Shown: positions 1 through 64,000 of the stretch, in pieces | Layout: each line of letters begins with the position of its first letter | Position numbering within the stretch: position 1 is the first letter of the stretch | Assembly (NCBI GenBank): GCA_900617105.1 | Contig: UYFQ01000268.1 | Coordinates: forward strand, 1-64,000 | Reading direction: 5' to 3' | Source: Hydrurus foetidus | Lineage: Eukaryota | DNA length: 64,000 nt | The notes under the pieces: model-generated | Told to the model about the DNA's origin: nothing | The model's database searches: none | The model's input: the letters and a program-made list of their open reading frames with translations, nothing else | Translations under genes and position numbers: made by a program

Positions 1-2714
1 TCCCTTTCTGTTATGGTGATTTCGTATGGCGTATATGGTACTTTTGTTCGTTTACGATTCTGCACTGTAATTTTATTTTGCGGCTTTTGAGTATTATTTT
101 GCGGCTCTGTAGTTTGATTTTTCTTCTTTGTGTTTGAATGTTTACCAGTTCTAGAGTTTGTATTTGTTTTTGTTGTTAATGTATTTGGTAGTGGTGTTGT
201 TTGTGTCATTTGTGTTACAATATTAGGTCTTGGATGTTGAACTGATGTTAGATCTTCAGGCGTAGATGTGTTGTCCGCCATGATATTTATTTGTGGATTT
301 ATAATTGGTATAATTTCAATAGATGTGATATTCTGTGGAGAAGATACGGTGTCATTCATAACATTAATTATTGTTTGTTGTATTGGTATAATTTCATGCG
401 TTTCTTGTGGATTATTATTATCCGGTACATTATCCTGCAATCGTTGTTGTAGCGTATTAATATTCATATTTTGTAAAATGCCAATAGATGTTGTATCCTC
501 AAGAGAAGTGTCGGTGTCCTCCATCACATTTATAACAGTATGTTCAATTGGAATAAATATTTCTGTAATTTCTTGAATATTACCGCCCGATACATTATTA
601 GATGAATTATGCCCTAGCGTATTTATATTCTGCGATTCTTGTGATGTAGGATGTGTTAGAGTAGAACTATTCTTCATTACTATCTGTTTCTGAGCATCTT
701 GCTGTTATATTTTGTATGTTATTATTTAATGTAGTATTTGAATTATTGTTCTGTGCATTGCTTGTATCGCCACTTTCAGATGTTTCCACTATATCTTGAA
801 AGTAGCGATCAATTAAATCTTTAAGTTTGTTCTGCATGTGTGATGCTAAGTGCTCGTATTTTTGTGTAAATATACTAATCCATGGATTATTATTTGTAGC
901 CTAATAATTTATAGATTACAAATCCAAATTTTAGTTCAACAGTATTGCATAATTTGGTTATGTTATTTACTTACCGATGAGTCATTATTTGTTTGACTTA
1001 TTTGTTCTTGTTGCACATTCTCACGTATATCCACTGAACCTTGACATTTCTGTGTTTAATGCATTATTGTAATACATTTCATATTTAGACACACAGTGCG
1101 TATATTATTTTGATGCTGTGTGGTATTCTCCTATTATGCAATTTGATGTCCATAATAAATGAGTATGTTTAAGATAGCATTCAATTTTTTTACCTCAATT
1201 TCCGCGACGTGAGGTTCGTCGTTATTTTGACTTAAGTCTACTTCTTCCTCTACTTCATCTTGACTTAAGTCCTCTTCCTCCTCTTCTTCCTCTTGCGAAA
1301 AGTCCACTATTTCTTGTTCTTCCGATGTTATGTTATTATTCTGCTGTTTATATATGCGACATTGGTTAAGTATATCGAAACTTGTTGATGCATAGGAATA
1401 ATTTTATCTTACATGTTTTCCATTTTTTGTTGATTTTTTCGTATTTGGCTGCGGGGTAGACTTTTTTTTTTGGATCTGTATGAAATTTGAAACGATCTAA
1501 TGTTAATTGTTTATACATCTACATAATTTGCGTTTTAATATTACCTGCGCAGTTTTAATTTGCTTTTTATTGCTTCGGACGTCTTCGTCTTCCACATCCT
1601 AGTAATTATGCAACAATTATTGGTGTTTTGGGATATGTATCTTGTAACAATCACTTACGTGTAGTTTTTGAAGCCGCGCTTTTTTTCTTGCAGCTGAGAT
1701 TCTTTTGTTGTATGTTGTTGCCTTTTGCCAATCATCCGGAATATCTTTGTCGGCAAGGCGCCACAAGAACTCTTTGTAATTTTTATTGACTTTCAGACAA
1801 TAATGAGCGAACCGTCTTTTTAATTTGTTCATATTGGAATTCTTTAAAAAGTTTTCAACCAATTCCTGCATTGCAGTTGATTCGATGGTATATAAGATGT
1901 AATAGTTTACTCAGCGTTACAGTATGTACATATTCATCATAAGTTTCTTCAACTGTACCAGATAGTCAGCATTGCGTTGCAGTTGATTCGATGGTATCTA
2001 AGATATACTAGTTTACTCAGAGTTACAGTATGTACATTTTCTATCATAAGTTTCTACAATTGTACCAGATAGTCAGCACTGAGCTTCAGCACCCGCACAA
2101 CTTCATTGCCAATTTTAAGCTGCGATACTCTGGCATCTGGGACGCTATCGTCAGCTCGAATTGAGCGCCTACATTTCAACGGACGTGTAAATTAGCAAAT
2201 AGCTAAAGTTTCTTTGTAAATCTTTGTAAAGCGGAAGGAGGACTTACAGCAGTTGCTTGATGTCAGTTCGATCATTTCCCTGGAATCGGGATACTGCGAC
2301 TTTATTAAGGAGTGTGCTTTGTCCTATAGCCGTCTAAAATGTTGGTGTTGCCTTAACGAAGCTCTGAAAAAAGTAGGCATTTGACTGAAGCTCTTTAATT
2401 AATAGATCTTTCTGCGCTTCGGATTTGAATCCCACTTAGAACACGGCGATGTACATTCTACTGCATCCATCCGACTCAACGCACTTCATAAGCTTTTCAA
2501 AAGTTTGAGGTCCTCCGACAAGAGTAATAAACTCCTTCGGTGGTGTATACTGTGAAGGATTGTGCAGGTAAACCATTTCTTCCGTGTCATCAGGCATGTT
2601 GATGCCAGCCAACTCTTGTGAGTTATATAAACCATCTGCTTCGTTTTCGCCACCAGACTCATCGGAATAGTCGACTGAGGCTTCGAGCAGCCGTTTTGTT
2701 CGGGTCTCTACCAT
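1..2714 (-). CDS. 5' part of multi-exon Ulp1/SENP-like protease gene (cargo gene D, copy A; catalytic domain expected outside the window)
   Basis: Starts MVETRTKRLLE like 50401. Shares blocks PPKEFITLVGG and YKEFLWRLADKDIPDDWQKATTYNKRISAARKKARL with copy B. Some frame disruptions; exon boundaries not fully resolved. Confidence 0.75.
1871..2078. repeat. Tandem duplication, ~106-bp period, 2 copies
   Basis: ttgcagttgattcgatggtat...gtaccagatagtcagca occurs at 1871 and 1977 with a few substitutions. It duplicates an exon end and intron of gene D. Confidence 0.9.
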
Positions 2715-3114
2715 TTGAGTGTGGTCATCTTGTTCTGTCACGCCTTGAGTGTGGAAGTTGATTGTACTGATATGTTGAGCTGAGTATATGGCACGATACG
2801 ATCGGACATTCAATCTCAGATCACATACGTACATATACCAAATATAAAATACGGTTCCTAGCTAAGGTAACCTAAGTCGGATAATTATGTATATTATCTG
2901 GTCCCGCAAACGGAAATTTTAATTTCTCAGGGCACGATCTATTAGAATCAGAATTTTGAATAGTATATGCTCTTTTTCAGAAAAGTTGCTGTTATATTTG
3001 ACATAAGTGTTTGAACATATAACAATTTGTAATTAATTACTATAGCATTACCTGTGTCTATCCTATCAAAATAAATTCTACAGATCAGTACGATACAATA
3101 TTACAAGAGGTGTA

Positions 3115-4520
3115 TTAATCATCTTCCTAAAGCATTTCTGCTTGTCCTAGAAATATCAAAATGCTTTTTTGGATATCGTCCGGCCATTCTTTAAGTAGCA
3201 TCTGCACTTTACTGCTATTTATGTAAATTTGGATGATATGTCTGTCTACCTGTGAGATATAATATGGTCATTAAATATAAAGCTAATTTTGCAGCATTAA
3301 TATAGGTAATAATTATTTCACCTTATTTATATGAAGCAGACCAGCAGCTACATCTGTGATCTGACTGTCTGTTGACGCACTGGATAGAATTTGAAGGTTG
3401 TCGTCCAAAAGTTCCTAACATTCATTATTAAAATATTGAGATATGTACCTTGGCTGGTTTAGTGCAATCATGATAACTTACGTGACAATCTATTGTCCCT
3501 TCGAACTGCGTTTCAGTAATTAGCATATTATTATATTGTGATGTATTTTCTGGTGTTCGTGGTGTCTGGAGATAAATTGGCTGACTAACTGATCGTTTGC
3601 GCTTGCTTTGACGTTGTTTTATTTTTTTTGCTTTGTCACAACTTGGAAATAGCTCCGTAAAGTAATCTGCGCTTGAACCAATTATACATTTTTTTGCACA
3701 AGTGGCGTTTGTCACCTCCTTCTGCTTGAAAGTACAATTTTATGTCATCCTGGAAACAAAAGTTATATTTAATACAGCAATTATTACTATATATATTGTA
3801 TATTACGTACCATGTCATCTATATGAACGTTGTTAATCCACCCTTGTGCTATCCTTAATAGACACTTGTTCTTTGCTGTCTTGGGTTATCCTGTTAAAAC
3901 TGTTAGACGTTACTGTAAATTTGTAGCTGTTATTATCGTTTAACAGTTTCCTACTTACAATATTGACTCAACGTCCACCACATATGTCCCCATGAGTTTT
4001 TCGACCATATATTCTCTGTAGTACCATGGAGACTTTTTAAAGTAGTGTGAAGTCTTCAGAAAGTTCCAGAACATAAGACCATTATTTATGCAGTAATTAA
4101 TATCACATGTATCTTTGTTGACCGCTCTTCTGATATCCGCAGCTTCATAATCGCACTCTGCTCTGTATGCGTTATAGTTATTTGTCCAAGAAATTATTCT
4201 GTCGTAATTAAGTTGACCTCCGACCTTACGAATTGTTGTGGATGTCGACAGCAGTCGATCAACTCTTCCTACATATATCTCGTATTCCCTCGTGTACTCA
4301 GCGTTCACCAAGTCAAAAATGTTTTCATCAAGCCCTCCATCCAGGTCACAGTTTTGAAGCATGCTGAATTATTCGACACAGATATTCCACTGCTGATTGC
4401 GCAATGCTGCATGATTAAATTTCAGTTACAGATTAAGGACAAGTCTGATCTGCTCTGTCAGACGAGTGGCAGTTACACATCGATTTGTTCAGTCATTATT
4501 CGTGTATGGTGCATGGACAA
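3115..4520 (-). CDS. Multi-exon hypothetical protein (cargo gene C, copy A; probably pseudogenised; start uncertain)
   Basis: Exon 3955-4362 (FWNFLKTSHYFKKSPWYYREYMVEKLMG) matches 48824-49231. GDKRHLCKKMYNW matches GDKRPLCKKLYNW. The last exon has TAG where copy B has TGG. Confidence 0.75.
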
Positions 4521-4853
4521 ATTCCACATGCGTCTGAATGGAAATTGATGTCGACGTGATTTGAAGGTGTAGCATTCATCCAATTTAGATGAACAGTGTC
4601 CGCCCACATGACATTTTAAGTGACGTAGCATTGATTAGTAGAGTAGTGCAGACTTATTTGGTGTCGGTTACGTTTTCGAATTCACAAGTATCGGCACACA
4701 CAAATAATGACGGAGGGTTTCGGCATGGTGGTGACGATCATGACCAAATGTCAATTAAAATGTATCATCCCATGACGAAAAGTGTGGATGGAACAATGCA
4801 CATCAAGAACAACTTGTTACAATCAAATCTACGTAACTATCAAAAATTTTGCA

Positions 4854-5570
4854 ATGGGAAAATCTCCTCAATCCAAGGCAACCAAGAAGGTTGAGAAATC
4901 ATCGAGCTCCACGGCAGCGGCTGCCTCAGATCAACCGAGCCTTAGGGCAGCAGCAAACGAGGATATCTGTAACGAAGACCATGTTTGGGCTCACGACGAT
5001 GAAGACTTAATCAAAGAAGAAAAAAGCACCGTACAGGCAGAGGATGCCGACGTTGTAATTGTCAACCGATCTTCTAACGATAGGGTATTTGATGACAAAG
5101 CCGCAAGATGCTTTATTGTAGTCTCCATGGGAAGAGTTGAGTACAAGAACGTAAAGCAACGCGGCCTTGAAGACAAACTCGAGCCTGTTATAAACATTAC
5201 CATTGTAGACACAACTGGAGTAGTCCGAACTATAATTTGTTGGGGTGAACAGGCTCATCTCTTGGAAACTTGGTTCAAGTAAGAACTATTACATATCTGT
5301 CAAGACACTTAAACTTCTTATCAGTGTCTATATTTCTGTAGCGCAAACGAATCGAGGACTGAGAAACCGACTGTGTTTCTGTTTCGTGATCCGTCGGAGT
5401 TTTTAAAGACAGGCCCACTTTACATACATTCGGATGCTTCAAAATTTCTCCAGGTATGAGTAAGCTATACAGATATTTCTCCAGGAGGCTTAAGTATTAT
5501 TAACCTTACGATTTAAATATTGTCAAATATCATTGTGATAATTTTCTGTAGTTTGTCCTAAAACCGGCCA
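4854..5570 (+). CDS. RPA70-like OB-fold ssDNA-binding protein (cargo gene B, copy A; diverges or is truncated after FVLKPA)
   Basis: VINITIVDTTGVVRTIICWGEQA resembles the RPA1 OB-fold signature (D.TG....lWG..A). Exons 4854-5278, 5342-5453 and 5552 onward have GT-AG introns. Homologue at 47337-48280. Confidence 0.65.
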
Positions 5571-5634
5571 GACACCAGAAACCACAACAAGCCATAGCAA
5601 ACTCTTTAATAATGCTTTATCTAACATCAGTAAA

Positions 5635-6040
5635 TGCACACATACAAATCAACTACTTGAATACAATTATTTTTATTAAGCAAATTGAACATTGACTGCT
5701 GAAGTTAATGCGCGTCAGCTTCTGCAGCCGACAGCTTTGGTATTAAAGAAAGAAAAAGAAATTTGATGTAACTTCAGATTAATTCGTCGCGGATCCACAA
5801 ATCCCAATAGTTGACACAGACCATACAGCATATCCATCAAAGGCATACTCCTTATTTTACACAAGTTTATGCATACATGCAAGTTTCCATCATGAACATA
5901 ATTATTTATGTTTTAAGCAAATGGAACATTTATTGTTGAAGTTACTGCCTGCAAGCTTCTGCAGCCGACAGATTTGTTTTTTAAGTAGATTATTTGATGC
6001 AAATTCAGATTAACTCGTTGCGGAGCCACAAATCCCAACA
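5635..6040. repeat. Diverged tandem duplication, ~237-bp period, 2 copies
   Basis: taagcaaat.gaacatt...agcttctgcagccgacag...ttcagattaa.tcgt.gcgga.ccacaaatcccaa is present twice. Confidence 0.85.
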
Positions 6041-6172
6041 CGTGTAGATTGAACATAACCCTGTAAACATCACAGCTACAGTGAGCTCTCACGACTCATG
6101 CAAGCATACAACGAACGAGTCCTCGTAGCAAAAGTCAAAACCTCACGCCACGTCGACAGCTTTAGTTCTGGC

Positions 6173-7731
6173 ATGCCTCGAATCAAGAAGCATACGCACA
6201 AGAAGTTGCTGACTGAAGGAATTTCGTCCACAACATTGGGTAACGACATCGCTAGGGAGCCGTGCCAACTCGGTAAAACACCTGCTGCCCTATAGCTGTA
6301 AATCTTGGTTGTCCTAACTGTTGGCATTGGTAAAATGATCACAGATGCCCCCAAGGCGATGAGGGCTGCATCCAATGCAATATCGTCAAGCCAACGAAGG
6401 CTGTCGAATTTGATGGAAACGCCGACGTCTATAATTATGGCTTCGTACGCAACTGAAGCTGACATGACCAAGAAATCTGTCTGGCCTGAGCTTTTGAGCG
6501 ATCGTCATAGAGGTACTTAGATAACATTGAATCTAAGGCTCTAACTCAATGTTGACGGGACATCCTACTTCAATCAACAATAGTAGAACCGGCTGTGTTA
6601 GCGACACCGTTAATCGCTCCAAGACCGCAGAAGCTGACACAATCAATGCTGGCGCCATCGCTTATAGCTAGAAGCACTCAGAAGCAGGCGAAGTTACTAA
6701 AATCGCCACCGGTAAAAGCTTCAAACACTCACAAGCTGGCAAAGTTAATAGGAGCGCCGCCGTCGAAAGCTGCAGACCTCCGTAAGCAGGCAAAGTTGCT
6801 GAAGGCGCCACCTATAACGGTTAAGGCTCTAAAAGATTCGGCCCGTAAAATGTCAAAGAAGCCAAGCCATGAAAATCAAACCAACACATGTCATGAAGGT
6901 ACATAGATTAGGATCGATCTTATGCTTTGCCACAACTGTAGATAACCTAACATGGCACATGAATCTAGCCGTCTAAAATGCTGACCAATCCAGCTACATT
7001 AATCATTACATTTGCAGCAGATACGGCCACTCAAACTCAAGAGCTTGTCGAACAGAGCACTACATCATGGAAGCCATCGGAAAATTTGTGCATGCTTAGC
7101 GCCATGTTTGGGCTCATGAATAAGGAGCAACAAAAATTAGCAACGGTAAGCTCTGTAACTGTATTCATTTCTGCAATTTAAAGTTTATAACAATATGCTA
7201 CTCTAACACCAGATGAATGGAACGATGGATGTAAGGGAAGTTTTTAAAGCTGCAGTCAACGAACAGGGCAAAAATTTCGTACGTGGAACTACTTCGACAG
7301 ACGCGCATTTATTCTTAAGACATGTTTCAGACATGCATTATAGATCCACAGGATTAATAGTTAGGTACAGTTTCAAACAATTAGGTTTCAACGGCACCTG
7401 GGACATGACACGTCTCGAGACAAATCTGAGCAGAAAAGGAAAATATGTATTTTTTGGAGCATCGCGGAGAAATAATGATACGCACAAACGCCTTCTTACA
7501 TCTATATCTACGAAATCATTAGACACAGACAAGATTGATACATGGATTAAGGGTAAACCAATGCTTAATGATCATGCCATAGGCGTAGATTTAGATGAAC
7601 ATTTGCAGGGCACAATATATGACAACGGATGCACCGGAAGTGAAATTTTTTTCTCAATTCAAAATTTAGCCACACGAATGCGCTGGATGAACCAATGTTA
7701 TCTGATGGATCTTTATGTCATAAACAAATAA
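6173..7731 (+). CDS. Cargo gene A, copy A: Lys/Pro-rich N-terminus plus predicted papain/C39-like cysteine protease domain
   Basis: The MPRIKK start is shared with copy B (MPRFKK). Intron 7146-7212. ENLCMLSAM, GTTSTD, DHAIGV and IYDNG are conserved in both copies. The N-terminal part has stops and its exon structure is uncertain. Confidence 0.6.
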
Positions 7732-7752
7732 TTTAAATATAGATTTTTCTCA

Positions 7753-7827
7753 GGGGGTAACCTCATTTTTTTCTATATCAACTTCTGTTGGGTCCGTAGG
7801 AATTTATCAATGGTTTCCGGGTGCCCC
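7753..7827 (+). other. Conserved 75-nt structured non-coding element downstream of gene A (copy A)
   Basis: GC-rich island that aligns with the reverse complement of 45112-45186, while its flanks are diverged AT-rich DNA. Its ends are complementary (GGGGYA...TGCCCC). Confidence 0.7.
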
Positions 7828-7951
7828 GTTACTGAATGGAAGTAAAAAAAATACAAATATATTTTTTAACTGAAACTTTGGATTCTTTTTAAGATTTTGA
7901 ATGTAACTTCATAAAAATTCTCAGCAAAACTCTTTTGAATACAAAATCCAA

Positions 7952-10900
7952 TTACAATCGAAATAAACGACTCAGGCGAAAATATTCTTTGTCGATTATC
8001 TCCCGCTCTTTTGCATGACTTGTAAAATGCTGCTCTTTTAATGGTCTAATTAGAAATAGTTTTGATAATTCTGTTGCCCTGGAATTAGCGACATAGTCCA
8101 ATCCGCGAGCCCATGGAGACTTCAGGGAAGGAATCGTGACACAATTACCTTTTACTGTTGACCCTTGCATTTTATGAGTTGTTGTAGCGAATGCAGCAAC
8201 AAGTGGAATTTGCCATCTAAAATAATTCTTCCCATATCTTTCGGTCACATCACATTGTTCCGTAAATGGAATCACATTGGGTATAGATGGTATAACTGAA
8301 TAACCTATATCATTGTCCATCTGGACAAATACCACAGGTAACTCCTTTTGTATATACGAACTTTGTTGATCATTTGCGATTATATCTGGATCATACGAAA
8401 ATGCAAAAGCAACCACCTTGCCTTTTGCACCATTAAAGATTCCTAAATAATTCATATACATGTTATATATTGTGAGCGAATGTTGTATACATAATGTATG
8501 TTGTAAAATAGCTCTCGTAAAATTTTTATAACAAATTGAAAAACAAGATAAATGTTCACCTATTTGTGTTCCCAGGTTCATAGTGCAGCTCACTTTCGTG
8601 CCAATGGCCAGATCTAAATATGGAGATGGACTGCCATACCTTGTTATTAATAACATTGCATCAACGGCTTCTTTATCCGGCAATTTATATTCTTTTGAAA
8701 CAGGTAAATGCCGTGCAATAAGTTTATAACTTTAAACACCATTTGACACTTTTTCTTCAAAATCTGTTTTATTAAGTCTTCTAACTATCTTATTCTCGTG
8801 AGCTATCCATACAGCATCCGGACCAGCTTCTCTCCTTGCTGCTCTTTCGTTTACACATACTCGAGAATTTATCGCATGTAGTAACTCCTGGTTAACAATT
8901 CCTTTTCTTGCGCCAGATAAAAACACATTCATGATCGGAGTCGTATCATGCATATACCTTGTATTTTCAGTTAGAACTACATATTCATTCAAATCTTGCC
9001 ATATTTGGCGCCCCTTAATTGAGCTCTCATGTTTAATATTACTTGTATAGATAGCTTCTGGATCAATTGGCCTTAATTGATAAAAATCTCCAGTAAACAA
9101 CATATGTACACCCCCAAAATGTTTTGATTTGAAACTATTTCGTAGAACTGGATCACTTGTTTGAGTACCCATAGCTGCTATCTGTCGCTCACTTATTTCA
9201 TTTAATGTTTGCAAATTGATCATTGAAATTTCATCAAGGACAATAAGTTTAACACCCGATATTTTACTACCAACAGCTTGTGCACATTCTTTCGACATAT
9301 TACAGACTTTTGACTTCTTTTTTATTCTACCTTTTCCGTAGACTGACTGCCACGTATACCCGCTTATAACACTAGCTGCCGCACCCGTCGGTGCTATGGC
9401 CAATGCTGAACCGTATAAACCCTTCTGTTTCCCATGACATATTTGTGTATATTCCATTATCAAGCTAATAAGGAATGATTTACCAGTACCACCTTCGCCA
9501 GTTACAAACATTAACATCTGACTATTCTTCTCGCCACTTATGTACTCGACTGCAATATTATATGCTTTCAGTTGCTGTTGTGTTAGTCTACTTACATTCA
9601 ATTGTAACGTATTTAATCTTTCGTCATAATTGTCTACTCTACAATATAAATTACAACCATATGTTATATCATCACTAATAGATGTAGACTGTATTGAGTT
9701 TATTTGTCTCAAGTTTTCTATATGTTTATTTTGAATAGTCTGGATAAAATTTTGACAATATCGCATATTTGCAGCCGTAAGATTAATCAGACATTCAGTG
9801 CTCAGATTATTAAAATTTACTGGTATACTTATACTGTCGCCAAGTTGAGCCATATGACTTTCATCTATGACATAGCTGTTTTCATCACTGCTGTTATTGT
9901 ATAAATATTCATCAGTAGGTTCTCTTCTGTCATTTATATTTGTTCCCACATTTTCTCTAATAAGATTTGAGTTGTGCAATAACTCTAAACTGTAATTCAC
10001 ATAAGAAGGAATATCACTATTTCTCTTCAAGTCGTACAGACATTCGACAGCACAGTCAAAACCACGTAATAATTCTTCTTCACCATCACTAGGCCATGGA
10101 ATATGAACAAGTAGAGTTGAGTAACATGAACGTTCATCGCTATCATTAACAGGTATATATGGACAAAGATTAATTACACAATCCTTTCTTAATCGTGTGT
10201 AAACTGTACTATTAATCATAAATTTGTGATTTTTCGATGTAGATATAATAATACCACGATCATCAATACGTAATAATGCCGGAGCGGGGTATACTTTTTT
10301 ATTTTCAATACTAACGGTGTATGATGTGTACAATGAAAATAATGACACATGACATTTACCGTCATATGTTTCTCTTTGCTGAATAACAAGACTCTTATAT
10401 GCCAACCGCTTACCCAGTGCAGAATTAGGACCAGATTCAATAGCTGAAGCTGAACTTTCAAGCTGACCAATAACTTCAGCCCTAGTTTTGAGACCTCGAT
10501 TCAGTTCGTCACCTAATAAATATTTAATAAGGCGGATTTATATAAAAAACGATAAAATTAAACAGCGATTATAAAAAATACATATACAATCAATATATAA
10601 ACTTACGGTGTAGCGGATTAAGATTAATAACAGCCCGTGATGACTTAACTATCTTCAAACCCAATTATGAATAACAAGCCTGAACAGAACCAACCGGACT
10701 ACTTCCCAAAATAGCGCTACCAACGGCATACAAGCGCTGTCGGTCAGTAACAACGCGGCTATTATCAATAATATATTTGATTTTCTTAGCGTAAATATTA
10801 GCCATAACTTTTTTATCTGGCTCCTCAGCTTTTGATGCGTACGATGCAACATATTCTGCGGCACCTACACTTTTGCCAATGTACTGAATGTCATGATCGC

Positions 10901-11064
10901 CTCCATGTGCAACAGTTATTAGCGGACTATGTAAAGTACCATTCAAATAAGCATTATTTCTTTCAGGAATTACGGACACCCTTATTCTGCTTTTCTTATC
11001 ACGATCTCGTCTAATAATAGGCTCGAAAATACAGCCATCATTAACCCAGGGAAAACCGAATCGG
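7952..11064 (-). pseudogene. RepHel (Rep C-terminus plus PIF1-family SF1B helicase), 5'-truncated
   Basis: Motifs CRFGFPW (partial), EYVASYASKAE, TGEGGTGKS, LDEISM, FGGVHMLFTGDFYQL, THKMQGST and YVANSR. Introns 10606-10513 and 8559-8443 sit at the same positions as in copy B. In-frame TAA at 10665-10667 and 8732-8734. Confidence 0.92.
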
Positions 11065-11407
11065 TTAAGAATCTTGAGGGATCAACCAATGAGGTTTGAG
11101 TTCGAACGTGTTATCTTTTGAAGATTTTTTAGCCTAATTTTTTGCCCTTTTCTAAGGAAATTTTATGTTTTTTTAGTCAGTAAGAATCTGACATAATTAC
11201 GTTTTCTACCCTCGTACAACAGAATGAATCTGTTTTGTACAACCCCACCTTATCTTTCTACATCGAACCCCAAGTCTCGGCTAATTTTTCTTTTGTAATA
11301 CTTTTTATGTTCACTTTTATTTTTCATATTTTCGATTTTGCAAATATTTCGATATTTTCTTTTTCGATTAAATTATATATTAAGCTTTGCAAAGAAATGG
11401 GGGCTCC

Positions 11408-11449
11408 GATTTCGATTTCGATTTCGATTTCGATTTCGATTTCGATTTA
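11408..11449 (+). repeat. (GATTTC)n microsatellite, one per array unit (first shown), n about 2-16
   Basis: Read directly from the sequence. Longest near 31473-31567, shortest near 37024. It generates the spurious IS/RF/DF dipeptide ORFs. Confidence 0.95.
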
Positions 11450-11473
11450 GTTTAGATTTAGCTGAAATTTTCT

Positions 11474-11495
11474 TAGAAAGAAAGATTAGTGGGGG
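11474..11495 (+). other. Polypurine tract of LTR retrotransposon (one per unit, first shown)
   Basis: agaaagaaagattagtggggg, then a 3-nt spacer (taa), then the TG start of the LTR. Confidence 0.8.
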
Positions 11496-11706
11496 TAATG
11501 TGATAGTACCGGGTCCAGGGTCCCGATCCTACCGAGTACCGACTCTACCGGATCCTACCGGGTACTACTACTGTACACTATAGTTAGGCTGTTGTATCGT
11601 CGAGGCCATCTGCAGCGTCCACGTAGAAGTTAACTAGCTTCTAGCCTAGCCGACCAGTAACTAAGCCTACCTTTCTCGACTCTCCCTTTCTCCATTTCCG
11701 TGACTA

Positions 11707-11890
11707 TAATACAAAGAAACCGACATCGATGTCGTTCCATGTTAAATGGCTCAACTATGATAACTCACATAATACATGGGAGCCTTGGAAGAATCTCCGG
11801 CTCTGTGAAGCACTCCATGTATACTTGCGGAATAATAACATGTCACGTTTTATTCCCAAGAATCTTGAGGGATCAACCAATGAGGTTTGA
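11707..11890 (+). pseudogene. Chromodomain fragment (integrase C-terminus of a chromovirus), one per unit; internal ATG at 11729 gives a 53-aa ORF
   Basis: Translates as NTKKPTSMSFHVKWLNYDNSHNTWEPWKNLRLCEALHVYLRNNNMSRFIPKNLEGSTNEV*. This matches the F.VKW..Y....TWEP..NL chromodomain signature. The ORF is below the ORF-track cutoff. Confidence 0.9.
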
Positions 11891-14800
11891 GTTCGAACGT
11901 GTTATCTTTTGAAGATTTTTAGCCTAATTTTTTGCCCTTTTCTAAGGAAATTTTATGTTTTTTTAGTCAGTAAGAATCTGACATAATTACGTTTTCTACC
12001 CTCGTACAACAGAATGAATCTGTTTTGTACAACCCCACCTTATCTTTCTACATCGAACCCCAAGTCTCGGCTAATTTTTCTTTTGTAATACTTTTTATGT
12101 TCACTTTTATTTTTCATATTTTCGATTTTGCAAATATTTCGATATTTTCTTTTTCGATTAAATTATATATTAAGCTTTGCAAAGAAATGGGGGCTCCGAT
12201 TTCGATTTCGATTTCGATTTCGATTTCGATTTAGTTTAGATTTAGCTGAAATTTTCTTAGAAAGAAAGATTAGTGGGGGTAATGTGATAGTACCGGGTCC
12301 AGGGTCCCGATCCTACCGAGTACCGACTCTACCGGATCCTACCGGGTACTACTACTGTACACTATAGTTAGGCTGTTGTATCGTCGAGGCCATCTGCAGC
12401 GTCCACGTAGAAGTTAACTAGCTTCTAGCCTAGCCGACCAGTAACTAAGCCTACCTTTCTCGACTCTCCCTTTCTCCATTTCCGTGACTATAATACAAAG
12501 AAACCGACATCGATGTCGTTCCATGTTAAATGGCTCAACTATGATAACTCACATAATACATGGGAGCCTTGGAAGAATCTCCGGCTCTGTGAAGCACTCC
12601 ATGTATACTTGCGGAATAATAACATGTCACGTTTTATTCCCAAGAATCTTGAGGGATCAACCAATGAGGTTTGAGTTCGAACGTGTTATCTTTTGAAGAT
12701 TTTTTAGCCTAATTTTTTGCCCTTTTCTAAGGAAATTTTATGTTTTTTTAGTCAGTAAGAATCTGACATAATTACGTTTTCTACCCTCGTACAACAGAAT
12801 GAATCTGTTTTGTACAACCCCACCTTATCTTTCTACATCGAACCCCAAGTCTCGGCTAATTTTTCTTTTGTAATACTTTTTATGTTCACTTTTATTTTTC
12901 ATATTTTCGATTTTGCAAATATTTCGATATTTTCTTTTTCGATTAAATTATATATTAAGCTTTGCAAAGAAATGGGGGCTCCGATTTCGATTTCGATTTC
13001 GATTTCGATTTCGATTTCGATTTCGATTTCGATTTCGATTTCGATTTCGATTTAGTTTAGATTTAGCTGAAATTTTCTTAGAAAGAAAGATTAGTGGGGG
13101 TAATGTGATAGTACCGGGTCCAGGGTCCCGATCCTACCGAGTACCGACTCTACCGGATCCTACCGGGTACTACTACTGTACACTATAGTTAGGCTGTTGT
13201 ATCGTCGAGGCCATCTGCAGCGTCCACGTAGAAGTTAACTAGCTTCTAGCCTAGCCGACCAGTAACTAAGCCTACCTTTCTCGACTCTCCCTTTCTCCAT
13301 TTCCGTGACTATAATACAAAGAAACCGACATCGATGTCGTTCCATGTTAAATGGCTCAACTATGATAACTCACATAATACATGGGAGCCTTGGAAGAATC
13401 TCCGGCTCTGTGAAGCACTCCATGTATACTTGCGGAATAATAACATGTCACGTTTTATTCCCAAGAATCTTGAGGGATCAACCAATGAGGTTTGAGTTCG
13501 AACGTGTTATCTTTTGAAGATTTTTCAGCCTAATTTTTTGCCCTTTTCTAAGGAAATTTTATGTTTTTTTAGTCAGTAAGAATCTGACATAATTACGTTT
13601 TCTACCCTCGTACAACAGAATGAATCTGTTTTGTACAACCCCACCTTATCTTTCTACATCGAACCCCAAGTCTCGGCTAATTTTTCTTTTGTAATACTTT
13701 TTATGTTCACTTTTATTTTTCATATTTTCGATTTTGCAAATATTTCGATATTTTCTTTTTCGATTAAATTATATATTAAGCTTTGCAAAGAAATGGGGGC
13801 TCCGATTTCGATTTCGATTTCGATTTCGATTTAGTTTAGATTTAGCTGAAATTTTCTTAGAAAGAAAGATTAGTGGGGGTAATGTGATAGTACCGGGTCC
13901 AGGGTCCCGATCCTACCAGGTACCGACTCTACCGGATCCTACCGGGTACTACTACTGTACACTATAGTTAGGCTGTTGTATCGTCGAGGCCATCTGCAGC
14001 GTCCACGTAGAAGTTAACTAGCTTCTAGCCTAGCCGACCAGTAACTAAGCCTACCTTTCTCGACTCTCCCTTTCTCCATTTCCGTGACTATAATACAAAG
14101 AAACCGACATCGATGTCGTTCCATGTTAAATGGCTCAACTATGATAACTCACATAATACATGGGAGCCTTGGAAGAATCTCCGGCTCTGTGAAGCACTCC
14201 ATGTATACTTGCGGAATAATAACATGTCACGTTTTATTCCCAAGAATCTTGAGGGATCAACCAATGAGGTTTGAGTTCGAACGTGTTATCTTTTGAAGAT
14301 TTTTTAGCCTAATTTTTTGCCCTTTTCTAAGGAAATTTTATGTTTTTTTAGTCAGTAAGAATCTGACATAATTACGTTTTCTACCCTCGTACAACAGAAT
14401 GAATCTGTTTTGTACAACCCCACCTTATCTTTCTACATCGAACCCCAAGTCTCGGCTAATTTTTCTTTTGTAATACTTTTTATGTTCACTTTTATTTTTC
14501 ATATTTTCGATTTTGCAAATATTTCGATATTTTCTTTTTCGATTAAATTATATATTAAGCTTTGCAAAGAAATGGGGGCTCCGATTTCGATTTCGATCTC
14601 GATTTCGATTTCGATTTCGATTTCGATTTAGTTTAGATTTAGTTTAGATTTAGCTGAAATTTTCTTAGAAAGAAAGATTAGTGGGGGTAATGTGATAGTA
14701 CCGGGTCCAGGGTCCCGATCCTACCAGGTACCGACTCTACCGGATCCTACCGGGTACTACTACTGTACACTATAGTTAGGCTGTTGTATCGTCGAGGCCA

Positions 14801-17800
14801 TCTGCAGCGTTCACGTAGAAGTTAACTAGCTTCTAGCCTAGCCGACCAGTAACTAAGCCTACCTTTCTCGACTCTCCCTTTCTCCATTTCCGTGACTATA
14901 ATACAAAGAAACCGACATCGATGTCGTTCCATGTTAAATGGCTCAACTATGATAACTCACATAATACATGGGAGCCTTGGAAGAATCTCCGGCTCTGTGA
15001 AGCACTCCATGTATACTTGCGGAATAATAACATGTCACGTTTTATTCCCAAGAATCTTGAGGGATCAACCAATGAGGTTTGAGTTCGAACGTGTTATCTT
15101 TTGAAGATTTTTCAGCCTAATTTTTTGCCCTTTTCTAAGGAAATTTTATGTTTTTTTAGTCAGTAAGAATCTGACATAATTACGTTTTCTACCCTCGTAC
15201 AACAGAATGAATCTGTTTTGTACAACCCCACCTTATCTTTCTACATCGAACCCCAAGTCTCGGCTAATTTTTCTTTTGTAATACTTTTTATGTTCACTTT
15301 TATTTTTCATATTTTCGATTTTGCAAATATTTCGATATTTTCTTTTTCGATTAAATTATATATTAAGCTTTGCAAAGAAATGGGGGCTCCGATTTCGATT
15401 TCGATTTCGATTTCGATTTCGATTTCGATTTCGATTTCGATTTAGTTTAGATTTAGCTGAAATTTTCTTAGAAAGAAAGATTAGTGGGGGTAATGTGATA
15501 GTACCGGGTCCAGGGTCCCGATCCTACCGAGTACCGACTCTACCGGATCCTACCGGGTACTACTACTGTACACTATAGTTAGGCTGTTGTATCGTCGAGG
15601 CCATCTGCAGCGTCCACGTAGAAGTTAACTAGCTTCTAGCCTAGCCGACCAGTAACTAAGCCTACCTTTCTCGACTCTCCCTTTCTCCATTTCCGTGACT
15701 ATAATACAAAGAAACCGACATCGATGTCGTTCCATGTTAAATGGCTCAACTATGATAACTCACATAATACATGGGAGCCTTGGAAGAATCTCCGGCTCTG
15801 TGAAGCACTCCATGTATACTTGCGGAATAATAACATGTCACGTTTTATTCCCAAGAATCTTGAGGGATCAACCAATGAGGTTTGAGTTCGAACGTGTTAT
15901 CTTTTGAAGATTTTTAGCCTAATTTTTTGCCCTTTTCTAAGGAAATTTTATGTTTTTTTAGTCAGTAAGAATCTGACATAATTACGTTTTCTACCCTCGT
16001 ACAACAGAATGAATCTGTTTTGTACAACCCCACCTTATCTTTCTACATCGAACCCCAAGTCTCGGCTAATTTTTCTTTTGTAATACTTTTTATGTTCACT
16101 TTTATTTTTCATATTTTCGATTTTGCAAATATTTCGATATTTTCTTTTTCGATTAAATTATATATTAAGCTTTGCAAAGAAATGGGGGCTCCGATTTCGA
16201 TTTCGATTTCGATTTCGATTTCGATTTCGATTTCGATTTCGATTTCGATTTAGTTTAGATTTAGCTGAAATTTTCTTAGAAAGAAAGATTAGTGGGGGTA
16301 ATGTGATAGTACCGGGTCCAGGGTCCCGATCCTACCAGGTACCGACTCTACCGGATCCTACCGGGTACTACTACTGTACACTATAGTTAGGCTGTTGTAT
16401 CGTCGAGGCCATCTGCAGCGTCCACGTAGAAGTTAACTAGCTTCTAGCCTAGCCGACCAGTAACTAAGCCTACCTTTCTCGACTCTCCCTTTCTCCATTT
16501 CCGTGACTATAATACAAAGAAACCGACATCGATGTCGTTCCATGTTAAATGGCTCAACTATGATAACTCACATAATACATGGGAGCCTTGGAAGAATCTC
16601 CGGCTCTGTGAAGCACTCCATGTATACTTGCGGAATAATAACATGTCACGTTTTATTCCCAAGAATCTTGAGGGATCAACCAATGAGGTTTGAGTTCGAA
16701 CGTGTTATCTTTTGAAGATTTTTTAGCCTAATTTTTTGCCCTTTTCTAAGGAAATTTTATGTTTTTTTAGTCAGTAAGAATCTGACATAATTACGTTTTC
16801 TACCCTCGTACAACAGAATGAATCTGTTTTGTACAACCCCACCTTATCTTTCTACATCGAACCCCAAGTCTCGGCTAATTTTTCTTTTGTAATACTTTTT
16901 ATGTTCACTTTTATTTTTCATATTTTCGATTTTGCAAATATTTCGATATTTTCTTTTTCGATTAAATTATATATTAAGCTTTGCAAAGAAATGGGGGCTC
17001 CGATTTCGATTTCGATTTCGATTTCGATCTCGATTTAGTTTAGATTTAGTTTAGATTTAGCTGAAATTTTCTTAGAAAGAAAGATTAGTGGGGGTAATGT
17101 GATAGTACCGGGTCCAGGGTCCCGATCCTACCGAGTACCGACTCTACCGGATCCTACCGGGTACTACTACTGTACACTATAGTTAGGCTGTTGTATCGTC
17201 GAGGCCATCTGCAGCGTTCACGTAGAAGTTAACTAGCTTCTAGCCTAGCCGACCAGTAACTAAGCCTACCTTTCTCGACTCTCCCTTTCTCCATTTCCGT
17301 GACTATAATACAAAGAAACCGACATCGATGTCGTTCCATGTTAAATGGCTCAACTATGATAACTCACATAATACATGGGAGCCTTGGAAGAATCTCCGGC
17401 TCTGTGAAGCACTCCATGTATACTTGCGGAATAATAACATGTCACGTTTTATTCCCAAGAATCTTGAGGGATCAACCAATGAGGTTTGAGTTCGAACGTG
17501 TTATCTTTTGAAGATTTTTTAGCCTAATTTTTTGCCCTTTTCTAAGGAAATTTTATGTTTTTTTAGTCAGTAAGAATCTGACATAATTACGTTTTCTACC
17601 CTCGTACAACAGAATGAATCTGTTTTGTACAACCCCACCTTATCTTTCTACATCGAACCCCAAGTCTCGGCTAATTTTTCTTTTGTAATACTTTTTATGT
17701 TCACTTTTATTTTTCATATTTTCGATTTTGCAAATATTTCGATATTTTCTTTTTCGATTAAATTATATATTAAGCTTTGCAAAGAAATGGGGCTCCGATT

Positions 17801-20800
17801 TCGATTTCGATTTCGATTTCGATTTCGATTTCGATTTCGATTTAGTTTAGATTTAGCTGAAATTTTCTTAGAAAGAAAGATTAGTGGGGGTAATGTGATA
17901 GTACCGGGTCCAGGGTCCCGATCCTACCGAGTACCGACTCTACCGGATCCTACCGGGTACTACTACTGTACACTATAGTTAGGCTGTTGTATCGTCGAGG
18001 CCATCTGCAGCGTCCACGTAGAAGTTAACTAGCTTCTAGCCTAGCCGACCAGTAACTAAGCCTACCTTTCTCGACTCTCCCTTTCTCCATTTCCGTGACT
18101 ATAATACAAAGAAACCGACATCGATGTCGTTCCATGTTAAATGGCTCAACTATGATAACTCACATAATACATGGGAGCCTTGGAAGAATCTCCGGCTCTG
18201 TGAAGCACTCCATGTATACTTGCGGAATAATAACATGTCACGTTTTATTCCCAAGAATCTTGAGGGATCAACCAATGAGGTTTGAGTTCGAACGTGTTAT
18301 CTTTTGAAGATTTTTTAGCCTAATTTTTTGCCCTTTTCTAAGGAAATTTTATGTTTTTTTAGTCAGTAAGAATCTGACATAATTACGTTTTCTACCCTCG
18401 TACAACAGAATGAATCTGTTTTGTACAACCCCACCTTATCTTTCTACATCGAACCCCAAGTCTCGGCTAATTTTTCTTTTGTAATACTTTTTATGTTCAC
18501 TTTTATTTTTCATATTTTCGATTTTGCAAATATTTCGATATTTTCTTTTTCGATTAAATTATATATTAAGCTTTGCAAAGAAATGGGGGCTCCGATTTCG
18601 ATTTCGATTTCGATTTCGATTTCGATTTCGATTTCGATTTCGATTTCGATTTCGATTTCGATTTAGTTTAGATTTAGCTGAAATTTTCTTAGAAAGAAAG
18701 ATTAGTGGGGGTAATGTGATAGTACCGGGTCCAGGGTCCCGATCCTACCAGGTACCGACTCTACCGGATCCTACCGGGTACTACTACTGTACACTATAGT
18801 TAGGCTGTTGTATCGTCGAGGCCATCTGCAGCGTCCACGTAGAAGTTAACTAGCTTCTAGCCTAGCCGACCAGTAACTAAGCCTACCTTTCTCGACTCTC
18901 CCTTTCTCCATTTCCGTGACTATAATACAAAGAAACCGACATCGATGTCGTTCCATGTTAAATGGCTCAACTATGATAACTCACATAATACATGGGAGCC
19001 TTGGAAGAATCTCCGGCTCTGTGAAGCACTCCATGTATACTTGCGGAATAATAACATGTCACGTTTTATTCCCAAGAATCTTGAGGGATCAACCAATGAG
19101 GTTTGAGTTCGAACGTGTTATCTTTTGAAGATTTTTTAGCCTAATTTTTTGCCCTTTTCTAAGGAAATTTTATGTTTTTTTAGTCAGTAAGAATCTGACA
19201 TAATTACGTTTTCTACCCTCGTACAACAGAATGAATCTGTTTTGTACAACCCCACCTTATCTTTCTACATCGAACCCCAAGTCTCGGCTAATTTTTCTTT
19301 TGTAATACTTTTTATGTTCACTTTTATTTTTCATATTTTCGATTTTGCAAATATTTCGATATTTTCTTTTTCGATTAAATTATATATTAAGCTTTGCAAA
19401 GAAATGGGGGCTCCGATTTCGATTTCGATTTCGATTTCGATTTCGATTTCGATTTCGATTTCGATTTCGATTTAGTTTAGATTTAGCTGAAATTTTCTTA
19501 GAAAGAAAGATTAGTGGGGGTAATGTGATAGTACCGGGTCCAGGGTCCCGATCCTACCAGGTACCGACTCTACCGGATCCTACCGGGTACTACTACTGTA
19601 CACTATAGTTAGGCTGTTGTATCGTCGAGGCCATCTGCAGCGTTCACGTAGAAGTTAACTAGCTTCTAGCCTAGCCGACCAGTAACTAAGCCTACCTTTC
19701 TCGACTCTCCCTTTCTCCATTTCCGTGACTATAATACAAAGAAACCGACATCGATGTCGTTCCATGTTAAATGGCTCAACTATGATAACTCACATAATAC
19801 ATGGGAGCCTTGGAAGAATCTCCGGCTCTGTGAAGCACTCCATGTATACTTGCGGAATAATAACATGTCACGTTTTATTCCCAAGAATCTTGAGGGATCA
19901 ACCAATGAGGTTTGAGTTCGAACGTGTTATCTTTTGAAGATTTTTAGCCTAATTTTTGCCCTTTTCTAAGGAAATTTTATGTTTTTTTAGTCAGTAAGAA
20001 TCTGACATAATTACGTTTTCTACCCTCGTACAACAGAATGAATCTGTTTTGTACAACCCCACCTTATCTTTCTACATCGAACCCCAAGTCTCGGCTAATT
20101 TTTCTTTTGTAATACTTTTTATGTTCACTTTTATTTTTCATATTTTCGATTTTGCAAATATTTCGATATTTTCTTTTTCGATTAAATTATATATTAAGCT
20201 TTGCAAAGAAATGGGGGCTCCGATTTCGATTTCGATTTCGATTTCGATTTCGATTTCGATTTCGATTTCGATTTCGATTTCGATTTAGTTTAGATTTAGC
20301 TGAAATTTTCTTAGAAAGAAAGATTAGTGGGGGTAATGTGATAGTACCGGGTCCAGGGTCCCGATCCTACCAGGTACCGACTCTACCGGATCCTACCGGG
20401 TACTACTACTGTACACTATAGTTAGGCTGTTGTATCGTCGAGGCCATCTGCAGCGTCCACGTAGAAGTTAACTAGCTTCTAGCCTAGCCGACCAGTAACT
20501 AAGCCTACCTTTCTCGACTCTCCCTTTCTCCATTTCCGTGACTATAATACAAAGAAACCGACATCGATGTCGTTCCATGTTAAATGGCTCAACTATGATA
20601 ACTCACATAATACATGGGAGCCTTGGAAGAATCTCCGGCTCTGTGAAGCACTCCATGTATACTTGCGGAATAATAACATGTCACGTTTTATTCCCAAGAA
20701 TCTTGAGGGATCAACCAATGAGGTTTGAGTTCGAACGTGTTATCTTTTGAAGATTTTTTAGCCTAATTTTTTGCCCTTTTCTAAGGAAATTTTATGTTTT

Positions 20801-23800
20801 TTTAGTCAGTAAGAATCTGACATAATTACGTTTTCTACCCTCGTACAACAGAATGAATCTGTTTTGTACAACCCCACCTTATCTTTCTACATCGAACCCC
20901 AAGTCTCGGCTAATTTTTCTTTTGTAATACTTTTTATGTTCACTTTTATTTTTCATATTTTCGATTTTGCAAATATTTCGATATTTTCTTTTTCGATTAA
21001 ATTATATATTAAGCTTTGCAAAGAAATGGGGGCTCCGATTTCGATTTCGATTTCGATTTCGATTTCGATTTCGATTTCGATTTCGATTTCGATTTCGATT
21101 TAGTTTAGATTTAGCTGAAATTTTCTTAGAAAGAAAGATTAGTGGGGGTAATGTGATAGTACCGGGTCCAGGGTCCCGATCCTACCGAGTACCGACTCTA
21201 CCGGATCCTACCGGGTACTACTACTGTACACTATAGTTAGGCTGTTGTATCGTCGAGGCCATCTGCAGCGTTCACGTAGAAGTTAACTAGCTTCTAGCCT
21301 AGCCGACCAGTAACTAAGCCTACCTTTCTCGACTCTCCCTTTCTCCATTTCCGTGACTATAATACAAAGAAACCGACATCGATGTCGTTCCATGTTAAAT
21401 GGCTCAACTATGATAACTCACATAATACATGGGAGCCTTGGAAGAATCTCCGGCTCTGTGAAGCACTCCATGTATACTTGCGGAATAATAACATGTCACG
21501 TTTTATTCCCAAGAATCTTGAGGGATCAACCAATGAGGTTTGAGTTCGAACGTGTTATCTTTTGAAGATTTTTTAGCCTAATTTTTTGCCCTTTTCTAAG
21601 GAAATTTTATGTTTTTTTAGTCAGTAAGAATCTGACATAATTACGTTTTCTACCCTCGTACAACAGAATGAATCTGTTTTGTACAACCCCACCTTATCTT
21701 TCTACATCGAACCCCAAGTCTCGGCTAATTTTTCTTTTGTAATACTTTTTATGTTCACTTTTATTTTTCATATTTTCGATTTTGCAAATATTTCGATATT
21801 TTCTTTTTCGATTAAATTATATATTAAGCTTTGCAAAGAAATGGGGGCTCCGATTTCGATTTCGATTTCGATTTCGATTTCGATTTCGATTTCGATTTCG
21901 ATTTCGATTTAGTTTAGATTTAGCTGAAATTTTCTTAGAAAGAAAGATTAGTGGGGGTAATGTGATAGTACCGGGTCCAGGGTCCCGATCCTACCAGGTA
22001 CCGACTCTACCGGATCCTACCGGGTACTACTACTGTACACTATAGTTAGGCTGTTGTATCGTCGAGGCCATCTGCAGCGTCCACGTAGAAGTTAACTAGC
22101 TTCTAGCCTAGCCGACCAGTAACTAAGCCTACCTTTCTCGACTCTCCCTTTCTCCATTTCCGTGACTATAATACAAAGAAACCGACATCGATGTCGTTCC
22201 ATGTTAAATGGCTCAACTATGATAACTCACATAATACATGGGAGCCTTGGAAGAATCTCCGGCTCTGTGAAGCACTCCATGTATACTTGCGGAATAATAA
22301 CATGTCACGTTTTATTCCCAAGAATCTTGAGGGATCAACCAATGAGGTTTGAGTTCGAACGTGTTATCTTTTGAAGATTTTTCAGCCTAATTTTTTGCCC
22401 TTTTCTAAGGAAATTTTATGTTTTTTTAGTCAGTAAGAATCTGACATAATTACGTTTTCTACCCTCGTACAACAGAATGAATCTGTTTTGTACAACCCCA
22501 CCTTATCTTTCTACATCGAACCCCAAGTCTCGGCTAATTTTTCTTTTGTAATACTTTTTATGTTCACTTTTATTTTTCATATTTTCGATTTTGCAAATAT
22601 TTCGATATTTTCTTTTTCGATTAAATTATATATTAAGCTTTGCAAAGAAATGGGGGCTCCGATTTCGATTTCGATTTCGATTTCGATTTCGATTTAGTTT
22701 AGATTTAGCTGAAATTTTCTTAGAAAGAAAGATTAGTGGGGGTAATGTGATAGTACCGGGTCCAGGGTCCCGATCCTACCAGGTACCGACTCTACCGGAT
22801 CCTACCGGGTACTACTACTGTACACTATAGTTAGGCTGTTGTATCGTCGAGGCCATCTGCAGCGTTCACGTAGAAGTTAACTAGCTTCTAGCCTAGCCGA
22901 CCAGTAACTAAGCCTACCTTTCTCGACTCTCCCTTTCTCCATTTCCGTGACTATAATACAAAGAAACCGACATCGATGTCGTTCCATGTTAAATGGCTCA
23001 ACTATGATAACTCACATAATACATGGGAGCCTTGGAAGAATCTCCGGCTCTGTGAAGCACTCCATGTATACTTGCGGAATAATAACATGTCACGTTTTAT
23101 TCCCAAGAATCTTGAGGGATCAACCAATGAGGTTTGAGTTCGAACGTGTTATCTTTTGAAGATTTTTAGCCTAATTTTTTGCCCTTTTCTAAGGAAATTT
23201 TATGTTTTTTTAGTCAGTAAGAATCTGACATAATTACGTTTTCTACCCTCGTACAACAGAATGAATCTGTTTTGTACAACCCCACCTTATCTTTCTACAT
23301 CGAACCCCAAGTCTCGGCTAATTTTTCTTTTGTAATACTTTTTATGTTCACTTTTATTTTTCATATTTTCGATTTTGCAAATATTTCGATATTTTCTTTT
23401 TCGATTAAATTATATATTAAGCTTTGCAAAGAAATGGGGGCTCCGATTTCGATTTCGATTTCGATTTCGATTTCGATTTCGATTTCGATTTAGATTTAGC
23501 TGAAATTTTCTTAGAAAGAAAGATTAGTGGGGGTAATGTGATAGTACCGGGTCCAGGGTCCCGATCCTACCAGGTACCGACTCTACCGGATCCTACCGGG
23601 TACTACTACTGTACACTATAGTTAGGCTGTTGTATCGTCGAGGCCATCTGCAGCGTTCACGTAGAAGTTAACTAGCTTCTAGCCTAGCCGACCAGTAACT
23701 AAGCCTACCTTTCTCGACTCTCCCTTTCTCCATTTCCGTGACTATAATACAAAGAAACCGACATCGATGTCGTTCCATGTTAAATGGCTCAACTATGATA

Positions 23801-26800
23801 ACTCACATAATACATGGGAGCCTTGGAAGAATCTCCGGCTCTGTGAAGCACTCCATGTATACTTGCGGAATAATAACATGTCACGTTTTATTCCCAAGAA
23901 TCTTGAGGGATCAACCAATGAGGTTTGAGTTCGAACGTGTTATCTTTTGAAGATTTTTTAGCCTAATTTTTTGCCCTTTTCTAAGGAAATTTTATGTTTT
24001 TTTAGTCAGTAAGAATCTGACATAATTACGTTTTCTACCCTCGTACAACAGAATGAATCTGTTTTGTACAACCCCACCTTATCTTTCTACATCGAACCCC
24101 AAGTCTCGGCTAATTTTTCTTTTGTAATACTTTTTATGTTCACTTTTATTTTTCATATTTTCGATTTTGCAAATATTTCGATATTTTCTTTTTCGATTAA
24201 ATTATATATTAAGCTTTGCAAAGAAATGGGGGCTCCGATTTCGATTTCGATTTCGATTTCGATTTCGATTTAGATTTAGATTTAGCTGAAATTTTCTTAG
24301 AAAGAAAGATTAGTGGGGGTAATGTGATAGTACCGGGTCCAGGGTCCCGATCCTACCGAGTACCGACTCTACCGGATCCTACCGGGTACTACTACTGTAC
24401 ACTATAGTTAGGCTGTTGTATCGTCGAGGCCATCTGCAGCGTCCACGTAGAAGTTAACTAGCTTCTAGCCTAGCCGACCAGTAACTAAGCCTACCTTTCT
24501 CGACTCTCCCTTTCTCCATTTCCGTGACTATAATACAAAGAAACCGACATCGATGTCGTTCCATGTTAAATGGCTCAACTATGATAACTCACATAATACA
24601 TGGGAGCCTTGGAAGAATCTCCGGCTCTGTGAAGCACTCCATGTATACTTGCGGAATAATAACATGTCACGTTTTATTCCCAAGAATCTTGAGGGATCAA
24701 CCAATGAGGTTTGAGTTCGAACGTGTTATCTTTTGAAGATTTTTTAGCCTAATTTTTTGCCCTTTTCTAAGGAAATTTTATGTTTTTTTAGTCAGTAAGA
24801 ATCTGACATAATTACGTTTTCTACCCTCGTACAACAGAATGAATCTGTTTTGTACAACCCCACCTTATCTTTCTACATCGAACCCCAAGTCTCGGCTAAT
24901 TTTTCTTTTGTAATACTTTTTATGTTCACTTTTATTTTTCATATTTTCGATTTTGCAAATATTTCGATATTTTCTTTTTCGATTAAATTATATATTAAGC
25001 TTTGCAAAGAAATGGGGGCTCCGATTTCGATTTCGATTTCGATTTCGATTTCGATTTCGATTTCGATTTAGTTTAGATTTAGCTGAAATTTTCTTAGAAA
25101 GAAAGATTAGTGGGGGTAATGTGATAGTACCGGGTCCAGGGTCCCGATCCTACCGAGTACCGACTCTACCGGATCCTACCGGGTACTACTACTGTACACT
25201 ATAGTTAGGCTGTTGTATCGTCGAGGCCATCTGCAGCGTTCACGTAGAAGTTAACTAGCTTCTAGCCTAGCCGACCAGTAACTAAGCCTACCTTTCTCGA
25301 CTCTCCCTTTCTCCATTTCCGTGACTATAATACAAAGAAACCGACATCGATGTCGTTCCATGTTAAATGGCTCAACTATGATAACTCACATAATACATGG
25401 GAGCCTTGGAAGAATCTCCGGCTCTGTGAAGCACTCCATGTATACTTGCGGAATAATAACATGTCACGTTTTATTCCCAAGAATCTTGAGGGATCAACCA
25501 ATGAGGTTTGAGTTCGAACGTGTTATCTTTTGAAGATTTTTAGCCTAATTTTTTGCCCTTTTCTAAGGAAATTTTATGTTTTTTTAGTCAGTAAGAATCT
25601 GACATAATTACGTTTTCTACCCTCGTACAACAGAATGAATCTGTTTTGTACAACCCCACCTTATCTTTCTACATCGAACCCCAAGTCTCGGCTAATTTTT
25701 CTTTTGTAATACTTTTTATGTTCACTTTTATTTTTCATATTTTCGATTTTGCAAATATTTCGATATTTTCTTTTTCGATTAAATTATATATTAAGCTTTG
25801 CAAAGAAATGGGGCTCCGATTTCGATTTCGATTCGATCGATTTCGATTTCGATTTCGATTTCGATTTCGATTTCGATTTAGTTTAGATTTAGCTGAAATT
25901 TTCTTAGAAAGAAAGATTAGTGGGGGTAATGTGATAGTACCGGGTCCAGGGTCCCGATCCTACCAGGTACCGACTCTACCGGATCCTACCGGGTACTACT
26001 ACTGTACACTATAGTTAGGCTGTTGTATCGTCGAGGCCATCTGCAGCGTTCACGTAGAAGTTAACTAGCTTCTAGCCTAGCCGACCAGTAACTAAGCCTA
26101 CCTTTCTCGACTCTCCCTTTCTCCATTTCCGTGACTATAATACAAAGAAACCGACATCGATGTCGTTCCATGTTAAATGGCTCAACTATGATAACTCACA
26201 TAATACATGGGAGCCTTGGAAGAATCTCCGGCTCTGTGAAGCACTCCATGTATACTTGCGGAATAATAACATGTCACGTTTTATTCCCAAGAATCTTGAG
26301 GGATCAACCAATGAGGTTTGAGTTCGAACGTGTTATCTTTTGAAGATTTTTTAGCCTAATTTTTTGCCCTTTTCTAAGGAAATTTTATGTTTTTTTAGTC
26401 AGTAAGAATCTGACATAATTACGTTTTCTACCCTCGTACAACAGAATGAATCTGTTTTGTACAACCCCACCTTATCTTTCTACATCGAACCCCAAGTCTC
26501 GGCTAATTTTTCTTTTGTAATACTTTTTATGTTCACTTTTATTTTTCATATTTTCGATTTTGCAAATATTTCGATATTTTCTTTTTCGATTAAATTATAT
26601 ATTAAGCTTTGCAAAGAAACGGGGGCTCCGATTTCGATTTCGATTTCGATTTCGATTTCGATTTCGATTCGATTTCGATTTCGATTTCAATTCTGATTTA
26701 GTTTAGATTTAGCTGAAATTTTCTTAGAAAGAAAGATTAGTGGGGGTAATGTGATAGTACCGGGTCCAGGGTCCCGATCCTACCAGGTACCGACTCTACC

Positions 26801-29800
26801 GGATCCTACCGGGTACTACTACTGTACACTATAGTTAGGCTGTTGTATCGTCGAGGCCATCTGCAGCGTTCACGTAGAAGTTAACTAGCTTCTAGCCTAG
26901 CCGACCAGTAACTAAGCCTACCTTTCTCGACTCTCCCTTTCTCCATTTCCGTGACTATAATACAAAGAAACCGACATCGATGTCGTTCCATGTTAAATGG
27001 CTCAACTATGATAACTCACATAATACATGGGAGCCTTGGAAGAATCTCCGGCTCTGTGAAGCACTCCATGTATACTTGCGGAATAATAACATGTCACGTT
27101 TTATTCCCAAGAATCTTGAGGGATCAACCAATGAGGTTTGAGTTCGAACGTGTTATCTTTTGAAGATTTTTAGCCTAATTTTTTGCCCTTTTCTAAGGAA
27201 ATTTTATGTTTTTTTAGTCAGTAAGAATCTGACATAATTACGTTTTCTACCCTCGTACAACAGAATGAATCTGTTTTGTACAACCCCACCTTATCTTTCT
27301 ACATCGAACCCCAAGTCTCGGCTAATTTTTCTTTTGTAATACTTTTTATGTTCACTTTTATTTTTCATATTTTCGATTTTGCAAATATTTCGATATTTTC
27401 TTTTTCGATTAAATTATATATTAAGCTTTGCAAAGAAATGGGGGCTCCGATTTCGATTTCGATTTCGATTTCGATTTCGATTTCGATTTCGATTTCGATT
27501 TAGATTTAAGATTTTCTTAGAAAGAAAGATTAGTGGGGGTAATGTGATAGTACCGGGTCCAGGGTCCCGATCCTACCAGGTACCGACTCTACCGGATCCT
27601 ACCGGGTACTACTACTGTACACTATAGTTAGGCTGTTGTATCGTCGAGGCCATCTGCAGCGTTCACGTAGAAGTTAACTAGCTTCTAGCCTAGCCGACCA
27701 GTAACTAAGCCTACCTTTCTCGACTCTCCCTTTCTCCATTTCCGTGACTATAATACAAAGAAACCGACATCGATGTCGTTCCATGTTAAATGGCTCAACT
27801 ATGATAACTCACATAATACATGGGAGCCTTGGAAGAATCTCCGGCTCTGTGAAGCACTCCATGTATACTTGCGGAATAATAACATGTCACGTTTTATTCC
27901 CAAGAATCTTGAGGGATCAACCAATGAGGTTTGAGTTCGAACGTGTTATCTTTTGAAGATTTTTTAGCCTAATTTTTTGCCCTTTTCTAAGGAAATTTTA
28001 TGTTTTTTTAGTCAGTAAGAATCTGACATAATTACGTTTTCTACCCTCGTACAACAGAATGAATCTGTTTTGTACAACCCCACCTTATCTTTCTACATCG
28101 AACCCCAAGTCTCGGCTAATTTTTCTTTTGTAATACTTTTTATGTTCACTTTTATTTTTCATATTTTCGATTTTGCAAATATTTCGATATTTTCTTTTTC
28201 GATTAAATTATATATTAAGCTTTGCAAAGAAATGGGGGCTCCGATTTCGATTTCGATTTCGATTTCGATTTCGATTTCGATTTCGATTTCGATTTCGATT
28301 TCGATTTAGTTTAGATTTAGCTGAAATTTTCTTAGAAAGAAAGATTAGTGGGGGTAATGTGATAGTACCGGGTCCAGGGTCCCGATCCTACCAGGTACCG
28401 ACTCTACCGGATCCTACCGGGTACTACTACTGTACACTATAGTTAGGCTGTTGTATCGTCGAGGCCATCTGCAGCGTTCACGTAGAAGTTAACTAGCTTC
28501 TAGCCTAGCCGACCAGTAACTAAGCCTACCTTTCTCGACTCTCCCTTTCTCCATTTCCGTGACTATAATACAAAGAAACCGACATCGATGTCGTTCCATG
28601 TTAAATGGCTCAACTATGATAACTCACATAATACATGGGAGCCTTGGAAGAATCTCCGGCTCTGTGAAGCACTCCATGTATACTTGCGGAATAATAACAT
28701 GTCACGTTTTATTCCCAAGAATCTTGAGGGATCAACCAATGAGGTTTGAGTTCGAACGTGTTATCTTTTGAAGATTTTTAGCCTAATTTTTTGCCCTTTT
28801 CTAAGGAAATTTTATGTTTTTTTAGTCAGTAAGAATCTGACATAATTACGTTTTCTACCCTCGTACAACAGAATGAATCTGTTTTGTACAACCCCACCTT
28901 ATCTTTCTACATCGAACCCCAAGTCTCGGCTAATTTTTCTTTTGTAATACTTTTTATGTTCACTTTTATTTTTCATATTTTCGATTTTGCAAATATTTCG
29001 ATATTTTCTTTTTCGATTAAATTATATATTAAGCTTTGCAAAGAAACGGGGGCCCGATTTCGATTCGATGATTTCGATTTCGATTTCGAGATTTCGATTT
29101 CGCGATTAGAATTTTTTAGATTTAGCTGAAATTTTCTTAGAAAGAAAGATTAGTGGGGGTAATGTGATAGTACCGGGTCCAGGGTCCCGATCCTACCAGG
29201 TACCGACTCTACCGGATCCTACCGGGTACTACTACTGTACACTATAGTTAGGCTGTTGTATCGTCGAGGCCATCTGCAGCGTTCACGTAGAAGTTAACTA
29301 GCTTCTAGCCTAGCCGACCAGTAACTAAGCCTACCTTTCTCGACTCTCCCTTTCTCCATTTCCGTGACTATAATACAAAGAAACCGACATCGATGTCGTT
29401 CCATGTTAAATGGCTCAACTATGATAACTCACATAATACATGGGAGCCTTGGAAGAATCTCCGGCTCTGTGAAGCACTCCATGTATACTTGCGGAATAAT
29501 AACATGTCACGTTTTATTCCCAAGAATCTTGAGGGATCAACCAATGAGGTTTGAGTTCGAACGTGTTATCTTTTGAAGATTTTTTAGCCTAATTTTTTGC
29601 CCTTTTCTAAGGAAATTTTATGTTTTTTTAGTCAGTAAGAATCTGACATAATTACGTTTTCTACCCTCGTACAACAGAATGAATCTGTTTTGTACAACCC
29701 CACCTTATCTTTCTACATCGAACCCCAAGTCTCGGCTAATTTTTCTTTTGTAATACTTTTTATGTTCACTTTTATTTTTCATATTTTCGATTTTGCAAAT

Positions 29801-32800
29801 ATTTCGATATTTTCTTTTTCGATTAAATTATATATTAAGCTTTGCAAAGAAACGGGGGCTCCGATTTCGATTTCGATTTCGATTTCGATTTCGATTTCGA
29901 TTTCGATTTCGATTTAGTTTAGATTTAGCTGAAATTTTCTTAGAAAGAAAGATTAGTGGGGGTAATGTGATAGTACCGGGTCCAGGGTCCCGATCCTACC
30001 GGTACCGACTCTACCGGATCCTACCGGGTACTACTACTGTACACTATAGTTAGGCTGTTGTATCGTCGAGGCCATCTGCAGCGTTCACGTAGAAGTTAAC
30101 TAGCTTCTAGCCTAGCCGACCAGTAACTAAGCCTACCTTTCTCGACTCTCCCTTTCTCCATTTCCGTGACTATAATACAAAGAAACCGACATCGATGTCG
30201 TTCCATGTTAAATGGCTCAACTATGATAACTCACATAATACATGGGAGCCTTGGAAGAATCTCCGGCTCTGTGAAGCACTCCATGTATACTTGCGGAATA
30301 ATAACATGTCACGTTTTATTCCCAAGAATCTTGAGGGATCAACCAATGAGGTTTGAGTTCGAACGTGTTATCTTTTGAAGATTTTTAGCCTAATTTTTGC
30401 CCTTTTCTAAGGAAATTTTATGTTTTTTAGTCAGTAAGAATCTGACATAATTACGTTTTCTACCCTCGTACAACAGAATGAATCTGTTTTGTACAACCCC
30501 ACCTTATCTTTCTACATCGAACCCCAAGTCTCGGCTAATTTTTCTTTTGTAATACTTTTTATGTTCACTTTTATTTTTCATATTTTCGATTTTGCAAATA
30601 TTTCGATATTTTCTTTTTCGATTAAATTATATATTAAGCTTTGCAAAGAAACGGGGCTCCGATTTCGATTTCGATTTCGATTTCGATTTCGATTTCGATT
30701 TCGATTTCGATTTCGATTTCGATTTAGTTTAGATTTAGCTTTTTTTCTTAGAAAGAAAGATTAGTGGGGTAATGTGATAGTACCGGGTCCAGGGTCCCGA
30801 TCCTACCAGGTACCGACTCTACCGGATCCTACCGGGTACTACTACTGTACACTATAGTTAGGCTGTTGTATCGTCGAGGCCATCTGCAGCGTTCACGTAG
30901 AAGTTAACTAGCTTCTAGCCTAGCCGACCAGTAACTAAGCCTACCTTTCTCGACTCTCCCTTTCTCCATTTCCGTGACTATAATACAAAGAAACCGACAT
31001 CGATGTCGTTCCATGTTAAATGGCTCAACTATGATAACTCACATAATACATGGGAGCCTTGGAAGAATCTCCGGCTCTGTGAAGCACTCCATGTATACTT
31101 GCGGAATAATAACATGTCACGTTTTATTCCCAAGAATCTTGAGGGATCAACCAATGAGGTTTGAGTTCGAACGTGTTATCTTTTGAAGATTTTTTAGCCT
31201 AATTTTTTGCCCTTTTCTAAGGAAATTTTATGTTTTTTTAGTCAGTAAGAATCTGACATAATTACGTTTTCTACCCTCGTACAACAGAATGAATCTGTTT
31301 TGTACAACCCCACCTTATCTTTCTACATCGAACCCCAAGTCTCGGCTAATTTTTCTTTTGTAATACTTTTTATGTTCACTTTTATTTTTCATATTTTCGA
31401 TTTTGCAAATATTTCGATATTTTCTTTTTCGATTAAATTATATATTAAGCTTTGCAAAGAAATGGGGGCTCCGATTTCGATTTCGATTTCGATTTCGATT
31501 TCGATTTCGATTTCGATTTCGATTTCGATTTCGATTTCGATTTCGATTTCGATTTCGATTTCGATTTAGTTTAGATTTAGCTGAAATTTTCTTAGAAAGA
31601 AAGATTAGTGGGGGTAATGTGATAGTACCGGGTCCAGGGTCCCGATCCTACCAGGTACCGACTCTACCGGATCCTACCGGGTACTACTACTGTACACTAT
31701 AGTTAGGCTGTTGTATCGTCGAGGCCATCTGCAGCGTTCACGTAGAAGTTAACTAGCTTCTAGCCTAGCCGACCAGTAACTAAGCCTACCTTTCTCGACT
31801 CTCCCTTTCTCCATTTCCGTGACTATAATACAAAGAAACCGACATCGATGTCGTTCCATGTTAAATGGCTCAACTATGATAACTCACATAATACATGGGA
31901 GCCTTGGAAGAATCTCCGGCTCTGTGAAGCACTCCATGTATACTTGCGGAATAATAACATGTCACGTTTTATTCCCAAGAATCTTGAGGGATCAACCAAT
32001 GAGGTTTGAGTTCGAACGTGTTATCTTTTGAAGATTTTTTAGCCTAATTTTTTGCCCTTTTCTAAGGAAATTTTATGTTTTTTTAGTCAGTAAGAATCTG
32101 ACATAATTACGTTTTCTACCCTCGTACAACAGAATGAATCTGTTTTGTACAACCCCACCTTATCTTTCTACATCGAACCCCAAGTCTCGGCTAATTTTTC
32201 TTTTGTAATACTTTTTATGTTCACTTTTATTTTTCATATTTTCGATTTTGCAAATATTTCGATATTTTCTTTTTCGATTAAATTATATATTAAGCTTTGC
32301 AAAGAAACGGGGGCTCCGATTTCGATTTCGATTTCGATTTAGATTTAGCTGAAATTTTCTTAGAAAGAAAGATTAGTGGGGGTAATGTGATAGTACCGGG
32401 TCCAGGGTCCCGATCCTACCAGGTACCGACTCTACCGGATCCTACCGGGTACTACTACTGTACACTATAGTTAGGCTGTTGTATCGTCGAGGCCATCTGC
32501 AGCGTTCACGTAGAAGTTAACTAGCTTCTAGCCTAGCCGACCAGTAACTAAGCCTACCTTTCTCGACTCTCCCTTTCTCCATTTCCGTGACTATAATACA
32601 AAGAAACCGACATCGATGTCGTTCCATGTTAAATGGCTCAACTATGATAACTCACATAATACATGGAAGCCTTGGAAGAATCTCCGGCTCTGTGAAGCAC
32701 TCCATGTATACTTGCGGAATAATAACATGTCACGTTTTATTCCCAAGAATCTTGAGGGATCAACCAATGAGGTTTGAGTTCGAACGTGTTATCTTTTGAA

Positions 32801-35800
32801 GATTTTTTAGCCTAATTTTTTGCCCTTTTCTAAGGAAATTTTATGTTTTTTTAGTCAGTAAGAATCTGACATAATTACGTTTTCTACCCTCGTACAACAG
32901 AATGAATCTGTTTTGTACAACCCCACCTTATCTTTCTACATCGAACCCCAAGTCTCGGCTAATTTTTCTTTTGTAATACTTTTTATGTTCACTTTTATTT
33001 TTTCATATTTTCGATTTTGCAAATATTTCGATATTTTCTTTTTCGATTAAATTATATATTAAGCTTTGCAAAGAAATGGGGGCTCCGATTTCGATTTCGA
33101 TTTAGATTTCGATTCGATCGATTTCTGATTTAGTTTAGATTTAGCTGAAATTTTCAGAAAGAAAGATTAGTGGGGTAATGTGATAGTACCGGGTCCAGGG
33201 TCCCGATCCTACCAGTACCGACTCTACCGGATCCTACCGGGTACTACTACTGTACACTATAGTTAGGCTGTTGTATCGTCGAGGCCATCTGCAGCGTTCA
33301 CGTAGAAGTTAACTAGCTTCTAGCCTAGCCGACCAGTAACTAAGCCTACCTTTCTCGACTCTCCCTTTCTCCATTTCCGTGACTATAATACAAAGAAACC
33401 GACATCGATGTCGTTCCATGTTAAATGGCTCAACTATGATAACTCACATAATACATGGGAGCCTTGGAAGAATCTCCGGCTCTGTGAAGCACTCCATGTA
33501 TACTTGCGGAATAATAACATGTCACGTTTTATTCCCAAGAATCTTGAGGGATCAACCAATGAGGTTTGAGTTCGAACGTGTTATCTTTTGAAGATTTTTT
33601 AGCCTAATTTTTTGCCCTTTTCTAAGGAAATTTTATGTTTTTTTAGTCAGTAAGAATCTGACATAATTACGTTTTCTACCCTCGTACAACAGAATGAATC
33701 TGTTTTGTACAACCCCACCTTATCTTTCTACATCGAACCCCAAGTCTCGGCTAATTTTTCTTTTGTAATACTTTTATGTTCACTTTTTTTTCATATTTTC
33801 GATTTTGCAAATATTTCGATATTTTCTTTTCGATTAAATTATATATTAAGCTTTGCAAAGAAACGGGGGCTCCGATTTCGATTTCGATTTCGATTTCGAT
33901 TTCGATTTCGATTTCGATTTCGATTCTCGATTTAGTTTAGATTTAGCTGAAATTTTCTTAGAAAGAAAGATTAGTGGGGGTAATGTGATAGTACCGGGTC
34001 CAGGGTCCCGATCCTACCGGTACCGACTCTACCGGATCCTACCGGGTACTACTACTGTACACTATAGTTAGGCTGTTGTATCGTCGAGGCCATCTGCAGC
34101 GTTCACGTAGAAGTTAACTAGCTTCTAGCCTAGCCGACCAGTAACTAAGCCTACCTTTCTCGACTCTCCCTTTCTCCATTTCCGTGACTATAATACAAAG
34201 AAACCGACATCGATGTCGTTCCATGTTAAATGGCTCAACTATGATAACTCACATAATACATGGAAGCCTTGGAAGAATCTCCGGCTCTGTGAAGCACTCC
34301 ATGTATACTTGCGGAATAATAACATGTCACGTTTTATTCCCAAGAATCTTGAGGGATCAACCAATGAGGTTTGAGTTCGAACGTGTTATCTTTTGAAGAT
34401 TTTTTAGCCTAATTTTTTGCCCTTTTCTAAGGAAATTTTATGTTTTTTTAGTCAGTAAGAATCTGACATAATTACGTTTTCTACCCTCGTACAACAGAAT
34501 GAATCTGTTTTGTACAACCCCACCTTATCTTTCTACATCGAACCCCAAGTCTCGGCTAATTTTTCTTTTGTAATACTTTTTATGTTCACTTTTATTTTTC
34601 ATATTTTCGATTTTGCAAATATTTCGATATTTTCTTTTTCGATTAAATTATATATTAAGCTTTGCAAAGAAATGGGGGCTCCGATTTCGATTTCGATTTC
34701 GATCTCGATTTCGATTTCGATTTCGATCTCGATTTAGTTTAGATTTAGTTTAGATTTAGCTGAAATTTTCTTAGAAAGAAAGATTAGTGGGGGTAATGTG
34801 ATAGTACCGGGTCCAGGGTCCCGATCCTACCAGGTACCGACTCTACCGGATCCTACCGGGTACTACTACTGTACACTATAGTTAGGCTGTTGTATCGTCG
34901 AGGCCATCTGCAGCGTCCACGTAGAAGTTAACTAGCTTCTAGCCTAGCCGACCAGTAACTAAGCCTACCTTCTCGACTCTCCCTTTCTCCATTTCCGTGA
35001 CTATAATACAAAGAAACCGACATCGATGTCGTTCCATGTTAAATGGCTCAACTATGATAACTCACATAATACATGGGAGCCTTGGAAGAATCTCCGGCTC
35101 TGTGAAGCACTCCATGTATACTTCGGAATAATAACATGTCACGTTTTATTCCCAAGAATCTTGAGGGATCAACCAATGAGGTTTGAGTTCGAACGTGTTA
35201 TCTTTTGAAGATTTTTTAGCCTAATTTTTTGCCCTTTTCTAAGGAAATTTTATGTTTTTTTAGTCAGTAAGAATCTGACATAATTACGTTTTCTACCCTC
35301 GTACAACAGAATGAATCTGTTTTGTACAACCCCACCTTATCTTTCTACATCGAACCCCAAGTCTCGGCTAATTTTTCTTTTGTAATACTTTTTATGTTCA
35401 CTTTTATTTTTCATATTTTCGATTTTGCAAATATTTCGATATTTTCTTTTTCGATTAAATTATATATTAAGCTTTGCAAAGAAATGGGGGCTCCGATTTC
35501 GATCTCGATTTCGATTTAGCTGAAATTTTCTTAGAAAGAAAGATTAGTGGGGGTAATGTGATAGTACCGGGTCCAGGGTCCCGATCCTACCAGGTACCGA
35601 CTCTACCGGATCCTACCGGGTACTACTACTGTACACTATAGTTAGGCTGTTGTATCGTCGAGGCCATCTGCAGCGTTCACGTAGAAGTTAACTAGCTTCT
35701 AGCCTAGCCGACCAGTAACTAAGCCTACCTTTCTCGACTCTCCCTTTCTCCATTTCCGTGACTATAATACAAAGAAACCGACATCGATGTCGTTCCATGT

Positions 35801-37805
35801 TAAATGGCTCAACTATGATAACTCACATAATACATGGAAGCCTTGGAAGAATCTCCGGCTCTGTGAAGCACTCCATGTATACTTGCGGAATAATAACATG
35901 TCACGTTTTATTCCCAAGAATCTTGAGGGATCAACCAATGAGGTTTGAGTTCGAACGTGTTATCTTTTGAAGATTTTTTAGCCTAATTTTTTGCCCTTTT
36001 CTAAGGAAATTTTATGTTTTTTTAGTCAGTAAGAATCTGACATAATTACGTTTTCTACCCTCGTACAACAGAATGAATCTGTTTTGTACAACCCCACCTT
36101 ATCTTTCTACATCGAACCCCAAGTCTCGGCTAATTTTTCTTTTGTAATACTTTTTATGTTCACTTTTATTTTTCATATTTTCGATTTTGCAAATATTTCG
36201 ATATTTTCTTTTTCGATTAAATTATATATTAAGCTTTGCAAAGAAATGGGGGCTCCGATTTCGATTCTGATTTAGTTTAGATTTAGCTGAAATTTTCTTA
36301 GAAAGAAAGATTAGTGGGGGTAATGTGATAGTACCGGGTCCAGGGTCCCGATCCTACCAGGTACCGACTCTACCGGATCCTACCGGGTACTACTACTGTA
36401 CACTATAGTTAGGCTGTTGTATCGTCGAGGCCATCTGCAGCGTTCACGTAGAAGTTAACTAGCGTCAAGCCTAGCCGACCAGTAACTAAGCCTACCTTTC
36501 TCGACTCTCCCTTTCTCCATTTCCGTGACTATAATACAAAGAAACCGACATCGATGTCGTTCCATGTTAAATGGCTCAACTATGATAACTCACATAATAC
36601 ATGGAAGCCTTGGAAGAATCTCCGGCTCTGTGAAGCACTCCATGTATACTTGCGGAATAATAACATGTCACGTTTTATTCCCAAGAATCTTGAGGGATCA
36701 ACCAATGAGGTTTGAGTTCGAACGTGTTATCTTTTGAAGATTTTTTAGCCTAATTTTTTGCCCTTTTCTAAGGAAATTTTATGTTTTTTCAGTCAGTAAG
36801 AATCTGACATAATTACGTTTTCTACCCTCGTACAACAGAATGAATCTGTTTTGTACAACCCCACCTTATCTTTCTACATCGAACCCCAAGTCTCGGCTAA
36901 TTTTTCTTTTGTAATACTTTTTATGTTCACTTTTATTTTTCATATTTTCGATTTTGCAAATATTTCGATATTTTCTTTTTCGATTAAATTATATATTAAG
37001 CTTTGCAAAGAAATGGGGGCTCCGATTTCGATTTAGTTTAGATTTAGCTGAAATTTTCTTAGAAAGAAAGATTAGTGGGGGTAATGTGATAGTACCGGGT
37101 CCAGGGTCCCGATCCTACCAGGTACCGACTCTACCGGATCCTACCGGGTACTACTACTGTACACTATAGTTAGGCTGTTGTATCGTCGAGGCCATCTGCA
37201 GCGTTCACGTAGAAGTTAACTAGCTTCTAGCCTAGCCGACCAGTAACTAAGCCTACCTTTCTCGACTCTCCCTTTCTCCATTTCCGTGACTATAATACAA
37301 AGAAACCGACATCGATGTCGTTCCATGTTAAATGGCTCAACTATGATAACTCACATAATACATGGAGCTTTTTCCGGAACTCGGCTCTGTAGTTACCCAT
37401 GTATAATGGATACAATGTTATTCCCAAGAATCTTGAGATCAACCAATGAGGTTTGAGTTCGAACGTGTTATCTTTTGAAGATTTTAGCCTAATTTTGTTC
37501 CTTTCTAAGAATTTATAGTTTTTAAGAATTCGACATAATTATTGAAATCATTCTTGTACAACAGAATGAATCTGTTTTGTACAACCCCACCTTATCTTTC
37601 TACATCGAACCCCAAGTCTCTATTTTTCTTGATATTTTTATGTTCACTTTATTTTCATATTTTCGATTTTGCAAATATTTCGATATTTTCTTTTTCGATT
37701 AAATTATATATTAAGCTTTGCAAAGAAACGGGGGCTCCGATTTCGATTCTGATTTAGTTTAGATTTAGCTGAAATTTTCTTAGAAAGAAAGATTAGTGGG
37801 GGTAA

Positions 37806-38015
37806 TGTGATAGTACCGGGTCCAGGGTCCCGATCCTACCAGGTACCGACTCTACCGGATCCTACCGGGTACTACTACTGTACACTATAGTTAGGCTGTT
37901 GTATCGTCGAGGCCATCTGCAGCGTTCACGTAGAAGTTAACTAGCTTCTAGCCTAGCCGACCAGTAACTAAGCCTACCTTTCTCGACTCTCCCTTTCTCC
38001 ATTTCCGTGACTACA
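37806..38015 (+). mobile_element. Complete 210-bp LTR (last array unit)
   Basis: Begins TGT right after the PPT and ends ...gtgactACA. All internal units read gtgacta|taataca, i.e. they lack the terminal CA. Confidence 0.75.
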
Positions 38016-38444
38016 CCGAATACATTTCAGAGGCCTATATAGGATATGCGGATTTACAATTGGGGGATAAACCTAATGGTGGTTCCACCTCTATATAACA
38101 AATGTCATTTTATATGACGCTAGATTTGCAGGGATTTGACCGTGTTCTCGCAGTCCGAGAATGGTTTTAGGGGGTCTAATTTTGGGGGGATTTGACGATC
38201 CGGGGGTCTAATGTTGATGCGATTATCCGGTGGGTTTTATGGAGCTGGACGTTTGGATGATCCGGGGGGGGGGGTCTCATGGAGTTTGGGTGAAACACAC
38301 GACGCAACCCTCTGTACTGTTATCTACTCTTGTGATGAGACGAACTGAAACTAGCTGAACTTCAGTGCTGATGTATTCATGATGGGCTAGTCATTAACTT
38401 CAGATCGAACCATTTACAGGCTCATAGTATTGACTTGCTTTTTT

Positions 38445-41400
38445 ATGGAGCGTTGTGATATTTTGAGGGATGCCCGAGTTGTTCCGCAGAGAGGTGACAA
38501 CAGCTGCCTTTTTCATTCGCTAAGTTTTTGTCTCAGTTATGATGGGATAGTGCCAAGTATTCACGATGATATGTCCGGTTTTCGTTTGCGGGAGGAGATT
38601 TGCAGTTACATCCGCGATAACGAAGATGTGGTTATCAGTATTGCTCCAGAGGAGCAGCGGACATTATCTGAGGCTGTTGGAATGGAGGGTTTTACGTGTT
38701 CTAGTTACTGCGCCAAAATGTTGAATCTTATGGAGTGGGGATCTGTCATTGAGATTGCTGCGGCTGCGGAAATGTTTCTTATTGGCATTCGAATCTATGT
38801 GCCTGTTACGCGGAAGCGGTATTTTACGTTGTTGGGCTCATACAGGTGTATTGGGTTTGATTCGAATTCTAGTGAGATCTATTTATTGTACACTGGTTTC
38901 AACCATTACGACGCTTTAGTTGATTGGTCACCTGGGGGCATCAATGTGGGTCTGTGCAGCGCCGACAACTCTTCATCGTATCTTGGTCGCCCAATACATG
39001 AGTATAATACATCTGCATCATTTGCGGAACGGAGGCGGCTTTCACGTAAGCGTGTGTCAAGTGCTAATTTGGAATGTCGTGGCGACATGGCATTGTCGTC
39101 TAAATCTACTGAGTACATGTCTCGGCGGTTGCCTATCTATTCCGGACTGACTGATGAAGCTAAGAGGACAAACAGAAAGCTTCGAATTGAAAGGCGCGTT
39201 GCCACAAGGAGAAGTGTTTCAAATTCTGTTGGCCGGTCATCCTGTTCAATTGATGCATCGCTTTATGCCAAAAATTATGATATATTGACAAGGTTCATTG
39301 TCTGCGGGATTTGTGGCCTGGAAGGTTCTAGTGTTGGGGCGAAGCTTATTTGTGATATGCAGCATTTTATTGATGCGTCAGGGTTGACGGCAAAGTTCAA
39401 ACTTTTGACAACGGTTCACACATATATGTCAACGTATGACTGCATGTTCGTTGATGATCTTTTGCGGGTTTTCAAAGATGGAATTATTATCGGTTGTACT
39501 CATTTGTGTAGTAGTTGTTGTCACCAACTTCAAGGCAAGAAAAAGTCTGGAGTCATTTCTGACTTGGCACCAGTGTGTGTGGACGATGCCATTACTGTTA
39601 TCGAAGGTCACGATACTACCATGGCGCATCACGATATGATACAAGAGGGTGAAGAATGCCAGTCTGGTCCCTTATATAGTGAAGTTGTTGGTCTTTCTAG
39701 CTCTAAGGAAGGGTCTGCATCTCGAAGTTACAGCGTTCCCAAACTCACGTTATTTAATGGGTTATTTGCCGGAACTATACCTTCTGAGTTGGTTGGTTTA
39801 ACTTGTGTCGAAGAAAGTATGATAAATATCTATTCTTCCGTGACGAAAATGTTTTTGGCGGGTGGAAAGCACTACAAAGTCAAAGGCGGAACCAGCTACA
39901 CAATTATTAATGATTTGACTAGTGTAGCTAAGTATCTACCACGTATGCCGTCCATTGAAGATACAGCTGTTATGCGTCACAGAAGAACTGATGTTGGGAA
40001 GGAGTACAAATATCGACCATTTAGGGTATTTTCGGCATTGAATTGGTTGAAAGAGCACAATCATTTGTATAGTGATATCGAAATTATCTGGCCTATTAAT
40101 GTTAAGTATTGGCAGGAAACGACATCACCAGTTGATATTCCTTTCATTGAATTAACTGATGATGAGGATTGTGATATTGATGGTGGTAATGTTGCAGTCG
40201 ACGAAGTTTCTGATGAATACTCTACTAATACAGGTATATTTTGCCTTGTTGTGTTACTACGTGTTCATTGCTAATTTTCAAGACTGACATTCCCAACATT
40301 ATCATATTAGTATCAGCAGGAAAAAAGCACGAAATTTTGTTGGAGTCACCTGACTCCTTGGTTTCACATATTGAGGGTATATGCAGTGCTTTAATTGACC
40401 CATCACATTGTACTTATGAGAGGAACACGCTACATGAATTCGTATGTCAGTTCAAAAATCCTGAGTATTATCTATCGCGGTGTTTTGCTTGTCTATATCC
40501 GTACGGTCGTGGGTGTCCTAGCGACAAGTCGTGTGGTATGCTTAGCAACGCAAAATACGTAAAACACATGTTGTGTTTAGGTGGTGGGCCTTCAGCTAGG
40601 AGGTTTCAACAGTCAGCTGGATTCATCTTTAATATGTATACAATGGAGATGAGAAGAAAGTTAGGGGCGTTGCTTTCGTGGCTCAAAAAAAAAATCTTGA
40701 TAGTACAGCTCCACTTGAAGAAGTACCAAATATTAGTGATATTAACAATTTATTAAATTATTTGGAGGAGTCTTTAGTTTCCGCTCAAGAAACATTGAAG
40801 TCTAGTAATGTGTCTAGCGATACAGCTATGAATAAGTCATCGGACAAGTATGATGAAAGAGAGATGCAAAAATTGATTAAACGATTAATACCTTATTCTC
40901 AGTCGTTACAAGGAACTGCAACTCATATAGCTTATGAAAGGACTAAACTTATGGCAATGATTCCGTCTCCTATAATCAATAAGTTGGGTTTGTGGCGACT
41001 ATTTTTTACTGTTGCACCAGCAGATCTTTATGAAAGTCGCTTTTTCGAACTTGTACAGAGCCAAATAACTGATCATAGTATTGAATTTTGGAATACCAGA
41101 GTTAATAAGGTAAGTTAATTATATTTACAATTTCTATACCCATTATTTTGCATTAATCAGTGTAATTTATTTACTTATATTTAGGCGAAGTTGCTAGATT
41201 CTGATACAAGAATGAATCTGTTGCGAAGTCATCCAGCAACTGTCGCACGTCTATTTGATTACAAGCAGGATTGTATGTGGAAATATCTTGTGATGGGTGA
41301 GTCTAAGCCATTTGGAGAAGTTACTGATTTTTGGAGGCGAGTCGAGGTATGTTTTGAATTAACCATACATAATGTCACTTTCAGTTCTAATTCATTTACG

Positions 41401-44400
41401 TACAGTATCAGGCTCGCGGAACACCACATGTTCACAGTTTGATTTGCATTTCAAAGGCGGATGGTATTGATTCTGGTACAGTTGATAGTGACGACGTTGT
41501 TGAACAAAATAAAGTTAAAAGTTATGTTCAAGGTATTGTCAGCGCAATTTTGGTCAAGAAGATTAATTGTACGAATATAAGTGTTGATATGAATGGCAAA
41601 GATCAGCAGAATATTGGAGATACGAATATAATGAATAAAGTTGAGTTGGATGAATCTGATTTTCTTTGGAATCCATCTAGGGAATATTTTTCAGATGATA
41701 TTCACCCATGCCGACTGCCATTTGATGCCCATTTGAATTATGAAAGGAGTGTTGATGGTGTATTTGCCGACAACGATGTGCAGCGTCAATACCGTCGACT
41801 CCAAATAGCAACACAGTTTCACAGGTGCTGCTTCACGTGTTTTAAGTATTGTTATTCGCACAACCAAGTATGTAGATTCGGGTTTCCATGGGTTTCTGAT
41901 GGTTGTACATTTGAGCCTATCATAAGGCGAGATCGCGACAAGAAGAGCAGAATTCGGGTTTCTGTCTTACCACAACGAAATAATGCATATTTAAATGGTA
42001 CATTACACAGTCCATTAATATCGATTGCTCATGGTGGAAATCATGATATTCAGTACATTGGTAATAGTGTTGGTGCTGCAGAATACGTCGCGTCATACGC
42101 ATCGAAAGCTGAAGAACCAGATAAAAGTGCGATGGCTAATATTTACGCCAAGAAAATAAAATATATTGTTGATACAAGTTCTGTTGTTACAGATAGACAA
42201 CGATTGTATGCCGTCGGGAGTGCTATATTGGGGAGTAGTCCGGTTGGTGCTGTTCAGGCGTGCTATACATTATTGGGTCTTAAAATCGTTAAATCTTCAA
42301 GAGCTGTTATTAATCTTAATCCATTGCACCGTAAGTTTTGCTTATTGCACATTTAATTATTTGTATATATTTTATTTATATTACTTAGCGGTGTCTAATT
42401 GACAGTTTCAAATTATATTAGGTGATGAGATGAACAAAGGTCTTAAGACTAGGGCTGAAATTATTGGTCAACTTGAAGATTCAGATTCAGCAGTTGAATG
42501 TGGCCTTAACTCTGCGATGGGTAAGCGTATGGCATATCAATTGTTAGTCATACAGCAGAGAGAAAATTATGATGGTAAATGCAACATCACCATATATTCG
42601 TTGTATACATCATACAACGTTTCTGTAGCAAGCACAAAAGTGTACCCTGCTCCGTCATTACTACATGTTGATGACGGTGGTATTATTATATCCACATTAA
42701 AAAATCACAAGTTTATGATTCAAAACACAGTCTACACGAGATTAAGGAAAGATTGTGTTGTCAATCTGTGTCCATATGTACCTGTGAACGATAGTGACGA
42801 GCGATCGTGTTATTCAACATTACTCGTACATATACCATGGCCATGGGGTGGTGAAGAGGAAATTTTACGAGGCTATGAGTCTGCTGTAGAGTGTTTGTAC
42901 AACCTCAAGTTGAGTGACGACATTCCACCGTATGTAAATTATACACTTGAATTATTACACAATTCGAATGTTATTAGAGACAATGTTGGAGTGAATATCA
43001 ATGAGGTTGATGAGGAGTCTGATGAGTTCTTATACAATAATTGCAGCGATGAAAACAACTTTATTGTTGAAGAAAGCAATTTGTTACAATTTGGCGATAC
43101 CATCAATATGCCCTTAAATCCGTATAATAACAATATTGACTCTATGATTAATATCACTGCTGCAAATATGCGGTACTGTAAAAATTTTATACAAAATGTT
43201 CAAAATAAACATTTAGAAAGTTTAAGAATAGAAAATTCAATTCATTATATAATGGCGAATTATCATCTGGTTCAAATATTTATTGTAAAGTCAACAATTA
43301 TGAAGAAAGATTTAAAAAGTTAGAAGATAATGTTAGTAGGCTTACAAAGCAGCAACTGAAAGCGTACAATATTGCCGTGGAGTATATAAGTGGTCAGAAA
43401 AACAGTCAAATGTTAATGTTTGTCACTGGCGAAGGTGGCACTGGTAAATCATTCTTAATTAGCTTAATAATGGAATATACTCAAATATGTCATGGGAAAC
43501 AGAAAGGTTTATATGGTTCTGCTTTGTCTATAGCACCAACAGGAGCTGCAGCAAATGTAATCAGCGGTTATACTTGGCAATCAGTCTATGGAAAGGGTAG
43601 AATAAAAAAGAAGTCAAAAGTGTGTACTATGTCGAAAGAATGTGCACAAGCTGTCGGTAGTAAAATTGCTGGTGTCAAACTTATTGTTCTCGATGAAATC
43701 TCTATGATAAACTTGGAAACATTGAATGAAATTAGCGAACGGCAGATCGCAGCTATGGGAACACAAACTAGCGATCCGATATTGCGACAGAGTTTCAAGG
43801 AAAAACATTTTGGAGGTGTGCATATATTGTTCACTGGAGACTTTTATCAACTAAAACCAATTGAGCCAGAGGCTATTTATACAAATGATATTCAATACGC
43901 ACGCTCAATTAAAGGTCGCAAGATTTGGTTGGACTTGAATGAATATGTTGTATTGACAGAAAATACTAGATATATGCTCGATGCGACGCCATTAATGAAT
44001 GTTTTCTTATCCGGGGCAAGAAAGGGTATTGTCAATCAAGAATTATTACAAGCTATGAACTCCCGAGTATTTGTTAACGAAAAAGCTGCCAGACGAGAAG
44101 CAGGTCCAGACGCTGTATGGATCGCACACGAGAATAAAGTTGTACGGAGACTTAATAAGACAGACTTTGAAGAGAAAGTCTCAAATGGTGTTATCAATCA
44201 TAGGATTATTGCACGGCATATTCCTGTATCAAAAGAACATAAGATGCCTGACAAGGAAACTATTGATAAATTGTTATTAATTACAAAATACGGCAGTGCA
44301 GCTCCTTATTTAGATTTGGCAATTGGTACTAAGGTTAGCTGCACTATGAATTTGGGAACACAAATAGGTACACTCTTGTTTATTTTCGTCTATGTAATAT

Positions 44401-44965
44401 GTATTGTCTAGAATATAAATGTATTCCTTTATTAATATTTGTGATTGCCAATTATTATAGGTATATTTAATGGGGCAAAAGGGAAAGTTGTGGCCTTTGC
44501 ATTCTCCTACGATCCAGACGATATTGGAATTCATCAACAAAGATCCAATGTACAAAACGAACTCCCTGTCGTATTTGTCAAAATGGATCACGATGTAGGT
44601 TATTCAGTAATACCATCGCTACCTAATGTTGTACCATTTACCGAGCAATGTGACATCACCGAGAAATATTCTAAAAATATCATCGATGGCAGATTCCGCT
44701 TGTTGCTGCATTTGCAACTACAACCCACAAAATGCAAGGCTCAACTGTCAAAGGAAATTGTGTAACTATACCTTCTTTGAAGTGTCCATGGGCTCGTGGA
44801 TTGGACTATGTTGCTAATTCTAGGGCAACGGAATTGTCAAAACTGTTCCTCCTTAGACCTTTGAAATCGCAGCATTTCACAAGTCATGAAAAAGAGCGAA
44901 ACAAAATAGACGCAGAATATGCGCGCTTAAGCCGCTTGTTTTGCTCAGCTGGTGAAACTAATTAA
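38445..44965 (+). CDS. RepHel transposase: OTU protease, Cys-rich region, HUH Rep, PIF1 helicase; 6 exons, 3 frameshifts
   Basis: OTU: GDNSCLFHSLS, WGSVIEI, NHYDAL. Rep: FFTVAPAD, spliced RRVE/YQARGTPHVH, YVASYASKAE. Helicase: TGEGGTGKS, LDEISM, GDFYQL, HKMQGST, YVANSR. Introns 40234-~40310, 41110-41184, 41347-41405, 42331-42421, 44368-44460. Frameshifts near 40665, 43245 and 44673. No C-terminal endonuclease seen. Confidence 0.93.
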
Positions 44966-45111
44966 TTGTAGTACCATGAAACCACAATTGTAACGAGATG
45001 TACAAATAGTTTCCGATCCGTACAGGAAACTAAGTATTTGAAGTTTAATGAAATTACAAATTTAAGTAGAAATATGATTGCAAGATAATTTTTTCCTTTT
45101 TAAACAGCCAA

Positions 45112-45186
45112 GGGGCACCCGGAGACCATCTATAAATCCCTACGGACCCAGCAAGAACTGTATGAGACAAACATGAGGTTGCCCCC
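45112..45186 (-). other. Conserved 75-nt structured non-coding element (copy B)
   Basis: Reverse complement aligns with 7753-7827: 13/14 identity at the 5' end and 37/42 at the 3' end. Confidence 0.7.
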
Positions 45187-45207
45187 TACGAAAATAGCTT
45201 GATTAAA

Positions 45208-46452
45208 TTAACTCTTTATGACATAAAGATCCATAAGAAAACATTGATTCATCCATCGCATACGTGTTGCTAAATTTTGTATTGAAAAAACTTTTTCACC
45301 GGCAGTACACCCATTATCATATATAGTGCCATTCATATTGTCGTCAACATCGACACCAATCGCATGGTCATTTAGAATTTGCTTTCCCTTTATCCATGTA
45401 TCTAACTTATCGGAATCTGAGTGTTGCGCAGTTATAGATGTTAGCAAACGTTTGTGAGTATCATTATTTTTACGTGTTGCTCCGAAGAATACATATTTCC
45501 CTGGCCTACATAAATTTGATTCGATTGAATGCATGTCCCAATCGTTGTTGAACCCTAGCTGCTTGAATTTGTAGACAACTAACAATCCTGTCGCCTCAAA
45601 ATGCATCTTAGATACATGTCTGAAAAATTTGTGGGCATCGGTAGATGTTGTTCCCTAACGAAGTTTCTGCCCTGTTCACCAACTGCTGCCTTAAACATAT
45701 CCCTAACATCCATGGTTTGGTTCATCTGTAATATAATATTGAACTTGTTAAAATCAACTCTAGCTGTTAAGATCTCATATGGTCCGAACTCACCGTTACT
45801 AAGTTTTTCTGGTCTTCGTTCATAAGACTGAACATCGCGCTGAGCATGCATAGATTTTCAGATGCCTTCCACGTTGCAGGTCGTTGGGTGATTACTTCTT
45901 GACTTGGGCTCACTATTGGTTCACAAATTGGAGTAATTAAAGCCGGGATCATCGAATAGTTGATAAAGCATTGACAGACGGTAGGTTGTTGAAGTCAGTT
46001 ACGTTTGAAAGCAGCATGCATAAGTATAGAGTGTAACCTACCGCTTGTGGTTGGCTCTGATTTTGACGCTCTCGCCAATTTGGCGTTTGGTTTGGCAATT
46101 GTTGCTGATGGAGTTATGCCTGTTCTCCGGAGGTTGATGCATTTGTTAGTCGAGGATTCTAATTCAGCTATTGAAATCAAAAGGATCTTACCACTCGACT
46201 GTGGCTTGGGCTTTGTCACCAGTGCCATTGAAATCTCTGGTTTCGCAATCTTAACTGATGGTTAATTGCCAATAGTTCAGAAGTTCATTGGATAAGTTTT
46301 TGGCGACATTTGGCGACATTTGAATCTAGCAACCGGGTTAAGTTGAACTTACTTAGCTTTTGTGGCGTGTTAGTGAGTTTCCGGAGAGCTTTTGTTGGCG
46401 CTTTCAGTGGAGTTGACCCGTCGTGTTGTTTCAGCTTCTTGAATCGTGGCAT
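45208..46452 (-). CDS. Cargo gene A, copy B: basic N-terminus plus predicted papain/C39-like cysteine protease domain
   Basis: WKASENLCMLSAM, intron 45793-45726, DHAIGV, IYDNG. One frameshift in a G run near 45653. N-terminal exon structure uncertain. Confidence 0.65.
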
Positions 46453-46492
46453 GTCAAAATTGCGCCGGCGGCCAAATTTCCTGACGAAGAAA

Positions 46493-46760
46493 GATAAATC
46501 CGTAAGCTCAACAATTCGAGCCTTGCAGTGGCGGCTTGAAGATGGCGTGGCTGATTTGTGGACTACGTGGCATCCATCGATATATTGATTGCTGCGATAT
46601 CTGCGACTTGAGATGTGCAGCAATCGATAAATCCGTAAGCTCAACGATTCGAGCTTGCAGTGGCGGCTTGAAGATGGCGTGGCTGATTTGTGGTCTACGT
46701 GGCATCCATCGATATATTGATTGCTGCGAGATCTGCGACTTGAGATGTTGCAGCAATCGA
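46493..46760. repeat. Near-perfect tandem duplication, 133-bp period, 2 copies
   Basis: gataaatccgtaagctcaac...gcagcaatcga begins at 46493 and again at 46626. Confidence 0.95.
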
Positions 46761-47336
46761 CGGTCGGATCTGACGAGTCCACGTTTTGAAATTTTTTCAA
46801 TTAGTACTAAATTATCTTAAATAGCATCAAATCAGCTTATTATCATCTTTCTTGACTGCTGCAGCTGCAAAAATTTAATAACTTCAATACAGCTGGTTCA
46901 TTTTGCGAAAAAAATCTCTTATCGATCATGTTTCGATTAACCTAGTGTAGGTGTTCATCAGATTTGAAATAACAGCTGTTTTTCTTACAGTAGCAAACAA
47001 TTTTGAATACGATGCCATATATGTGGCTAAACAGCTTCGAGATTAATGCGTTGTCCGCACCATATGATGTTGTGAAAGTTGGAAGGAGATTATATTCGAA
47101 TGCGATATGCCTTATTTAAATCGGTTTGAGGATTACGTTTTTTCAAAATACAGGGCACAAATATATTCATCATATTCTAACAGGCGTCACACTGCGAAGT
47201 ATAATCATGATTTAATGGAAATTCCCGAATTGAATACGCAATTAATTGGACTGTTCTACAAATCGCTTGTTAATTCAAGGTTAAAGGGTCAAGCTACAGC
47301 TAATTGGTATAGCTACTTGGTGATGTCGTGTTAGCA

Positions 47337-48280
47337 TTACGGAATTCTCCTTGGTCTGAATGGTTTCACCGGGCTCTTTGCGGAGAAGTCAAATTCGGCT
47401 TCTGTGAACGCTACAGGCGGAGGAGTATACCAATGTTGTGGTTGTTTTAGATATTCACCCCTATATGTGTAGTACTGGTACGACGGCCACTCGATTACTT
47501 GGGGCAACGCAAGGTGACAAAGCGATAACTGGGCCCGACGTGGATTCGAGATAAGAGTGGTTAATGAGTAGATCTCCGAGACTTCGTGGTAAAGTGCTTG
47601 GGAGGGATTGGCCGGCTTGAGGACAAACTACGAATTTTAAGTTGAAAGTTAAACCTTTGCTTCAATGTTGCGAATTCGGTTTATTATGATTTACCTGGAG
47701 AAATTTGGAGGCATCAGTGTGGATGTAGAGTGGCCCTGTCGTTGTCAACTCCGAGGAATCAGGAAGTAGAAAGGTTGTTGGGACCTTTTTCTTGGATTCG
47801 TTGGCCCTACAGACTCATGAACTGTAGATTAGCATGTCAACATGTCAACATGAATTATTGTCAGCATGGAACTAAAACGTACCGAAACCACTTTTCAACA
47901 AGGAATGCTTGATCGCCCCAAACAACAATTGTTCGGAGTACACCCGTTGGATCGACAATGTAAATGTTCAGCACTGCCTCAGATCTTTCAGTTCCGAGAA
48001 TTTTCTTGATGTCAACAGGACTGATGCTTTTTACAATGAAAGTTCTCTTTAATTTGTCGTCATATACTCGATCGTCAACTGAGTCTTCATATACTAGTTC
48101 GTCAAGTGGAGTGATTATATCAACTTCATCTTCCTCTGCTTTCACGAAGTCTTCATCGTCCAAAGCGTAGACGATGTTGTCGGGTCGTTGACTCTTCTCA
48201 GCTGCTTCTCGATCAGATGCTTCTCTGGAGCTCATCGATTTCTCCGCTTTTGTTGGTTTGGATAAAGGAGATTTCCCCAT
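47337..48280 (-). CDS. RPA70-like OB-fold protein (cargo gene B, copy B), 3 exons; last exon has a probable frameshift
   Basis: MGKSP start, VLNIYIVDPTGVLRTIVVWGDQA, TGPLYIHTDASKFLQ and FVLKPA are all shared with 4854-5570. Confidence 0.65.
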
Positions 48281-48599
48281 TGTTTGCACTGCGATCAACT
48301 ATGGATTCAATTGTGGTCAAGCTATATTATAGAAGCTATAGTTTTGCTGGCGCCATGATATGGATAAGTCAATCGTGATTTCAGTATACGACGTCATTTG
48401 TATGTCGAATATACCGTCATTTCTTCGGTATTTCAGTAACTGATCCTCTAACTGAAAAAAGCTGACGATTATCTACTGCAAGTTACGATGACAATGATAA
48501 ATATCAACCAATCGTATGTGTCATTCGTCTAAATAGACGAATGGTGTCAATTAAATTCACGTATTCCAATATACGTACCTAAGACCGTGCGACATCCGC

Positions 48600-50132
48600 C
48601 CAGTGAATATGTAGGGGGAGTCTGCAATATAAGTGTAACTGACACCAGATTGTATATATACGGTTTGCATTTTATACTGTTAACTGTTGAGATAAACAGT
48701 AGATTCTCGACACAAGATAGTCGCTGTCAGCATCGAATACTCTATGTCTAAAATACAAAGTACCGAGCAGGTTCAAAGTTAAAGGCACAAGATCTGCTGC
48801 AGTTCGGGTAACGTTGAACTAGTATGCTAGATAGCTTTGAGCTTGACGCTGATTTCGACGTGGACATTTTCGACATTGTAAACTCCATGTACACGAAGGA
48901 GTATGAGGCATACGTGGAAAAAGTTGATCAGTTATTATCGACATCATCAACTTTAAATAAAGTTGGTGGTGCATCAAATTATGCGAGACTTCTGTCTTGG
49001 AAGGACACTTACAACATCAGCCGAGAAAAATCTGCTACGGAAGCTGCCAAAATACGGGAAGCTGTTCGTCAGAGAACGTTTGACTTGGCGCATTCCGTAG
49101 ATGACTGCCGTATGTTTTGGGACTTTCTGAAAACTTCACATCATTTCCGAAACTCTCCATGGTACTACAGAGAATATATGGTCGAAAAGCTACTTGGAAG
49201 ACATACTGTCGATGTTGAGAGCATATTGTGAGTAAACTTGACTATGCATTGTGTCGAATAGTCATTAACAAACAACAACTGTTGACAGTTACGACAGGAT
49301 ACTGCACGAAAATAACGACCCAGATATCTGTCAAGCTGATTCATCAGTTCAGATACCTTGGACTGACGGTTATAGATCGATAAACGACGTTCACAAAAAT
49401 GACATGGTAAGTAACATTAATTAATCGTTGACTTCTTGCGCTTATTGGCTTATCGTTAACTTTTAACTATAGAAGGTTATTGGTATGTACTTTCGGGCAG
49501 AAAGCGGCGACAAGCGTCCGTTGTGTAAAAAGCTATACAACTGGTATAGACGTAGAGTAACAGATTACAAAAGTTACCTTTCAGTGCTGTTTCCAGAGAA
49601 AAACGCGTCATAGCAAAGGTGGTCACTTCGGAAGTTGCCAGTACCAAACGAGTAAGAATAACCACAGACGTTCTTGGAAAACCAGTCACGCCCAATAATG
49701 GTGCAAAAGGTGCTACTGTTGTGCAGAGATTGTTGAGAAACTTCAAAGAATCATACAACGTAAGTCTACAATATCATAATATGATAAGCTATAAAATAAA
49801 AGTAAAATGATTTTAATTAATGTTGTAGGACAGGTCAGGTGTTAGCATGGGGAGTTTATCAAATGCCGCAACAGACAGTCAATTAGAGGAACTAGTTACA
49901 TTGCCAGTAACAAACAAGGTTGAAAAATGAATACCACTCTAACAATACATTGCAAAACCTTTTAATCAATTATCATTCCTTATTATAGGTGAATAGACGT
50001 ATCATACGTATCGATATCAATAGCGAAAGAATCCAGACACTGCTGCATCAATGGTCGGATGAGATCAGAGAAGAGTTTTTGATCTTTCTGGATCATGCAG
50101 AAAGTATTTGGACAACTTATGAAAGTTGTTGA
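48600..50132 (+). CDS. Multi-exon hypothetical protein (cargo gene C, copy B; start uncertain)
   Basis: Exon 48824-49227 and downstream exons (YFRAESGDKRPLCKKLYNWY; VNRRIIRIDINS...IFLDHAE) are conserved with copy A. No family recognised. Confidence 0.75.
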
Positions 50133-50400
50133 CGTAACTTTCAACGTCTTCATATTTGAATTTTAATAATAAACTACACAGTATAGCTAGCGTATAATAA
50201 CCTTATTACATTGTCTGTCTCACTGTACAGCGTACCGCCAGTAAACTCGTATTTCGTTAATTAAGAAAAAATTGTATACACTGCGAACAGATTTTTGGTA
50301 ATTTTTCGAGTACTGAACACTGAGCAACGTGCAATCAGATCTAACCTCATAAGACATCGGCTAACAATTGAGAGAAAGCGATTGCACAAAAACACTGACA

Positions 50401-53400
50401 ATGGTGGAAACTCGCACAAAACGATTGCTTGAACAGCAGGACGAAGAGCCATGTGATAATGCGTCAGTTGACACATTAGCTGGGTCGGAAGACGATGATT
50501 TACCACGTGACACAACCGGGCATGTGGTGCTTTATGAAACTCGTCAACCGCCAAAACAATTCATGGATCTCGTCGGTGGAGCAATTAAGTTCGAACAGCT
50601 TATGCTATGCGTTGAATCGTATGGCAAATGCCAACTTTACACGCAGATGTTCCGTGACCTCTACACATCTGAAGCTCAGAAAGAGGCTCTGATCAGCAAG
50701 CTTCAGAGAAACGTGTACTTTTTCCAGAGTTTTATTGAAGCAAAGCCGACATACAAAACATGTCTTGGAGAAAGAATAATGTTCAATCAATACGCTGTTG
50801 AGAAATTCCGCAGAAACAATGAGAAATTCGACCTCATCAAATTGCTGTAAGTCGATCAGCAGCTATATAAAAATCGTTTCAAATGAGCTAATCCATGGAA
50901 CTTTTGATTACAGACGCGCCATCAACATAGTCGACGCACTTCCTGACACGAAGGTTTCAATTATACAGTTGAACAATGAGACTCTGCGAGTGCGAAAGCT
51001 TAATGACGATCTACTGGTAAGCAATACATATCAAAATTGACAAGTCAATGTCGAATCCAATATTCTCTGGCTGATGGAAACTTAATGCATCCTTAACAAG
51101 CAGACACTGGTCGGGTACAGTTTGCAAAATATTCACAAAACGAAATTAGGAAGAAAATTATCAGACTTCTCTCGAAGAGCACAACAAGATTACAAGGAAT
51201 TCTTGTTCTGCCTTGCTGACAAAGACATTCCATTAGATTGGAATAAAACAACAGCTTACAACAAGAAAGTTTCAGCTGCAAGGAAAAAAGCACGACTGGA
51301 AAAAGACGCGGTAAGTCAATATCAATATAACAACGTAACACCGTCAACAAACAATCGGATACTAATTTGATTAATGAAAATGGCAGTTGGCAAAAGAAAC
51401 TGAGCCCATCGACGCGGAGACAACACAGATAAATGTCTCGCAGGTACGGCATATTAAGTTAAATTGCATTACTCTTATTGACTTCTCTAATTCTAATATC
51501 CCACTCCCATGACAGACGCGTACGAAAACAGTTAAAAGACAGCAATTACAGAGATATACCTCAGAAGACAACATAGATGTACGTAACAATACAAATAATT
51601 ATCGTAATATTGAGACTCCTTATTTGCTGTATGTACATTTTTTAACGCAGCAAAATGATATGAGTACTCCTATAGACGAGGACGATGGCCAACAGACCCA
51701 AGTGTCTACCACCTGTGACATACAAGAGATTACGGTAAGCTTGTTAAATAAAACAACAATATAAATAAAAAAAGATAACAGTTCAAAATGAAATAATCAA
51801 TACATCGTTAAATAGGACGAGATACGGCCAGTAAATGAACCTGCAGCAGTGATGCAAACAGCTAGTCAATCTGCAGCAGAGGTGTCCCAAATAGTCTGTG
51901 ATACTGAGGCCGAGGTACTCCACATCCTGAGTGAAGTAATAGCACAGGTAAACATAACATAATAACTAATGCTAGACAACTATGTGACATGGTTTTCAGC
52001 GTTTTAATTAATTAACACATATTTCAACCACTTAAACTTAGGTTCATGAAAATCGTGAATGGATGGATCATATAACAATAAAAATGCGAAGTTTAACTAC
52101 TGCAAAACAGGAAGAATTTAAATTTATAGTAAATTGCTTTTTTGAAAACAACAAAAATGATAATGAACAAAATGAATCATTCAATATACCAAATGCAACA
52201 TTCAACGCTCTAATAGGTAATGAATCGCAGAGCGATGTAGTAGTTTCCGGAGAAGAACTTAGTACGGTATCAAATGAAACCATAGTCACAAATATTAGTA
52301 CAGCACCTTTATTTACTGAAAACATAACAATTAATAACACACAGCAATATTCACCGACCAACGAAAATAATAACTTAAATATAACAACAAATAATATGCA
52401 AGTACTCGGACAAGCAAATAATACAGCGTTAGCGACGATAACAACATTAGAAGAAGTAACAAAAAGTAATAAGCAAAGAGTAAATAGACCTAGGCAAACA
52501 AAAACAAAATTTACCCCATACAATATAACAATTACGTTAAGAAACAGGAATACATGCACAATTCCGGTAACAACATTTTTCAGTTCCGCAAGCCAGCCAA
52601 GGATTGGTCGTGGGCAAAACTTAACAAGAATTGCTAAAGTAAGAACAGACGAAGAGCTTGTGAGTGACGAAATCGATTTATATATAAATCATTTAAATCA
52701 CAAACACAAATTGGCGAAAATAACAGACGTTATAATATTAAATGTAGATTTTTATATAATGGCACTAAGATACGTAGTACAAGAAAGGGATGAATTCAAT
52801 GCACCACAATTACAACAGCCAACGGGTACAGAAGAATATGGTGAATTAATACCAAAATATCCGCTAATAAAACCTTACGACGAAGAAAATGAAATTAGAT
52901 GCACAACCGTAATTGGACATTTCCCGAAAAAAGAAGATTTTAAAAATTTTCAAAAGGTACGATAATAAATCAGAATGTTCCTCGATAAATAATCAATTGA
53001 CAATTCAAGCTAATTTCTGATTTCTTACGCGATAACGTTATCACAGATTATGTTCCCAATCCAATCAGACGGACACTGGATCCTCGTTGTAATCTCATTA
53101 AAATACAAACAAATAATGATGTGCGATAGCTTGGATAATAACAATTGCCAGTCAGATGTGTGGAGGATACAGTTTCATTTCTACGGTACTACTATCCGGA
53201 AATTCCGGAATCAGACTGGAGATACGATACCTTAAACGCAGCAGACAAATTCCAAAATTTGGAACTTAATACTGACTGTGGCTTTCACATATTAAACTTT
53301 ATGCATGCGGCACTTAAAAATGCAAGAATACCACTATTACATGAAACCTTTAATGAATTCAAGGCACGTACTGATAGAATATTGCATGACTTGACAAAAC

Positions 53401-53483
53401 CTGCACATGTTTTAATAACATCTTCTTCAGTCGGAACAACACAAGAACAAAATGAAGAAACACCACAAGAACATGTAGAATAG
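50401..53483 (+). CDS. Multi-exon Ulp1/SENP (peptidase C48)-like SUMO/ubiquitin-like protease (cargo gene D)
   Basis: C-terminal IILNVDFY...IMFPIQSDGHWILVVI...CDSL...FQ....NTDCGFHIL follows the C48 His-Asp-Gln-Cys order. A chain of GT-AG exons links it to the MVETRTKR start. Intron 52957-53046; frameshift near 53160. Confidence 0.8.
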
Positions 53484-54240
53484 AAGAAACACCACAAGTA
53501 CCATCGCGTGAAACTGTCAATAATTTGGATGAAATATAACATAATGTATCAATAATTCATTAATTAAATTGTCTTAAACTAGAAATGCAATAATAGAAAA
53601 CTCTCAAGTAATAATCAAAAAAATAATTTAATATAATTTTATACTCAATTTTTTTGCACTATTGCACTACACATCCTGTGTTCACAAGCATTCAACTCAG
53701 AAATGTTGGACATTGAATTACTGTTATCCGGTATGCACATTCTGTATTCCGTATCCAAATCCAGGTTGGGGCTTTATCCCCCACAAGGCACGTAGATACG
53801 AGCCCCCCCACAATATAGGCCTACATAGGACCTTAATTAAGTGTTTTCAAGGAAACCTATAGGGCTTACAGTCGAAACATACAAAATAAAAAATCCTCAA
53901 AACACGGGTTTTCCGAAAATCCTCGGCCCTTTTGGACCCAAGACCTCGTGTTTTTTTGGATTCCTCATTTTGAATTCCTCGATCCGAGGGCTTCAAAACG
54001 AGGAATTTGAAAACCTCAAAACTCAAAATTACGAAAAAGTGGCTGGTTCGGTTTCACCGATTTGAGGAATTCTGGAAACCCGTGTTTTGAGGATTCGAGG
54101 ATTCCAGTGCGGGGCATAAACGTAACCGGGGCATAAACGTAACCGAATTTAACGTAAACATCACCCGCATCAGCCATCGATTGCCGTTGCTTCTCATTAT
54201 AATTCTCAACCCGATCAACATCTCGTGAATATCTCGCCGA

Positions 54241-54738
54241 ATGGAAGTCAACAATGAGGATGAGCTTCCAGGATATTTCGTCGGAATCGATTTCCGACAA
54301 GTGCTTCCTTCTCTAGAGCAGAAGAAGTGGATGGTGAACAGAATCAGCAACGGCCTTGGAAAAGCTTCAGAAATTGCAAAGCGCTACAATATCAAGAGAA
54401 AGCACCTGAACGTTTTAGTGAAGAGAAATCGCCAGGGAATTCCTGTTCATTTTGCAGCTGGTCGACCTAGGGTTCTTGACATTGAGAGTCATGATACAAT
54501 TGAAGAAAATATCGGCAATCAGATGTGCCTGTGCATCGAGGACTTGAAGACGCAAATCAAGTCTGAGTATCAGTTATCCTTCACGCGGCGATATCCACCA
54601 CTTCTGGATCATGTTGCTGAGGTCGAAAACGATGTCAGTGTTGGGAAAAGGACTCTGCGAAGATATGTTACGCGACTTCATCCCGGTGTCTTTCCACAGG
54701 GTCTTCTCGCGCCAAATTTAGACGAAGCTGCGCTCTAA
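54241..54738 (+). CDS. Stand-alone HTH DNA-binding protein resembling the transposase N-terminus
   Basis: LEQKKWMV...ASEIAKRYNI...GRPRVL...VGKRTLRRY aligns by eye with VLQKTWLV...YRFLTDKYRL...GRPDIL...ISRRTTARK of the neighbouring transposase. Confidence 0.7.
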   Translation: MEVNNEDELPGYFVGIDFRQVLPSLEQKKWMVNRISNGLGKASEIAKRYNIKRKHLNVLVKRNRQGIPVHFAAGRPRVLDIESHDTIEENIGNQMCLCIEDLKTQIKSEYQLSFTRRYPPLLDHVAEVENDVSVGKRTLRRYVTRLHPGVFPQGLLAPNLDEAAL

Positions 54739-54785
54739 ATGAATCATCTTACATGCTTATTATCAATTAAATTCATATGTTTATT

Positions 54786-56561
54786 CTAAATTAAAGGAAC
54801 TGCATCAAACTCCACTGCGGCGGTTTTCCTCGCTCTCTTCTTTGGTACCACTCCAGCAGCAAGTCTCACGGCAGCAGCCTCCTTCCTCTTCAGTGAGTTG
54901 TTCTTCTTGAGATCAGCTGCCGTAATTTTCGCGATTCTCTTGGCATCCTCGCTGGCTATGACAGCAGGGTTTGTCAGAAATACATATCTTCTGCGGTTGA
55001 GCACCAGGTTATCTCGGTCTCCAGTATACTGCCCCCCTTCATCGAAACCTAGAATTTCGTAGTCTTTTTCCTTCAGCTCGCCGTTCTCTTTCATCAATGC
55101 GCATAGCTGAGGCATGCATTTCCACACTTTTGCGACCTCGTGAGTCTTGAAAGGCTCCTTGCATTGGCCCAAAATTTGCTCCACATTGCAACCTCCAAGA
55201 GCTGGGTCATATTGTCCGGTAATCTTGAAGGACTCCACCACCATGTCTCTGCGTAGCGTTGTCTGCAGTATATATTGAACCACCTGGAGTCCTTCGATAC
55301 ATGATTTCACATGGTGGCACGGCATCTTACTTCCAACGATTGCCTCGTGTGATGCAATCATGGCTCTGAGTCTGTCAGACATAGTCTTCTCCAGTACATC
55401 TGCGATTGATTTCATATTCCGTTTCTTTGTCTTCGACGAGAGGAAGCACTTTCCTGCATCACATGGTTGAGTGATTGATGTCGTAGAGGCAGGAGGTTTA
55501 CCTATGACGATGTTCTGCTCAGCACACATCGCGGCCATTTGCGCCGTCTGCAGCGGCTTAATCTGCGTATCTTTCCCGTCGAGAGTGAAATATGACGGTA
55601 CGGAATCTTCAATGCCATAACGTATTCTCAAGTCTGTCACAAATCTCACGTAGATGTTAGTGAACCACCACTTGTAAAACTCTTCGTTCACTGACCTTGT
55701 CTTGGCAAATACTACGTAACCGATGGATGTGACCTCGGTACCTATTCCGAGCCCTGCCACTTCGTGTACATCAATAACGCCAGCTTCCATGTTGTCATCA
55801 GCACAGATGTAGATAGGAGGTGCAGTCGTCCCAGTTGCGTTCATACAAAGGTAGAACTTGATGAAGTATGCTGTTAGACTTGAGCCTTTGACCGGGAGCA
55901 CCTTCAATGGCCCACCCCTAGCCTTCTGCTCTTCGATATCGTATATGACACGAATTTTATCGGTCAGAGCTCCCCCAGTTTGATAAGAAGTCCCGTCGGC
56001 ATTGATGGCAATGTGCGCATTTGTCAGTGGCATCATGAGATGATGCGCAACGGCAACAGAAACGGCATTGTACTTGTTGGCGGTGGCTACTGCTCTCGCA
56101 TCCGTCGTCTGCTCAGCATAGCCCAGTCTGAGGTTCATTTTCTCGATTTTTCTGGCAGTCGTTCGTCTGGAGATTGTCCTGATTGAGCACTGAGCAACTC
56201 CAGTTTCTTTCGTAACTTTTGAGACCAGTTCAGCTTGAAGAATCTTGCCGAATTCCTCGATGTTCATGTTGTGAATACCAGAAGAGACTTGAGCTTTCAC
56301 TTTCTCCAGTTCAGATGGCCCTAATATATCTGGTCGACCACGGCTTTCGTACAGCCGATTCTTCTTCTTGAACTTGAAGACTAGTCCCTTCAAGTAAGAT
56401 TCTGGGAGCCTGTACTTGTCAGTCAGAAATCTATAGCTGACTCCGAAGTGTTTAACCTCACTAACCAGCCAAGTTTTTTGCAACACTGTCAACGATGTTG
56501 AATCTAATTTCGTAACTCTTCGACCAAAAGGATTGATGAGTCTCTCAGGAATCGACTCCAT
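54786..56561 (-). CDS. pogo-like DDD transposase, 591 aa, uninterrupted
   Basis: N-terminal HTH plus GRP motif. Catalytic INADGT, FTLDG and PPASTTSITQPCD, with 39 residues between the 2nd and 3rd Asp. Basic NLS-like C-terminus. Confidence 0.9.
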   Translation of the reverse strand: MESIPERLINPFGRRVTKLDSTSLTVLQKTWLVSEVKHFGVSYRFLTDKYRLPESYLKGLVFKFKKKNRLYESRGRPDILGPSELEKVKAQVSSGIHNMNIEEFGKILQAELVSKVTKETGVAQCSIRTISRRTTARKIEKMNLRLGYAEQTTDARAVATANKYNAVSVAVAHHLMMPLTNAHIAINADGTSYQTGGALTDKIRVIYDIEEQKARGGPLKVLPVKGSSLTAYFIKFYLCMNATGTTAPPIYICADDNMEAGVIDVHEVAGLGIGTEVTSIGYVVFAKTRSVNEEFYKWWFTNIYVRFVTDLRIRYGIEDSVPSYFTLDGKDTQIKPLQTAQMAAMCAEQNIVIGKPPASTTSITQPCDAGKCFLSSKTKKRNMKSIADVLEKTMSDRLRAMIASHEAIVGSKMPCHHVKSCIEGLQVVQYILQTTLRRDMVVESFKITGQYDPALGGCNVEQILGQCKEPFKTHEVAKVWKCMPQLCALMKENGELKEKDYEILGFDEGGQYTGDRDNLVLNRRRYVFLTNPAVIASEDAKRIAKITAADLKKNNSLKRKEAAAVRLAAGVVPKKRARKTAAVEFDAVPLI

Positions 56562-57223
56562 ATCGCAGTTGGAAGTAAATTGTTCTGTAGAACGATATTT
56601 TGTGCTATTAAGGATGAGCTGCAGGTTGCTGATATCATTTGAAAATTCAAAATATGGTTACTTTTATGCCCCGGTTACGTTTATGCCCCGCACTGGGATT
56701 GAGGTTTCGTTTTTTGTATGTTTCGCATGTTATACCTTTAGGCGAACTGGGAATGCAGTAAATTTTCACGTCAAATTTAATTTGAGATACGAACAAAAAA
56801 ATTCACGTGTGGGACACAGACGATTTTTTTGGGATGACACCACCCGGGCATGGGTCGCCCACACGAAAAAATCTCTACCCGCCAATTCCTGTTGTTGAAG
56901 ATGAGACGAATCATGAGGATCCTCAAATCCACTCCATCCAAAACAGTCTTCAATTATTTCACCAAATAAATGCAAGTGGTGAACGTACAAAGCTGGGTTG
57001 TTGTTTCTCATCGTCATGCGTGATGAATCTCTACTGCAACAGTTAACTGTTAGCACTCATTGCGGTGACACCACCAACATCCGAGGTCCAAGCTGAGTGA
57101 CAAGTCACGAAACTTCTATCTTTAGAATTGAAACCAGCGACCTATGAGGTTAATTGGTTATTTAAAGATATTGAAGACACACCTCAAGACAGGAAGCTAT
57201 CAGCCGACTCATCGCACTGCACT

Positions 57224-59043
57224 ATGGAAGAAGAACTCACGAGAAACCCTTTGAAGAGGGATGGTGATGATGATCCTAAGTACTCCGAACAAGAGATGCC
57301 TACTTTGGAGGATAATGAATTCTTAGGACATGATTATCATCACAACAACAACAGCAATAACAACGCCTCATCTGTCGATGATAAAGGCGCAATGGAGCAT
57401 TCTGAGTGGGCATCCAGCGTGTCCGAGAAGTGTAACCTCATTGTGAATTACTTGCCTCATGAGATCGATGATGTTACTCTGAAGGTAACATTTCATCGAC
57501 TACTTTCTAGCAAACCCGGAGAATGACAATGCCATGAACAATCCGTTTTCGCAGACTTTATTCGCTGAACATGGAGATATCGCAGTTGCGAAAGTCGTCA
57601 AAGACAAACTGACGAAAAAGAGTCTAGGTTTTGGATTCGTCAAATTTATTAGAGAGGACGATGCACTCGCTGCAATAGAGGCAAAAAATGGATTCCTCAT
57701 GGGCCCTAAAAAGCTCAAAGTTAGTTTAGCGCGACCACCTTCTATTGAAATTCGGAACTGTAAGCTTTATATAACGAATTTGCCGAAGGAGTTCTCAGAA
57801 AGAGAGGTCACCGAACTCTTCGCTCAGGTGATTGCATTACTCGTTACTGAATGATAGGCCCCACTAATCATCCTAACTGATTGCAAAATGAATACAACAT
57901 AATTAGTTCGGAGAAATTATCGAGTGTCGAGTACTCAAGGATAGAAATCTCAAAATGAACAAAGGCGTCGCGTTTGTGCAGTTCAATTTGAAAAGTCAGG
58001 CAGACAACGGTAAGCATTCTCTCAATACATCTCAAACTACTCTCAGCGGACAACTATTCGATTTACTGTTAATTTTTTTGTAGCATTGAGTCTGAATGAC
58101 TTTCGGCTTCAAGGCTGCGATCGTCATCTTGTCGTAAAGTACGCAGAGGACCAGCACAAAAAGAAAGATCGAAGGGGACAAATGGGTAACGGCAGTATGT
58201 CAAATAACTCAAGCGGTATGGACGAGCTAATGAACCAAGACGGGCGGGATCCTTATTTCTACCCCCGCTCTAGAATGCCACCTACAATGTATCGCAATCA
58301 GCAAGCTTCCCCTATGCTGATGGGCCAACACTCACCGGGCATAGAAAACCAATACCTTTCATCTACATCAGGAGGCTACGCTCCGTCAAGAGTCAGTGGC
58401 AAAAACTCGGTCACTTCCTCAATGTCTGGCGATTCAAGTCCACTAAATTCCTTGGACTGGTATGGACAGATGCCTCAAATGGTATATGACAATCAGATGG
58501 TTCACAGTCAAACTCAAATGCACAACCAAGCATTGGGTTACAATCAGATTAATCAGCACATGATGGCACAAGGCCAGTCTCAGCAGCGTGCAGGTCAAGG
58601 TGTTGTATACATGCGGCCATCTCGATCAGCCCAAGAAACCGGTTACAACAGCAGCGTTACCTTGATTGTCAGCTCGCTGCCTCAACACGCCGATATCGCT
58701 TTACTGCATGATCTATGTGCGCCTTACGGTCAAATTATCAGCGCGCAAGTTGATGTTGATCCCTCCAACTCACAGCTAGACGTTGCAAACGGAAGAGGAG
58801 GATGCTCCGGAAGGGGTAGAGTCCAGATGGCCTCATTGAGCCAAGCACAGTACGCAACCCAGGCACTGAACGGAGCCATCATCTTTGAAGGAGGACGGCC
58901 GTTACAGGTCAGCTCAACTGCATGACGTTACATAATTCAAACCAGACTCTCAGTTTTATTTTCTTCGACAGGTAAGCATAGCTACTGATGGGGCCCGGAC
59001 TGCCGGTAATCAGCAGGGACAGTTAGCTGCTGGAGGGCATTAA
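57224..59043 (+). CDS. ELAV/Hu-like RNA-binding protein with three RRMs (host gene, 5 exons)
   Basis: RRM1 NLIVNYLP/SLGFGFV, RRM2 KLYITNLP/KGVAFVQF, Gln/Met-rich linker, RRM3. Exons 57224-57484, 57555-57827, 57907-58009, 58084-58907, 58972-59043. Confidence 0.88.
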
Positions 59044-59691
59044 TACCGCTGATGACGAACCAATGTAACTCTGAGTCGAAGAAATTTCTCCGGCCATTTC
59101 TGTTGGGCTGTTCTATTGATGGTTGGAAGAAAACCAAACAAGTATTCTTACTTTTCGAACGATGCCTGCTTTGAAATTATTTGGGGAGACGATTGACAAT
59201 CATTTACTGCCGGCATTTTATAGCGTACTTCTCGGCGCCATACATTGACTAGTATCTTGGAGCTGGAAATTTGGCAGGGCGACTAAAATTTTCTGGTGAA
59301 GGGGAGATTTGTGCGTTTTTTTACTGACTAACTATTGTGCTCATGAGAAGTCAGACCTAGAAAAAATACGTCAAAACTAATTCTCACAATTTCCACAGCC
59401 CGCCAGCAGCAACTGCGTCGCTTGATATTCTCGTTGCCTCTGAAAAACTAGATTCATGTTGAGTGATCCTTTGATTTAGTATTTTCACTACTTTAACCAC
59501 TTAAAGAAGTACTTTTGAAACAAGTAAGTTGTTTTATTCTACATAGAAGCAACATAATACTTCGCGACACCAATACATGTCGGCTATTGTTGCAGCTGCC
59601 TCATTCATTGTCAACGACGCCTAACACATCTTGGACCCATGATTGCTTGAAGAACGTTTGATGCAACGATGATAAATTCTGCTGGTTACCA

Positions 59692-60184
59692 TCACTTCCG
59701 TCTGGCGGCTTCCTTTCCGATATCGTCAGCTCTTTTTTTTGCATCGAGCGCGATCTGCTTTGAACGCGCAATGTTCGCTTCTTGTTGAGCCTTCACTTTT
59801 TCGAGGGCTGCTTTCTGCCCTGCTTCAGCAGATCGCAGCGATACTGCCTGCTCTGACATAGCTTTCTCGATATTCACCTTCTGCACCTGAATAGCATTAT
59901 TGCGGATGAGTCAAGCGTGACATTTCTTTCGAAACGGTAATTGCGCATACATGATAATTTCTCACTTCTTTGATAGAGTCTATGTTAGAGTAAACATAGG
60001 CGAAGACGGCTCCAGCACAAGCTGCTGCAAACCCAATTTGAGGAGCCAGAAAGAGTTGTAGTTTTGTGGCACTTTCTTTCTCTGTCGATGGCACAATAAA
60101 GTTGCTTTTGTAGCTTGCGGCTGGTTTTAAGAAGGCATTTGCTGGAGTGAACCAAACAAGCACGAGCAACAGGAGCACTATCAT
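59692..60184 (-). CDS. Small predicted plastid-targeted membrane protein with coiled-coil tail (host gene, 2 exons)
   Basis: Signal peptide MIVLLLLVLVWFTPANA-F, Ser/Lys-rich transit-like stretch, one hydrophobic helix. Intron 59965-59887 joins two track ORFs in frame. Confidence 0.75.
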
Positions 60185-60670
60185 CTTCTACCTCTGTAAA
60201 CTGTGCAGATTGATCTAGTGGAAGCAGTTCTTTCAATTTACAATATCTACGTAATGTGCCGATTGCTCGTCACCCTTGTTCGTCAGAACACTGAAAAATA
60301 GGCGTAAAATGCCCCAGATACCGTCGAGTGCTCTTTGTTTTTAGAATCCGCCAGACATAAGGCTCAAACGGGTCCAGGTTCTCACCACCAGCCATACCAA
60401 AGCAGGTTGAGTCAAACAGAAACTCAAGTCACCAAAGATCGACCAGTTGTGCACGAGTCAGTTTGATTATAGCTGTTCTCAGTAAAGAGGTGGACTAACT
60501 TTCAGCAGGAGTAGAGGGAAAATCAAAATTTCAAAGCTGATAGTAAGCTGTCCTAACTCACTAAGGTACCCCTGTTAGCGAGAAAGGCGTGATCATCGAC
60601 TTGATTCCATTACATTATTGATCCAATGTGACCCATAGCGGGCATTTCTAGCTTCTTTTAAGTATAATTA

Positions 60671-61219
60671 ATGATAATTCAGATCGAGCGGCACGTTTCG
60701 TTGCTTCAAAGCGTTTTAAATTGCAACTCTAAAAGAATTTCCACTGCAACCCTTCAGATGGCATCGATATCACACGAGTACTGCGCTTTTACGGTCACAA
60801 TAGTCATTGAAAGTCTTCCTAGGTCAAACAACATAAAGCAGTGGTCGATTGAAAGTCTCGTCGAAGAGATGAAGCAAATTGAGATGTGTGAGGATCATAA
60901 TTTTGCTGTGGAACCTCTGGCATTACATCAAGGACTCAACATTTTCAAAAAAATCATCGAGCGCCTGGGACACACAGTAGTCCTAATGAACGCAGGGAAA
61001 GATGAAATTAGAACAAAAGAGTTTGTGGATCTGGCACCGAAGGGAAGGGGTTCTGATATCATATTCTCTAAAGAGCGATCCAACACTCATCGAAGCCGTG
61101 ACGATTTAGTGTCTGAAATATATCAGACCGCAAGGAACTTGATAAGAAGAGTATCCGATGAAGACATGAGATTTGTTTCAATTAGTGAAGTTTGTTTCAC
61201 GAAATTATGGATGCCATGA
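60671..61219 (+). CDS. Hypothetical ORF (182 aa), possibly an exon
   Basis: Open frame with protein-like composition; no motif recognised. Confidence 0.3.
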   Translation: MIIQIERHVSLLQSVLNCNSKRISTATLQMASISHEYCAFTVTIVIESLPRSNNIKQWSIESLVEEMKQIEMCEDHNFAVEPLALHQGLNIFKKIIERLGHTVVLMNAGKDEIRTKEFVDLAPKGRGSDIIFSKERSNTHRSRDDLVSEIYQTARNLIRRVSDEDMRFVSISEVCFTKLWMP

Positions 61220-61330
61220 ATTTTATGGCAAATTTGTCAACTTAAAATGATGTAATTTCTAAAGGGACTTCAGAGTTGAGGTAGATATTATATTTAATTA
61301 CTCTGTGAGGCAGCGATATGATATTTTGAG

Positions 61331-61444
61331 AAAAAGTCACCGTGGTTTATAGTAGAAAAATCACCGTGATTTGCAGTACTAAAAAAGTCACCGTGATTTG
61401 CAGTACTAAAAAGTCACCGTGGTTTGCAGTACTAAAAAGTCACT
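61331..61444. repeat. Minisatellite, ~26-bp unit, ~4.4 copies
   Basis: aaaaagtcaccgtg(a/g)tttgcagtact repeated in tandem. Confidence 0.9.
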
Positions 61445-64000
61445 GCAACAGACAGTCATTCTTGATGCCGAAGAACATGTTTCACACCATTGAGTTGAGA
61501 GTAATATCCACGCTATCGCTCATTACAACAACGCTCAAAGTGTATCATTTTCTACTGTGGTTGGTATCCATATCATTAAGATTGCACTCGATGGTAATGA
61601 ATCTCAACATATCAGAATCTATCAACGCATCGATCACAGGTGCAAGCTCCGACGAATGCTCACGCCAGAGATGTCCGATGTGCTCACCAGGAGTGTAAGT
61701 TCCTTTGTTTCTACTGTGTAAGTTTCTACTGGTTCGTGGACTTGAATGCAGTTTGAGTCTACACAGGAGGTTAAAATGCAGAAGATGTCCAATGAGTTCT
61801 TAAATTATGAAAGACAGAAATTTGAGCAATACGTGCTGAAGCGAAGGCGCTTGTTGGAGTGCAGTGCCCAGGGACAGCAAGTGTATTGAAAAGTAATTGA
61901 TTTGCGTACCTTTTGACGGAGACTATGGTGTTCTGGAGAGTATTCAGATTTGATATCTCTAAGTAACAAAAAAAGCAAAAATTTAGGCAGCGCTTCACCT
62001 TAAAAAATAGTTGAGTATAATCAGTCAAATCAGTTAGAAATAGAGTGCAAAGCAGTATCTCATAGGTCGAAAATTTGCGGTCTGATAGTGAGATAGTGAA
62101 TGATGGTCATTCTAATATCCCATTCATTTACCATGCGGAACATCAACGTTCCTCTTCAATCTACACGTAGACCCTTTCTTCACTTTAATTCCAGCGTCGA
62201 AAGCGAAAAGCCCTGTTGCACGGCAGTCCAATCGAAAGATTTCGAGCATGTCTATCAACGCACGGTCATCGAGTAAAAAAATAATTTGAGTTTGGACAGC
62301 ATTCAAATTATGCCGCTCTCGACGAATTATGAAAGAAGCCACAATTTGGCATAGAACGGCATATCCTTAAACGCTGTCTCCATCAGAGGCGAGATTTAGC
62401 GGAGCCATTTACCTGAGTCGCAGTTTTTGATAACACCTACCAAACTGTGATGAACCAGAGTCAGCAACAAAAATCTCGAACCGCCACGATAACGCCAAGT
62501 AACCCAGAGCAACAGTTTTAATTCTCAGTGCTCGATATGATGACAGGTGGAATATTGGTTGTGCTGTTGTAATGTGAGTGCAACTGATGTATGAATTAGT
62601 TGTAAGGATAATTGGACAGATATAATGCTTATGTCCAGAGTACACGGTTCCGGAAAATAAAACAAAGGGCACTCGACGGTATATATACCGTCGCCGACCC
62701 TATGTTTTATTTCGGTTGAGTGTACATCCGGGAATTAGGCCTACTTTCTGTACGCCAATGAACATACTCCCCAAACGCAACTTCGCATTCACAATACCAT
62801 AACATCGTCAGTTCTCCACCTCATCAACTTCTGAGTGGTGCGAACTGACGCATTTGGTGTCGGTGTTAGTTGATGAAGTCGCTGTTGGGATCTGAGAAAG
62901 CATGGATCTTGAAATTGGATCGCCCTGATTCATCTTTTTCGACGACGATTTGGTAAGCCGCTAAATATTTTGGCTCCTGCAGATTTGAGAGTCTTTTTAG
63001 CTCCCGTTTATGTTTCAAACAACATTTTTGTACTCAAATCCACGGAGAGAGTCCAAATTGGAGCTCTCCTTCATTTCAAATCTTTAATTTGCGCGATCGT
63101 CTCAAATTTCAGGCATGATCCGCTTTTGGAGCTTCCAGAGCGAGGCAACCGGAGTTTTCGCCCTTGACAGCTGGACACAGGCGTAGAGGAGACTTTCCTC
63201 CAGTTTCCTGAAGGATACGACGTAAAATATAGGACATACCTTCCCATATCAAATGACTGTACTTCCACCTACAATATTTATGACTCCCAATTTATCTTGC
63301 TTCTTTTTTTATTCCTGATTGAATTTGACTGCGTACAACCATTTGCAGCACAAGGCGAAGCTCTTGCAATTTTTTTCTATCATTTTCTCGCAGACATCGG
63401 TCTGACAAGCTGTTTGCGATGGTCGTAATCGTGGCACTCATTTCATGTGGCGCAGGCGGAACTACAACTGCATACCATTCAATTTTGACACTGTCCATTG
63501 CATGACATTCTTGTGTGTCATTTTCTCGTTTGTATACTCTGCCTTAAGAACTGTAAATAATTTGCCGAGCGCCCAATTCGCCTTCTCACTTTCCTTTTGG
63601 ACGACGTGGGTGCGAAGTCGACAACTTCAATGTTCCATAGATGCCAAGATTTTGTTTGGTCATCTGCTACAATCTGGGACTTCTTTTGCACTAATTATGG
63701 AACTGGAAAGAAGCTAGAGCATTTGAACAATGATATTTCTTATGAAGTCACTAAAATAAAGGTGGTGCACATATTGACGGGGAAATTCTTTGAAGTTGGA
63801 CGGGTCTACGCCCGTAGTATCTCTAACAGGACTAAAGGACATGCAACTAGGGTAATTAAAGGTAAATCAACATCATTGGCAGCGTCAGACGCACTGGTTC
63901 CGCTACGCGGCGGCTTCATCTGGAACTTTTTGGCGCGGCGATTTCAAGAAAATTTATAGAAATACCTGGGGCGACCCAAAGTTGACTCTAAAATTTGAAT

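Follow-up and report, generated by a model that had tools for sequence, protein, structure and literature searches.

We describe a gene, here called gene A, that appears to be conserved as an accessory gene in an HLE2-type Helitron and whose predicted splicing would give a thiol enzyme with the papain fold. The window in which it was found, 64,000 nucleotides from Hydrurus foetidus (contig UYFQ01000268.1, positions 1 to 64,000), contains two copies, inverted relative to each other, of a single Helitron family. It is very probable that the product is a catalytic enzyme with this fold. The gene A family has no prior name and lies inside the well-known clan CA superfamily; no description of it was found in print, most subscription journals being outside the search.

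Helitrons are already known as collectors of ubiquitin-type proteases, and what is new here is the gene A family. New deubiquitinase (DUB) classes such as VTD, the clippases and DUC have been found singly, and transposons are one source of them. No Pfam match at E ≤ 1 was obtained for 31 last-exon proteins or 14 intronless relatives, and searches of NCBIfam, PHROGs and PDB sequences gave nothing credible, so that surveys of Helitron domains would overlook the family; gatekeeper-based screens for new DUBs would discard it. Two possibilities are at stake, an attack by Helitrons on a third protein-tagging system or the direct cutting of a host protein, and the answer would bear on why proteases are retained in rolling-circle transposons. 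The compact domain (about 200 residues), with its natural intronless members, is suited to expression and to standard probes.

The carrier Helitron

The two copies are 75% identical (7060-11062 against 45879-41875). Copy 1 retains the Rep C-terminus and PIF1 helicase (7952-11066, minus strand), tail to tail with gene A, its Rep being cut by a tandem array. Copy 2 has an OTU-DUF6570-Rep(HUH)-PIF1 gene in several frames (38391-44962, plus strand), with matches to OTU (E 1.8e-7), DUF6570 (PF20209, E 6e-16), Helitron_like_N (PF14214, E 2.5e-6) and PIF1 (PF05970, E 6e-25) and an HUH motif in Rep. The RepHel genes of both copies are broken over several frames. DUF6570 is described as a marker of the HLE2 group (PMC11417382). 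Judged by its predicted domains the carrier, with HUH Rep, PIF1 helicase and DUF6570, is an HLE2-type Helitron, and it has in common with HLE2 elements (cargo OTU, DUF6570, RPA and Peptidase_C48) the OTU-DUF6570-Rep-PIF1 core and a Ulp1 gene.

At least six genes lie downstream of RepHel, five of them with counterparts in both copies, and gene A is the first. The Ulp1/C48 protease gene of copy 2 (52600-53483, plus strand) has several exons and the pattern GHW...DS...QN..DCG. The proposal of a first-pass annotation, that the element carries a third, different protease family, agrees with these data, gene A being the candidate beside OTU and Ulp1.

A hairpin-forming sequence that occurs once in the window (53762-53787, plus strand) probably marks the 3′ end of copy 2. 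In runs X20 and X3, contigs connect position 45193 straight to this hairpin; gene A therefore lies inside the element, and the existence of shorter variants without it makes it look accessory. Contig depths are in the thousands in two runs of organism A, which, although summed depth is not copy number, suggests a high-copy family. A conserved non-coding stretch (45101-45193 and 7732-7853) separates the stop codon of gene A from that of the helicase. Contig depth is raised over this stretch, and some contigs join it directly to the 3′ hairpin, so that it may act as a cis element retained by shorter derivatives.

Structure of gene A

In copy 1, gene A lies on the plus strand. A possible start codon (6173-6175) begins MPRIKK, with MPRFKK at 46452 as its putative copy 2 counterpart. 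A low-complexity leader, open and rich in Lys, Pro and Ala (6556-6898, 5′ edge provisional), is followed by a predicted phase-1 GT...AG intron of 119 nt (6899-7017; 46041-45913 in copy 2), an exon with the predicted nucleophile Cys in ENLCMLSAM (7018-7145; Cys codon 7089-7091), a predicted phase-0 intron of 67 nt (7146-7212) and a last exon of 172 codons and a stop (7213-7731), which encodes GTTSTD, the His (codon 7573) and the Asp (codon 7621). Copy 2 (45208-46452, minus strand) has its Cys, His and Asp at 45850, 45366 and 45318. Its second intron (45793-45726, 68 nt, GT...AG) lies at the same codon as 7146-7212, and there is a one-base frameshift near 45655.

The four motifs ENLCMLSAM, GTTSTD, DHAIGV and IYDNG, which the first-pass annotation had reported from both copies, are all where it placed them. 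It had joined 7060-7145 to 7213-7731; the predicted 7145/7213 junction has GT...CTAAC...CAG signals, and 7060 falls inside exon 7018-7145. The Asp follows the His by 16 residues, not by 14 as it had counted, and the Cys-to-His spacing is 139 residues. The Lys/Pro-rich N-terminus that it described is likewise seen, with K 13%, P 9% and A 13% over 127 aa. By tblastn, the leaders of copies 1 and 2 gave no match to each other; basic and of low complexity, the leader might serve in nuclear or chromatin targeting.

Between copies, dN is 0.126 over 26 codons of the Cys exon, where dS is saturated, 0.154 over a set of 22 codons (dS 2.2) and 0.181 over 148 codons of the last exon (dS 2.0). Because dN is 0.13-0.18 against a dS of about 2 or saturated, the motifs are not a product of chance. 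In four public runs, almost every contig lacks the copy 2 frameshift (in run X12, 10,866 of 10,925 in contig depth), and the frame is open at this site in the 214-aa relatives P0003 and P0052-P0061, which belong to a 37-member cluster.

Internal deletions of gene A were observed as well: in relative P0037 the Cys motif runs straight into the His region, and 399 last-exon bases are missing (joint 7247-7647) from contigs of two runs. A direct repeat of ∼120 bp (46470-46800) lies upstream of gene A in copy 2, and none was seen at copy 1.

Support for the splice

The splice at 7145/7213 is a prediction backed by three indirect tests. Most close metagenome relatives, down to 32% identity, start at the same MNG exon start. 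In the mis-called N-terminal extensions of P0022 and P0034, the other frame is compatible with all nine positions of NLCMLSAMF, the Cys position being ambiguous among C, F, S and Y; none of 3000 shuffles reached this compatibility, and about 65-68 nt of intron follow the compatible stretch. A search of 1.84 billion representatives (93 matches) yielded natural intronless relatives that span the junction gap-free. Against a profile from 14 intronless relatives only, the predicted splice scores 166 bits, compared with 123-158 bits for three alternative open GT-AG pairs and 127 for the last exon alone. A spliced full-length gene A protein was not found among the proteins of 80-408 aa or 409-2000 aa that were searched. 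One contig of run X19 is unspliced across both introns; this run is RNA by guess only and is uninformative on expression.

Relatives and conserved residues

Relatives were compared in an alignment, A3, of 69 rows (three pieces from the window and 66 of the 145 matches), which leaves out fragments, near-duplicates and two repeat proteins. Conservation among further homologues had been put forward as a check on the triad. In A3 the Cys is kept in each of the 15 rows that extend over it (of which P0173 is probably misplaced), the His in 66 of 66, and the third position is Asp in 62 of 65 and Asn in 3. An Asn directly follows the triad Asp in 62/65 rows, and within G-T-T-S-T-D the Gly is kept in 63/66 and the Asp in 61/65. 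Across 20-30% identity, no positions are better conserved than those of the triad. Exceptions outside A3 are P0269, with Tyr for Cys, and the fragment P0164, with Cys for His. The Cys pattern was matched in 27 of the 42 long cluster members; nine of the remaining 15 begin past the Cys, four start with Met-Cys, one is P0269 and one was outside the inspection.

Two further residues were considered as catalytic and rejected. The Cys of DNGC and His91 are invariant in 31 close rows and variable in distant ones (45/65 and 51/66, respectively), and a permuted His-before-Cys enzyme is therefore unlikely. P0209 and P0240 were dropped as relatives, being repeat proteins and false matches. The 20 relative clusters that were looked up come from ENA, JGI/IMG or Logan only, and any name they bear is ‘hypothetical protein’. 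Neither protein searches nor a Cys-exon DNA pattern turned up loci of relatives in metagenome, viral or genome contigs.

Predicted fold

In the model of P0193, Cys11, to which the gene A Cys aligns, opens helix 11-19; the His and the polar third residue sit on adjacent core strands, His155 at the start of strand 155-162 and Asn170 at the close of strand 165-169, in keeping with the earlier prediction of a Cys at a helix start and a His on a strand. Two additional helices (119-147) separate the His strand from the first core strand. The overall fold of the model matches the papain-like superfamily (clan CA). The Foldseek search that had been suggested returned papain-type peptidases as its best PDB rows, namely staphopain, AvrPphB and ComA (E 2e-3 to 8e-3, probability 0.95-0.98); where the entry titles do not state the fold, we take it to be papain-type. 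TM-scores to staphopain and AvrPphB are low (0.29-0.39), AvrPphB standing at rank 3 with E 3.7e-3 and TM 0.29.

Almost all of the closest fold matches are peptidases or isopeptidases, and the ZUP1 family, UFSP and VTD, known as exceptions to the ordinary Gly-Gly DUB active site, are all among the fold neighbours. AvrPphB is absent from the best 50 VIA rows for the full domain, and DUC from the VIA matches listed; either may still be kin. The neighbours of gene A by protein language model are the C39, C39_2, Mac-1/IdeS and IpaJ clusters. Structure searches of BFVD gave nothing at E ≤ 1e-3; a deamidase appears only at rank 48, with E 0.51.

Comparison with known enzymes

Gene A shows the clan CA features that could be tested and lacks those tested for C39, VTD and the gatekeeper DUBs. 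Its first description, as a papain/C39-fold cysteine protease, thus holds for the papain-like fold and the triad, while C39/C58 proves too specific. Gene A has no profile match to C39 (PCAT1, ComA; PF03412) or C39_2 (PF13529) and 7-11% identity to them; it is moreover eukaryotic, contains introns and has the extra helices 119-147 in the model. C39 domains of the PCAT type are fused to an ABC transporter, whereas gene A ends at 7731, right after the domain; a search among proteins of 409-2000 aa gave no match, which is weak evidence against such a fusion.

We take the MEROPS numbers of staphopain and VTD to be C47 and C76. Staphopain (C47) and AvrPphB/YopT (C58) have a canonical triad like that of gene A but, unlike it, are bacterial secreted enzymes. 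YopT-type enzymes are described as combining a canonical triad with the lack of a gatekeeper (bioRxiv 10.64898/2025.12.04.692294). The VTDs of Helitrons and herpesviruses (C76, Herpes_teg_N; 8ADD, 2J7Q, 8ADB) are defined by an Asp-x-His catalytic motif (PMC9741609), whereas none of 65 gene A rows has a His two residues past the Asp. Canonical Gly-Gly DUB and Ubl proteases, here compared as USP, UCH, OTU, Josephin, MINDY, CE clan and DUC, are reported to carry an aromatic gatekeeper directly after the catalytic His (PMC7391069). Josephin DUBs, bacterial clippases and plant DUC have an aromatic residue there (PMC7391069; bioRxiv 10.1101/2024.07.24.604956; bioRxiv 10.64898/2025.12.04.692294), in contrast to gene A, whose rows in A3 have Ala (62/66) or Gly (4/66) and never an aromatic residue (0/66).

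Proposed function

By analogy with other Helitron cargo we tentatively favour a ubiquitin-like deconjugase, to which we give slightly less than an even chance. The His would activate the Cys at the start of the core helix, with the Asp orienting the His, an acyl-enzyme intermediate would form on the Cys, and the triad would cut an isopeptide or peptide bond. The enzyme would in this way remove or clip a ubiquitin-like tag (the presumed substrate class) from host or element proteins, and the element might benefit by keeping RepHel stable or by blunting host silencing. Such a tag is favoured because OTU, UCH, C48 and VTD make up the catalogue of Helitron peptidase domains (Table S11, PMC11417382), and because Helitron VTDs cleave ubiquitin and NEDD8 and are proposed by their authors to shield transposition proteins from the proteasome (PMC9741609). 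Among the captured domains of HELIANO Table S11, no C39-, C58- or C47-like domain is given (PMC11417382). An ordinary Gly-Gly DUB is disfavoured, since there is no gatekeeper in 66 rows and no Asp-x-His.

The substitution of His-Ala for His-aromatic would also suit a site-specific endopeptidase of the AvrPphB/staphopain/C39 kind, cutting a host protein, for example a silencing factor, or an element protein. The shared YopT-type arrangement, the best Foldseek rows and the language-model neighbours point the same way; we consider it somewhat unlikely. It is quite improbable that the enzyme carries out a different acyl reaction, as a Gln/Asn deamidase, transglutaminase or acyltransferase, on ubiquitin, NEDD8, an E2 or a similar host protein, given that the closest matches are almost all peptidases or isopeptidases and that a deamidase comes up only so low in BFVD. 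The frameshift in copy 2 of this assembly, the RepHel genes in several frames and the failure of the two leaders to align are what a non-catalytic or decayed fragment of captured host sequence, with coincidental motifs, might look like. This is very improbable: dN is far below dS, the triad is the best conserved part of distant relatives, nearly all contigs of the four runs lack the frameshift and the 214-aa relatives are open at its site.

If gene A does encode a deconjugase, it could found a new class with a canonical triad and no gatekeeper and complete a three-protease kit, in which OTU would act on ubiquitin, Ulp1 on SUMO and gene A on a third tag (UFM1 or ATG8) or in ubiquitin clipping; we regard this extension as unlikely. 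VTD deubiquitinases are thought to derive from a YopT-like precursor, and gene A might represent a surviving relative of that precursor.

Other features of the window

Cargo gene B (4776-5456, plus strand; 48298-47690, minus strand) is kept in both copies and has no Pfam match; its D-x-T-G...I-x-x-W-G motif resembles what we take to be an RPA-type OB fold. Three or more additional conserved cargo genes, which appear to contain introns, occupy 1620-4368 (minus strand) and 48818-51316 (plus strand), with 45-57% identity between copies and no credible Pfam family.

A tandem array of about 34 near-identical units of about 800 bp (11067-37990) breaks the Rep gene of copy 1 and borders on copy 2. 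Each unit combines a fragment of a chromodomain (11681-11887, PF00385, E 2.3e-9) with a purine tract and then TG, presumably resembling a retrotransposon of the chromovirus type at its 3′ end and LTR. Either a genuine amplification or an artefact of the assembly could account for the array.

An element with 50-bp terminal inverted repeats (54101-56699), adjoined by a GC-poor palindromic stretch (53892-54095), is probably a DNA transposon; its 623-aa ORF (54786-56657, minus strand) has no credible Pfam match. Beyond it lies a host gene of several exons with RRM domains (57101-58925; PF00076, E 5e-16).

Follow-up and report, generated by a model that had tools for sequence, protein, structure and literature searches.

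A conserved 75-nucleotide non-coding island between convergent genes of two Helitron-like elements from Hydrurus foetidus, with a possible role as a 3'-UTR RNA element

Two related Helitron-like elements, inverted relative to each other, lie within the 64,000 nucleotides of Hydrurus foetidus DNA analysed here (contig UYFQ01000268.1, positions 1 to 64,000; hereafter the window, or 64-kb window). In both elements a gene that we call gene A and the transposase gene RepHel are convergent, and the gap between the two genes is 220-243 nt. A first-pass annotation, made from the letters alone, had pointed out a G+C-rich island in this gap and proposed that it is a functional RNA or a single-stranded DNA structure. 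What is being kept between these two genes, and at which level might it act?

Copy 1 (7060-11062) and copy 2 (45879-41875) gave a 75% alignment, and further genes are colinear beyond it. The main features of the two elements are as follows.

7213..7731, + strand: last exon of gene A, copy 1, with a predicted papain-like fold and invariant His-Ala and Asp-Asn-Gly-Cys.
7146..7212, + strand: likely intron of gene A, copy 1 (GT..AG, phase 0), predicted from the sequence.
45208..45725, - strand: last exon of gene A, copy 2; the reading frame is shifted by one base close to the exon start.
7952..11081, - strand: 3' part of RepHel, copy 1 (PIF1 helicase), truncated by a tandem array.
38391..44965, + strand: RepHel, copy 2 (OTU, DUF6570, Helitron_like_N, PIF1), in several frames.
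53014..53232, + strand: Ulp1 (Peptidase_C48) piece, E 3e-5, the last gene recognised in copy 2.
38031..38043, + strand: tentative left end of copy 2, a 10-bp inverted repeat with the right end (pattern set after viewing both ends).
53813..53833, + strand: tentative right end of copy 2, an inverted repeat overlapping a stem-loop.

In copy 2, the Pfam domain Helitron_like_N (E 2.5e-6; at 28.3 bits slightly below the cut-off of 28.9) is accompanied by a PIF1 helicase domain (E 6e-25), the combination of Rep and helicase expected of HLE2. DUF6570, found in 38391-40271 (E 6.3e-16), is given as the marker of the HLE2 group in the available text of PMC11417382, in which OTU and Ulp1 are captured domains. 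With Rep and PIF1, an OTU domain upstream, DUF6570 and an Ulp1 piece, and with candidate short inverted ends and a 3' stem-loop at copy 2, the elements resemble HLE2 (Helitron2/Helentron). They differ in the candidate inverted repeat of copy 2, which is 10 bp long against the 12-16 nt given in the same portion of that source. The candidate ends (38031, 53813) occur as a single full copy, in a region with 300 inverted pairs of at least 10 nt. The start of the gene containing the Ulp1 piece is also matched in copy 1, and from the position of this piece in copy 2 that element extends far past the island.

Other repeats surround the two elements. A head-to-tail array of ~800-bp units (11067-38020; 30 CGATTT tracts listed, likely ~34 units) interrupts RepHel of copy 1 and adjoins the candidate left end of copy 2. 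It contains an ORF encoding a chromodomain (Pfam Chromo, E 3e-9) and looks like an amplified 3' piece of a retrotransposon. Just outside the candidate right end of copy 2, a 26-nt inverted repeat (53892-54095, 92%, arms 152 nt apart) may be a small non-autonomous element. Beside it, at about 54101-56699, is an element with 50-bp terminal inverted repeats (92%) that contain two 17-bp subrepeats. Two ORFs converge within it, one of 591 aa on the - strand and one of 165 aa that has weak helix-turn-helix hits; they gave no Pfam match at 0.01, and by eye the element is Pogo/Tc1-like. An imperfect palindrome of 58 nt is present at 62655-62712.

The last exon of gene A has 37 protein relatives (45-99% identity) in which the His and the Asp-Asn-Gly-Cys are invariant, and a conserved Cys is present in the exon preceding the 7146..7212 intron. 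A structure model of gene A (pLDDT 85.5) matched papain-like proteases with Z values of 5-6 in the top rows, a middling score (for example 8add_A, Z 5.7, rmsd 4.6, 123 aligned; 5xe8_A, Z 5.5, rmsd 3.5, 108 aligned). Foldseek gave no match to the model at E 0.001, and an atlas search gave no usable match. Gene A (7060-7731, 45208-45879) is a candidate papain-like peptidase outside any Pfam family; its Cys is encoded in the exon preceding the intron, its His and Asp in the last one. The element thereby encodes three genes of cysteine-protease type, OTU, gene A and Ulp1. The RepHel tail has 76 protein relatives, and the longest contigs carrying gene A proteins and RepHel-tail proteins are equal in size (10391, 4255 and 1075), suggesting that the convergent gene pair recurs in other families. 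In the gene A region, copy 2 contains a 132-bp tandem duplication (46493-46760) that is absent from copy 1. A further gene on the gene A strand is found in both copies (4776-5456 and 47692-48298); its last part resembles an RPA-type OB fold by eye, and Pfam gave no support for this.

The island itself can be divided as follows.

7753..7827, + strand: conserved island, copy 1 (island position 1 is 7753).
45112..45186, - strand (reverse complement): conserved island, copy 2.
7751..7753, + strand (45186-45188 in copy 2): YAG preceded by a T-rich tract, at the island's 5' edge, resembling a 3' splice acceptor.
7759..7766, + strand: invariant core 1, with no substitution among the rows listed for copy 1.
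7767..7788, + strand: variable U-rich middle, accounting for 12 of the 16 positions at which the copies differ, with indels in other contigs and a small hairpin of unstable register.
7790..7797, + strand: invariant core 2 (GGGTCCGT).

The two copies of the island can be aligned without gaps, are identical at 59 of 75 positions, and begin 21 nt after the gene A stop in each element. Their G+C content, 0.45 and 0.55, exceeds that of the upstream (0.14/0.24) and downstream (0.23/0.29) flanks. The coordinates and letters thus agree with the first-pass description of a same-length G+C-rich island. Its surroundings had been described as unalignable AT-rich spacer, which fits the downstream side, where gaps are needed; upstream, the spacer is 21 nt in both copies and 12 of the 21 letters align. 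Fourfold sites were counted in six coding blocks aligned between these elements, and only 140 of 313 (45%) are identical. At this rate the probability of at least 59 identities in 75 positions is 2e-9, for island boundaries that were chosen post hoc. This difference from fourfold sites indicates that the island is under selection. The island occurs only twice in the 64-kb window, and a model built from both copies found no third one there (one match, E 0.92). The equal distance from the stop in both copies and the lack of a shared target duplication speak against an insertion of a tiny inverted-repeat element.

We examined whether the island could be a coding exon, an outcome also considered in the first-pass annotation. 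Five of the six frames contain stops in at least one copy. The frame obtained when the phase-0 donor at 7146 is joined to 7754 is open in both copies; only 3 of the 16 differences fall on third positions in this frame, and 10 of its 11 fourfold sites are identical, which is beyond what coding alone would give (P 0.002). In the frame continuous with gene A, 8 of 16 differences are at third positions (P 0.13), a count in favour of coding. Versions of the island found elsewhere differ in length by +4, +4 and -2 and share no frame common to all, and therefore the island is not coding. The stops, the third-position counts and the indels all speak against an exon. The island is real, non-coding and under selection, as its conservation far above fourfold sites and the further versions described below both indicate.

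Further versions were sought in contigs from public sequencing runs, those containing the stretch being mostly from freshwater, sediment and biofilm samples. On copy 1, 115 contigs were aligned (40 of 79 difference rows and 29 pieces listed), and on copy 2, 59 contigs (all 12 difference rows, 27 pieces listed). Judging from the table, differences within ~30 letters of an aligned contig end appear to be unlisted, and many pairing partners are consequently invisible. Core 2 had no substitution at 45142-45149 in all 12 rows on copy 2, and none at 7789-7799 among the 40 of 79 rows on copy 1. Other versions showed no listed change at island positions 38-45, and their changes and indels were concentrated at positions 15-37. 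The island is complete in three contigs that differ from copy 2 in both flanks (records 3 and 4 of run X1, +4 in length; record 12 of run X15, -2). These flanks likely belong to more distant Helitron families; that contigs switch flank at both island edges would fit truncated copies ending here and divergent families equally well. In one contig each of runs X1 and X9, a divergent gene A is joined at the same point to the island's 3' half, and the loose end translates to a stretch of protein P0008, 71% identical to the query. An apparent skip of 156 in contigs on copy 1 probably reflects a divergent gene A family and not a deletion. In runs X5 and X15 the island's 3' half has the greater summed contig depth, which does not represent copy number and was not taken as evidence.

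Of three loose ends of new type listed just downstream, two contain AATAAA ~10 nt past the island on the gene A strand; the motif is absent within 60 nt in both window copies. Among the runs listed, none recorded as RNA contains the stretch. Record 18 of run X19, which is possibly RNA and maybe DNA, is unspliced across the 5' edge of the island. Searches with the gene A and RepHel proteins confirmed no homologous locus in viral contigs, metagenome contigs or prokaryote genomes. Pattern scans returned 10, 14, 49 and 3 loci, with two further scans returning 0, and none of the 76 loci scored with the two-copy model (E<=1). A look-alike at 515-584 of locus L013 turned out to be a ~70-nt insertion in a helix of bacterial 23S rRNA, a chance match to the pattern.

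The folding of the island was then examined, with the following predicted stems.

7754..7759, + strand: closing stem P1, 5' strand, pairing with 7822-7827.
7822..7827, + strand: closing stem P1, 3' strand.
7799..7817, + strand: six-pair stem with a 7-nt loop, with an A-U/G-C swap at 7801/7815 and three G-U pairs.

In the RNAalifold consensus all 19 pairs are kept in both copies, with two double and two single changes; 10 of the 16 differences between the copies lie in loops and the other 6 preserve pairs. The consensus energy is -19.25 kcal/mol on the gene A strand vs -8.65 on the other strand, in line with the earlier assignment of an RNA to the gene A sense strand, and the structure conservation index is 0.89 vs 0.60. 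Against dinucleotide-preserving nulls with the same substitutions, the consensus fold gave z -2.2 and -2.4 (P 0.026 and 0.013) on the gene A strand and an unremarkable z of -0.7 and -1.1 on the other. As DNA, the island folds weakly on both strands (z +0.6 to -1.0). Since an alternation of G-U with C-G or A-U preserves pairing on the gene A strand alone, and since the DNA fold is weak, we infer that the gene A strand is the relevant one and that the island acts at the RNA level. The single copies are not unusually stable compared with shuffles (z -0.67 and -1.80). P1 is the sole stem with high probability in both copies (0.94-1.0 for five of its six pairs), and the six-pair stem has a pair probability of just 0.00-0.03 in single-sequence folding.

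The first-pass annotation had relied on compensatory changes. The closing stem tolerating U-G or C-G was recovered in the consensus as pair 7758/7823, as was the A-U/G-C swap at 7801/7815. The hairpin swap at 7781/7788 fared less well: it is part of the consensus, but its 3' partner is an A opposite G in contigs of three runs (row 7788 on copy 1; row 45151 on copy 2, with summed depth 8.84/63.9 in X1, 6561.5/18215.9 in X5 and 31.9/44.3 in X15), and we therefore regard this swap as probably incidental. One contig with the A opposite G (record 9) is only two letters off copy 2. The two double changes had P values of 0.10-0.15 in four kinds of shuffle and were reached in 115 of 500 in another, and thus do not stand as evidence on their own; the two full sequences contain no significant covariation. 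Energy and double changes taken jointly gave P 0.006 on the gene A strand for the same two full sequences. As for single changes in the contigs, G-to-A at 7800 (two contigs from X1 and two from X9) would replace a G-U pair by A-U, its partner not being visible, and agrees with the six-pair stem. G-to-A at 7754 (X1, X5 and X9) breaks the outermost P1 pair, and G-to-U at position 48 (row 45139), seen in another family, a stem pair, unless an unseen partner has changed in each case.

The RNAalifold form leaves the best-kept core unpaired, and CCU of core 1 pairs with 7819-7821. An alternative form with a three-way junction keeps 22 of 22 pairs and lies 1.4-1.5 kcal/mol above the RNAalifold form. 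Its junction pairs are invariant, with a probability of 0.00-0.01 in single-sequence folding. Because these pairs never vary, the three-armed shape, which would pair nearly all of the invariant letters, is a putative one.

Position behind the stop, strand-biased folding with G-U pairs, a tolerant loop and fixed cores fit a 3'-UTR RNA. We consider an RNA-level role of some kind to be fairly probable. The more specific reading that we favour, an undescribed 3'-UTR RNA element, probably a three-way junction, that would act where the gene A mRNA ends, is tentative, with a probability of roughly 0.4. The island would likely fold as RNA within the 3' UTR of the gene A transcript, the closing stem forming the first arm. 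ACC (7760-7762) may pair with GGU (7791-7793) and hold the variable loop, and CCG (7794-7796) may pair with CGG (7818-7820), followed by a two-letter bulge and the six-pair stem. Folded in this manner, the island may help form or protect the 3' end of gene A in the gap of convergent transcripts, and could recruit 3'-end or decay factors that limit overlap with the opposite RepHel transcript. A role at the 3' end is proposed because the genes converge on a gap of only 220-243 nt and because AATAAA is present in the two loose ends downstream.

In the literature that our search reached, mostly outside subscription papers and supplements, no such Helitron RNA element is described, and a query combining helitron, covariation and structured RNA found nothing in the same body of papers. 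As far as this search reaches, the motif is undescribed; structured 3'-UTR elements of transposons are already known as a kind. Helitrons are thought to need just their ends and RepHel, and an internal motif that is kept while neutral sites are near saturation points to an unrecognised control layer, at the RNA level or in second-strand synthesis. If the island is an ordinary protein-binding 3'-UTR element, it would represent a new Rfam-type family of modest interest. It is small and has natural variants.

Several other readings have to be weighed against a 3'-UTR RNA. The island may be a DNA-level cis site between the convergent genes, bound by a protein or used for second-strand priming on the displaced strand. 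Invariant letter cores, weak covariation and four GG-N(1-3)-CC motifs in the island are what sequence recognition would leave, and in the available text of PMC5876387 the priming of the second strand of the Helitron circle is open, with lagging-strand synthesis or a circovirus-like primer under discussion. We nevertheless judge a DNA site to be unlikely, as folding of the DNA is weak on both strands and the bias in folding favours the gene A strand, whereas the plus strand is the one transposed in Helraiser according to the same text, from which HLE2 may differ; Helraiser is also described there as able to move when a marker gene is flanked solely by its two ends. Quite unlikely, in our estimate, is a role in splice control, in which the edge YAG would serve as an alternative 3' splice site and folding would control the choice between the protease exon and a short last exon. 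A T-rich tract and YAG stand exactly at the edge in both copies, three divergent contig alignments (records 3, 4 and 12) pass through the YAG, the 7146-7754 frame is open in both copies, and G-to-A at 7754 leaves the AG intact. On the other hand, the +4 and -2 changes break this frame, just 3 of 16 differences are at its third positions, no joint is listed among the contigs on copy 2, and record 18 of X19, a run that is maybe DNA, passes the site unspliced.

A catalytic or 3'-end-processing RNA of a new class, whose compact three-way junction would cut or cap the transcript of gene A, appears slightly less probable still, and we give the same low weight to its form as a new-class self-cleaving ribozyme that ends this transcript before it overlaps RepHel. 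The size, the invariant unpaired and junction letters, and the tolerance of a variable loop would suit a ribozyme, and the ACC/GGU helix followed by CCG is, we presume, like the P3 region of HDV and of small-ribozyme character. Against this, Rfam gave no match at any threshold, the core motifs compared for hammerhead, HDV, twister and pistol were not in both copies, the would-be HDV L3 is ~28 nt and variable, and cleaving away its own poly(A) tail would usually be harmful to an mRNA. If this reading were true, gene A and transposase transcripts would never overlap and would give no dsRNA for host silencing; a cleaving island would represent a class of ribozyme housed by a DNA transposon, and no such case was met in the parts of the literature that were searched. 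A small RNA gene of its own in the spacer, or a host RNA captured there, is very unlikely: the stem closing the 5' with the 3' end and the contigs with both flanks unlike copy 2 speak for an independent unit, but no tRNA and no C/D, Sm or T-loop motif was found, and a run of seven T within copy 1 would stop RNA polymerase III on the gene A strand. As for the absence of any function, the island ends are imperfect inverted repeats, and a tiny inverted-repeat element or a gene-conversion patch could be imagined, as could the coding exon treated above. The identical distance from the stop, the lack of a shared target duplication, the gathering of differences in the middle with cores fixed in several versions, and the presence of only two matches in the window leave this group of readings largely refuted and highly improbable.

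The favoured reading, a 3'-UTR RNA, was compared with known RNA classes. With the Rfam 15 covariance models there were no matches in the window at the gathering threshold, and at E<=10 the best E values (0.8-5) were at chance level and differed between the copies; ARAGORN found no tRNA. Using core-motif patterns, we found no hammerhead, HDV-like, twister, pistol, SECIS, IRE, C/D, Sm or histone motif in both copies. Together these searches confirm what had been noted by eye, that there is no match to tRNA, hammerhead, HDV-like or SECIS consensus. A T-loop motif was not found in the island, and the HDV L3 and J4/2 motifs are absent on all four strands. SECIS was rejected as the pattern is absent and the last exon of gene A has no in-frame TGA. 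A scan for bacterial promoters and terminators gave 0 and 0. Visual comparison also led us to drop likenesses to the TPP riboswitch, twister, HDV and Y RNA, to readthrough signals, to tRNA-like 3' processing elements and to the termini of the neighbouring 54105-56695 element.

Among known systems, the Helitron 3' terminator hairpin was compared with the island, which had been proposed as a possible internal or ancestral rolling-circle terminator. Like the hairpin described for Helraiser in the accessible portion of PMC4778049, the island is a G+C-rich inverted repeat downstream of RepHel. CTRR is an end feature of HLE1 in the available text of PMC5148889, and there is none at a shared place behind the island hairpin. 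The island differs from a terminator in that it is 75 nt long and branched, and lies >8 kb from the end, the genes of the element continuing over this distance past it. Its scores against the candidate ends of copy 2 were reached by 31-100% of shuffles in all eight comparisons, indicating no likeness. Its location and this lack of resemblance do not support a terminator, and the weak folding of the DNA on both strands argues against the single-stranded version of that proposal as well. With regard to HLE2, the available text of PMC11417382 names neither a conserved internal RNA or DNA motif nor a papain-like gene convergent on RepHel.

HDV-like ribozymes, as far as described in the available text of PMC4836649, share with the island a closing helix followed by a 3-pair helix and then a hairpin (order P2, P3, P4). 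The island is unlike them in having no short conserved L3, no J4/2-like motif, no P1 partner in both copies and no Rfam match; at the place of L3 is its variable loop of ~28 nt. Two short stretches of the island presumably resemble the P4/P5 half of the TPP riboswitch, and eukaryotic TPP riboswitches act in 3' UTRs near splice sites. Here the pyrimidine-binding half and the loop motif are missing on the gene A strand, Rfam gave no match, and letters responsible for the resemblance are altered at positions 46 and 48 in other contigs.

The ENE of the Evade retrotransposon is presented in the available text of PMC12501189 as a structured 3'-UTR element that stabilises transposon RNA. In the ENE, according to that text, repeated U-rich tracts form internal loops, whereas the island has a single U-rich stretch, which is its most variable part and is interrupted by G in copy 2 and other versions; an ENE triple helix was rejected, as the island has no paired U-rich tracts, and the host is a DNA transposon. 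What the two have in common, within the portion of the source available, is a structured element between an ORF and the element end, a U-rich stretch held by G+C-rich stems, and the kind of role proposed, namely protection of an RNA 3' end.

Follow-up and report, generated by a model that had tools for sequence, protein, structure and literature searches.

A tandem array on the forward strand (11067..38015, 26,949 bp, ~33.6 periods) was found in the window, by which we mean the whole stretch of 64,000 nucleotides analysed, and it consists of head-to-tail copies of the ~800-bp 3′ end of a Ty3/gypsy retrotransposon. We see about an even chance that its 33 copies arose from a same-orientation insertion of the element into the chromodomain stretch of a resident copy, followed by growth through unequal exchange. 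A total of 34 LTRs and 33 identical LTR-to-chromodomain junctions lie within the array, which bears out the preliminary description of about 34 head-to-tail units, each with a chromodomain tail, stop codon, 3′UTR, polypurine tract (PPT) and LTR. The 34 LTR starts run from 11499 to 37806 and span 33 full periods, 32 of which range from 760 to 845 bp (mean 800 bp), with the remaining, noisy unit measuring 721 bp. The array opens with a 432-bp partial unit from 11067 and is closed by an LTR that ends at 38015. Full units share 95–99.6% identity with unit 1, microsatellite included, and the last full unit 87%. Within a unit, a 210-bp LTR is followed by a 5′-cut chromodomain tail, a 3′UTR with a variable hexamer repeat and the PPT, as listed below together with the flanks.

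1..11062, reverse strand: left-flank Helitron with a PIF1 helicase, the C-terminal part of Rep and accessory ORFs, cut at the array
11063..11066, no strand: short filler at the left border, which cuts the Helitron inside its Rep region
11067..11498, forward strand: partial first unit, with the last chromodomain-tail codons, 3′UTR, microsatellite and PPT
11499..11708, forward strand: LTR of unit 1, 210 bp, starting with TG and with TA as its last two bases
11709..11890, forward strand: 5′-truncated chromodomain/integrase tail with its stop codon (11888–11890); parent contigs match from 11709 and differ upstream
11891..12196, forward strand: T-rich 3′UTR of unit 1, covered by contigs of the family
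12197..12243, forward strand: (CGATTT)n microsatellite, whose core hexamer number varies from 1 to 15 among units and is the chief cause of period variation
12259..12282, forward strand: PPT directly 5′ of the next LTR, recognized from its sequence
37085..37805, forward strand: last full unit, 721 bp, with many deletions and 87% identity; this noisy unit is likely unpolished long-read sequence
37806..38015, forward strand: terminal LTR, 210 bp, with intact TG...CA ends, joined to host DNA
38016..38057, no strand: host spacer of 42 bp that separates the LTR end from the right Helitron
38058..53810 (end approximate), forward strand: right flank, an apparently complete Helitron of ~15.7 kb (OTU, DUF6570, Helitron_like_N, PIF1)

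Five relatives (P0013, P0015, P0006, P0004 and P0023) were compared with the window by tblastn, and each matched it 34 times, inside the array alone and by the C-terminal tail alone (residues 1757–1820 of 1823 in P0013); therefore, the gag, RT, RNase H and integrase core of the parent family are all absent from the window. No TGG-type primer-binding site (PBS) motif follows the LTR in the unit, where chromodomain codons adjoin the LTR directly. The earlier claim that these parts are missing thus stands, with the refinement that the chromodomain itself is cut in every unit, its first ~13 residues being absent. The remaining tail still matches Pfam Chromo above the curated cut-off (E 2.8e-9). 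Three cage aromatics were recognized by eye in the parent chromodomain, at what we take to be the cage positions, and the unit lacks the first. Since the unit has no PBS-like motif and its chromodomain lacks that first cage residue, the array is likely devoid of function, as judged from its sequence. There was no Rfam match at E 0.1 across 11000–13200, and a 53-aa ORF from the unit's internal ATG was absent from the protein collection searched. The CpG observed/expected ratio of the unit is 1.1 versus 0.76–0.94 in four flanking regions, hence not depleted, and is a sign neither for nor against methylation.

The parent family is a Ty3/gypsy (Metaviridae) element. As the preliminary description had supposed, a matching LTR element exists, the polyprotein P0013 being 85% identical to the unit's tail. 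It carries RVT_1 (986–1145), RT_RNaseH (1243–1340), Integrase_H2C2 (1393–1449), rve (1472–1557) and Chromo (1758–1805), that is, the Ty3/gypsy order of RT, RNase H and integrase, and the terminal LTR (37806–38015) has the TG...CA ends with a PPT ahead. The chromodomain at the integrase C-terminus is the chromovirus trait. The earlier reading of a young satellite made from a chromovirus 3′ end holds for its youth and for a chromodomain Ty3/gypsy 3′ end, while the chromovirus clade is a candidate placement suggested by domain content; comparison of the parent RT with the Atlas yielded generic RT clusters only, naming no RT clade. Both parent and unit carry a classical Pfam Chromo and not the CR motif that replaces it in CRM elements, as these are defined in the available portions of PMC11541908 and bioRxiv 10.64898/2025.12.07.692804. 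Stramenopiles are reported to hold independent chromodomain Ty3 lineages (PMC11541908).

The parent family is very abundant in outside sequencing runs. Exact DNA patterns of the unit had no match in JGI metagenome contigs, GTDB genomes or IMG/VR, and no relatives of P0013 were found in IMG/VR. The nine related loci found are all distant (49–59% identity for the six with long matches); the tandem of the unit was absent from all six of the nine that were examined, and in L002, a distant relative, a comparable G-run precedes the 3′ LTR. For the neighbouring host gene, a single named relative was found, from the chrysophyte Dinobryon, at odds with the plant-centromere setting of the preliminary description, and the host is likely a chrysophyte (freshwater golden) alga, not a plant. 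Comparison with the Atlas yielded no host taxon.

The outside data were short contigs of sequencing runs (24 runs listed), of which X1, X3, X5, X8 and X11 were compared with the window; no RNA run was among the listed ones, which is a sign neither for nor against expression. The unit junction was present in contigs of three of four runs (X1, X8 and X11), from three studies (2023, 2025 and 2025), so a multi-copy junction occurs in independent data and is real outside the assembly. Among the matches listed, X1 is the only run with both the junction and the unique right border, and there the junction is ~25 times as deep as the border (window's exact LTR tail 117, junction step ~130, right border 5.06), confirming the multi-copy state, with contig depth a rough guide to copy number only. 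Copy numbers read from such public data would be ~25 in X1 and ~65–80 in X3, with 33 in the window. In X1, the junction and one right border together explain roughly the whole depth of the LTR variant, so that, among the matches listed, few dispersed monomers would fit in.

The joint of the unit is in register with the LTR end, the LTR being 210 bp long in the terminal copy as well as inside the array. This end reads TA at 33/33 junctions versus CA in the terminal LTR. Parent contigs match from the base right after the LTR end (three contigs in X1, two in X8). At the cut, 27 of 30 relatives have Asp, two have Gly or Glu, one lacks the residue and none has Asn, so the unit's first codon is a product of the junction. 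The LTR end at 38015 is backed by outside contigs, with a depth drop and five X3 contigs that continue into unlike sequence (agreement 0.52). A longer LTR, with its end 5 nt deeper in the unit or out in the right flank, was discarded, as outside contigs place the end at 38015. The register of the joint with the LTR end, together with a terminal LTR that keeps its CA and host border, points to integrase as the maker of the founding joint. In X1, a contig (11498/11762, depth 9.8) runs from the LTR 5′ end into an opposite-strand chromodomain of this same family, suggesting that the parent family inserts into its own chromodomain; this is one contig with a 31-letter short side and a likeness of 90, of a kind that joints from other organisms or repeats may also produce.

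Under nested self-insertion, integrase would have joined the 3′ LTR end of a new copy to position 11709 of an old one, giving tail, UTR, PPT and LTR twice in tandem. The junction CA would then have changed to TA ahead of expansion, and all 33 junctions would share TA because of that order of events, with the old copy's LTR at 38015 keeping its CA and host border. The unit would next have multiplied by unequal exchange or gene conversion, with slippage of the hexamer repeat. Finally, the DNA left of 11067, including the element body, would have been lost through deletion or rearrangement into the Helitron, or else the contig is mis-joined there. The intact terminal LTR with its unique host border speaks for this origin. 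In Drosophila, tandem TE dimers are reported to expand into arrays (PMC5932611). A nested insertion should also leave a 5′ joint with a target-site duplication, the decisive trace; this was absent from the window and, among the matches listed, from outside contigs. Nested self-insertion requires one additional C-to-T change; the same junction letters would also result from an LTR 2 nt shorter with filler, or with one G-to-A change in the parent.

The expansion step is read from the variant gradient. Likeness between units falls with their distance along the array (Mantel rho 0.34, p 0.0002; 32 units, with the noisy unit and microsatellite excluded), and therefore a one-step rolling circle is disfavoured. 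The shared variants are few (five sites). They are transitions or a base swap, and some of them may stem from errors in the long-read consensus. At site 11535, the residual depth without the majority base was ~3,550 in X3, ~4,600 in X5, 15 in X1 and 0 in X8, which hints that this unit variant is real; it was not used as support. With such position-dependent variants and the junction in runs of three studies, the earlier phrase "caught at birth" is overstated. A one-LTR circle or a duplication had been proposed for the origin; the former is normally full-length and for the latter a breakpoint at the LTR end would be unexpected, whereas the later unequal exchange suggested with it is likely.

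The main rival, possible though in our view rather unlikely, is that the array is a satellite of tens of copies, shared across wild golden-alga populations, that came from a returned autointegration circle. In that case, a cDNA would attack its own strand in the chromodomain with its 3′ LTR end and release a one-LTR deletion circle of ~800 bp. Recombination of the circle with a resident copy, or insertion of a concatemer rolled from it, would have preceded expansion. It predicts exactly the observed unit and the joint at the LTR end, and deletion circles of SISYPHUS in Arabidopsis are reported to extend from the 5′ or 3′ LTR as far as the site of integration (PMC7197481); the opposite-strand joint in X1 could equally be an inversion product. 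However, the circle's return to the chromosome is an extra rare step, no target-site duplication flanks the array, and a one-step concatemer does not fit the positional variant gradient and the 1 to 15 hexamers per unit, so that later exchange would be required anyway. A circle recombined into a resident copy would give an identical array and right border.

It is less probable still that host repair acted without integrase, a chromosomal break or free cDNA end having been end-joined, 0–2 nt inside the LTR end, to the chromodomain, which would have made the first duplication. The canonical CA is missing at the junction, the LTR end resembles the parent target over ~9 bases, the few filler bases at the left border are possibly from fold-back synthesis (three bases, a weak sign), and illegitimate recombination has been proposed for maize CRM1TR/CRM4TR (PMC3648361). 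Yet of breaks scattered at random over an 800-bp unit, <1% would land within 2 nt of the LTR end, and joining by microhomology alone predicts a product shorter than the observed one by 5 nt.

We attach little probability to a functional centromeric satellite, or to a mobile TRIM-like mini-element that stands in tandem by chance. Retrotransposon-derived arrays of Rosa are reported to bind CENH3 (bioRxiv 10.64898/2026.09.17.752431), chromodomain Ty3 elements to mark brown-algal centromeres (PMC11541908; bioRxiv 10.64898/2025.12.07.692804) and Cassandra TRIMs to make long arrays (PMC7215508). Against these, a host RRM gene lies 19 kb from the array, and brown-algal centromeres mostly lack satellites, several chromodomain families not being centrophilic, according to the available text of bioRxiv 10.64898/2025.12.07.692804. 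The earlier suggestion of a possibly centromeric array thus found no support, and on present evidence the array says nothing about centromeres. A TRIM is at odds with the missing TGG-type PBS motif behind the LTR and with the X1 depths, which leave little room for dispersed monomers among the matches listed.

An artefact, either a concatemer of whole-genome amplification or an assembly loop, is very improbable. One unit is noisy, and the left border had no bridging contig among the best 32 of 6,244 pieces; but the junction in short-read contigs of three studies, the X1 depths, and the differences among units in microsatellite length and shared variants largely refute it as the source of the unit and of its many copies. 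Assembly could still account for the exact count of 34 and for the left join. Among the matches listed, X1, X5 and X8 contigs continue past 11062 into other sequence. Low-depth contigs bridge the spacer 38016..38057 in X1 (32 LTR letters) and X3 (30 LTR letters, one below the threshold). No target-site duplication was found around the array; a 5-letter match near both borders was rejected as one, the left border not being an LTR end.

The right Helitron shares 75% identity with the left one in opposite orientation. The preliminary description had noted neither these Helitrons nor the register of the joint with the LTR terminus. That a flanking Helitron Rep/helicase rolled out the adjoining retrotransposon tail is the least probable account: although Helitrons adjoin both array ends, the right one 42 bp off, the unit has no Helitron sequence or ends and, outside the array's own edge, only chance matches to both flanks (E 0.2 or worse), and X1, whose contig over the right border departs from the window at 38060 (77/184 letters aligned), therefore likely has no right Helitron, although its junction is multi-copy.

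As far as the available portions of the cited sources go, the closest systems are maize CRM1TR/CRM4TR (Sharma et al. 2013, PMC3648361), all-Ty3/gypsy arrays of LTR and adjacent internal DNA with an internal variable repeat and a monomer near-identical to the parent, for which nested insertion is one suggested origin. Those begin inside the LTR and take part of it with the UTR behind it, whereas the present array takes the 3′ end with a whole LTR, cut at the LTR terminus, in a likely chrysophyte host. Drosophila TE dimers (McGurk and Barbash 2018, PMC5932611) likewise start from a transposition dimer, grow by unequal exchange and bear one founding mark at all junctions, and tail-to-internal junctions are described there for non-LTR elements; but they are whole elements (hobo, R1, Bari1), hobo and R1 arising via double insertion at one site, while our unit is an LTR element's tail that would have been fixed by self-insertion. 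The autointegration deletion circles of SISYPHUS and Ty1 (Lee et al. 2020, PMC7197481) also combine a single LTR with internal DNA that stops at a joint made by integrase, but are regarded there as extrachromosomal dead ends and not chromosomal arrays. Cassandra/TRIM and LTR-sharing tandems (PMC7215508, PMC11899658) also alternate LTRs with a short internal domain, with a PPT, in long near-identical arrays, but of whole elements with a PBS, unlike our cut coding tail. Brown-algal ECR elements (PMC11541908; bioRxiv 10.64898/2025.12.07.692804) are stramenopile Ty3 elements with a classical chromodomain fused to integrase, and their centromeres mostly lack satellites (bioRxiv 10.64898/2025.12.07.692804). 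Sobo, St3-58/St18, PisTR-A (PMC9659126) and the Athila-derived Rosa arrays are likewise satellites from LTR-retrotransposon subsequences, all in plants; among the rows listed in PMC9659126, the sources are LTR, 3′UTR or gag and never a chromodomain-to-LTR unit.

The array is thus likely a clean new instance of satellite formation by an already described route. Traces of how a satellite acquired its first tandem dimer seldom last. In this case the founding joint is preserved, as are an untouched original border and close copies of the parent, and the joint at the LTR end narrows the origin to two integrase routes. Junction depth is usable as a copy-number marker in environmental samples, and retrotransposon-derived satellites are extended to a likely chrysophyte alga.

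The tandem array claimed in the preliminary description was present as stated, with 34 copies of the LTR-start anchor detected from 11499 to 37806, and the observation is real and well described. Periods 1 to 32 ranged between 760 bp and 845 bp (mean 800, SD 19), with period 33, which is noisy, measuring 721 bp. Nearly all of the length variation traced to a 3′UTR repeat, (CGATTT)n, whose core hexamers numbered 1 to 15 depending on the unit, and a mean of 2.2 substitutions per ~700 bp (0.31%) was obtained outside this repeat across 32 units, the noisy unit being excluded. The features of the array and its surroundings are as follows:

1–11062, − strand: left Helitron, truncated within the Rep region at 11062, where a few filler bases follow
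From 11067, + strand: partial unit of 432 bp that opens the array
Ending at 38015, + strand: lone LTR that closes the array
38058 to about 53810, + strand: right Helitron, beginning about 42 bp past the LTR
57101–58925, + strand: intron-containing RRM (ELAV-like) host gene with 46 relatives, almost all environmental proteins
59897–60187, − strand: ORF with a signal peptide then Phe at its start

The unit tail gave a Pfam Chromo match (E 2.8e-9), and 30 of 31 candidates among longer proteins were its relatives, with identities of 72–95%. Among these were polyproteins of 1823 aa and 1788 aa, whose domain order of RT, RNase H, integrase and chromodomain indicates a Ty3/gypsy family. Five polyprotein relatives compared with the window matched in the array only, and by the C-terminal tail only. 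The unit chromodomain is without its first ~13 residues, and the first aromatic cage residue falls in this missing stretch. The parent family carries a chromodomain, and chromovirus membership in the phylogenetic sense may be one candidate placement; in stramenopiles, Chronos and ECR are described as independent Ty3 lineages with a chromodomain (PMC11541908). Locus L003, a distant chromodomain Ty3 relative, has terminal repeats at 1–411 and 8306–8716 that are 98% identical, with a second stretch of its own internal sequence (10415–11872, 76–78% identical) after the element, possibly representing another tandem or nested arrangement.

Retrotransposon-derived satellites are a familiar class, and passages of the literature describe CRM1TR/CRM4TR (PMC3648361), Sobo, St3-58 and PisTR-A (PMC9659126), Rosa arrays derived from Athila (bioRxiv 10.64898/2026.09.17.752431), Cassandra arrays (PMC7215508), LTR-sharing tandems (PMC11899658) and dimers that expand via unequal exchange (PMC5932611). 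In titles, abstract starts and passages of openly available papers, neither a chromodomain-to-LTR monomer nor any satellite of that kind from chrysophytes was found. The features that are new here are the preserved integrase-type joint, the original border and the population-level support.

The LTR end, fixed by outside contigs, is at 38015 and ends in CA, and at all 33 internal junctions the LTR runs for 210 bp up to where contigs of the parent start to match (11709 in unit 1), with TA as the last two bases. Of the 30 relatives, 27 have Asp at the cut and none has Asn, which is what the unit carries. The joint thus lies 0–2 nt from the LTR terminus, a spot that chance breakage of an 800-bp unit would hit in <1% of cases. 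The simplest reading is that the junction would be an integrase joint whose CA changed to TA later; a possible alternative is a 2-nt loss at the LTR end, with filler or with one parent change, which yields identical junction letters.

Contigs from three of the four public sequencing runs compared (X1, X8 and X11; studies P1, P3 and P6) exit the LTR at 38013 and then carry 34–36 letters of the unit junction, and one X8 contig of 107 bases crosses it with one difference; X8 and X11 may belong to one campaign, X1 differs in year and habitat label, and any single run could be the source. Another run, X3, gave no junction row among the matches listed. The unique right border was bridged in X1 (depth 5.06, 32 LTR letters) and in X3 (depth 77.2, 30 LTR letters, one below threshold). 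The exact LTR tail of the window had depths of 117 in X1 and 5,040 in X3, and the depth step ascribed to the junction contig was about 130 and 6,100, respectively. The ratios of junction or LTR-tail depth to right-border depth were 23–27 in X1 and 65–79 in X3, and these are rough, as contig depth does not equal copy number and subtraction was used to obtain the steps. Junction depth was 14.4 in X8 and about 27 in X11 (by subtraction), with the right border seen in neither. The array is thus more than a product of this assembly, and the variable units of the window itself argue for a chromosomal array rather than circles, the short contigs fitting both.

Both flanks are Helitrons of opposite orientation, 75% identical over 4 kb. 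These two giant elements carry, in mirrored order, OTU, DUF6570, Rep, PIF1 and five or more unnamed accessory ORFs. The right Helitron looks complete, in that 11 bp at its 5′ end (38061) have an inverted match at 53773–53783, followed by a hairpin-like stretch, as in Helitron2/Helentron ends; a 132-bp two-copy tandem lies within it at 46493–46760. The X1 right-border contig departs from the window at 38060 (77/184 letters aligned), whereas an X3 contig enters the Helitron with no difference, and the element looks polymorphic at 38058–38060. X1 likely lacks this Helitron yet has the multi-copy junction, suggesting that the array would predate that insertion. No target-site duplication was found at the left border, which was bridged by none of the 32 pieces listed out of 6,244. 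Contigs of X1, X5 (a further run) and X8 among the matches listed continue past 11062 into different sequence, with the window's left Helitron copy differing from them by ~2%, and this border may be a deletion private to this haplotype, or a mis-join. At 11057–11066, the border filler and the Helitron end form a short perfect inverted repeat, as from fold-back synthesis, of three bases only.

The host is likely no plant and probably a chrysophyte or close ochrophyte. The RRM gene showed 35% identity over about 500 aligned residues to a relative from the chrysophyte Dinobryon, the only taxon name among six clusters checked (four of RRM-gene relatives, two of retrotransposon polyproteins). The signal peptide and Phe of the ORF at 59897–60187 resemble the plastid-targeting signal of photosynthetic stramenopiles. 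Window DNA was present in metagenome runs from freshwater, sediment, glacier and air, as well as in a run of one coded organism. A 2.6-kb element at 54110–56690, bounded by inverted repeats consisting of a doubled 17-mer, looks like a DNA transposon; its 623-aa (−) and 169-aa (+) ORFs gave no Pfam match. A 26-bp four-copy tandem also lies among host sequence (61331–61443).

The divergence of 0.31% sets an upper limit for an array that is young or has been homogenised. The earlier view of a very young satellite caught at birth fits as far as a young satellite goes, but a junction common to samples of three studies is no birth event. Nothing supported the suggested centromeric position, and a host gene lies 19 kb off; a heterochromatic location would be plausible for a TE cluster. 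In brown algae, passages of a recent study describe most centromeres as free of satellites and several chromodomain families as not centrophilic (bioRxiv 10.64898/2025.12.07.692804).

Expansion of the array looks gradual, because unit similarity declines with distance (Mantel rho 0.34, p 0.0002) and the four shared variants tested are skewed to one array end (p 0.0004–0.03), a reading that draws on just five shared variant sites, each of a type that errors in a long-read consensus can equally produce. For its origin, nested self-insertion in the same orientation would create a chromosomal dimer of tail, UTR, PPT and LTR in one go, and we give this route an even chance. Autointegration would produce a deletion circle that carries the 3′ LTR, of the kind reported for SISYPHUS in passages of PMC7197481, and this circle must still return to the chromosome; the route is considered rather unlikely, and nested self-insertion is rated above it because one step fewer is needed. 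Either integrase route accounts for the unit as well as for a last LTR that is intact and borders host DNA. In one X1 contig the LTR start is joined to the opposite strand of the family's own chromodomain (joint 11498/11762, depth 9.8, short side 31 letters), suggesting that self-insertions of the family occur, subject to the caution advised for joints at likeness 90; the joint may be a second self-insertion or an inversion product. Nested self-insertion remains our preferred origin.

Follow-up and report, generated by a model that had tools for sequence, protein, structure and literature searches.

A Helitron2-type transposon copy from Hydrurus foetidus with four accessory genes under apparent purifying selection

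Introduction

Helitrons are usually described as consisting of a single transposase gene together with captured gene fragments. The locus presented here lies in a 64,000-nt stretch of Hydrurus foetidus DNA (the whole of which is referred to as the window), and it raises the question of whether the intron-bearing genes found behind a Helitron transposase are passengers or parts of the element. A first-pass annotation of the window had proposed the latter, describing two diverged copies of an almost virus-like element with five genes, of which the transposase gene is called RepHel and the others A to D. We compared the two copies with each other, with related copies in public runs and with the systems described in the literature.

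Results

Identity and limits of the element

Positions 38061-53813 of the window (forward strand, 15.8 kb) hold one copy of a Helitron2/HLE2 rolling-circle transposon, hereafter copy 2. The features of the region are listed in Table 1. The first 11 nt of the element (38061..38071, forward strand) are an asymmetric terminal inverted repeat, TGGGGGATAAA, and its counterpart is found near the other end, which places the repeats, as read in this one copy, at 0 nt (5') and 30 nt (3') from the proposed ends. They are the sole matches in the window at one mismatch or fewer, a count that is not significant alone (at least two matches were obtained in 26 of 100 shuffles). The candidate flanks are a T at 38060 and a T at 53814, the ends again being read from a single copy. 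The fold of the 91-nt stretch containing the 3' hairpin is no better than that of shuffled sequences (z -0.27), and a putative weak hairpin at the 5' end (38062-38067 with 38084-38089) has a z of -1.96, with 9 of 200 shuffles folding equally well.

Helitron2 is described as having asymmetric terminal inverted repeats of 8-15 nt and a RepHel protein without an endonuclease (Bao and Jurka 2013, PMC3627910), and the definitions used for Helitron2/HLE2 give repeats of 8-15 or 12-16 nt, the 5' one at 0-2 nt and the 3' one at 20-30 nt from the end, as well as a hairpin at the 5' end that includes the repeat, one at the 3' end beyond the repeat, and insertion between two T's with no duplication of the target site. 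DUF6570 is a marker of HLE2 according to HELIANO (PMC11417382). The element was assigned to HLE2 since its inverted repeats, its hairpin and its DUF6570 domain fit these published definitions (PMC3627910, PMC11417382), and the Helitron2 type proposed in the first-pass annotation is thereby borne out by the 11-nt repeat, the 3' hairpin, the candidate T/T flanks, DUF6570 and the lack of a recognised endonuclease.

The limits of the element are set to within 47 nt on the left and 54 nt on the right, because the satellite stops at 38013 and another repeat starts at 53868-53871. Loose ends at 38013 in runs X5 and X1 run on into the satellite unit. Just outside the ends there is a second inverted match of 10 nt (38042-38051 and 53811-53820), from which another element boundary is possible. 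The flanks are chromosomal, consisting of the satellite, other repeats and a host RRM gene. Within the element, the number of copies of the 132-bp duplication between A and B differs among related copies (joints 47075 to 46533, 46534 or 46665).

Table 1. Features of the window, with positions counted from its first letter
Feature	Position	Strand	Details
Copy 1	1..11062	-	Inverted, about 25% diverged, older or decayed; 5'-truncated, and cut inside D by the window start
Satellite array	11067..38013	+	About 34 tandem units of about 800 bp, between the two copies; stops precisely at 38013, 47 nt short of the element
RepHel gene, six predicted exons	38445..44965	+	38445-40233, 40311-41109, 41185-41346, 41406-42330, 42422-44400, 44461-44965
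Gene A, two predicted exons, 225 aa	45214..45952	-	45952-45794, 45725-45217 plus stop; intron site common to both copies
132-bp tandem duplication	46493..46760		In the unconserved A-B spacer; 2.0 copies, 96% matches
Gene B, three predicted exons, 266 aa	47337..48280	-	48280-47883, 47806-47695, 47627-47337; open in copy 2; introns common to both copies
Gene C, three predicted exons, about 217-220 aa	48824..49613	+	48824-49227, 49289 or 49298-49406, 49473-49613; introns 1-2 common to both copies
Sixth conserved coding block	49846..50132	+	49846-49925 and 49989-50132; not listed in the first-pass annotation
Gene D, exons 1-5 of nine predicted	50401..53483 (whole gene)	+	50401-50846, 50914-51016, 51104-51310, 51387-51443, 51516-51578
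Gene D, exons 6-9 of nine predicted	50401..53483 (whole gene)	+	51651-51734, 51816-51947, 52042-52956, 53047-53483
3' asymmetric terminal inverted repeat	53773..53783	-	Exact inverted match to 38061-38071; 30 nt from the proposed 3' end
3' hairpin (GGCaCGT-loop-ACGaGCC)	53787..53804	+	Imperfect 6-7 bp stem; follows the right repeat and precedes the 3' end (53813)

Comparison of the two copies

Copy 1 lacks the first 3.8 kb or so of the element; its RepHel begins at the equivalent of position 41875, where it abuts the satellite array, and it leaves the window within gene D, with the C48 domain and the 3' end lying outside. A blastn comparison of the copies gave 74.9% identity over 4062 columns (41875-45879 against 11062-7060), as well as three short matches in the cargo, while protein-level matches run collinearly from 41874 to 51316 in copy 2 and from 11063 to 1653 in copy 1. 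The genes follow each other in the same order and on the same relative strands in the two copies (in the orientation of copy 2, RepHel forward, A and B reverse, C and D forward), as the first-pass annotation had stated. Its further claim of common intron positions also held: in a global alignment, eight of the nine introns mapped have GT...AG at the same aligned columns, and the ninth (RepHel intron 5) has the acceptor alone in common. Exons are 58-78% identical between the copies and introns and spacers 41-60%, in agreement with the divergence reported for the non-coding parts. All splice models are predictions, because contigs of two runs guessed to be RNA pass straight through the introns (records 12 and 15).

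The mismatches fall preferentially on third codon positions in all five genes (chi-square p from 0.002 to 4e-50), with counts at positions 1/2/3 of 138/83/364 for RepHel, 46/28/94 for A, 59/48/87 for B, 47/39/86 for C and 83/62/123 for D. The dN/dS comparison called for in the first-pass annotation gave NG86 dN values of 0.116 for RepHel, 0.229 for A, 0.403 for B, 0.310 for C and 0.413 for D, calculated on a protein-guided alignment that tilts slightly toward low dN, and pS values of 0.61-0.78, which are saturated, so that omega is only bounded. These patterns argue for purifying selection on all four cargo genes.

Both window copies are broken. In copy 1, C and D are disabled: exon 1 of D has two in-frame stops, and C has a frameshift in exon 2 and a private deletion of 17 nt in exon 3. 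One stop is also found in each of two blocks of RepHel. Copy 2 has five frame-breaking indels of its own.

The transposase

The RepHel protein of copy 2 (about 2053 codons) reads as OTU - DUF6570 - Rep (HUH, two Tyr) - PIF1 helicase. The Pfam matches are to OTU (PF02338, 32.1 bits, cut-off 23.3), DUF6570 (PF20209, E 6.3e-16, 59.5 bits, cut-off 24.3) and PIF1 (88.6 bits, cut-off 25.9), while Helitron_like_N scores 28.3 bits on a fragment, just below its cut-off of 28.9. The OTU Cys motif is read at 38496-38519, the HUH motif at 41424-41441, the two-Tyr motif at 42084-42107 and Walker A at 43428-43451. The frame is open for 2053 codons solely with an X at three breaks (40663, about 43206-43322, and 44672), where related copies have 1, 7 and 1 additional letters, respectively, and the donor of intron 5 is uncertain. 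No Pfam family matched the last ORF pieces behind the helicase, and the gene stops at 44965, immediately after it. An assignment as a Helentron in the strict sense was rejected for this lack of an AP endonuclease at the C-terminus of RepHel.

The accessory genes

Gene A was, together with C, one of the two genes that the first-pass annotation could not assign. It is now predicted to encode a papain-fold cysteine peptidase of an unnamed family. Its candidate catalytic Cys is in exon 1 (SENLCMLSAMF) and the candidate His and Asp are in exon 2, an order that fits papain-fold peptidases, in which a Cys opening a helix is followed by His and by Asp or Asn on neighbouring strands. The Cys is kept in 12 of the 12 sequences covering the column; among uninterrupted homologues, which bridge the junction of exons 1 and 2, Cys and His are each found in 12/12 and Asp in 11/12. 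The family comprises 37 clusters at 45-99% identity, and 94 representative clusters at E<=1e-3, all of them in metagenome assemblies, none named and all labelled "hypothetical".

The AF2 model of exon 2 (pLDDT 85.2; the Cys-bearing exon 1 is outside it) gives fold matches that are weak but nearly all papain-like, and which weakly suggest the assignment. Among the best 50 VIA rows, papain-like cysteine peptidases and deubiquitinases form the majority; the top row is YopQ, which is not a peptidase. The best Z is 5.9, under the noise level of 7-8 stated for the tool, and many members of clan CA were matched with Z 3.2-5.7, none reaching 8. Within Z 4.6-5.7 and over 110-125 residues, also below the noise guide, are the Helitron and herpesvirus tegument-like deubiquitinases (8add, 2j7q), Josephin (6pgv), UfSP2 (3oqc), a C39 peptidase domain (5xe8) and staphopain (8oig). 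Foldseek returned no match for the exon-2 model at E<=1e-3, and no Pfam or PDB family was matched by gene A at the sequence level. A viral tegument-like deubiquitinase (VTD) was considered and rejected: the catalytic motif of these enzymes is an invariable Asp-x-His (PMC9741609), whereas in the gene A family the residue two before the invariant His varies, and the conserved Asp comes 16 residues after it.

Gene B probably encodes an RPA-like OB-fold single-strand DNA-binding protein, as suggested by weak matches to three RPA70 DNA-binding-domain chains in a PDB sequence search (E 0.49-1.8). Its nearest named clusters in the Atlas are OB-fold ssDNA binders (scores 0.81-0.86, taken as leads only). 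The search with the family profile gave no RPA70 match and the gene gave no Pfam match. There are 13 homologue clusters at 73-97% identity, and conservation between the copies is poor in exon 3.

Gene C, for which the earlier lack of assignment still stands, is a conserved orphan with 15 homologue clusters at 53-94% identity. A homologue of A and one of C are each found on a single ENA contig of 8191 nt. The AF2 model of its exon 1 has a pLDDT of 40 and therefore gives no fold, and weak matches to T4 beta-glucosyltransferase were treated as chance. All five genes of the first-pass annotation were found, but the sixth conserved coding block had been missed. It may represent further exons at the 3' side of C, or else a small ORF of its own, which would have 71 aa counted from its ATG. 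Its tblastn match between the copies (49989-50108 against 3249-3130) has 50% identity over 40 aa (E 1.9e-9), and its mismatches at the three codon positions are 12/9/21 (p 0.06).

Gene D (about 814 aa) ends, as read from its sequence, in a C-terminal Ulp1/C48 protease domain of the SUMO type. It is open for 702 codons, a stretch interrupted by eight GT-AG introns (67-94 nt); a base is missing after 53145, beyond which 111 codons are open in the next frame. Peptidase_C48 (PF02902) is matched on 53041-53220 with E 2.5e-5 (24.7 bits, cut-off 20.7) over profile positions 86-119, and motifs with His (GHW), Asp (CDSL), Gln and Cys (DCG) are readable in this order.

Related copies in public runs

The element is present in public runs of 8 studies. 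Both old lineages extend across the cargo in the runs of 3-4 studies. Run X5 has 3508 contigs on copy 2 and 623 on 3.9 kb of copy 1. The lineage of copy 1 was followed over 1600-5500 in 4 runs of 4 studies, where 30, 28, 27 and 30 of 30 bins have depth. The element is abundant, reaching very high depth in one small run, and near-identical copies exist.

The five frame-breaking indels of copy 2 appear to be lacking in most related copies. At four of the breaks related copies are listed with inserted letters, which account for all of the depth in X1 and X19 and, at three sites, for about a third to half of it in X5, and which are absent from all X20 depth at two of the sites; the fifth break was deduced from 7 extra letters in two contigs (records 3 and 19). 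In gene A, a base missing near 45653 is present in nearly all related depth (X5 10865.6/10925.1, X1 25.7/25.7, X19 3.89/3.89, X20 0/2.66), and in gene D a C is inserted after 53145 in X1 (43.6/43.6), X19 (9.13/9.13) and part of X5 (4020.5/11379.4), but in none of X20 (0/5.87). Putative deletion derivatives were also found, with joints from 48733 to 53331 (X5 and X1) and from 40667 to 44899 (X5). One contig joins 45193 to 53762, which corresponds to a form with RepHel and the end but without cargo; it comes from one run, and its shorter side is 30 letters.

Discussion

Comparison with known elements

The element resembles Helitron2 (Helitron-1_CRe and relatives) in its 11-nt repeat, located at the very end on the 5' side and 30 nt in, upstream of the hairpin, on the 3' side, in having T as its first base and in a RepHel without endonuclease (PMC3627910). 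In the cited description Helitron2 encodes a single RepHel ORF (PMC4067079), whereas here there are four or five further genes as well as OTU and DUF6570 in RepHel, and the 5' hairpin is weakly predicted. With Helentrons and HLE2 it has in common DUF6570, an OTU located upstream of the Rep domain, Peptidase_C48, a probable RPA-like gene, candidate T/T flanks and, behind the right repeat, a 3' stem-loop (PMC4067079, PMC11417382). It differs from their descriptions in that some of the proteases have genes of their own instead of being fused domains and in that the RPA-like gene is downstream of RepHel, while HELIANO reports RPA to be enriched upstream in HLE2 (PMC11417382).

Another parallel is proto-Helentron-Pi of Phytophthora infestans (PMC4067079), of about 14 kb, with RepHel, a SET gene and two hypothetical ORFs. 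It is also large, without an endonuclease and with several accessory ORFs of partly unknown function; it differs in its set of genes, which includes SET, and, as first described, in Helitron1-like ends and in insertion at A/T, and its description reports no introns. OTU, RPA and Peptidase_C48 are among the domains that Helitron-like elements stably carry (PMC11417382). Since these domains and multi-ORF elements had already been described (PMC11417382, PMC4067079), the kind of element is less new than the first-pass annotation had thought. Four intron-bearing accessory genes are an unusual, but not unprecedented, load for a Helitron2-type element.

Origin and role of the accessory genes

We consider it likely that 38061-53813 is a broken Helitron2-type (HLE2) copy whose four accessory genes were kept under purifying selection in two old lineages, where they likely serve transposition. 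RepHel would nick at the 5' end, unwind in the 5' to 3' direction, halt at the 3' repeat and hairpin and reinsert the strand between two T's, while the predicted RPA-like OB fold of protein B would coat the single-stranded intermediate. Three thiol proteases (the OTU that is part of RepHel, protein A with its predicted papain fold, and the Ulp1-type domain of D) could strip ubiquitin-like modifiers off host or element proteins, which would keep the proteins needed for transposition from being degraded or weaken silencing that depends on SUMO/ubiquitin.

That A to D are instead host genes beside a Helitron, co-copied as passengers by segmental duplication or by a one-off read-through capture, seems highly improbable to us. 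Helitrons do capture host DNA by read-through (PMC6431247), and only two copies, both broken, are readable in full; full-length gene capture is called exceptionally rare in the same review. The right repeat and hairpin are downstream of D, which places the genes inside the termini, and all four show frame-specific constraint in spite of saturated synonymous distances. Both lineages extend over the cargo in several studies, their contigs in X5 numbering in the hundreds to thousands, and the clusters representing gene A are unnamed and confined to metagenome assemblies. The claim that the cargo is selected rather than passively captured is thus upheld by its position inside the termini, by the constraint on A to D and by the presence of the lineages in runs of several studies. 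A nested origin is just as improbable, with the accessory genes forming a second mobile element or cassette inside an ancestral Helitron that persists by its own means or through a benefit to the host, not by aiding RepHel. Such an origin would suit A and C, which have no known link to Helitron transposition, and the deletion forms, from which parts of the cargo are missing. Against it, neither a second transposase or integrase nor a pair of repeats delimits the block, its order and orientation are the same in both lineages, and an OB-fold protein, a C48 domain and a thiol protease are kinds that recur in the Helitron-like elements of the cited reports (PMC11417382, PMC9741609).

An integrated or episomal virus-like replicon, such as an enlarged rolling-circle Rep virus with the accessory genes as viral early functions, is very unlikely. 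The many genes, the proteases of kinds also carried by viruses, the very high depth in one small run, the occurrence in runs of 8 studies and the uninterrupted homologues of A, the longest contigs of which cluster at 6.9-7.7 kb in four clusters, would all be in keeping with a virus. However, the ends are of the Helitron2 type, every gene has predicted spliceosomal introns, the flanks are chromosomal and an inverted dead copy lies nearby. The description as almost virus-like was not supported, as none of the ORFs was recognisable as a capsid or packaging gene and four scans of viral contigs, run with A and C, gave no relative. A bolder version, which we regard as unlikely, is that a Helitron2 lineage became a self-contained multi-gene replicon with its own ssDNA-binding protein, three modifier proteases (one founding an undescribed papain-fold family) and an orphan, and that it disarms the ubiquitin/SUMO control of the host; the intronless environmental contigs of the A family, topping out near 7 kb, could then be small free replicons related to the ancestor of the cargo.

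Returning to the Helitron2-type element with retained accessory genes, the four accessory genes, complete and intron-bearing, have accompanied the transposase until synonymous sites were saturated, and because they are still constrained after this time A to D can be seen as working parts of the element. Three of its five proteins are known or predicted thiol proteases of ubiquitin-like modifiers (OTU, Ulp1 and protein A). Helitron-encoded deubiquitinases of another class have already been characterised (PMC9741609), from which gene A differs in having His and then Asp instead of Asp-x-His, and the proposal that different enzyme classes provide Helitrons with a deubiquitinase benefit fits this element. 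Our results strengthen the idea, put forward earlier (PMC9741609), that rolling-circle transposons need deubiquitinase-type activity, and extend it to SUMO-type proteases and to an unnamed family, that of gene A, which is a candidate new deubiquitinase-like class. Given its abundance and its near-identical copies, the element may offer a tractable way to study the role of accessory genes in a Helitron.

Structure and ends of the element

Copy 2, the forward-strand element, and copy 1, its inverted relative, lie on either side of a satellite array (Table). The exact 11-mer TGGGGGATAAA is found exactly twice within the window, as the inverted repeats of copy 2, although this count alone is not significant, as it is reached by 26 of 100 shuffles with one mismatch allowed. 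The proposed 3' end (53813) is located 30 nt from the right repeat, and a T is present both before the element (38060) and after it (53814). The first 80 nt fold weakly (z −1.96), with the left repeat partly in a stem. The flanks bound the element independently, since the satellite ends at 38013 and another repeat starts at 53868-53871, a boundary which is present in two runs. Helitron2 elements are described as having a 5' T and 8-15 bp repeats, of which the 5' one is located 0-2 bp and the 3' one 20-30 bp from its end, the latter upstream of a hairpin (PMC3627910), and DUF6570 is given as a marker of HLE2 (PMC11417382). The ends of copy 2 show the Helitron2-defining pattern (PMC3627910) and the HLE2 pattern (PMC11417382), as described there. 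A 10-nt inverted match just outside the ends (AGGCCTATAT / ATATAGGCCT, at 38042-38051 and 53811-53820) may represent a palindromic target site or else belong to a wider terminal structure, and it is possible that the boundary is slightly wider than 38061-53813. The 5' untranslated part contains repeated G-run motifs (38150-38300), whose copy number differs among related copies in the public sequencing run X5 and which may be Rep-binding repeats.

Features of the element, its genes and its surroundings in the window
Feature	Position	Strand	Remarks
Copy 1	11062 down to 1	-	same element inverted, left of satellite array
Satellite array	~11067-38013		~800-bp unit, about 34 tandem units, between copy 1 and copy 2
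Copy 2	38061-53813	+	right of satellite array
Left inverted repeat	38061-38071	+	11-mer TGGGGGATAAA, 0 mismatches
Right inverted repeat	53773-53783	-	11-mer TGGGGGATAAA, 0 mismatches
Imperfect hairpin	53787-53804		behind right repeat
RepHel (transposase gene), predicted exons	38445-40233, 40311-41109, 41185-41346, 41406-42330, 42422-44400, 44461-44965		introns 59-91 nt
OTU (Pfam)	38391-40274		32.1 bits, cut-off 23.3
DUF6570 (Pfam)	38391-40274		59.5 bits, cut-off 24.3
Helitron_like_N (Pfam)	40633-41118		fragment, 28.3 bits, cut-off 28.9
PIF1 (Pfam)	43209-44411		88.6 bits, cut-off 25.9
RepHel OTU Cys motif	38496-38519
RepHel HUH motif	41424-41441
RepHel two-Tyr motif	42084-42107
RepHel Walker A	43428-43451
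Gene A, predicted 2 exons	45952-45794, 45725-45217	-	225 codons, one break near 45653
Gene B, predicted 3 exons	48280-47883, 47806-47695, 47627-47337	-	266 codons, open
Gene C, predicted 3 exons	48824-49227, 49289 or 49298-49406, 49473-49613	+	217-220 codons
Extra conserved coding stretch	49846-49925, 49989-50132		either 3' end of C or separate small gene
Gene D, predicted 9 exons	ends 53483	+	eight GT-AG introns of 67-94 nt

The six-exon model of RepHel is open over 2053 codons only with an X at the breaks at 40663, about 43206-43322 and 44672. No further Pfam domain was found behind the helicase, which indicates that RepHel is without an endonuclease. Contigs in runs X5 and X1 jump back 792 nt within this gene (from 40958 to 40167), so that some copies have a tandem duplication here; the length of the repeat is about that of the satellite unit, and its sequence is not similar to it.

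A blastn comparison of the two copies gave 74.9% identity over 4062 columns (41875-45879 against 11062-7060) and three further short matches in the cargo, and the translated ORFs of copy 2 gave collinear protein matches between 41874-51316 and 11063-1653. The extents of these matches indicate that the initial ~3.8 kb of the element are missing from copy 1, and the start of the window cuts this copy off inside its last gene. The satellite units are mostly 99-100% alike, and the array begins at the truncated 5' end of copy 1 and leaves a gap of 47 nt to copy 2; in X5, depth is highest in the bin that contains the final part of the array. The array may have been a target of the Helitron copies or may have cut them by its expansion. 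A separate unit at 54101-56699 is probably another DNA transposon; it is bounded by inverted repeats of 50 nt with 92% complementarity and holds a 623-aa ORF without a Pfam match on the minus strand and a 169-aa ORF on the plus strand. Host-looking gene pieces (RRM_1, E 1.4e-5, and Q/N-rich stretches) are found at 57101-58925.

Constraint on the accessory genes

The predicted gene D is open for 702 codons until a base is missing after 53145, and the next frame gives 111 more. In copy 2, gene C extends to 49613. A reading with 17 nt removed at 49558-49574 was rejected, as a variant of the copy-1 lineage has a 17-nt insert at that spot, and no single-chain model from the ATG of gene C to 50132 was obtained under the splice rules applied.

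The first-pass annotation had described introns at the same positions in both copies, conserved protein blocks beside diverged introns and spacers, and a cargo kept by selection, all of which agree with the comparison of the copies. Eight of the nine introns mapped by global alignment have GT...AG at identical aligned columns; for RepHel intron 5 the acceptor alone is common to both copies, and the third donor of gene D is also shared. Identity is 58-78% in exons, whereas it is 41-60% in introns and spacers. Over the aligned blocks, dN (Nei-Gojobori) is 0.116 for RepHel, 0.229 for A, 0.403 for B, 0.310 for C and 0.413 for D, whereas the synonymous difference (0.61-0.78) is saturated, so that omega is only bounded, at roughly 0.1-0.3 or less. 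Mismatches at codon positions 1/2/3 (RepHel 138/83/364, A 46/28/94, B 59/48/87, C 47/39/86, D 83/62/123) are biased in all five genes (p from 4e-50 to 0.002), in codon alignments that were protein-guided and thus slightly biased toward finding constraint. Purifying selection has thus acted on genes A-D during most of the period after the two lineages separated. In runs X19 and X20, guessed to be RNA, the contigs run through the introns and no intron-shaped joints were found, a result that speaks neither for nor against the predicted splicing.

Gene A as a predicted papain-type peptidase

Exon 2 of gene A has 37 homologue clusters at 45-99% identity, and a profile built from 31 of them found 94 representative clusters at E<=1e-3 (50 at E<=1e-10). 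The members looked up all come from metagenome assemblies and are all named just 'hypothetical protein', with the exception of a 1211-aa protein named sortase, which has nine short matched stretches. None of the 31 members matches a peptidase family in Pfam, and the best match of the sequence profile in the PDB has an E of 0.37. The exon-2 model (pLDDT 85.2, pTM 0.77) gave nothing at E<=1e-3 in Foldseek. A wide structural search gave a best Z of 5.9, with five matches of at least 5 and none of at least 8, values which may be noise; most of the best 50 rows are papain-fold cysteine peptidases or deubiquitinases, including a Helitron tegument-like deubiquitinase (DUB), M48, Josephin-2 and UfSP2, as well as C39 domains, staphopain and streptopain.

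Twelve longer uninterrupted homologues, which bridge the exon 1/2 junction without a break, were aligned together with the exon-1 sequences of the two copies. Each of the 12 sequences that span the column of the exon-1 motif Cys has this residue (two start behind it), and the family His is present in 12/12 homologues and the Asp in 11/12. Together with the structural rows, this conservation leads us to predict that protein A is a Cys-His-Asp papain-type peptidase, so that the gene, which had been regarded as unassignable, receives a putative function. Cys140 of exon 2 was rejected as the nucleophile since it is not conserved across the wider family. An assignment to the tegument-like DUBs, which appear among the structural matches and are defined by Asp-x-His (PMC9741609), was also rejected because this motif is absent from gene A. 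Against the element's own OTU, only the Cys motif was aligned by hhalign (probability 0.75%), which gives no evidence of a common origin. Atlas neighbours named Gln-synt_C (0.87) were rejected, as they are under the lead threshold and find no support elsewhere. The longest contigs of four clusters of uninterrupted homologues (P0117, P0133, P0132/P0219 and P0200) measure 6.9-7.7 kb and could be a small replicon or short elements.

Genes B, C and D

Gene D has a Ulp1-type protease at its C-terminus, with a Peptidase_C48 match at 53041-53220 (E 2.5e-5; 24.7 bits, cut-off 20.7) and with motifs for His, Asp, Gln and Cys present in this order. Gene B has no Pfam match and is likely to encode an RPA-like OB fold: its exon 1 alone retrieves three RPA70 DNA-binding-domain chains (E 0.49-1.8), and the named clusters closest to it in the atlas consist of OB-fold single-strand binders (0.81-0.86). 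The family profile of gene B retrieved no RPA chain from the PDB. Exon 1 of gene C has 15 homologue clusters, and its AF2 model (pLDDT 40) is all-helical and unusable. Weak matches of gene C to T4 beta-glucosyltransferase (Pfam E 0.018, PDB profile E 0.017) and to DUF6537 (E 5e-4, below the cut-off) were rejected as probably due to chance, since the model is all-helical and the matches cover about 70 residues.

Disabled copies and relatives in public runs

Both copies are disabled. In copy 1, exon 1 of gene D contains two in-frame stops, exon 2 of gene C a frameshift and exon 3 of gene C a 17-nt deletion, which is absent from a related variant in run X8, and two RepHel blocks are interrupted by one stop each. 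Copy 2 has five frame-breaking indels. The cargo-bearing region (44000-53900) was found in 20 listed runs from 8 studies, comprising metagenomes from freshwater, sediment and glaciers as well as a coded 'organism A'. Across 37900-54100, 30, 29, 30 and 30 of 30 bins are covered at >=90% likeness in four runs from three studies, and X5 alone has 3508 matching contigs (1897 at >=99%). The copy-1 lineage covers 30, 28, 27 and 30 of 30 bins over 1600-5500 (four runs, four studies). Contig depth is unfit for ranking genes, and copy number is not derivable from it.

Related copies insert letters at four of the copy-2 breaks, behind 40663, 44672, 45652 and 53145. The insert is present in all depth at the four sites in X1 and X19. 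In X5 it accounts for nearly all depth at 45652 and about 1/3 to 1/2 at the other three, and X20 has it in all depth at 40663, shows the state of the window at 45652 and 53145 and has no depth at 44672. These mixed states indicate that the alleles in the window are real variants and not only assembly slips. The fifth break is consistent with 7 extra letters carried by two contigs (42469-43269 and 43127-43654). Forms with internal deletions join 48733 to 53331 (X5 and X1) and 40667 to 44899 (X5); a single weak joint from 45193 to 53762 was seen in X19, with a shorter side of 30 letters. A homologue of gene A (P0006) and one of gene C (P0043) each come from one ENA contig with a length of exactly 8191 nt, which suggests a third linked copy. 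Scans of metagenome contigs found no relatives of gene C or of the A family.

Relation to known Helitron-like elements

Helitron-like elements are reported to stably carry OTU, RPA and endonuclease domains as well as 17 others, which include Peptidase_C48, DUF6570 and Herpes_teg_N (PMC11417382). The tegument-like deubiquitinases encoded by Helentrons are biochemically active, and it has been proposed that different enzyme classes supply a deubiquitination that benefits Helitrons (PMC9741609). A proto-Helentron of ~14 kb carries RepHel, a SET gene and two hypothetical ORFs (PMC4067079), and full-length gene capture by Helitrons is called exceptionally rare in a review (PMC6431247). A family with the same gene set was not found in the literature, with Repbase outside the scope and the HELIANO supplement covered for two terms.

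The first-pass annotation had also called the element almost virus-like. Viral contigs scanned with the A pair, the A family, the C family and the uninterrupted A homologues gave no relative, and that description is not supported. The identification as a Helitron2-type element with a conserved cargo is borne out by the pattern of repeats and hairpin, by DUF6570 and by the constraint on A-D between the two copies. The family is thus genuinely of Helitron2 type, and its accessory module is conserved. While this kind of element is already known, what is new is a stand-alone, unnamed family of predicted papain-fold proteases, together with the orphan gene C and the long-term retention of four complete genes with predicted splicing.
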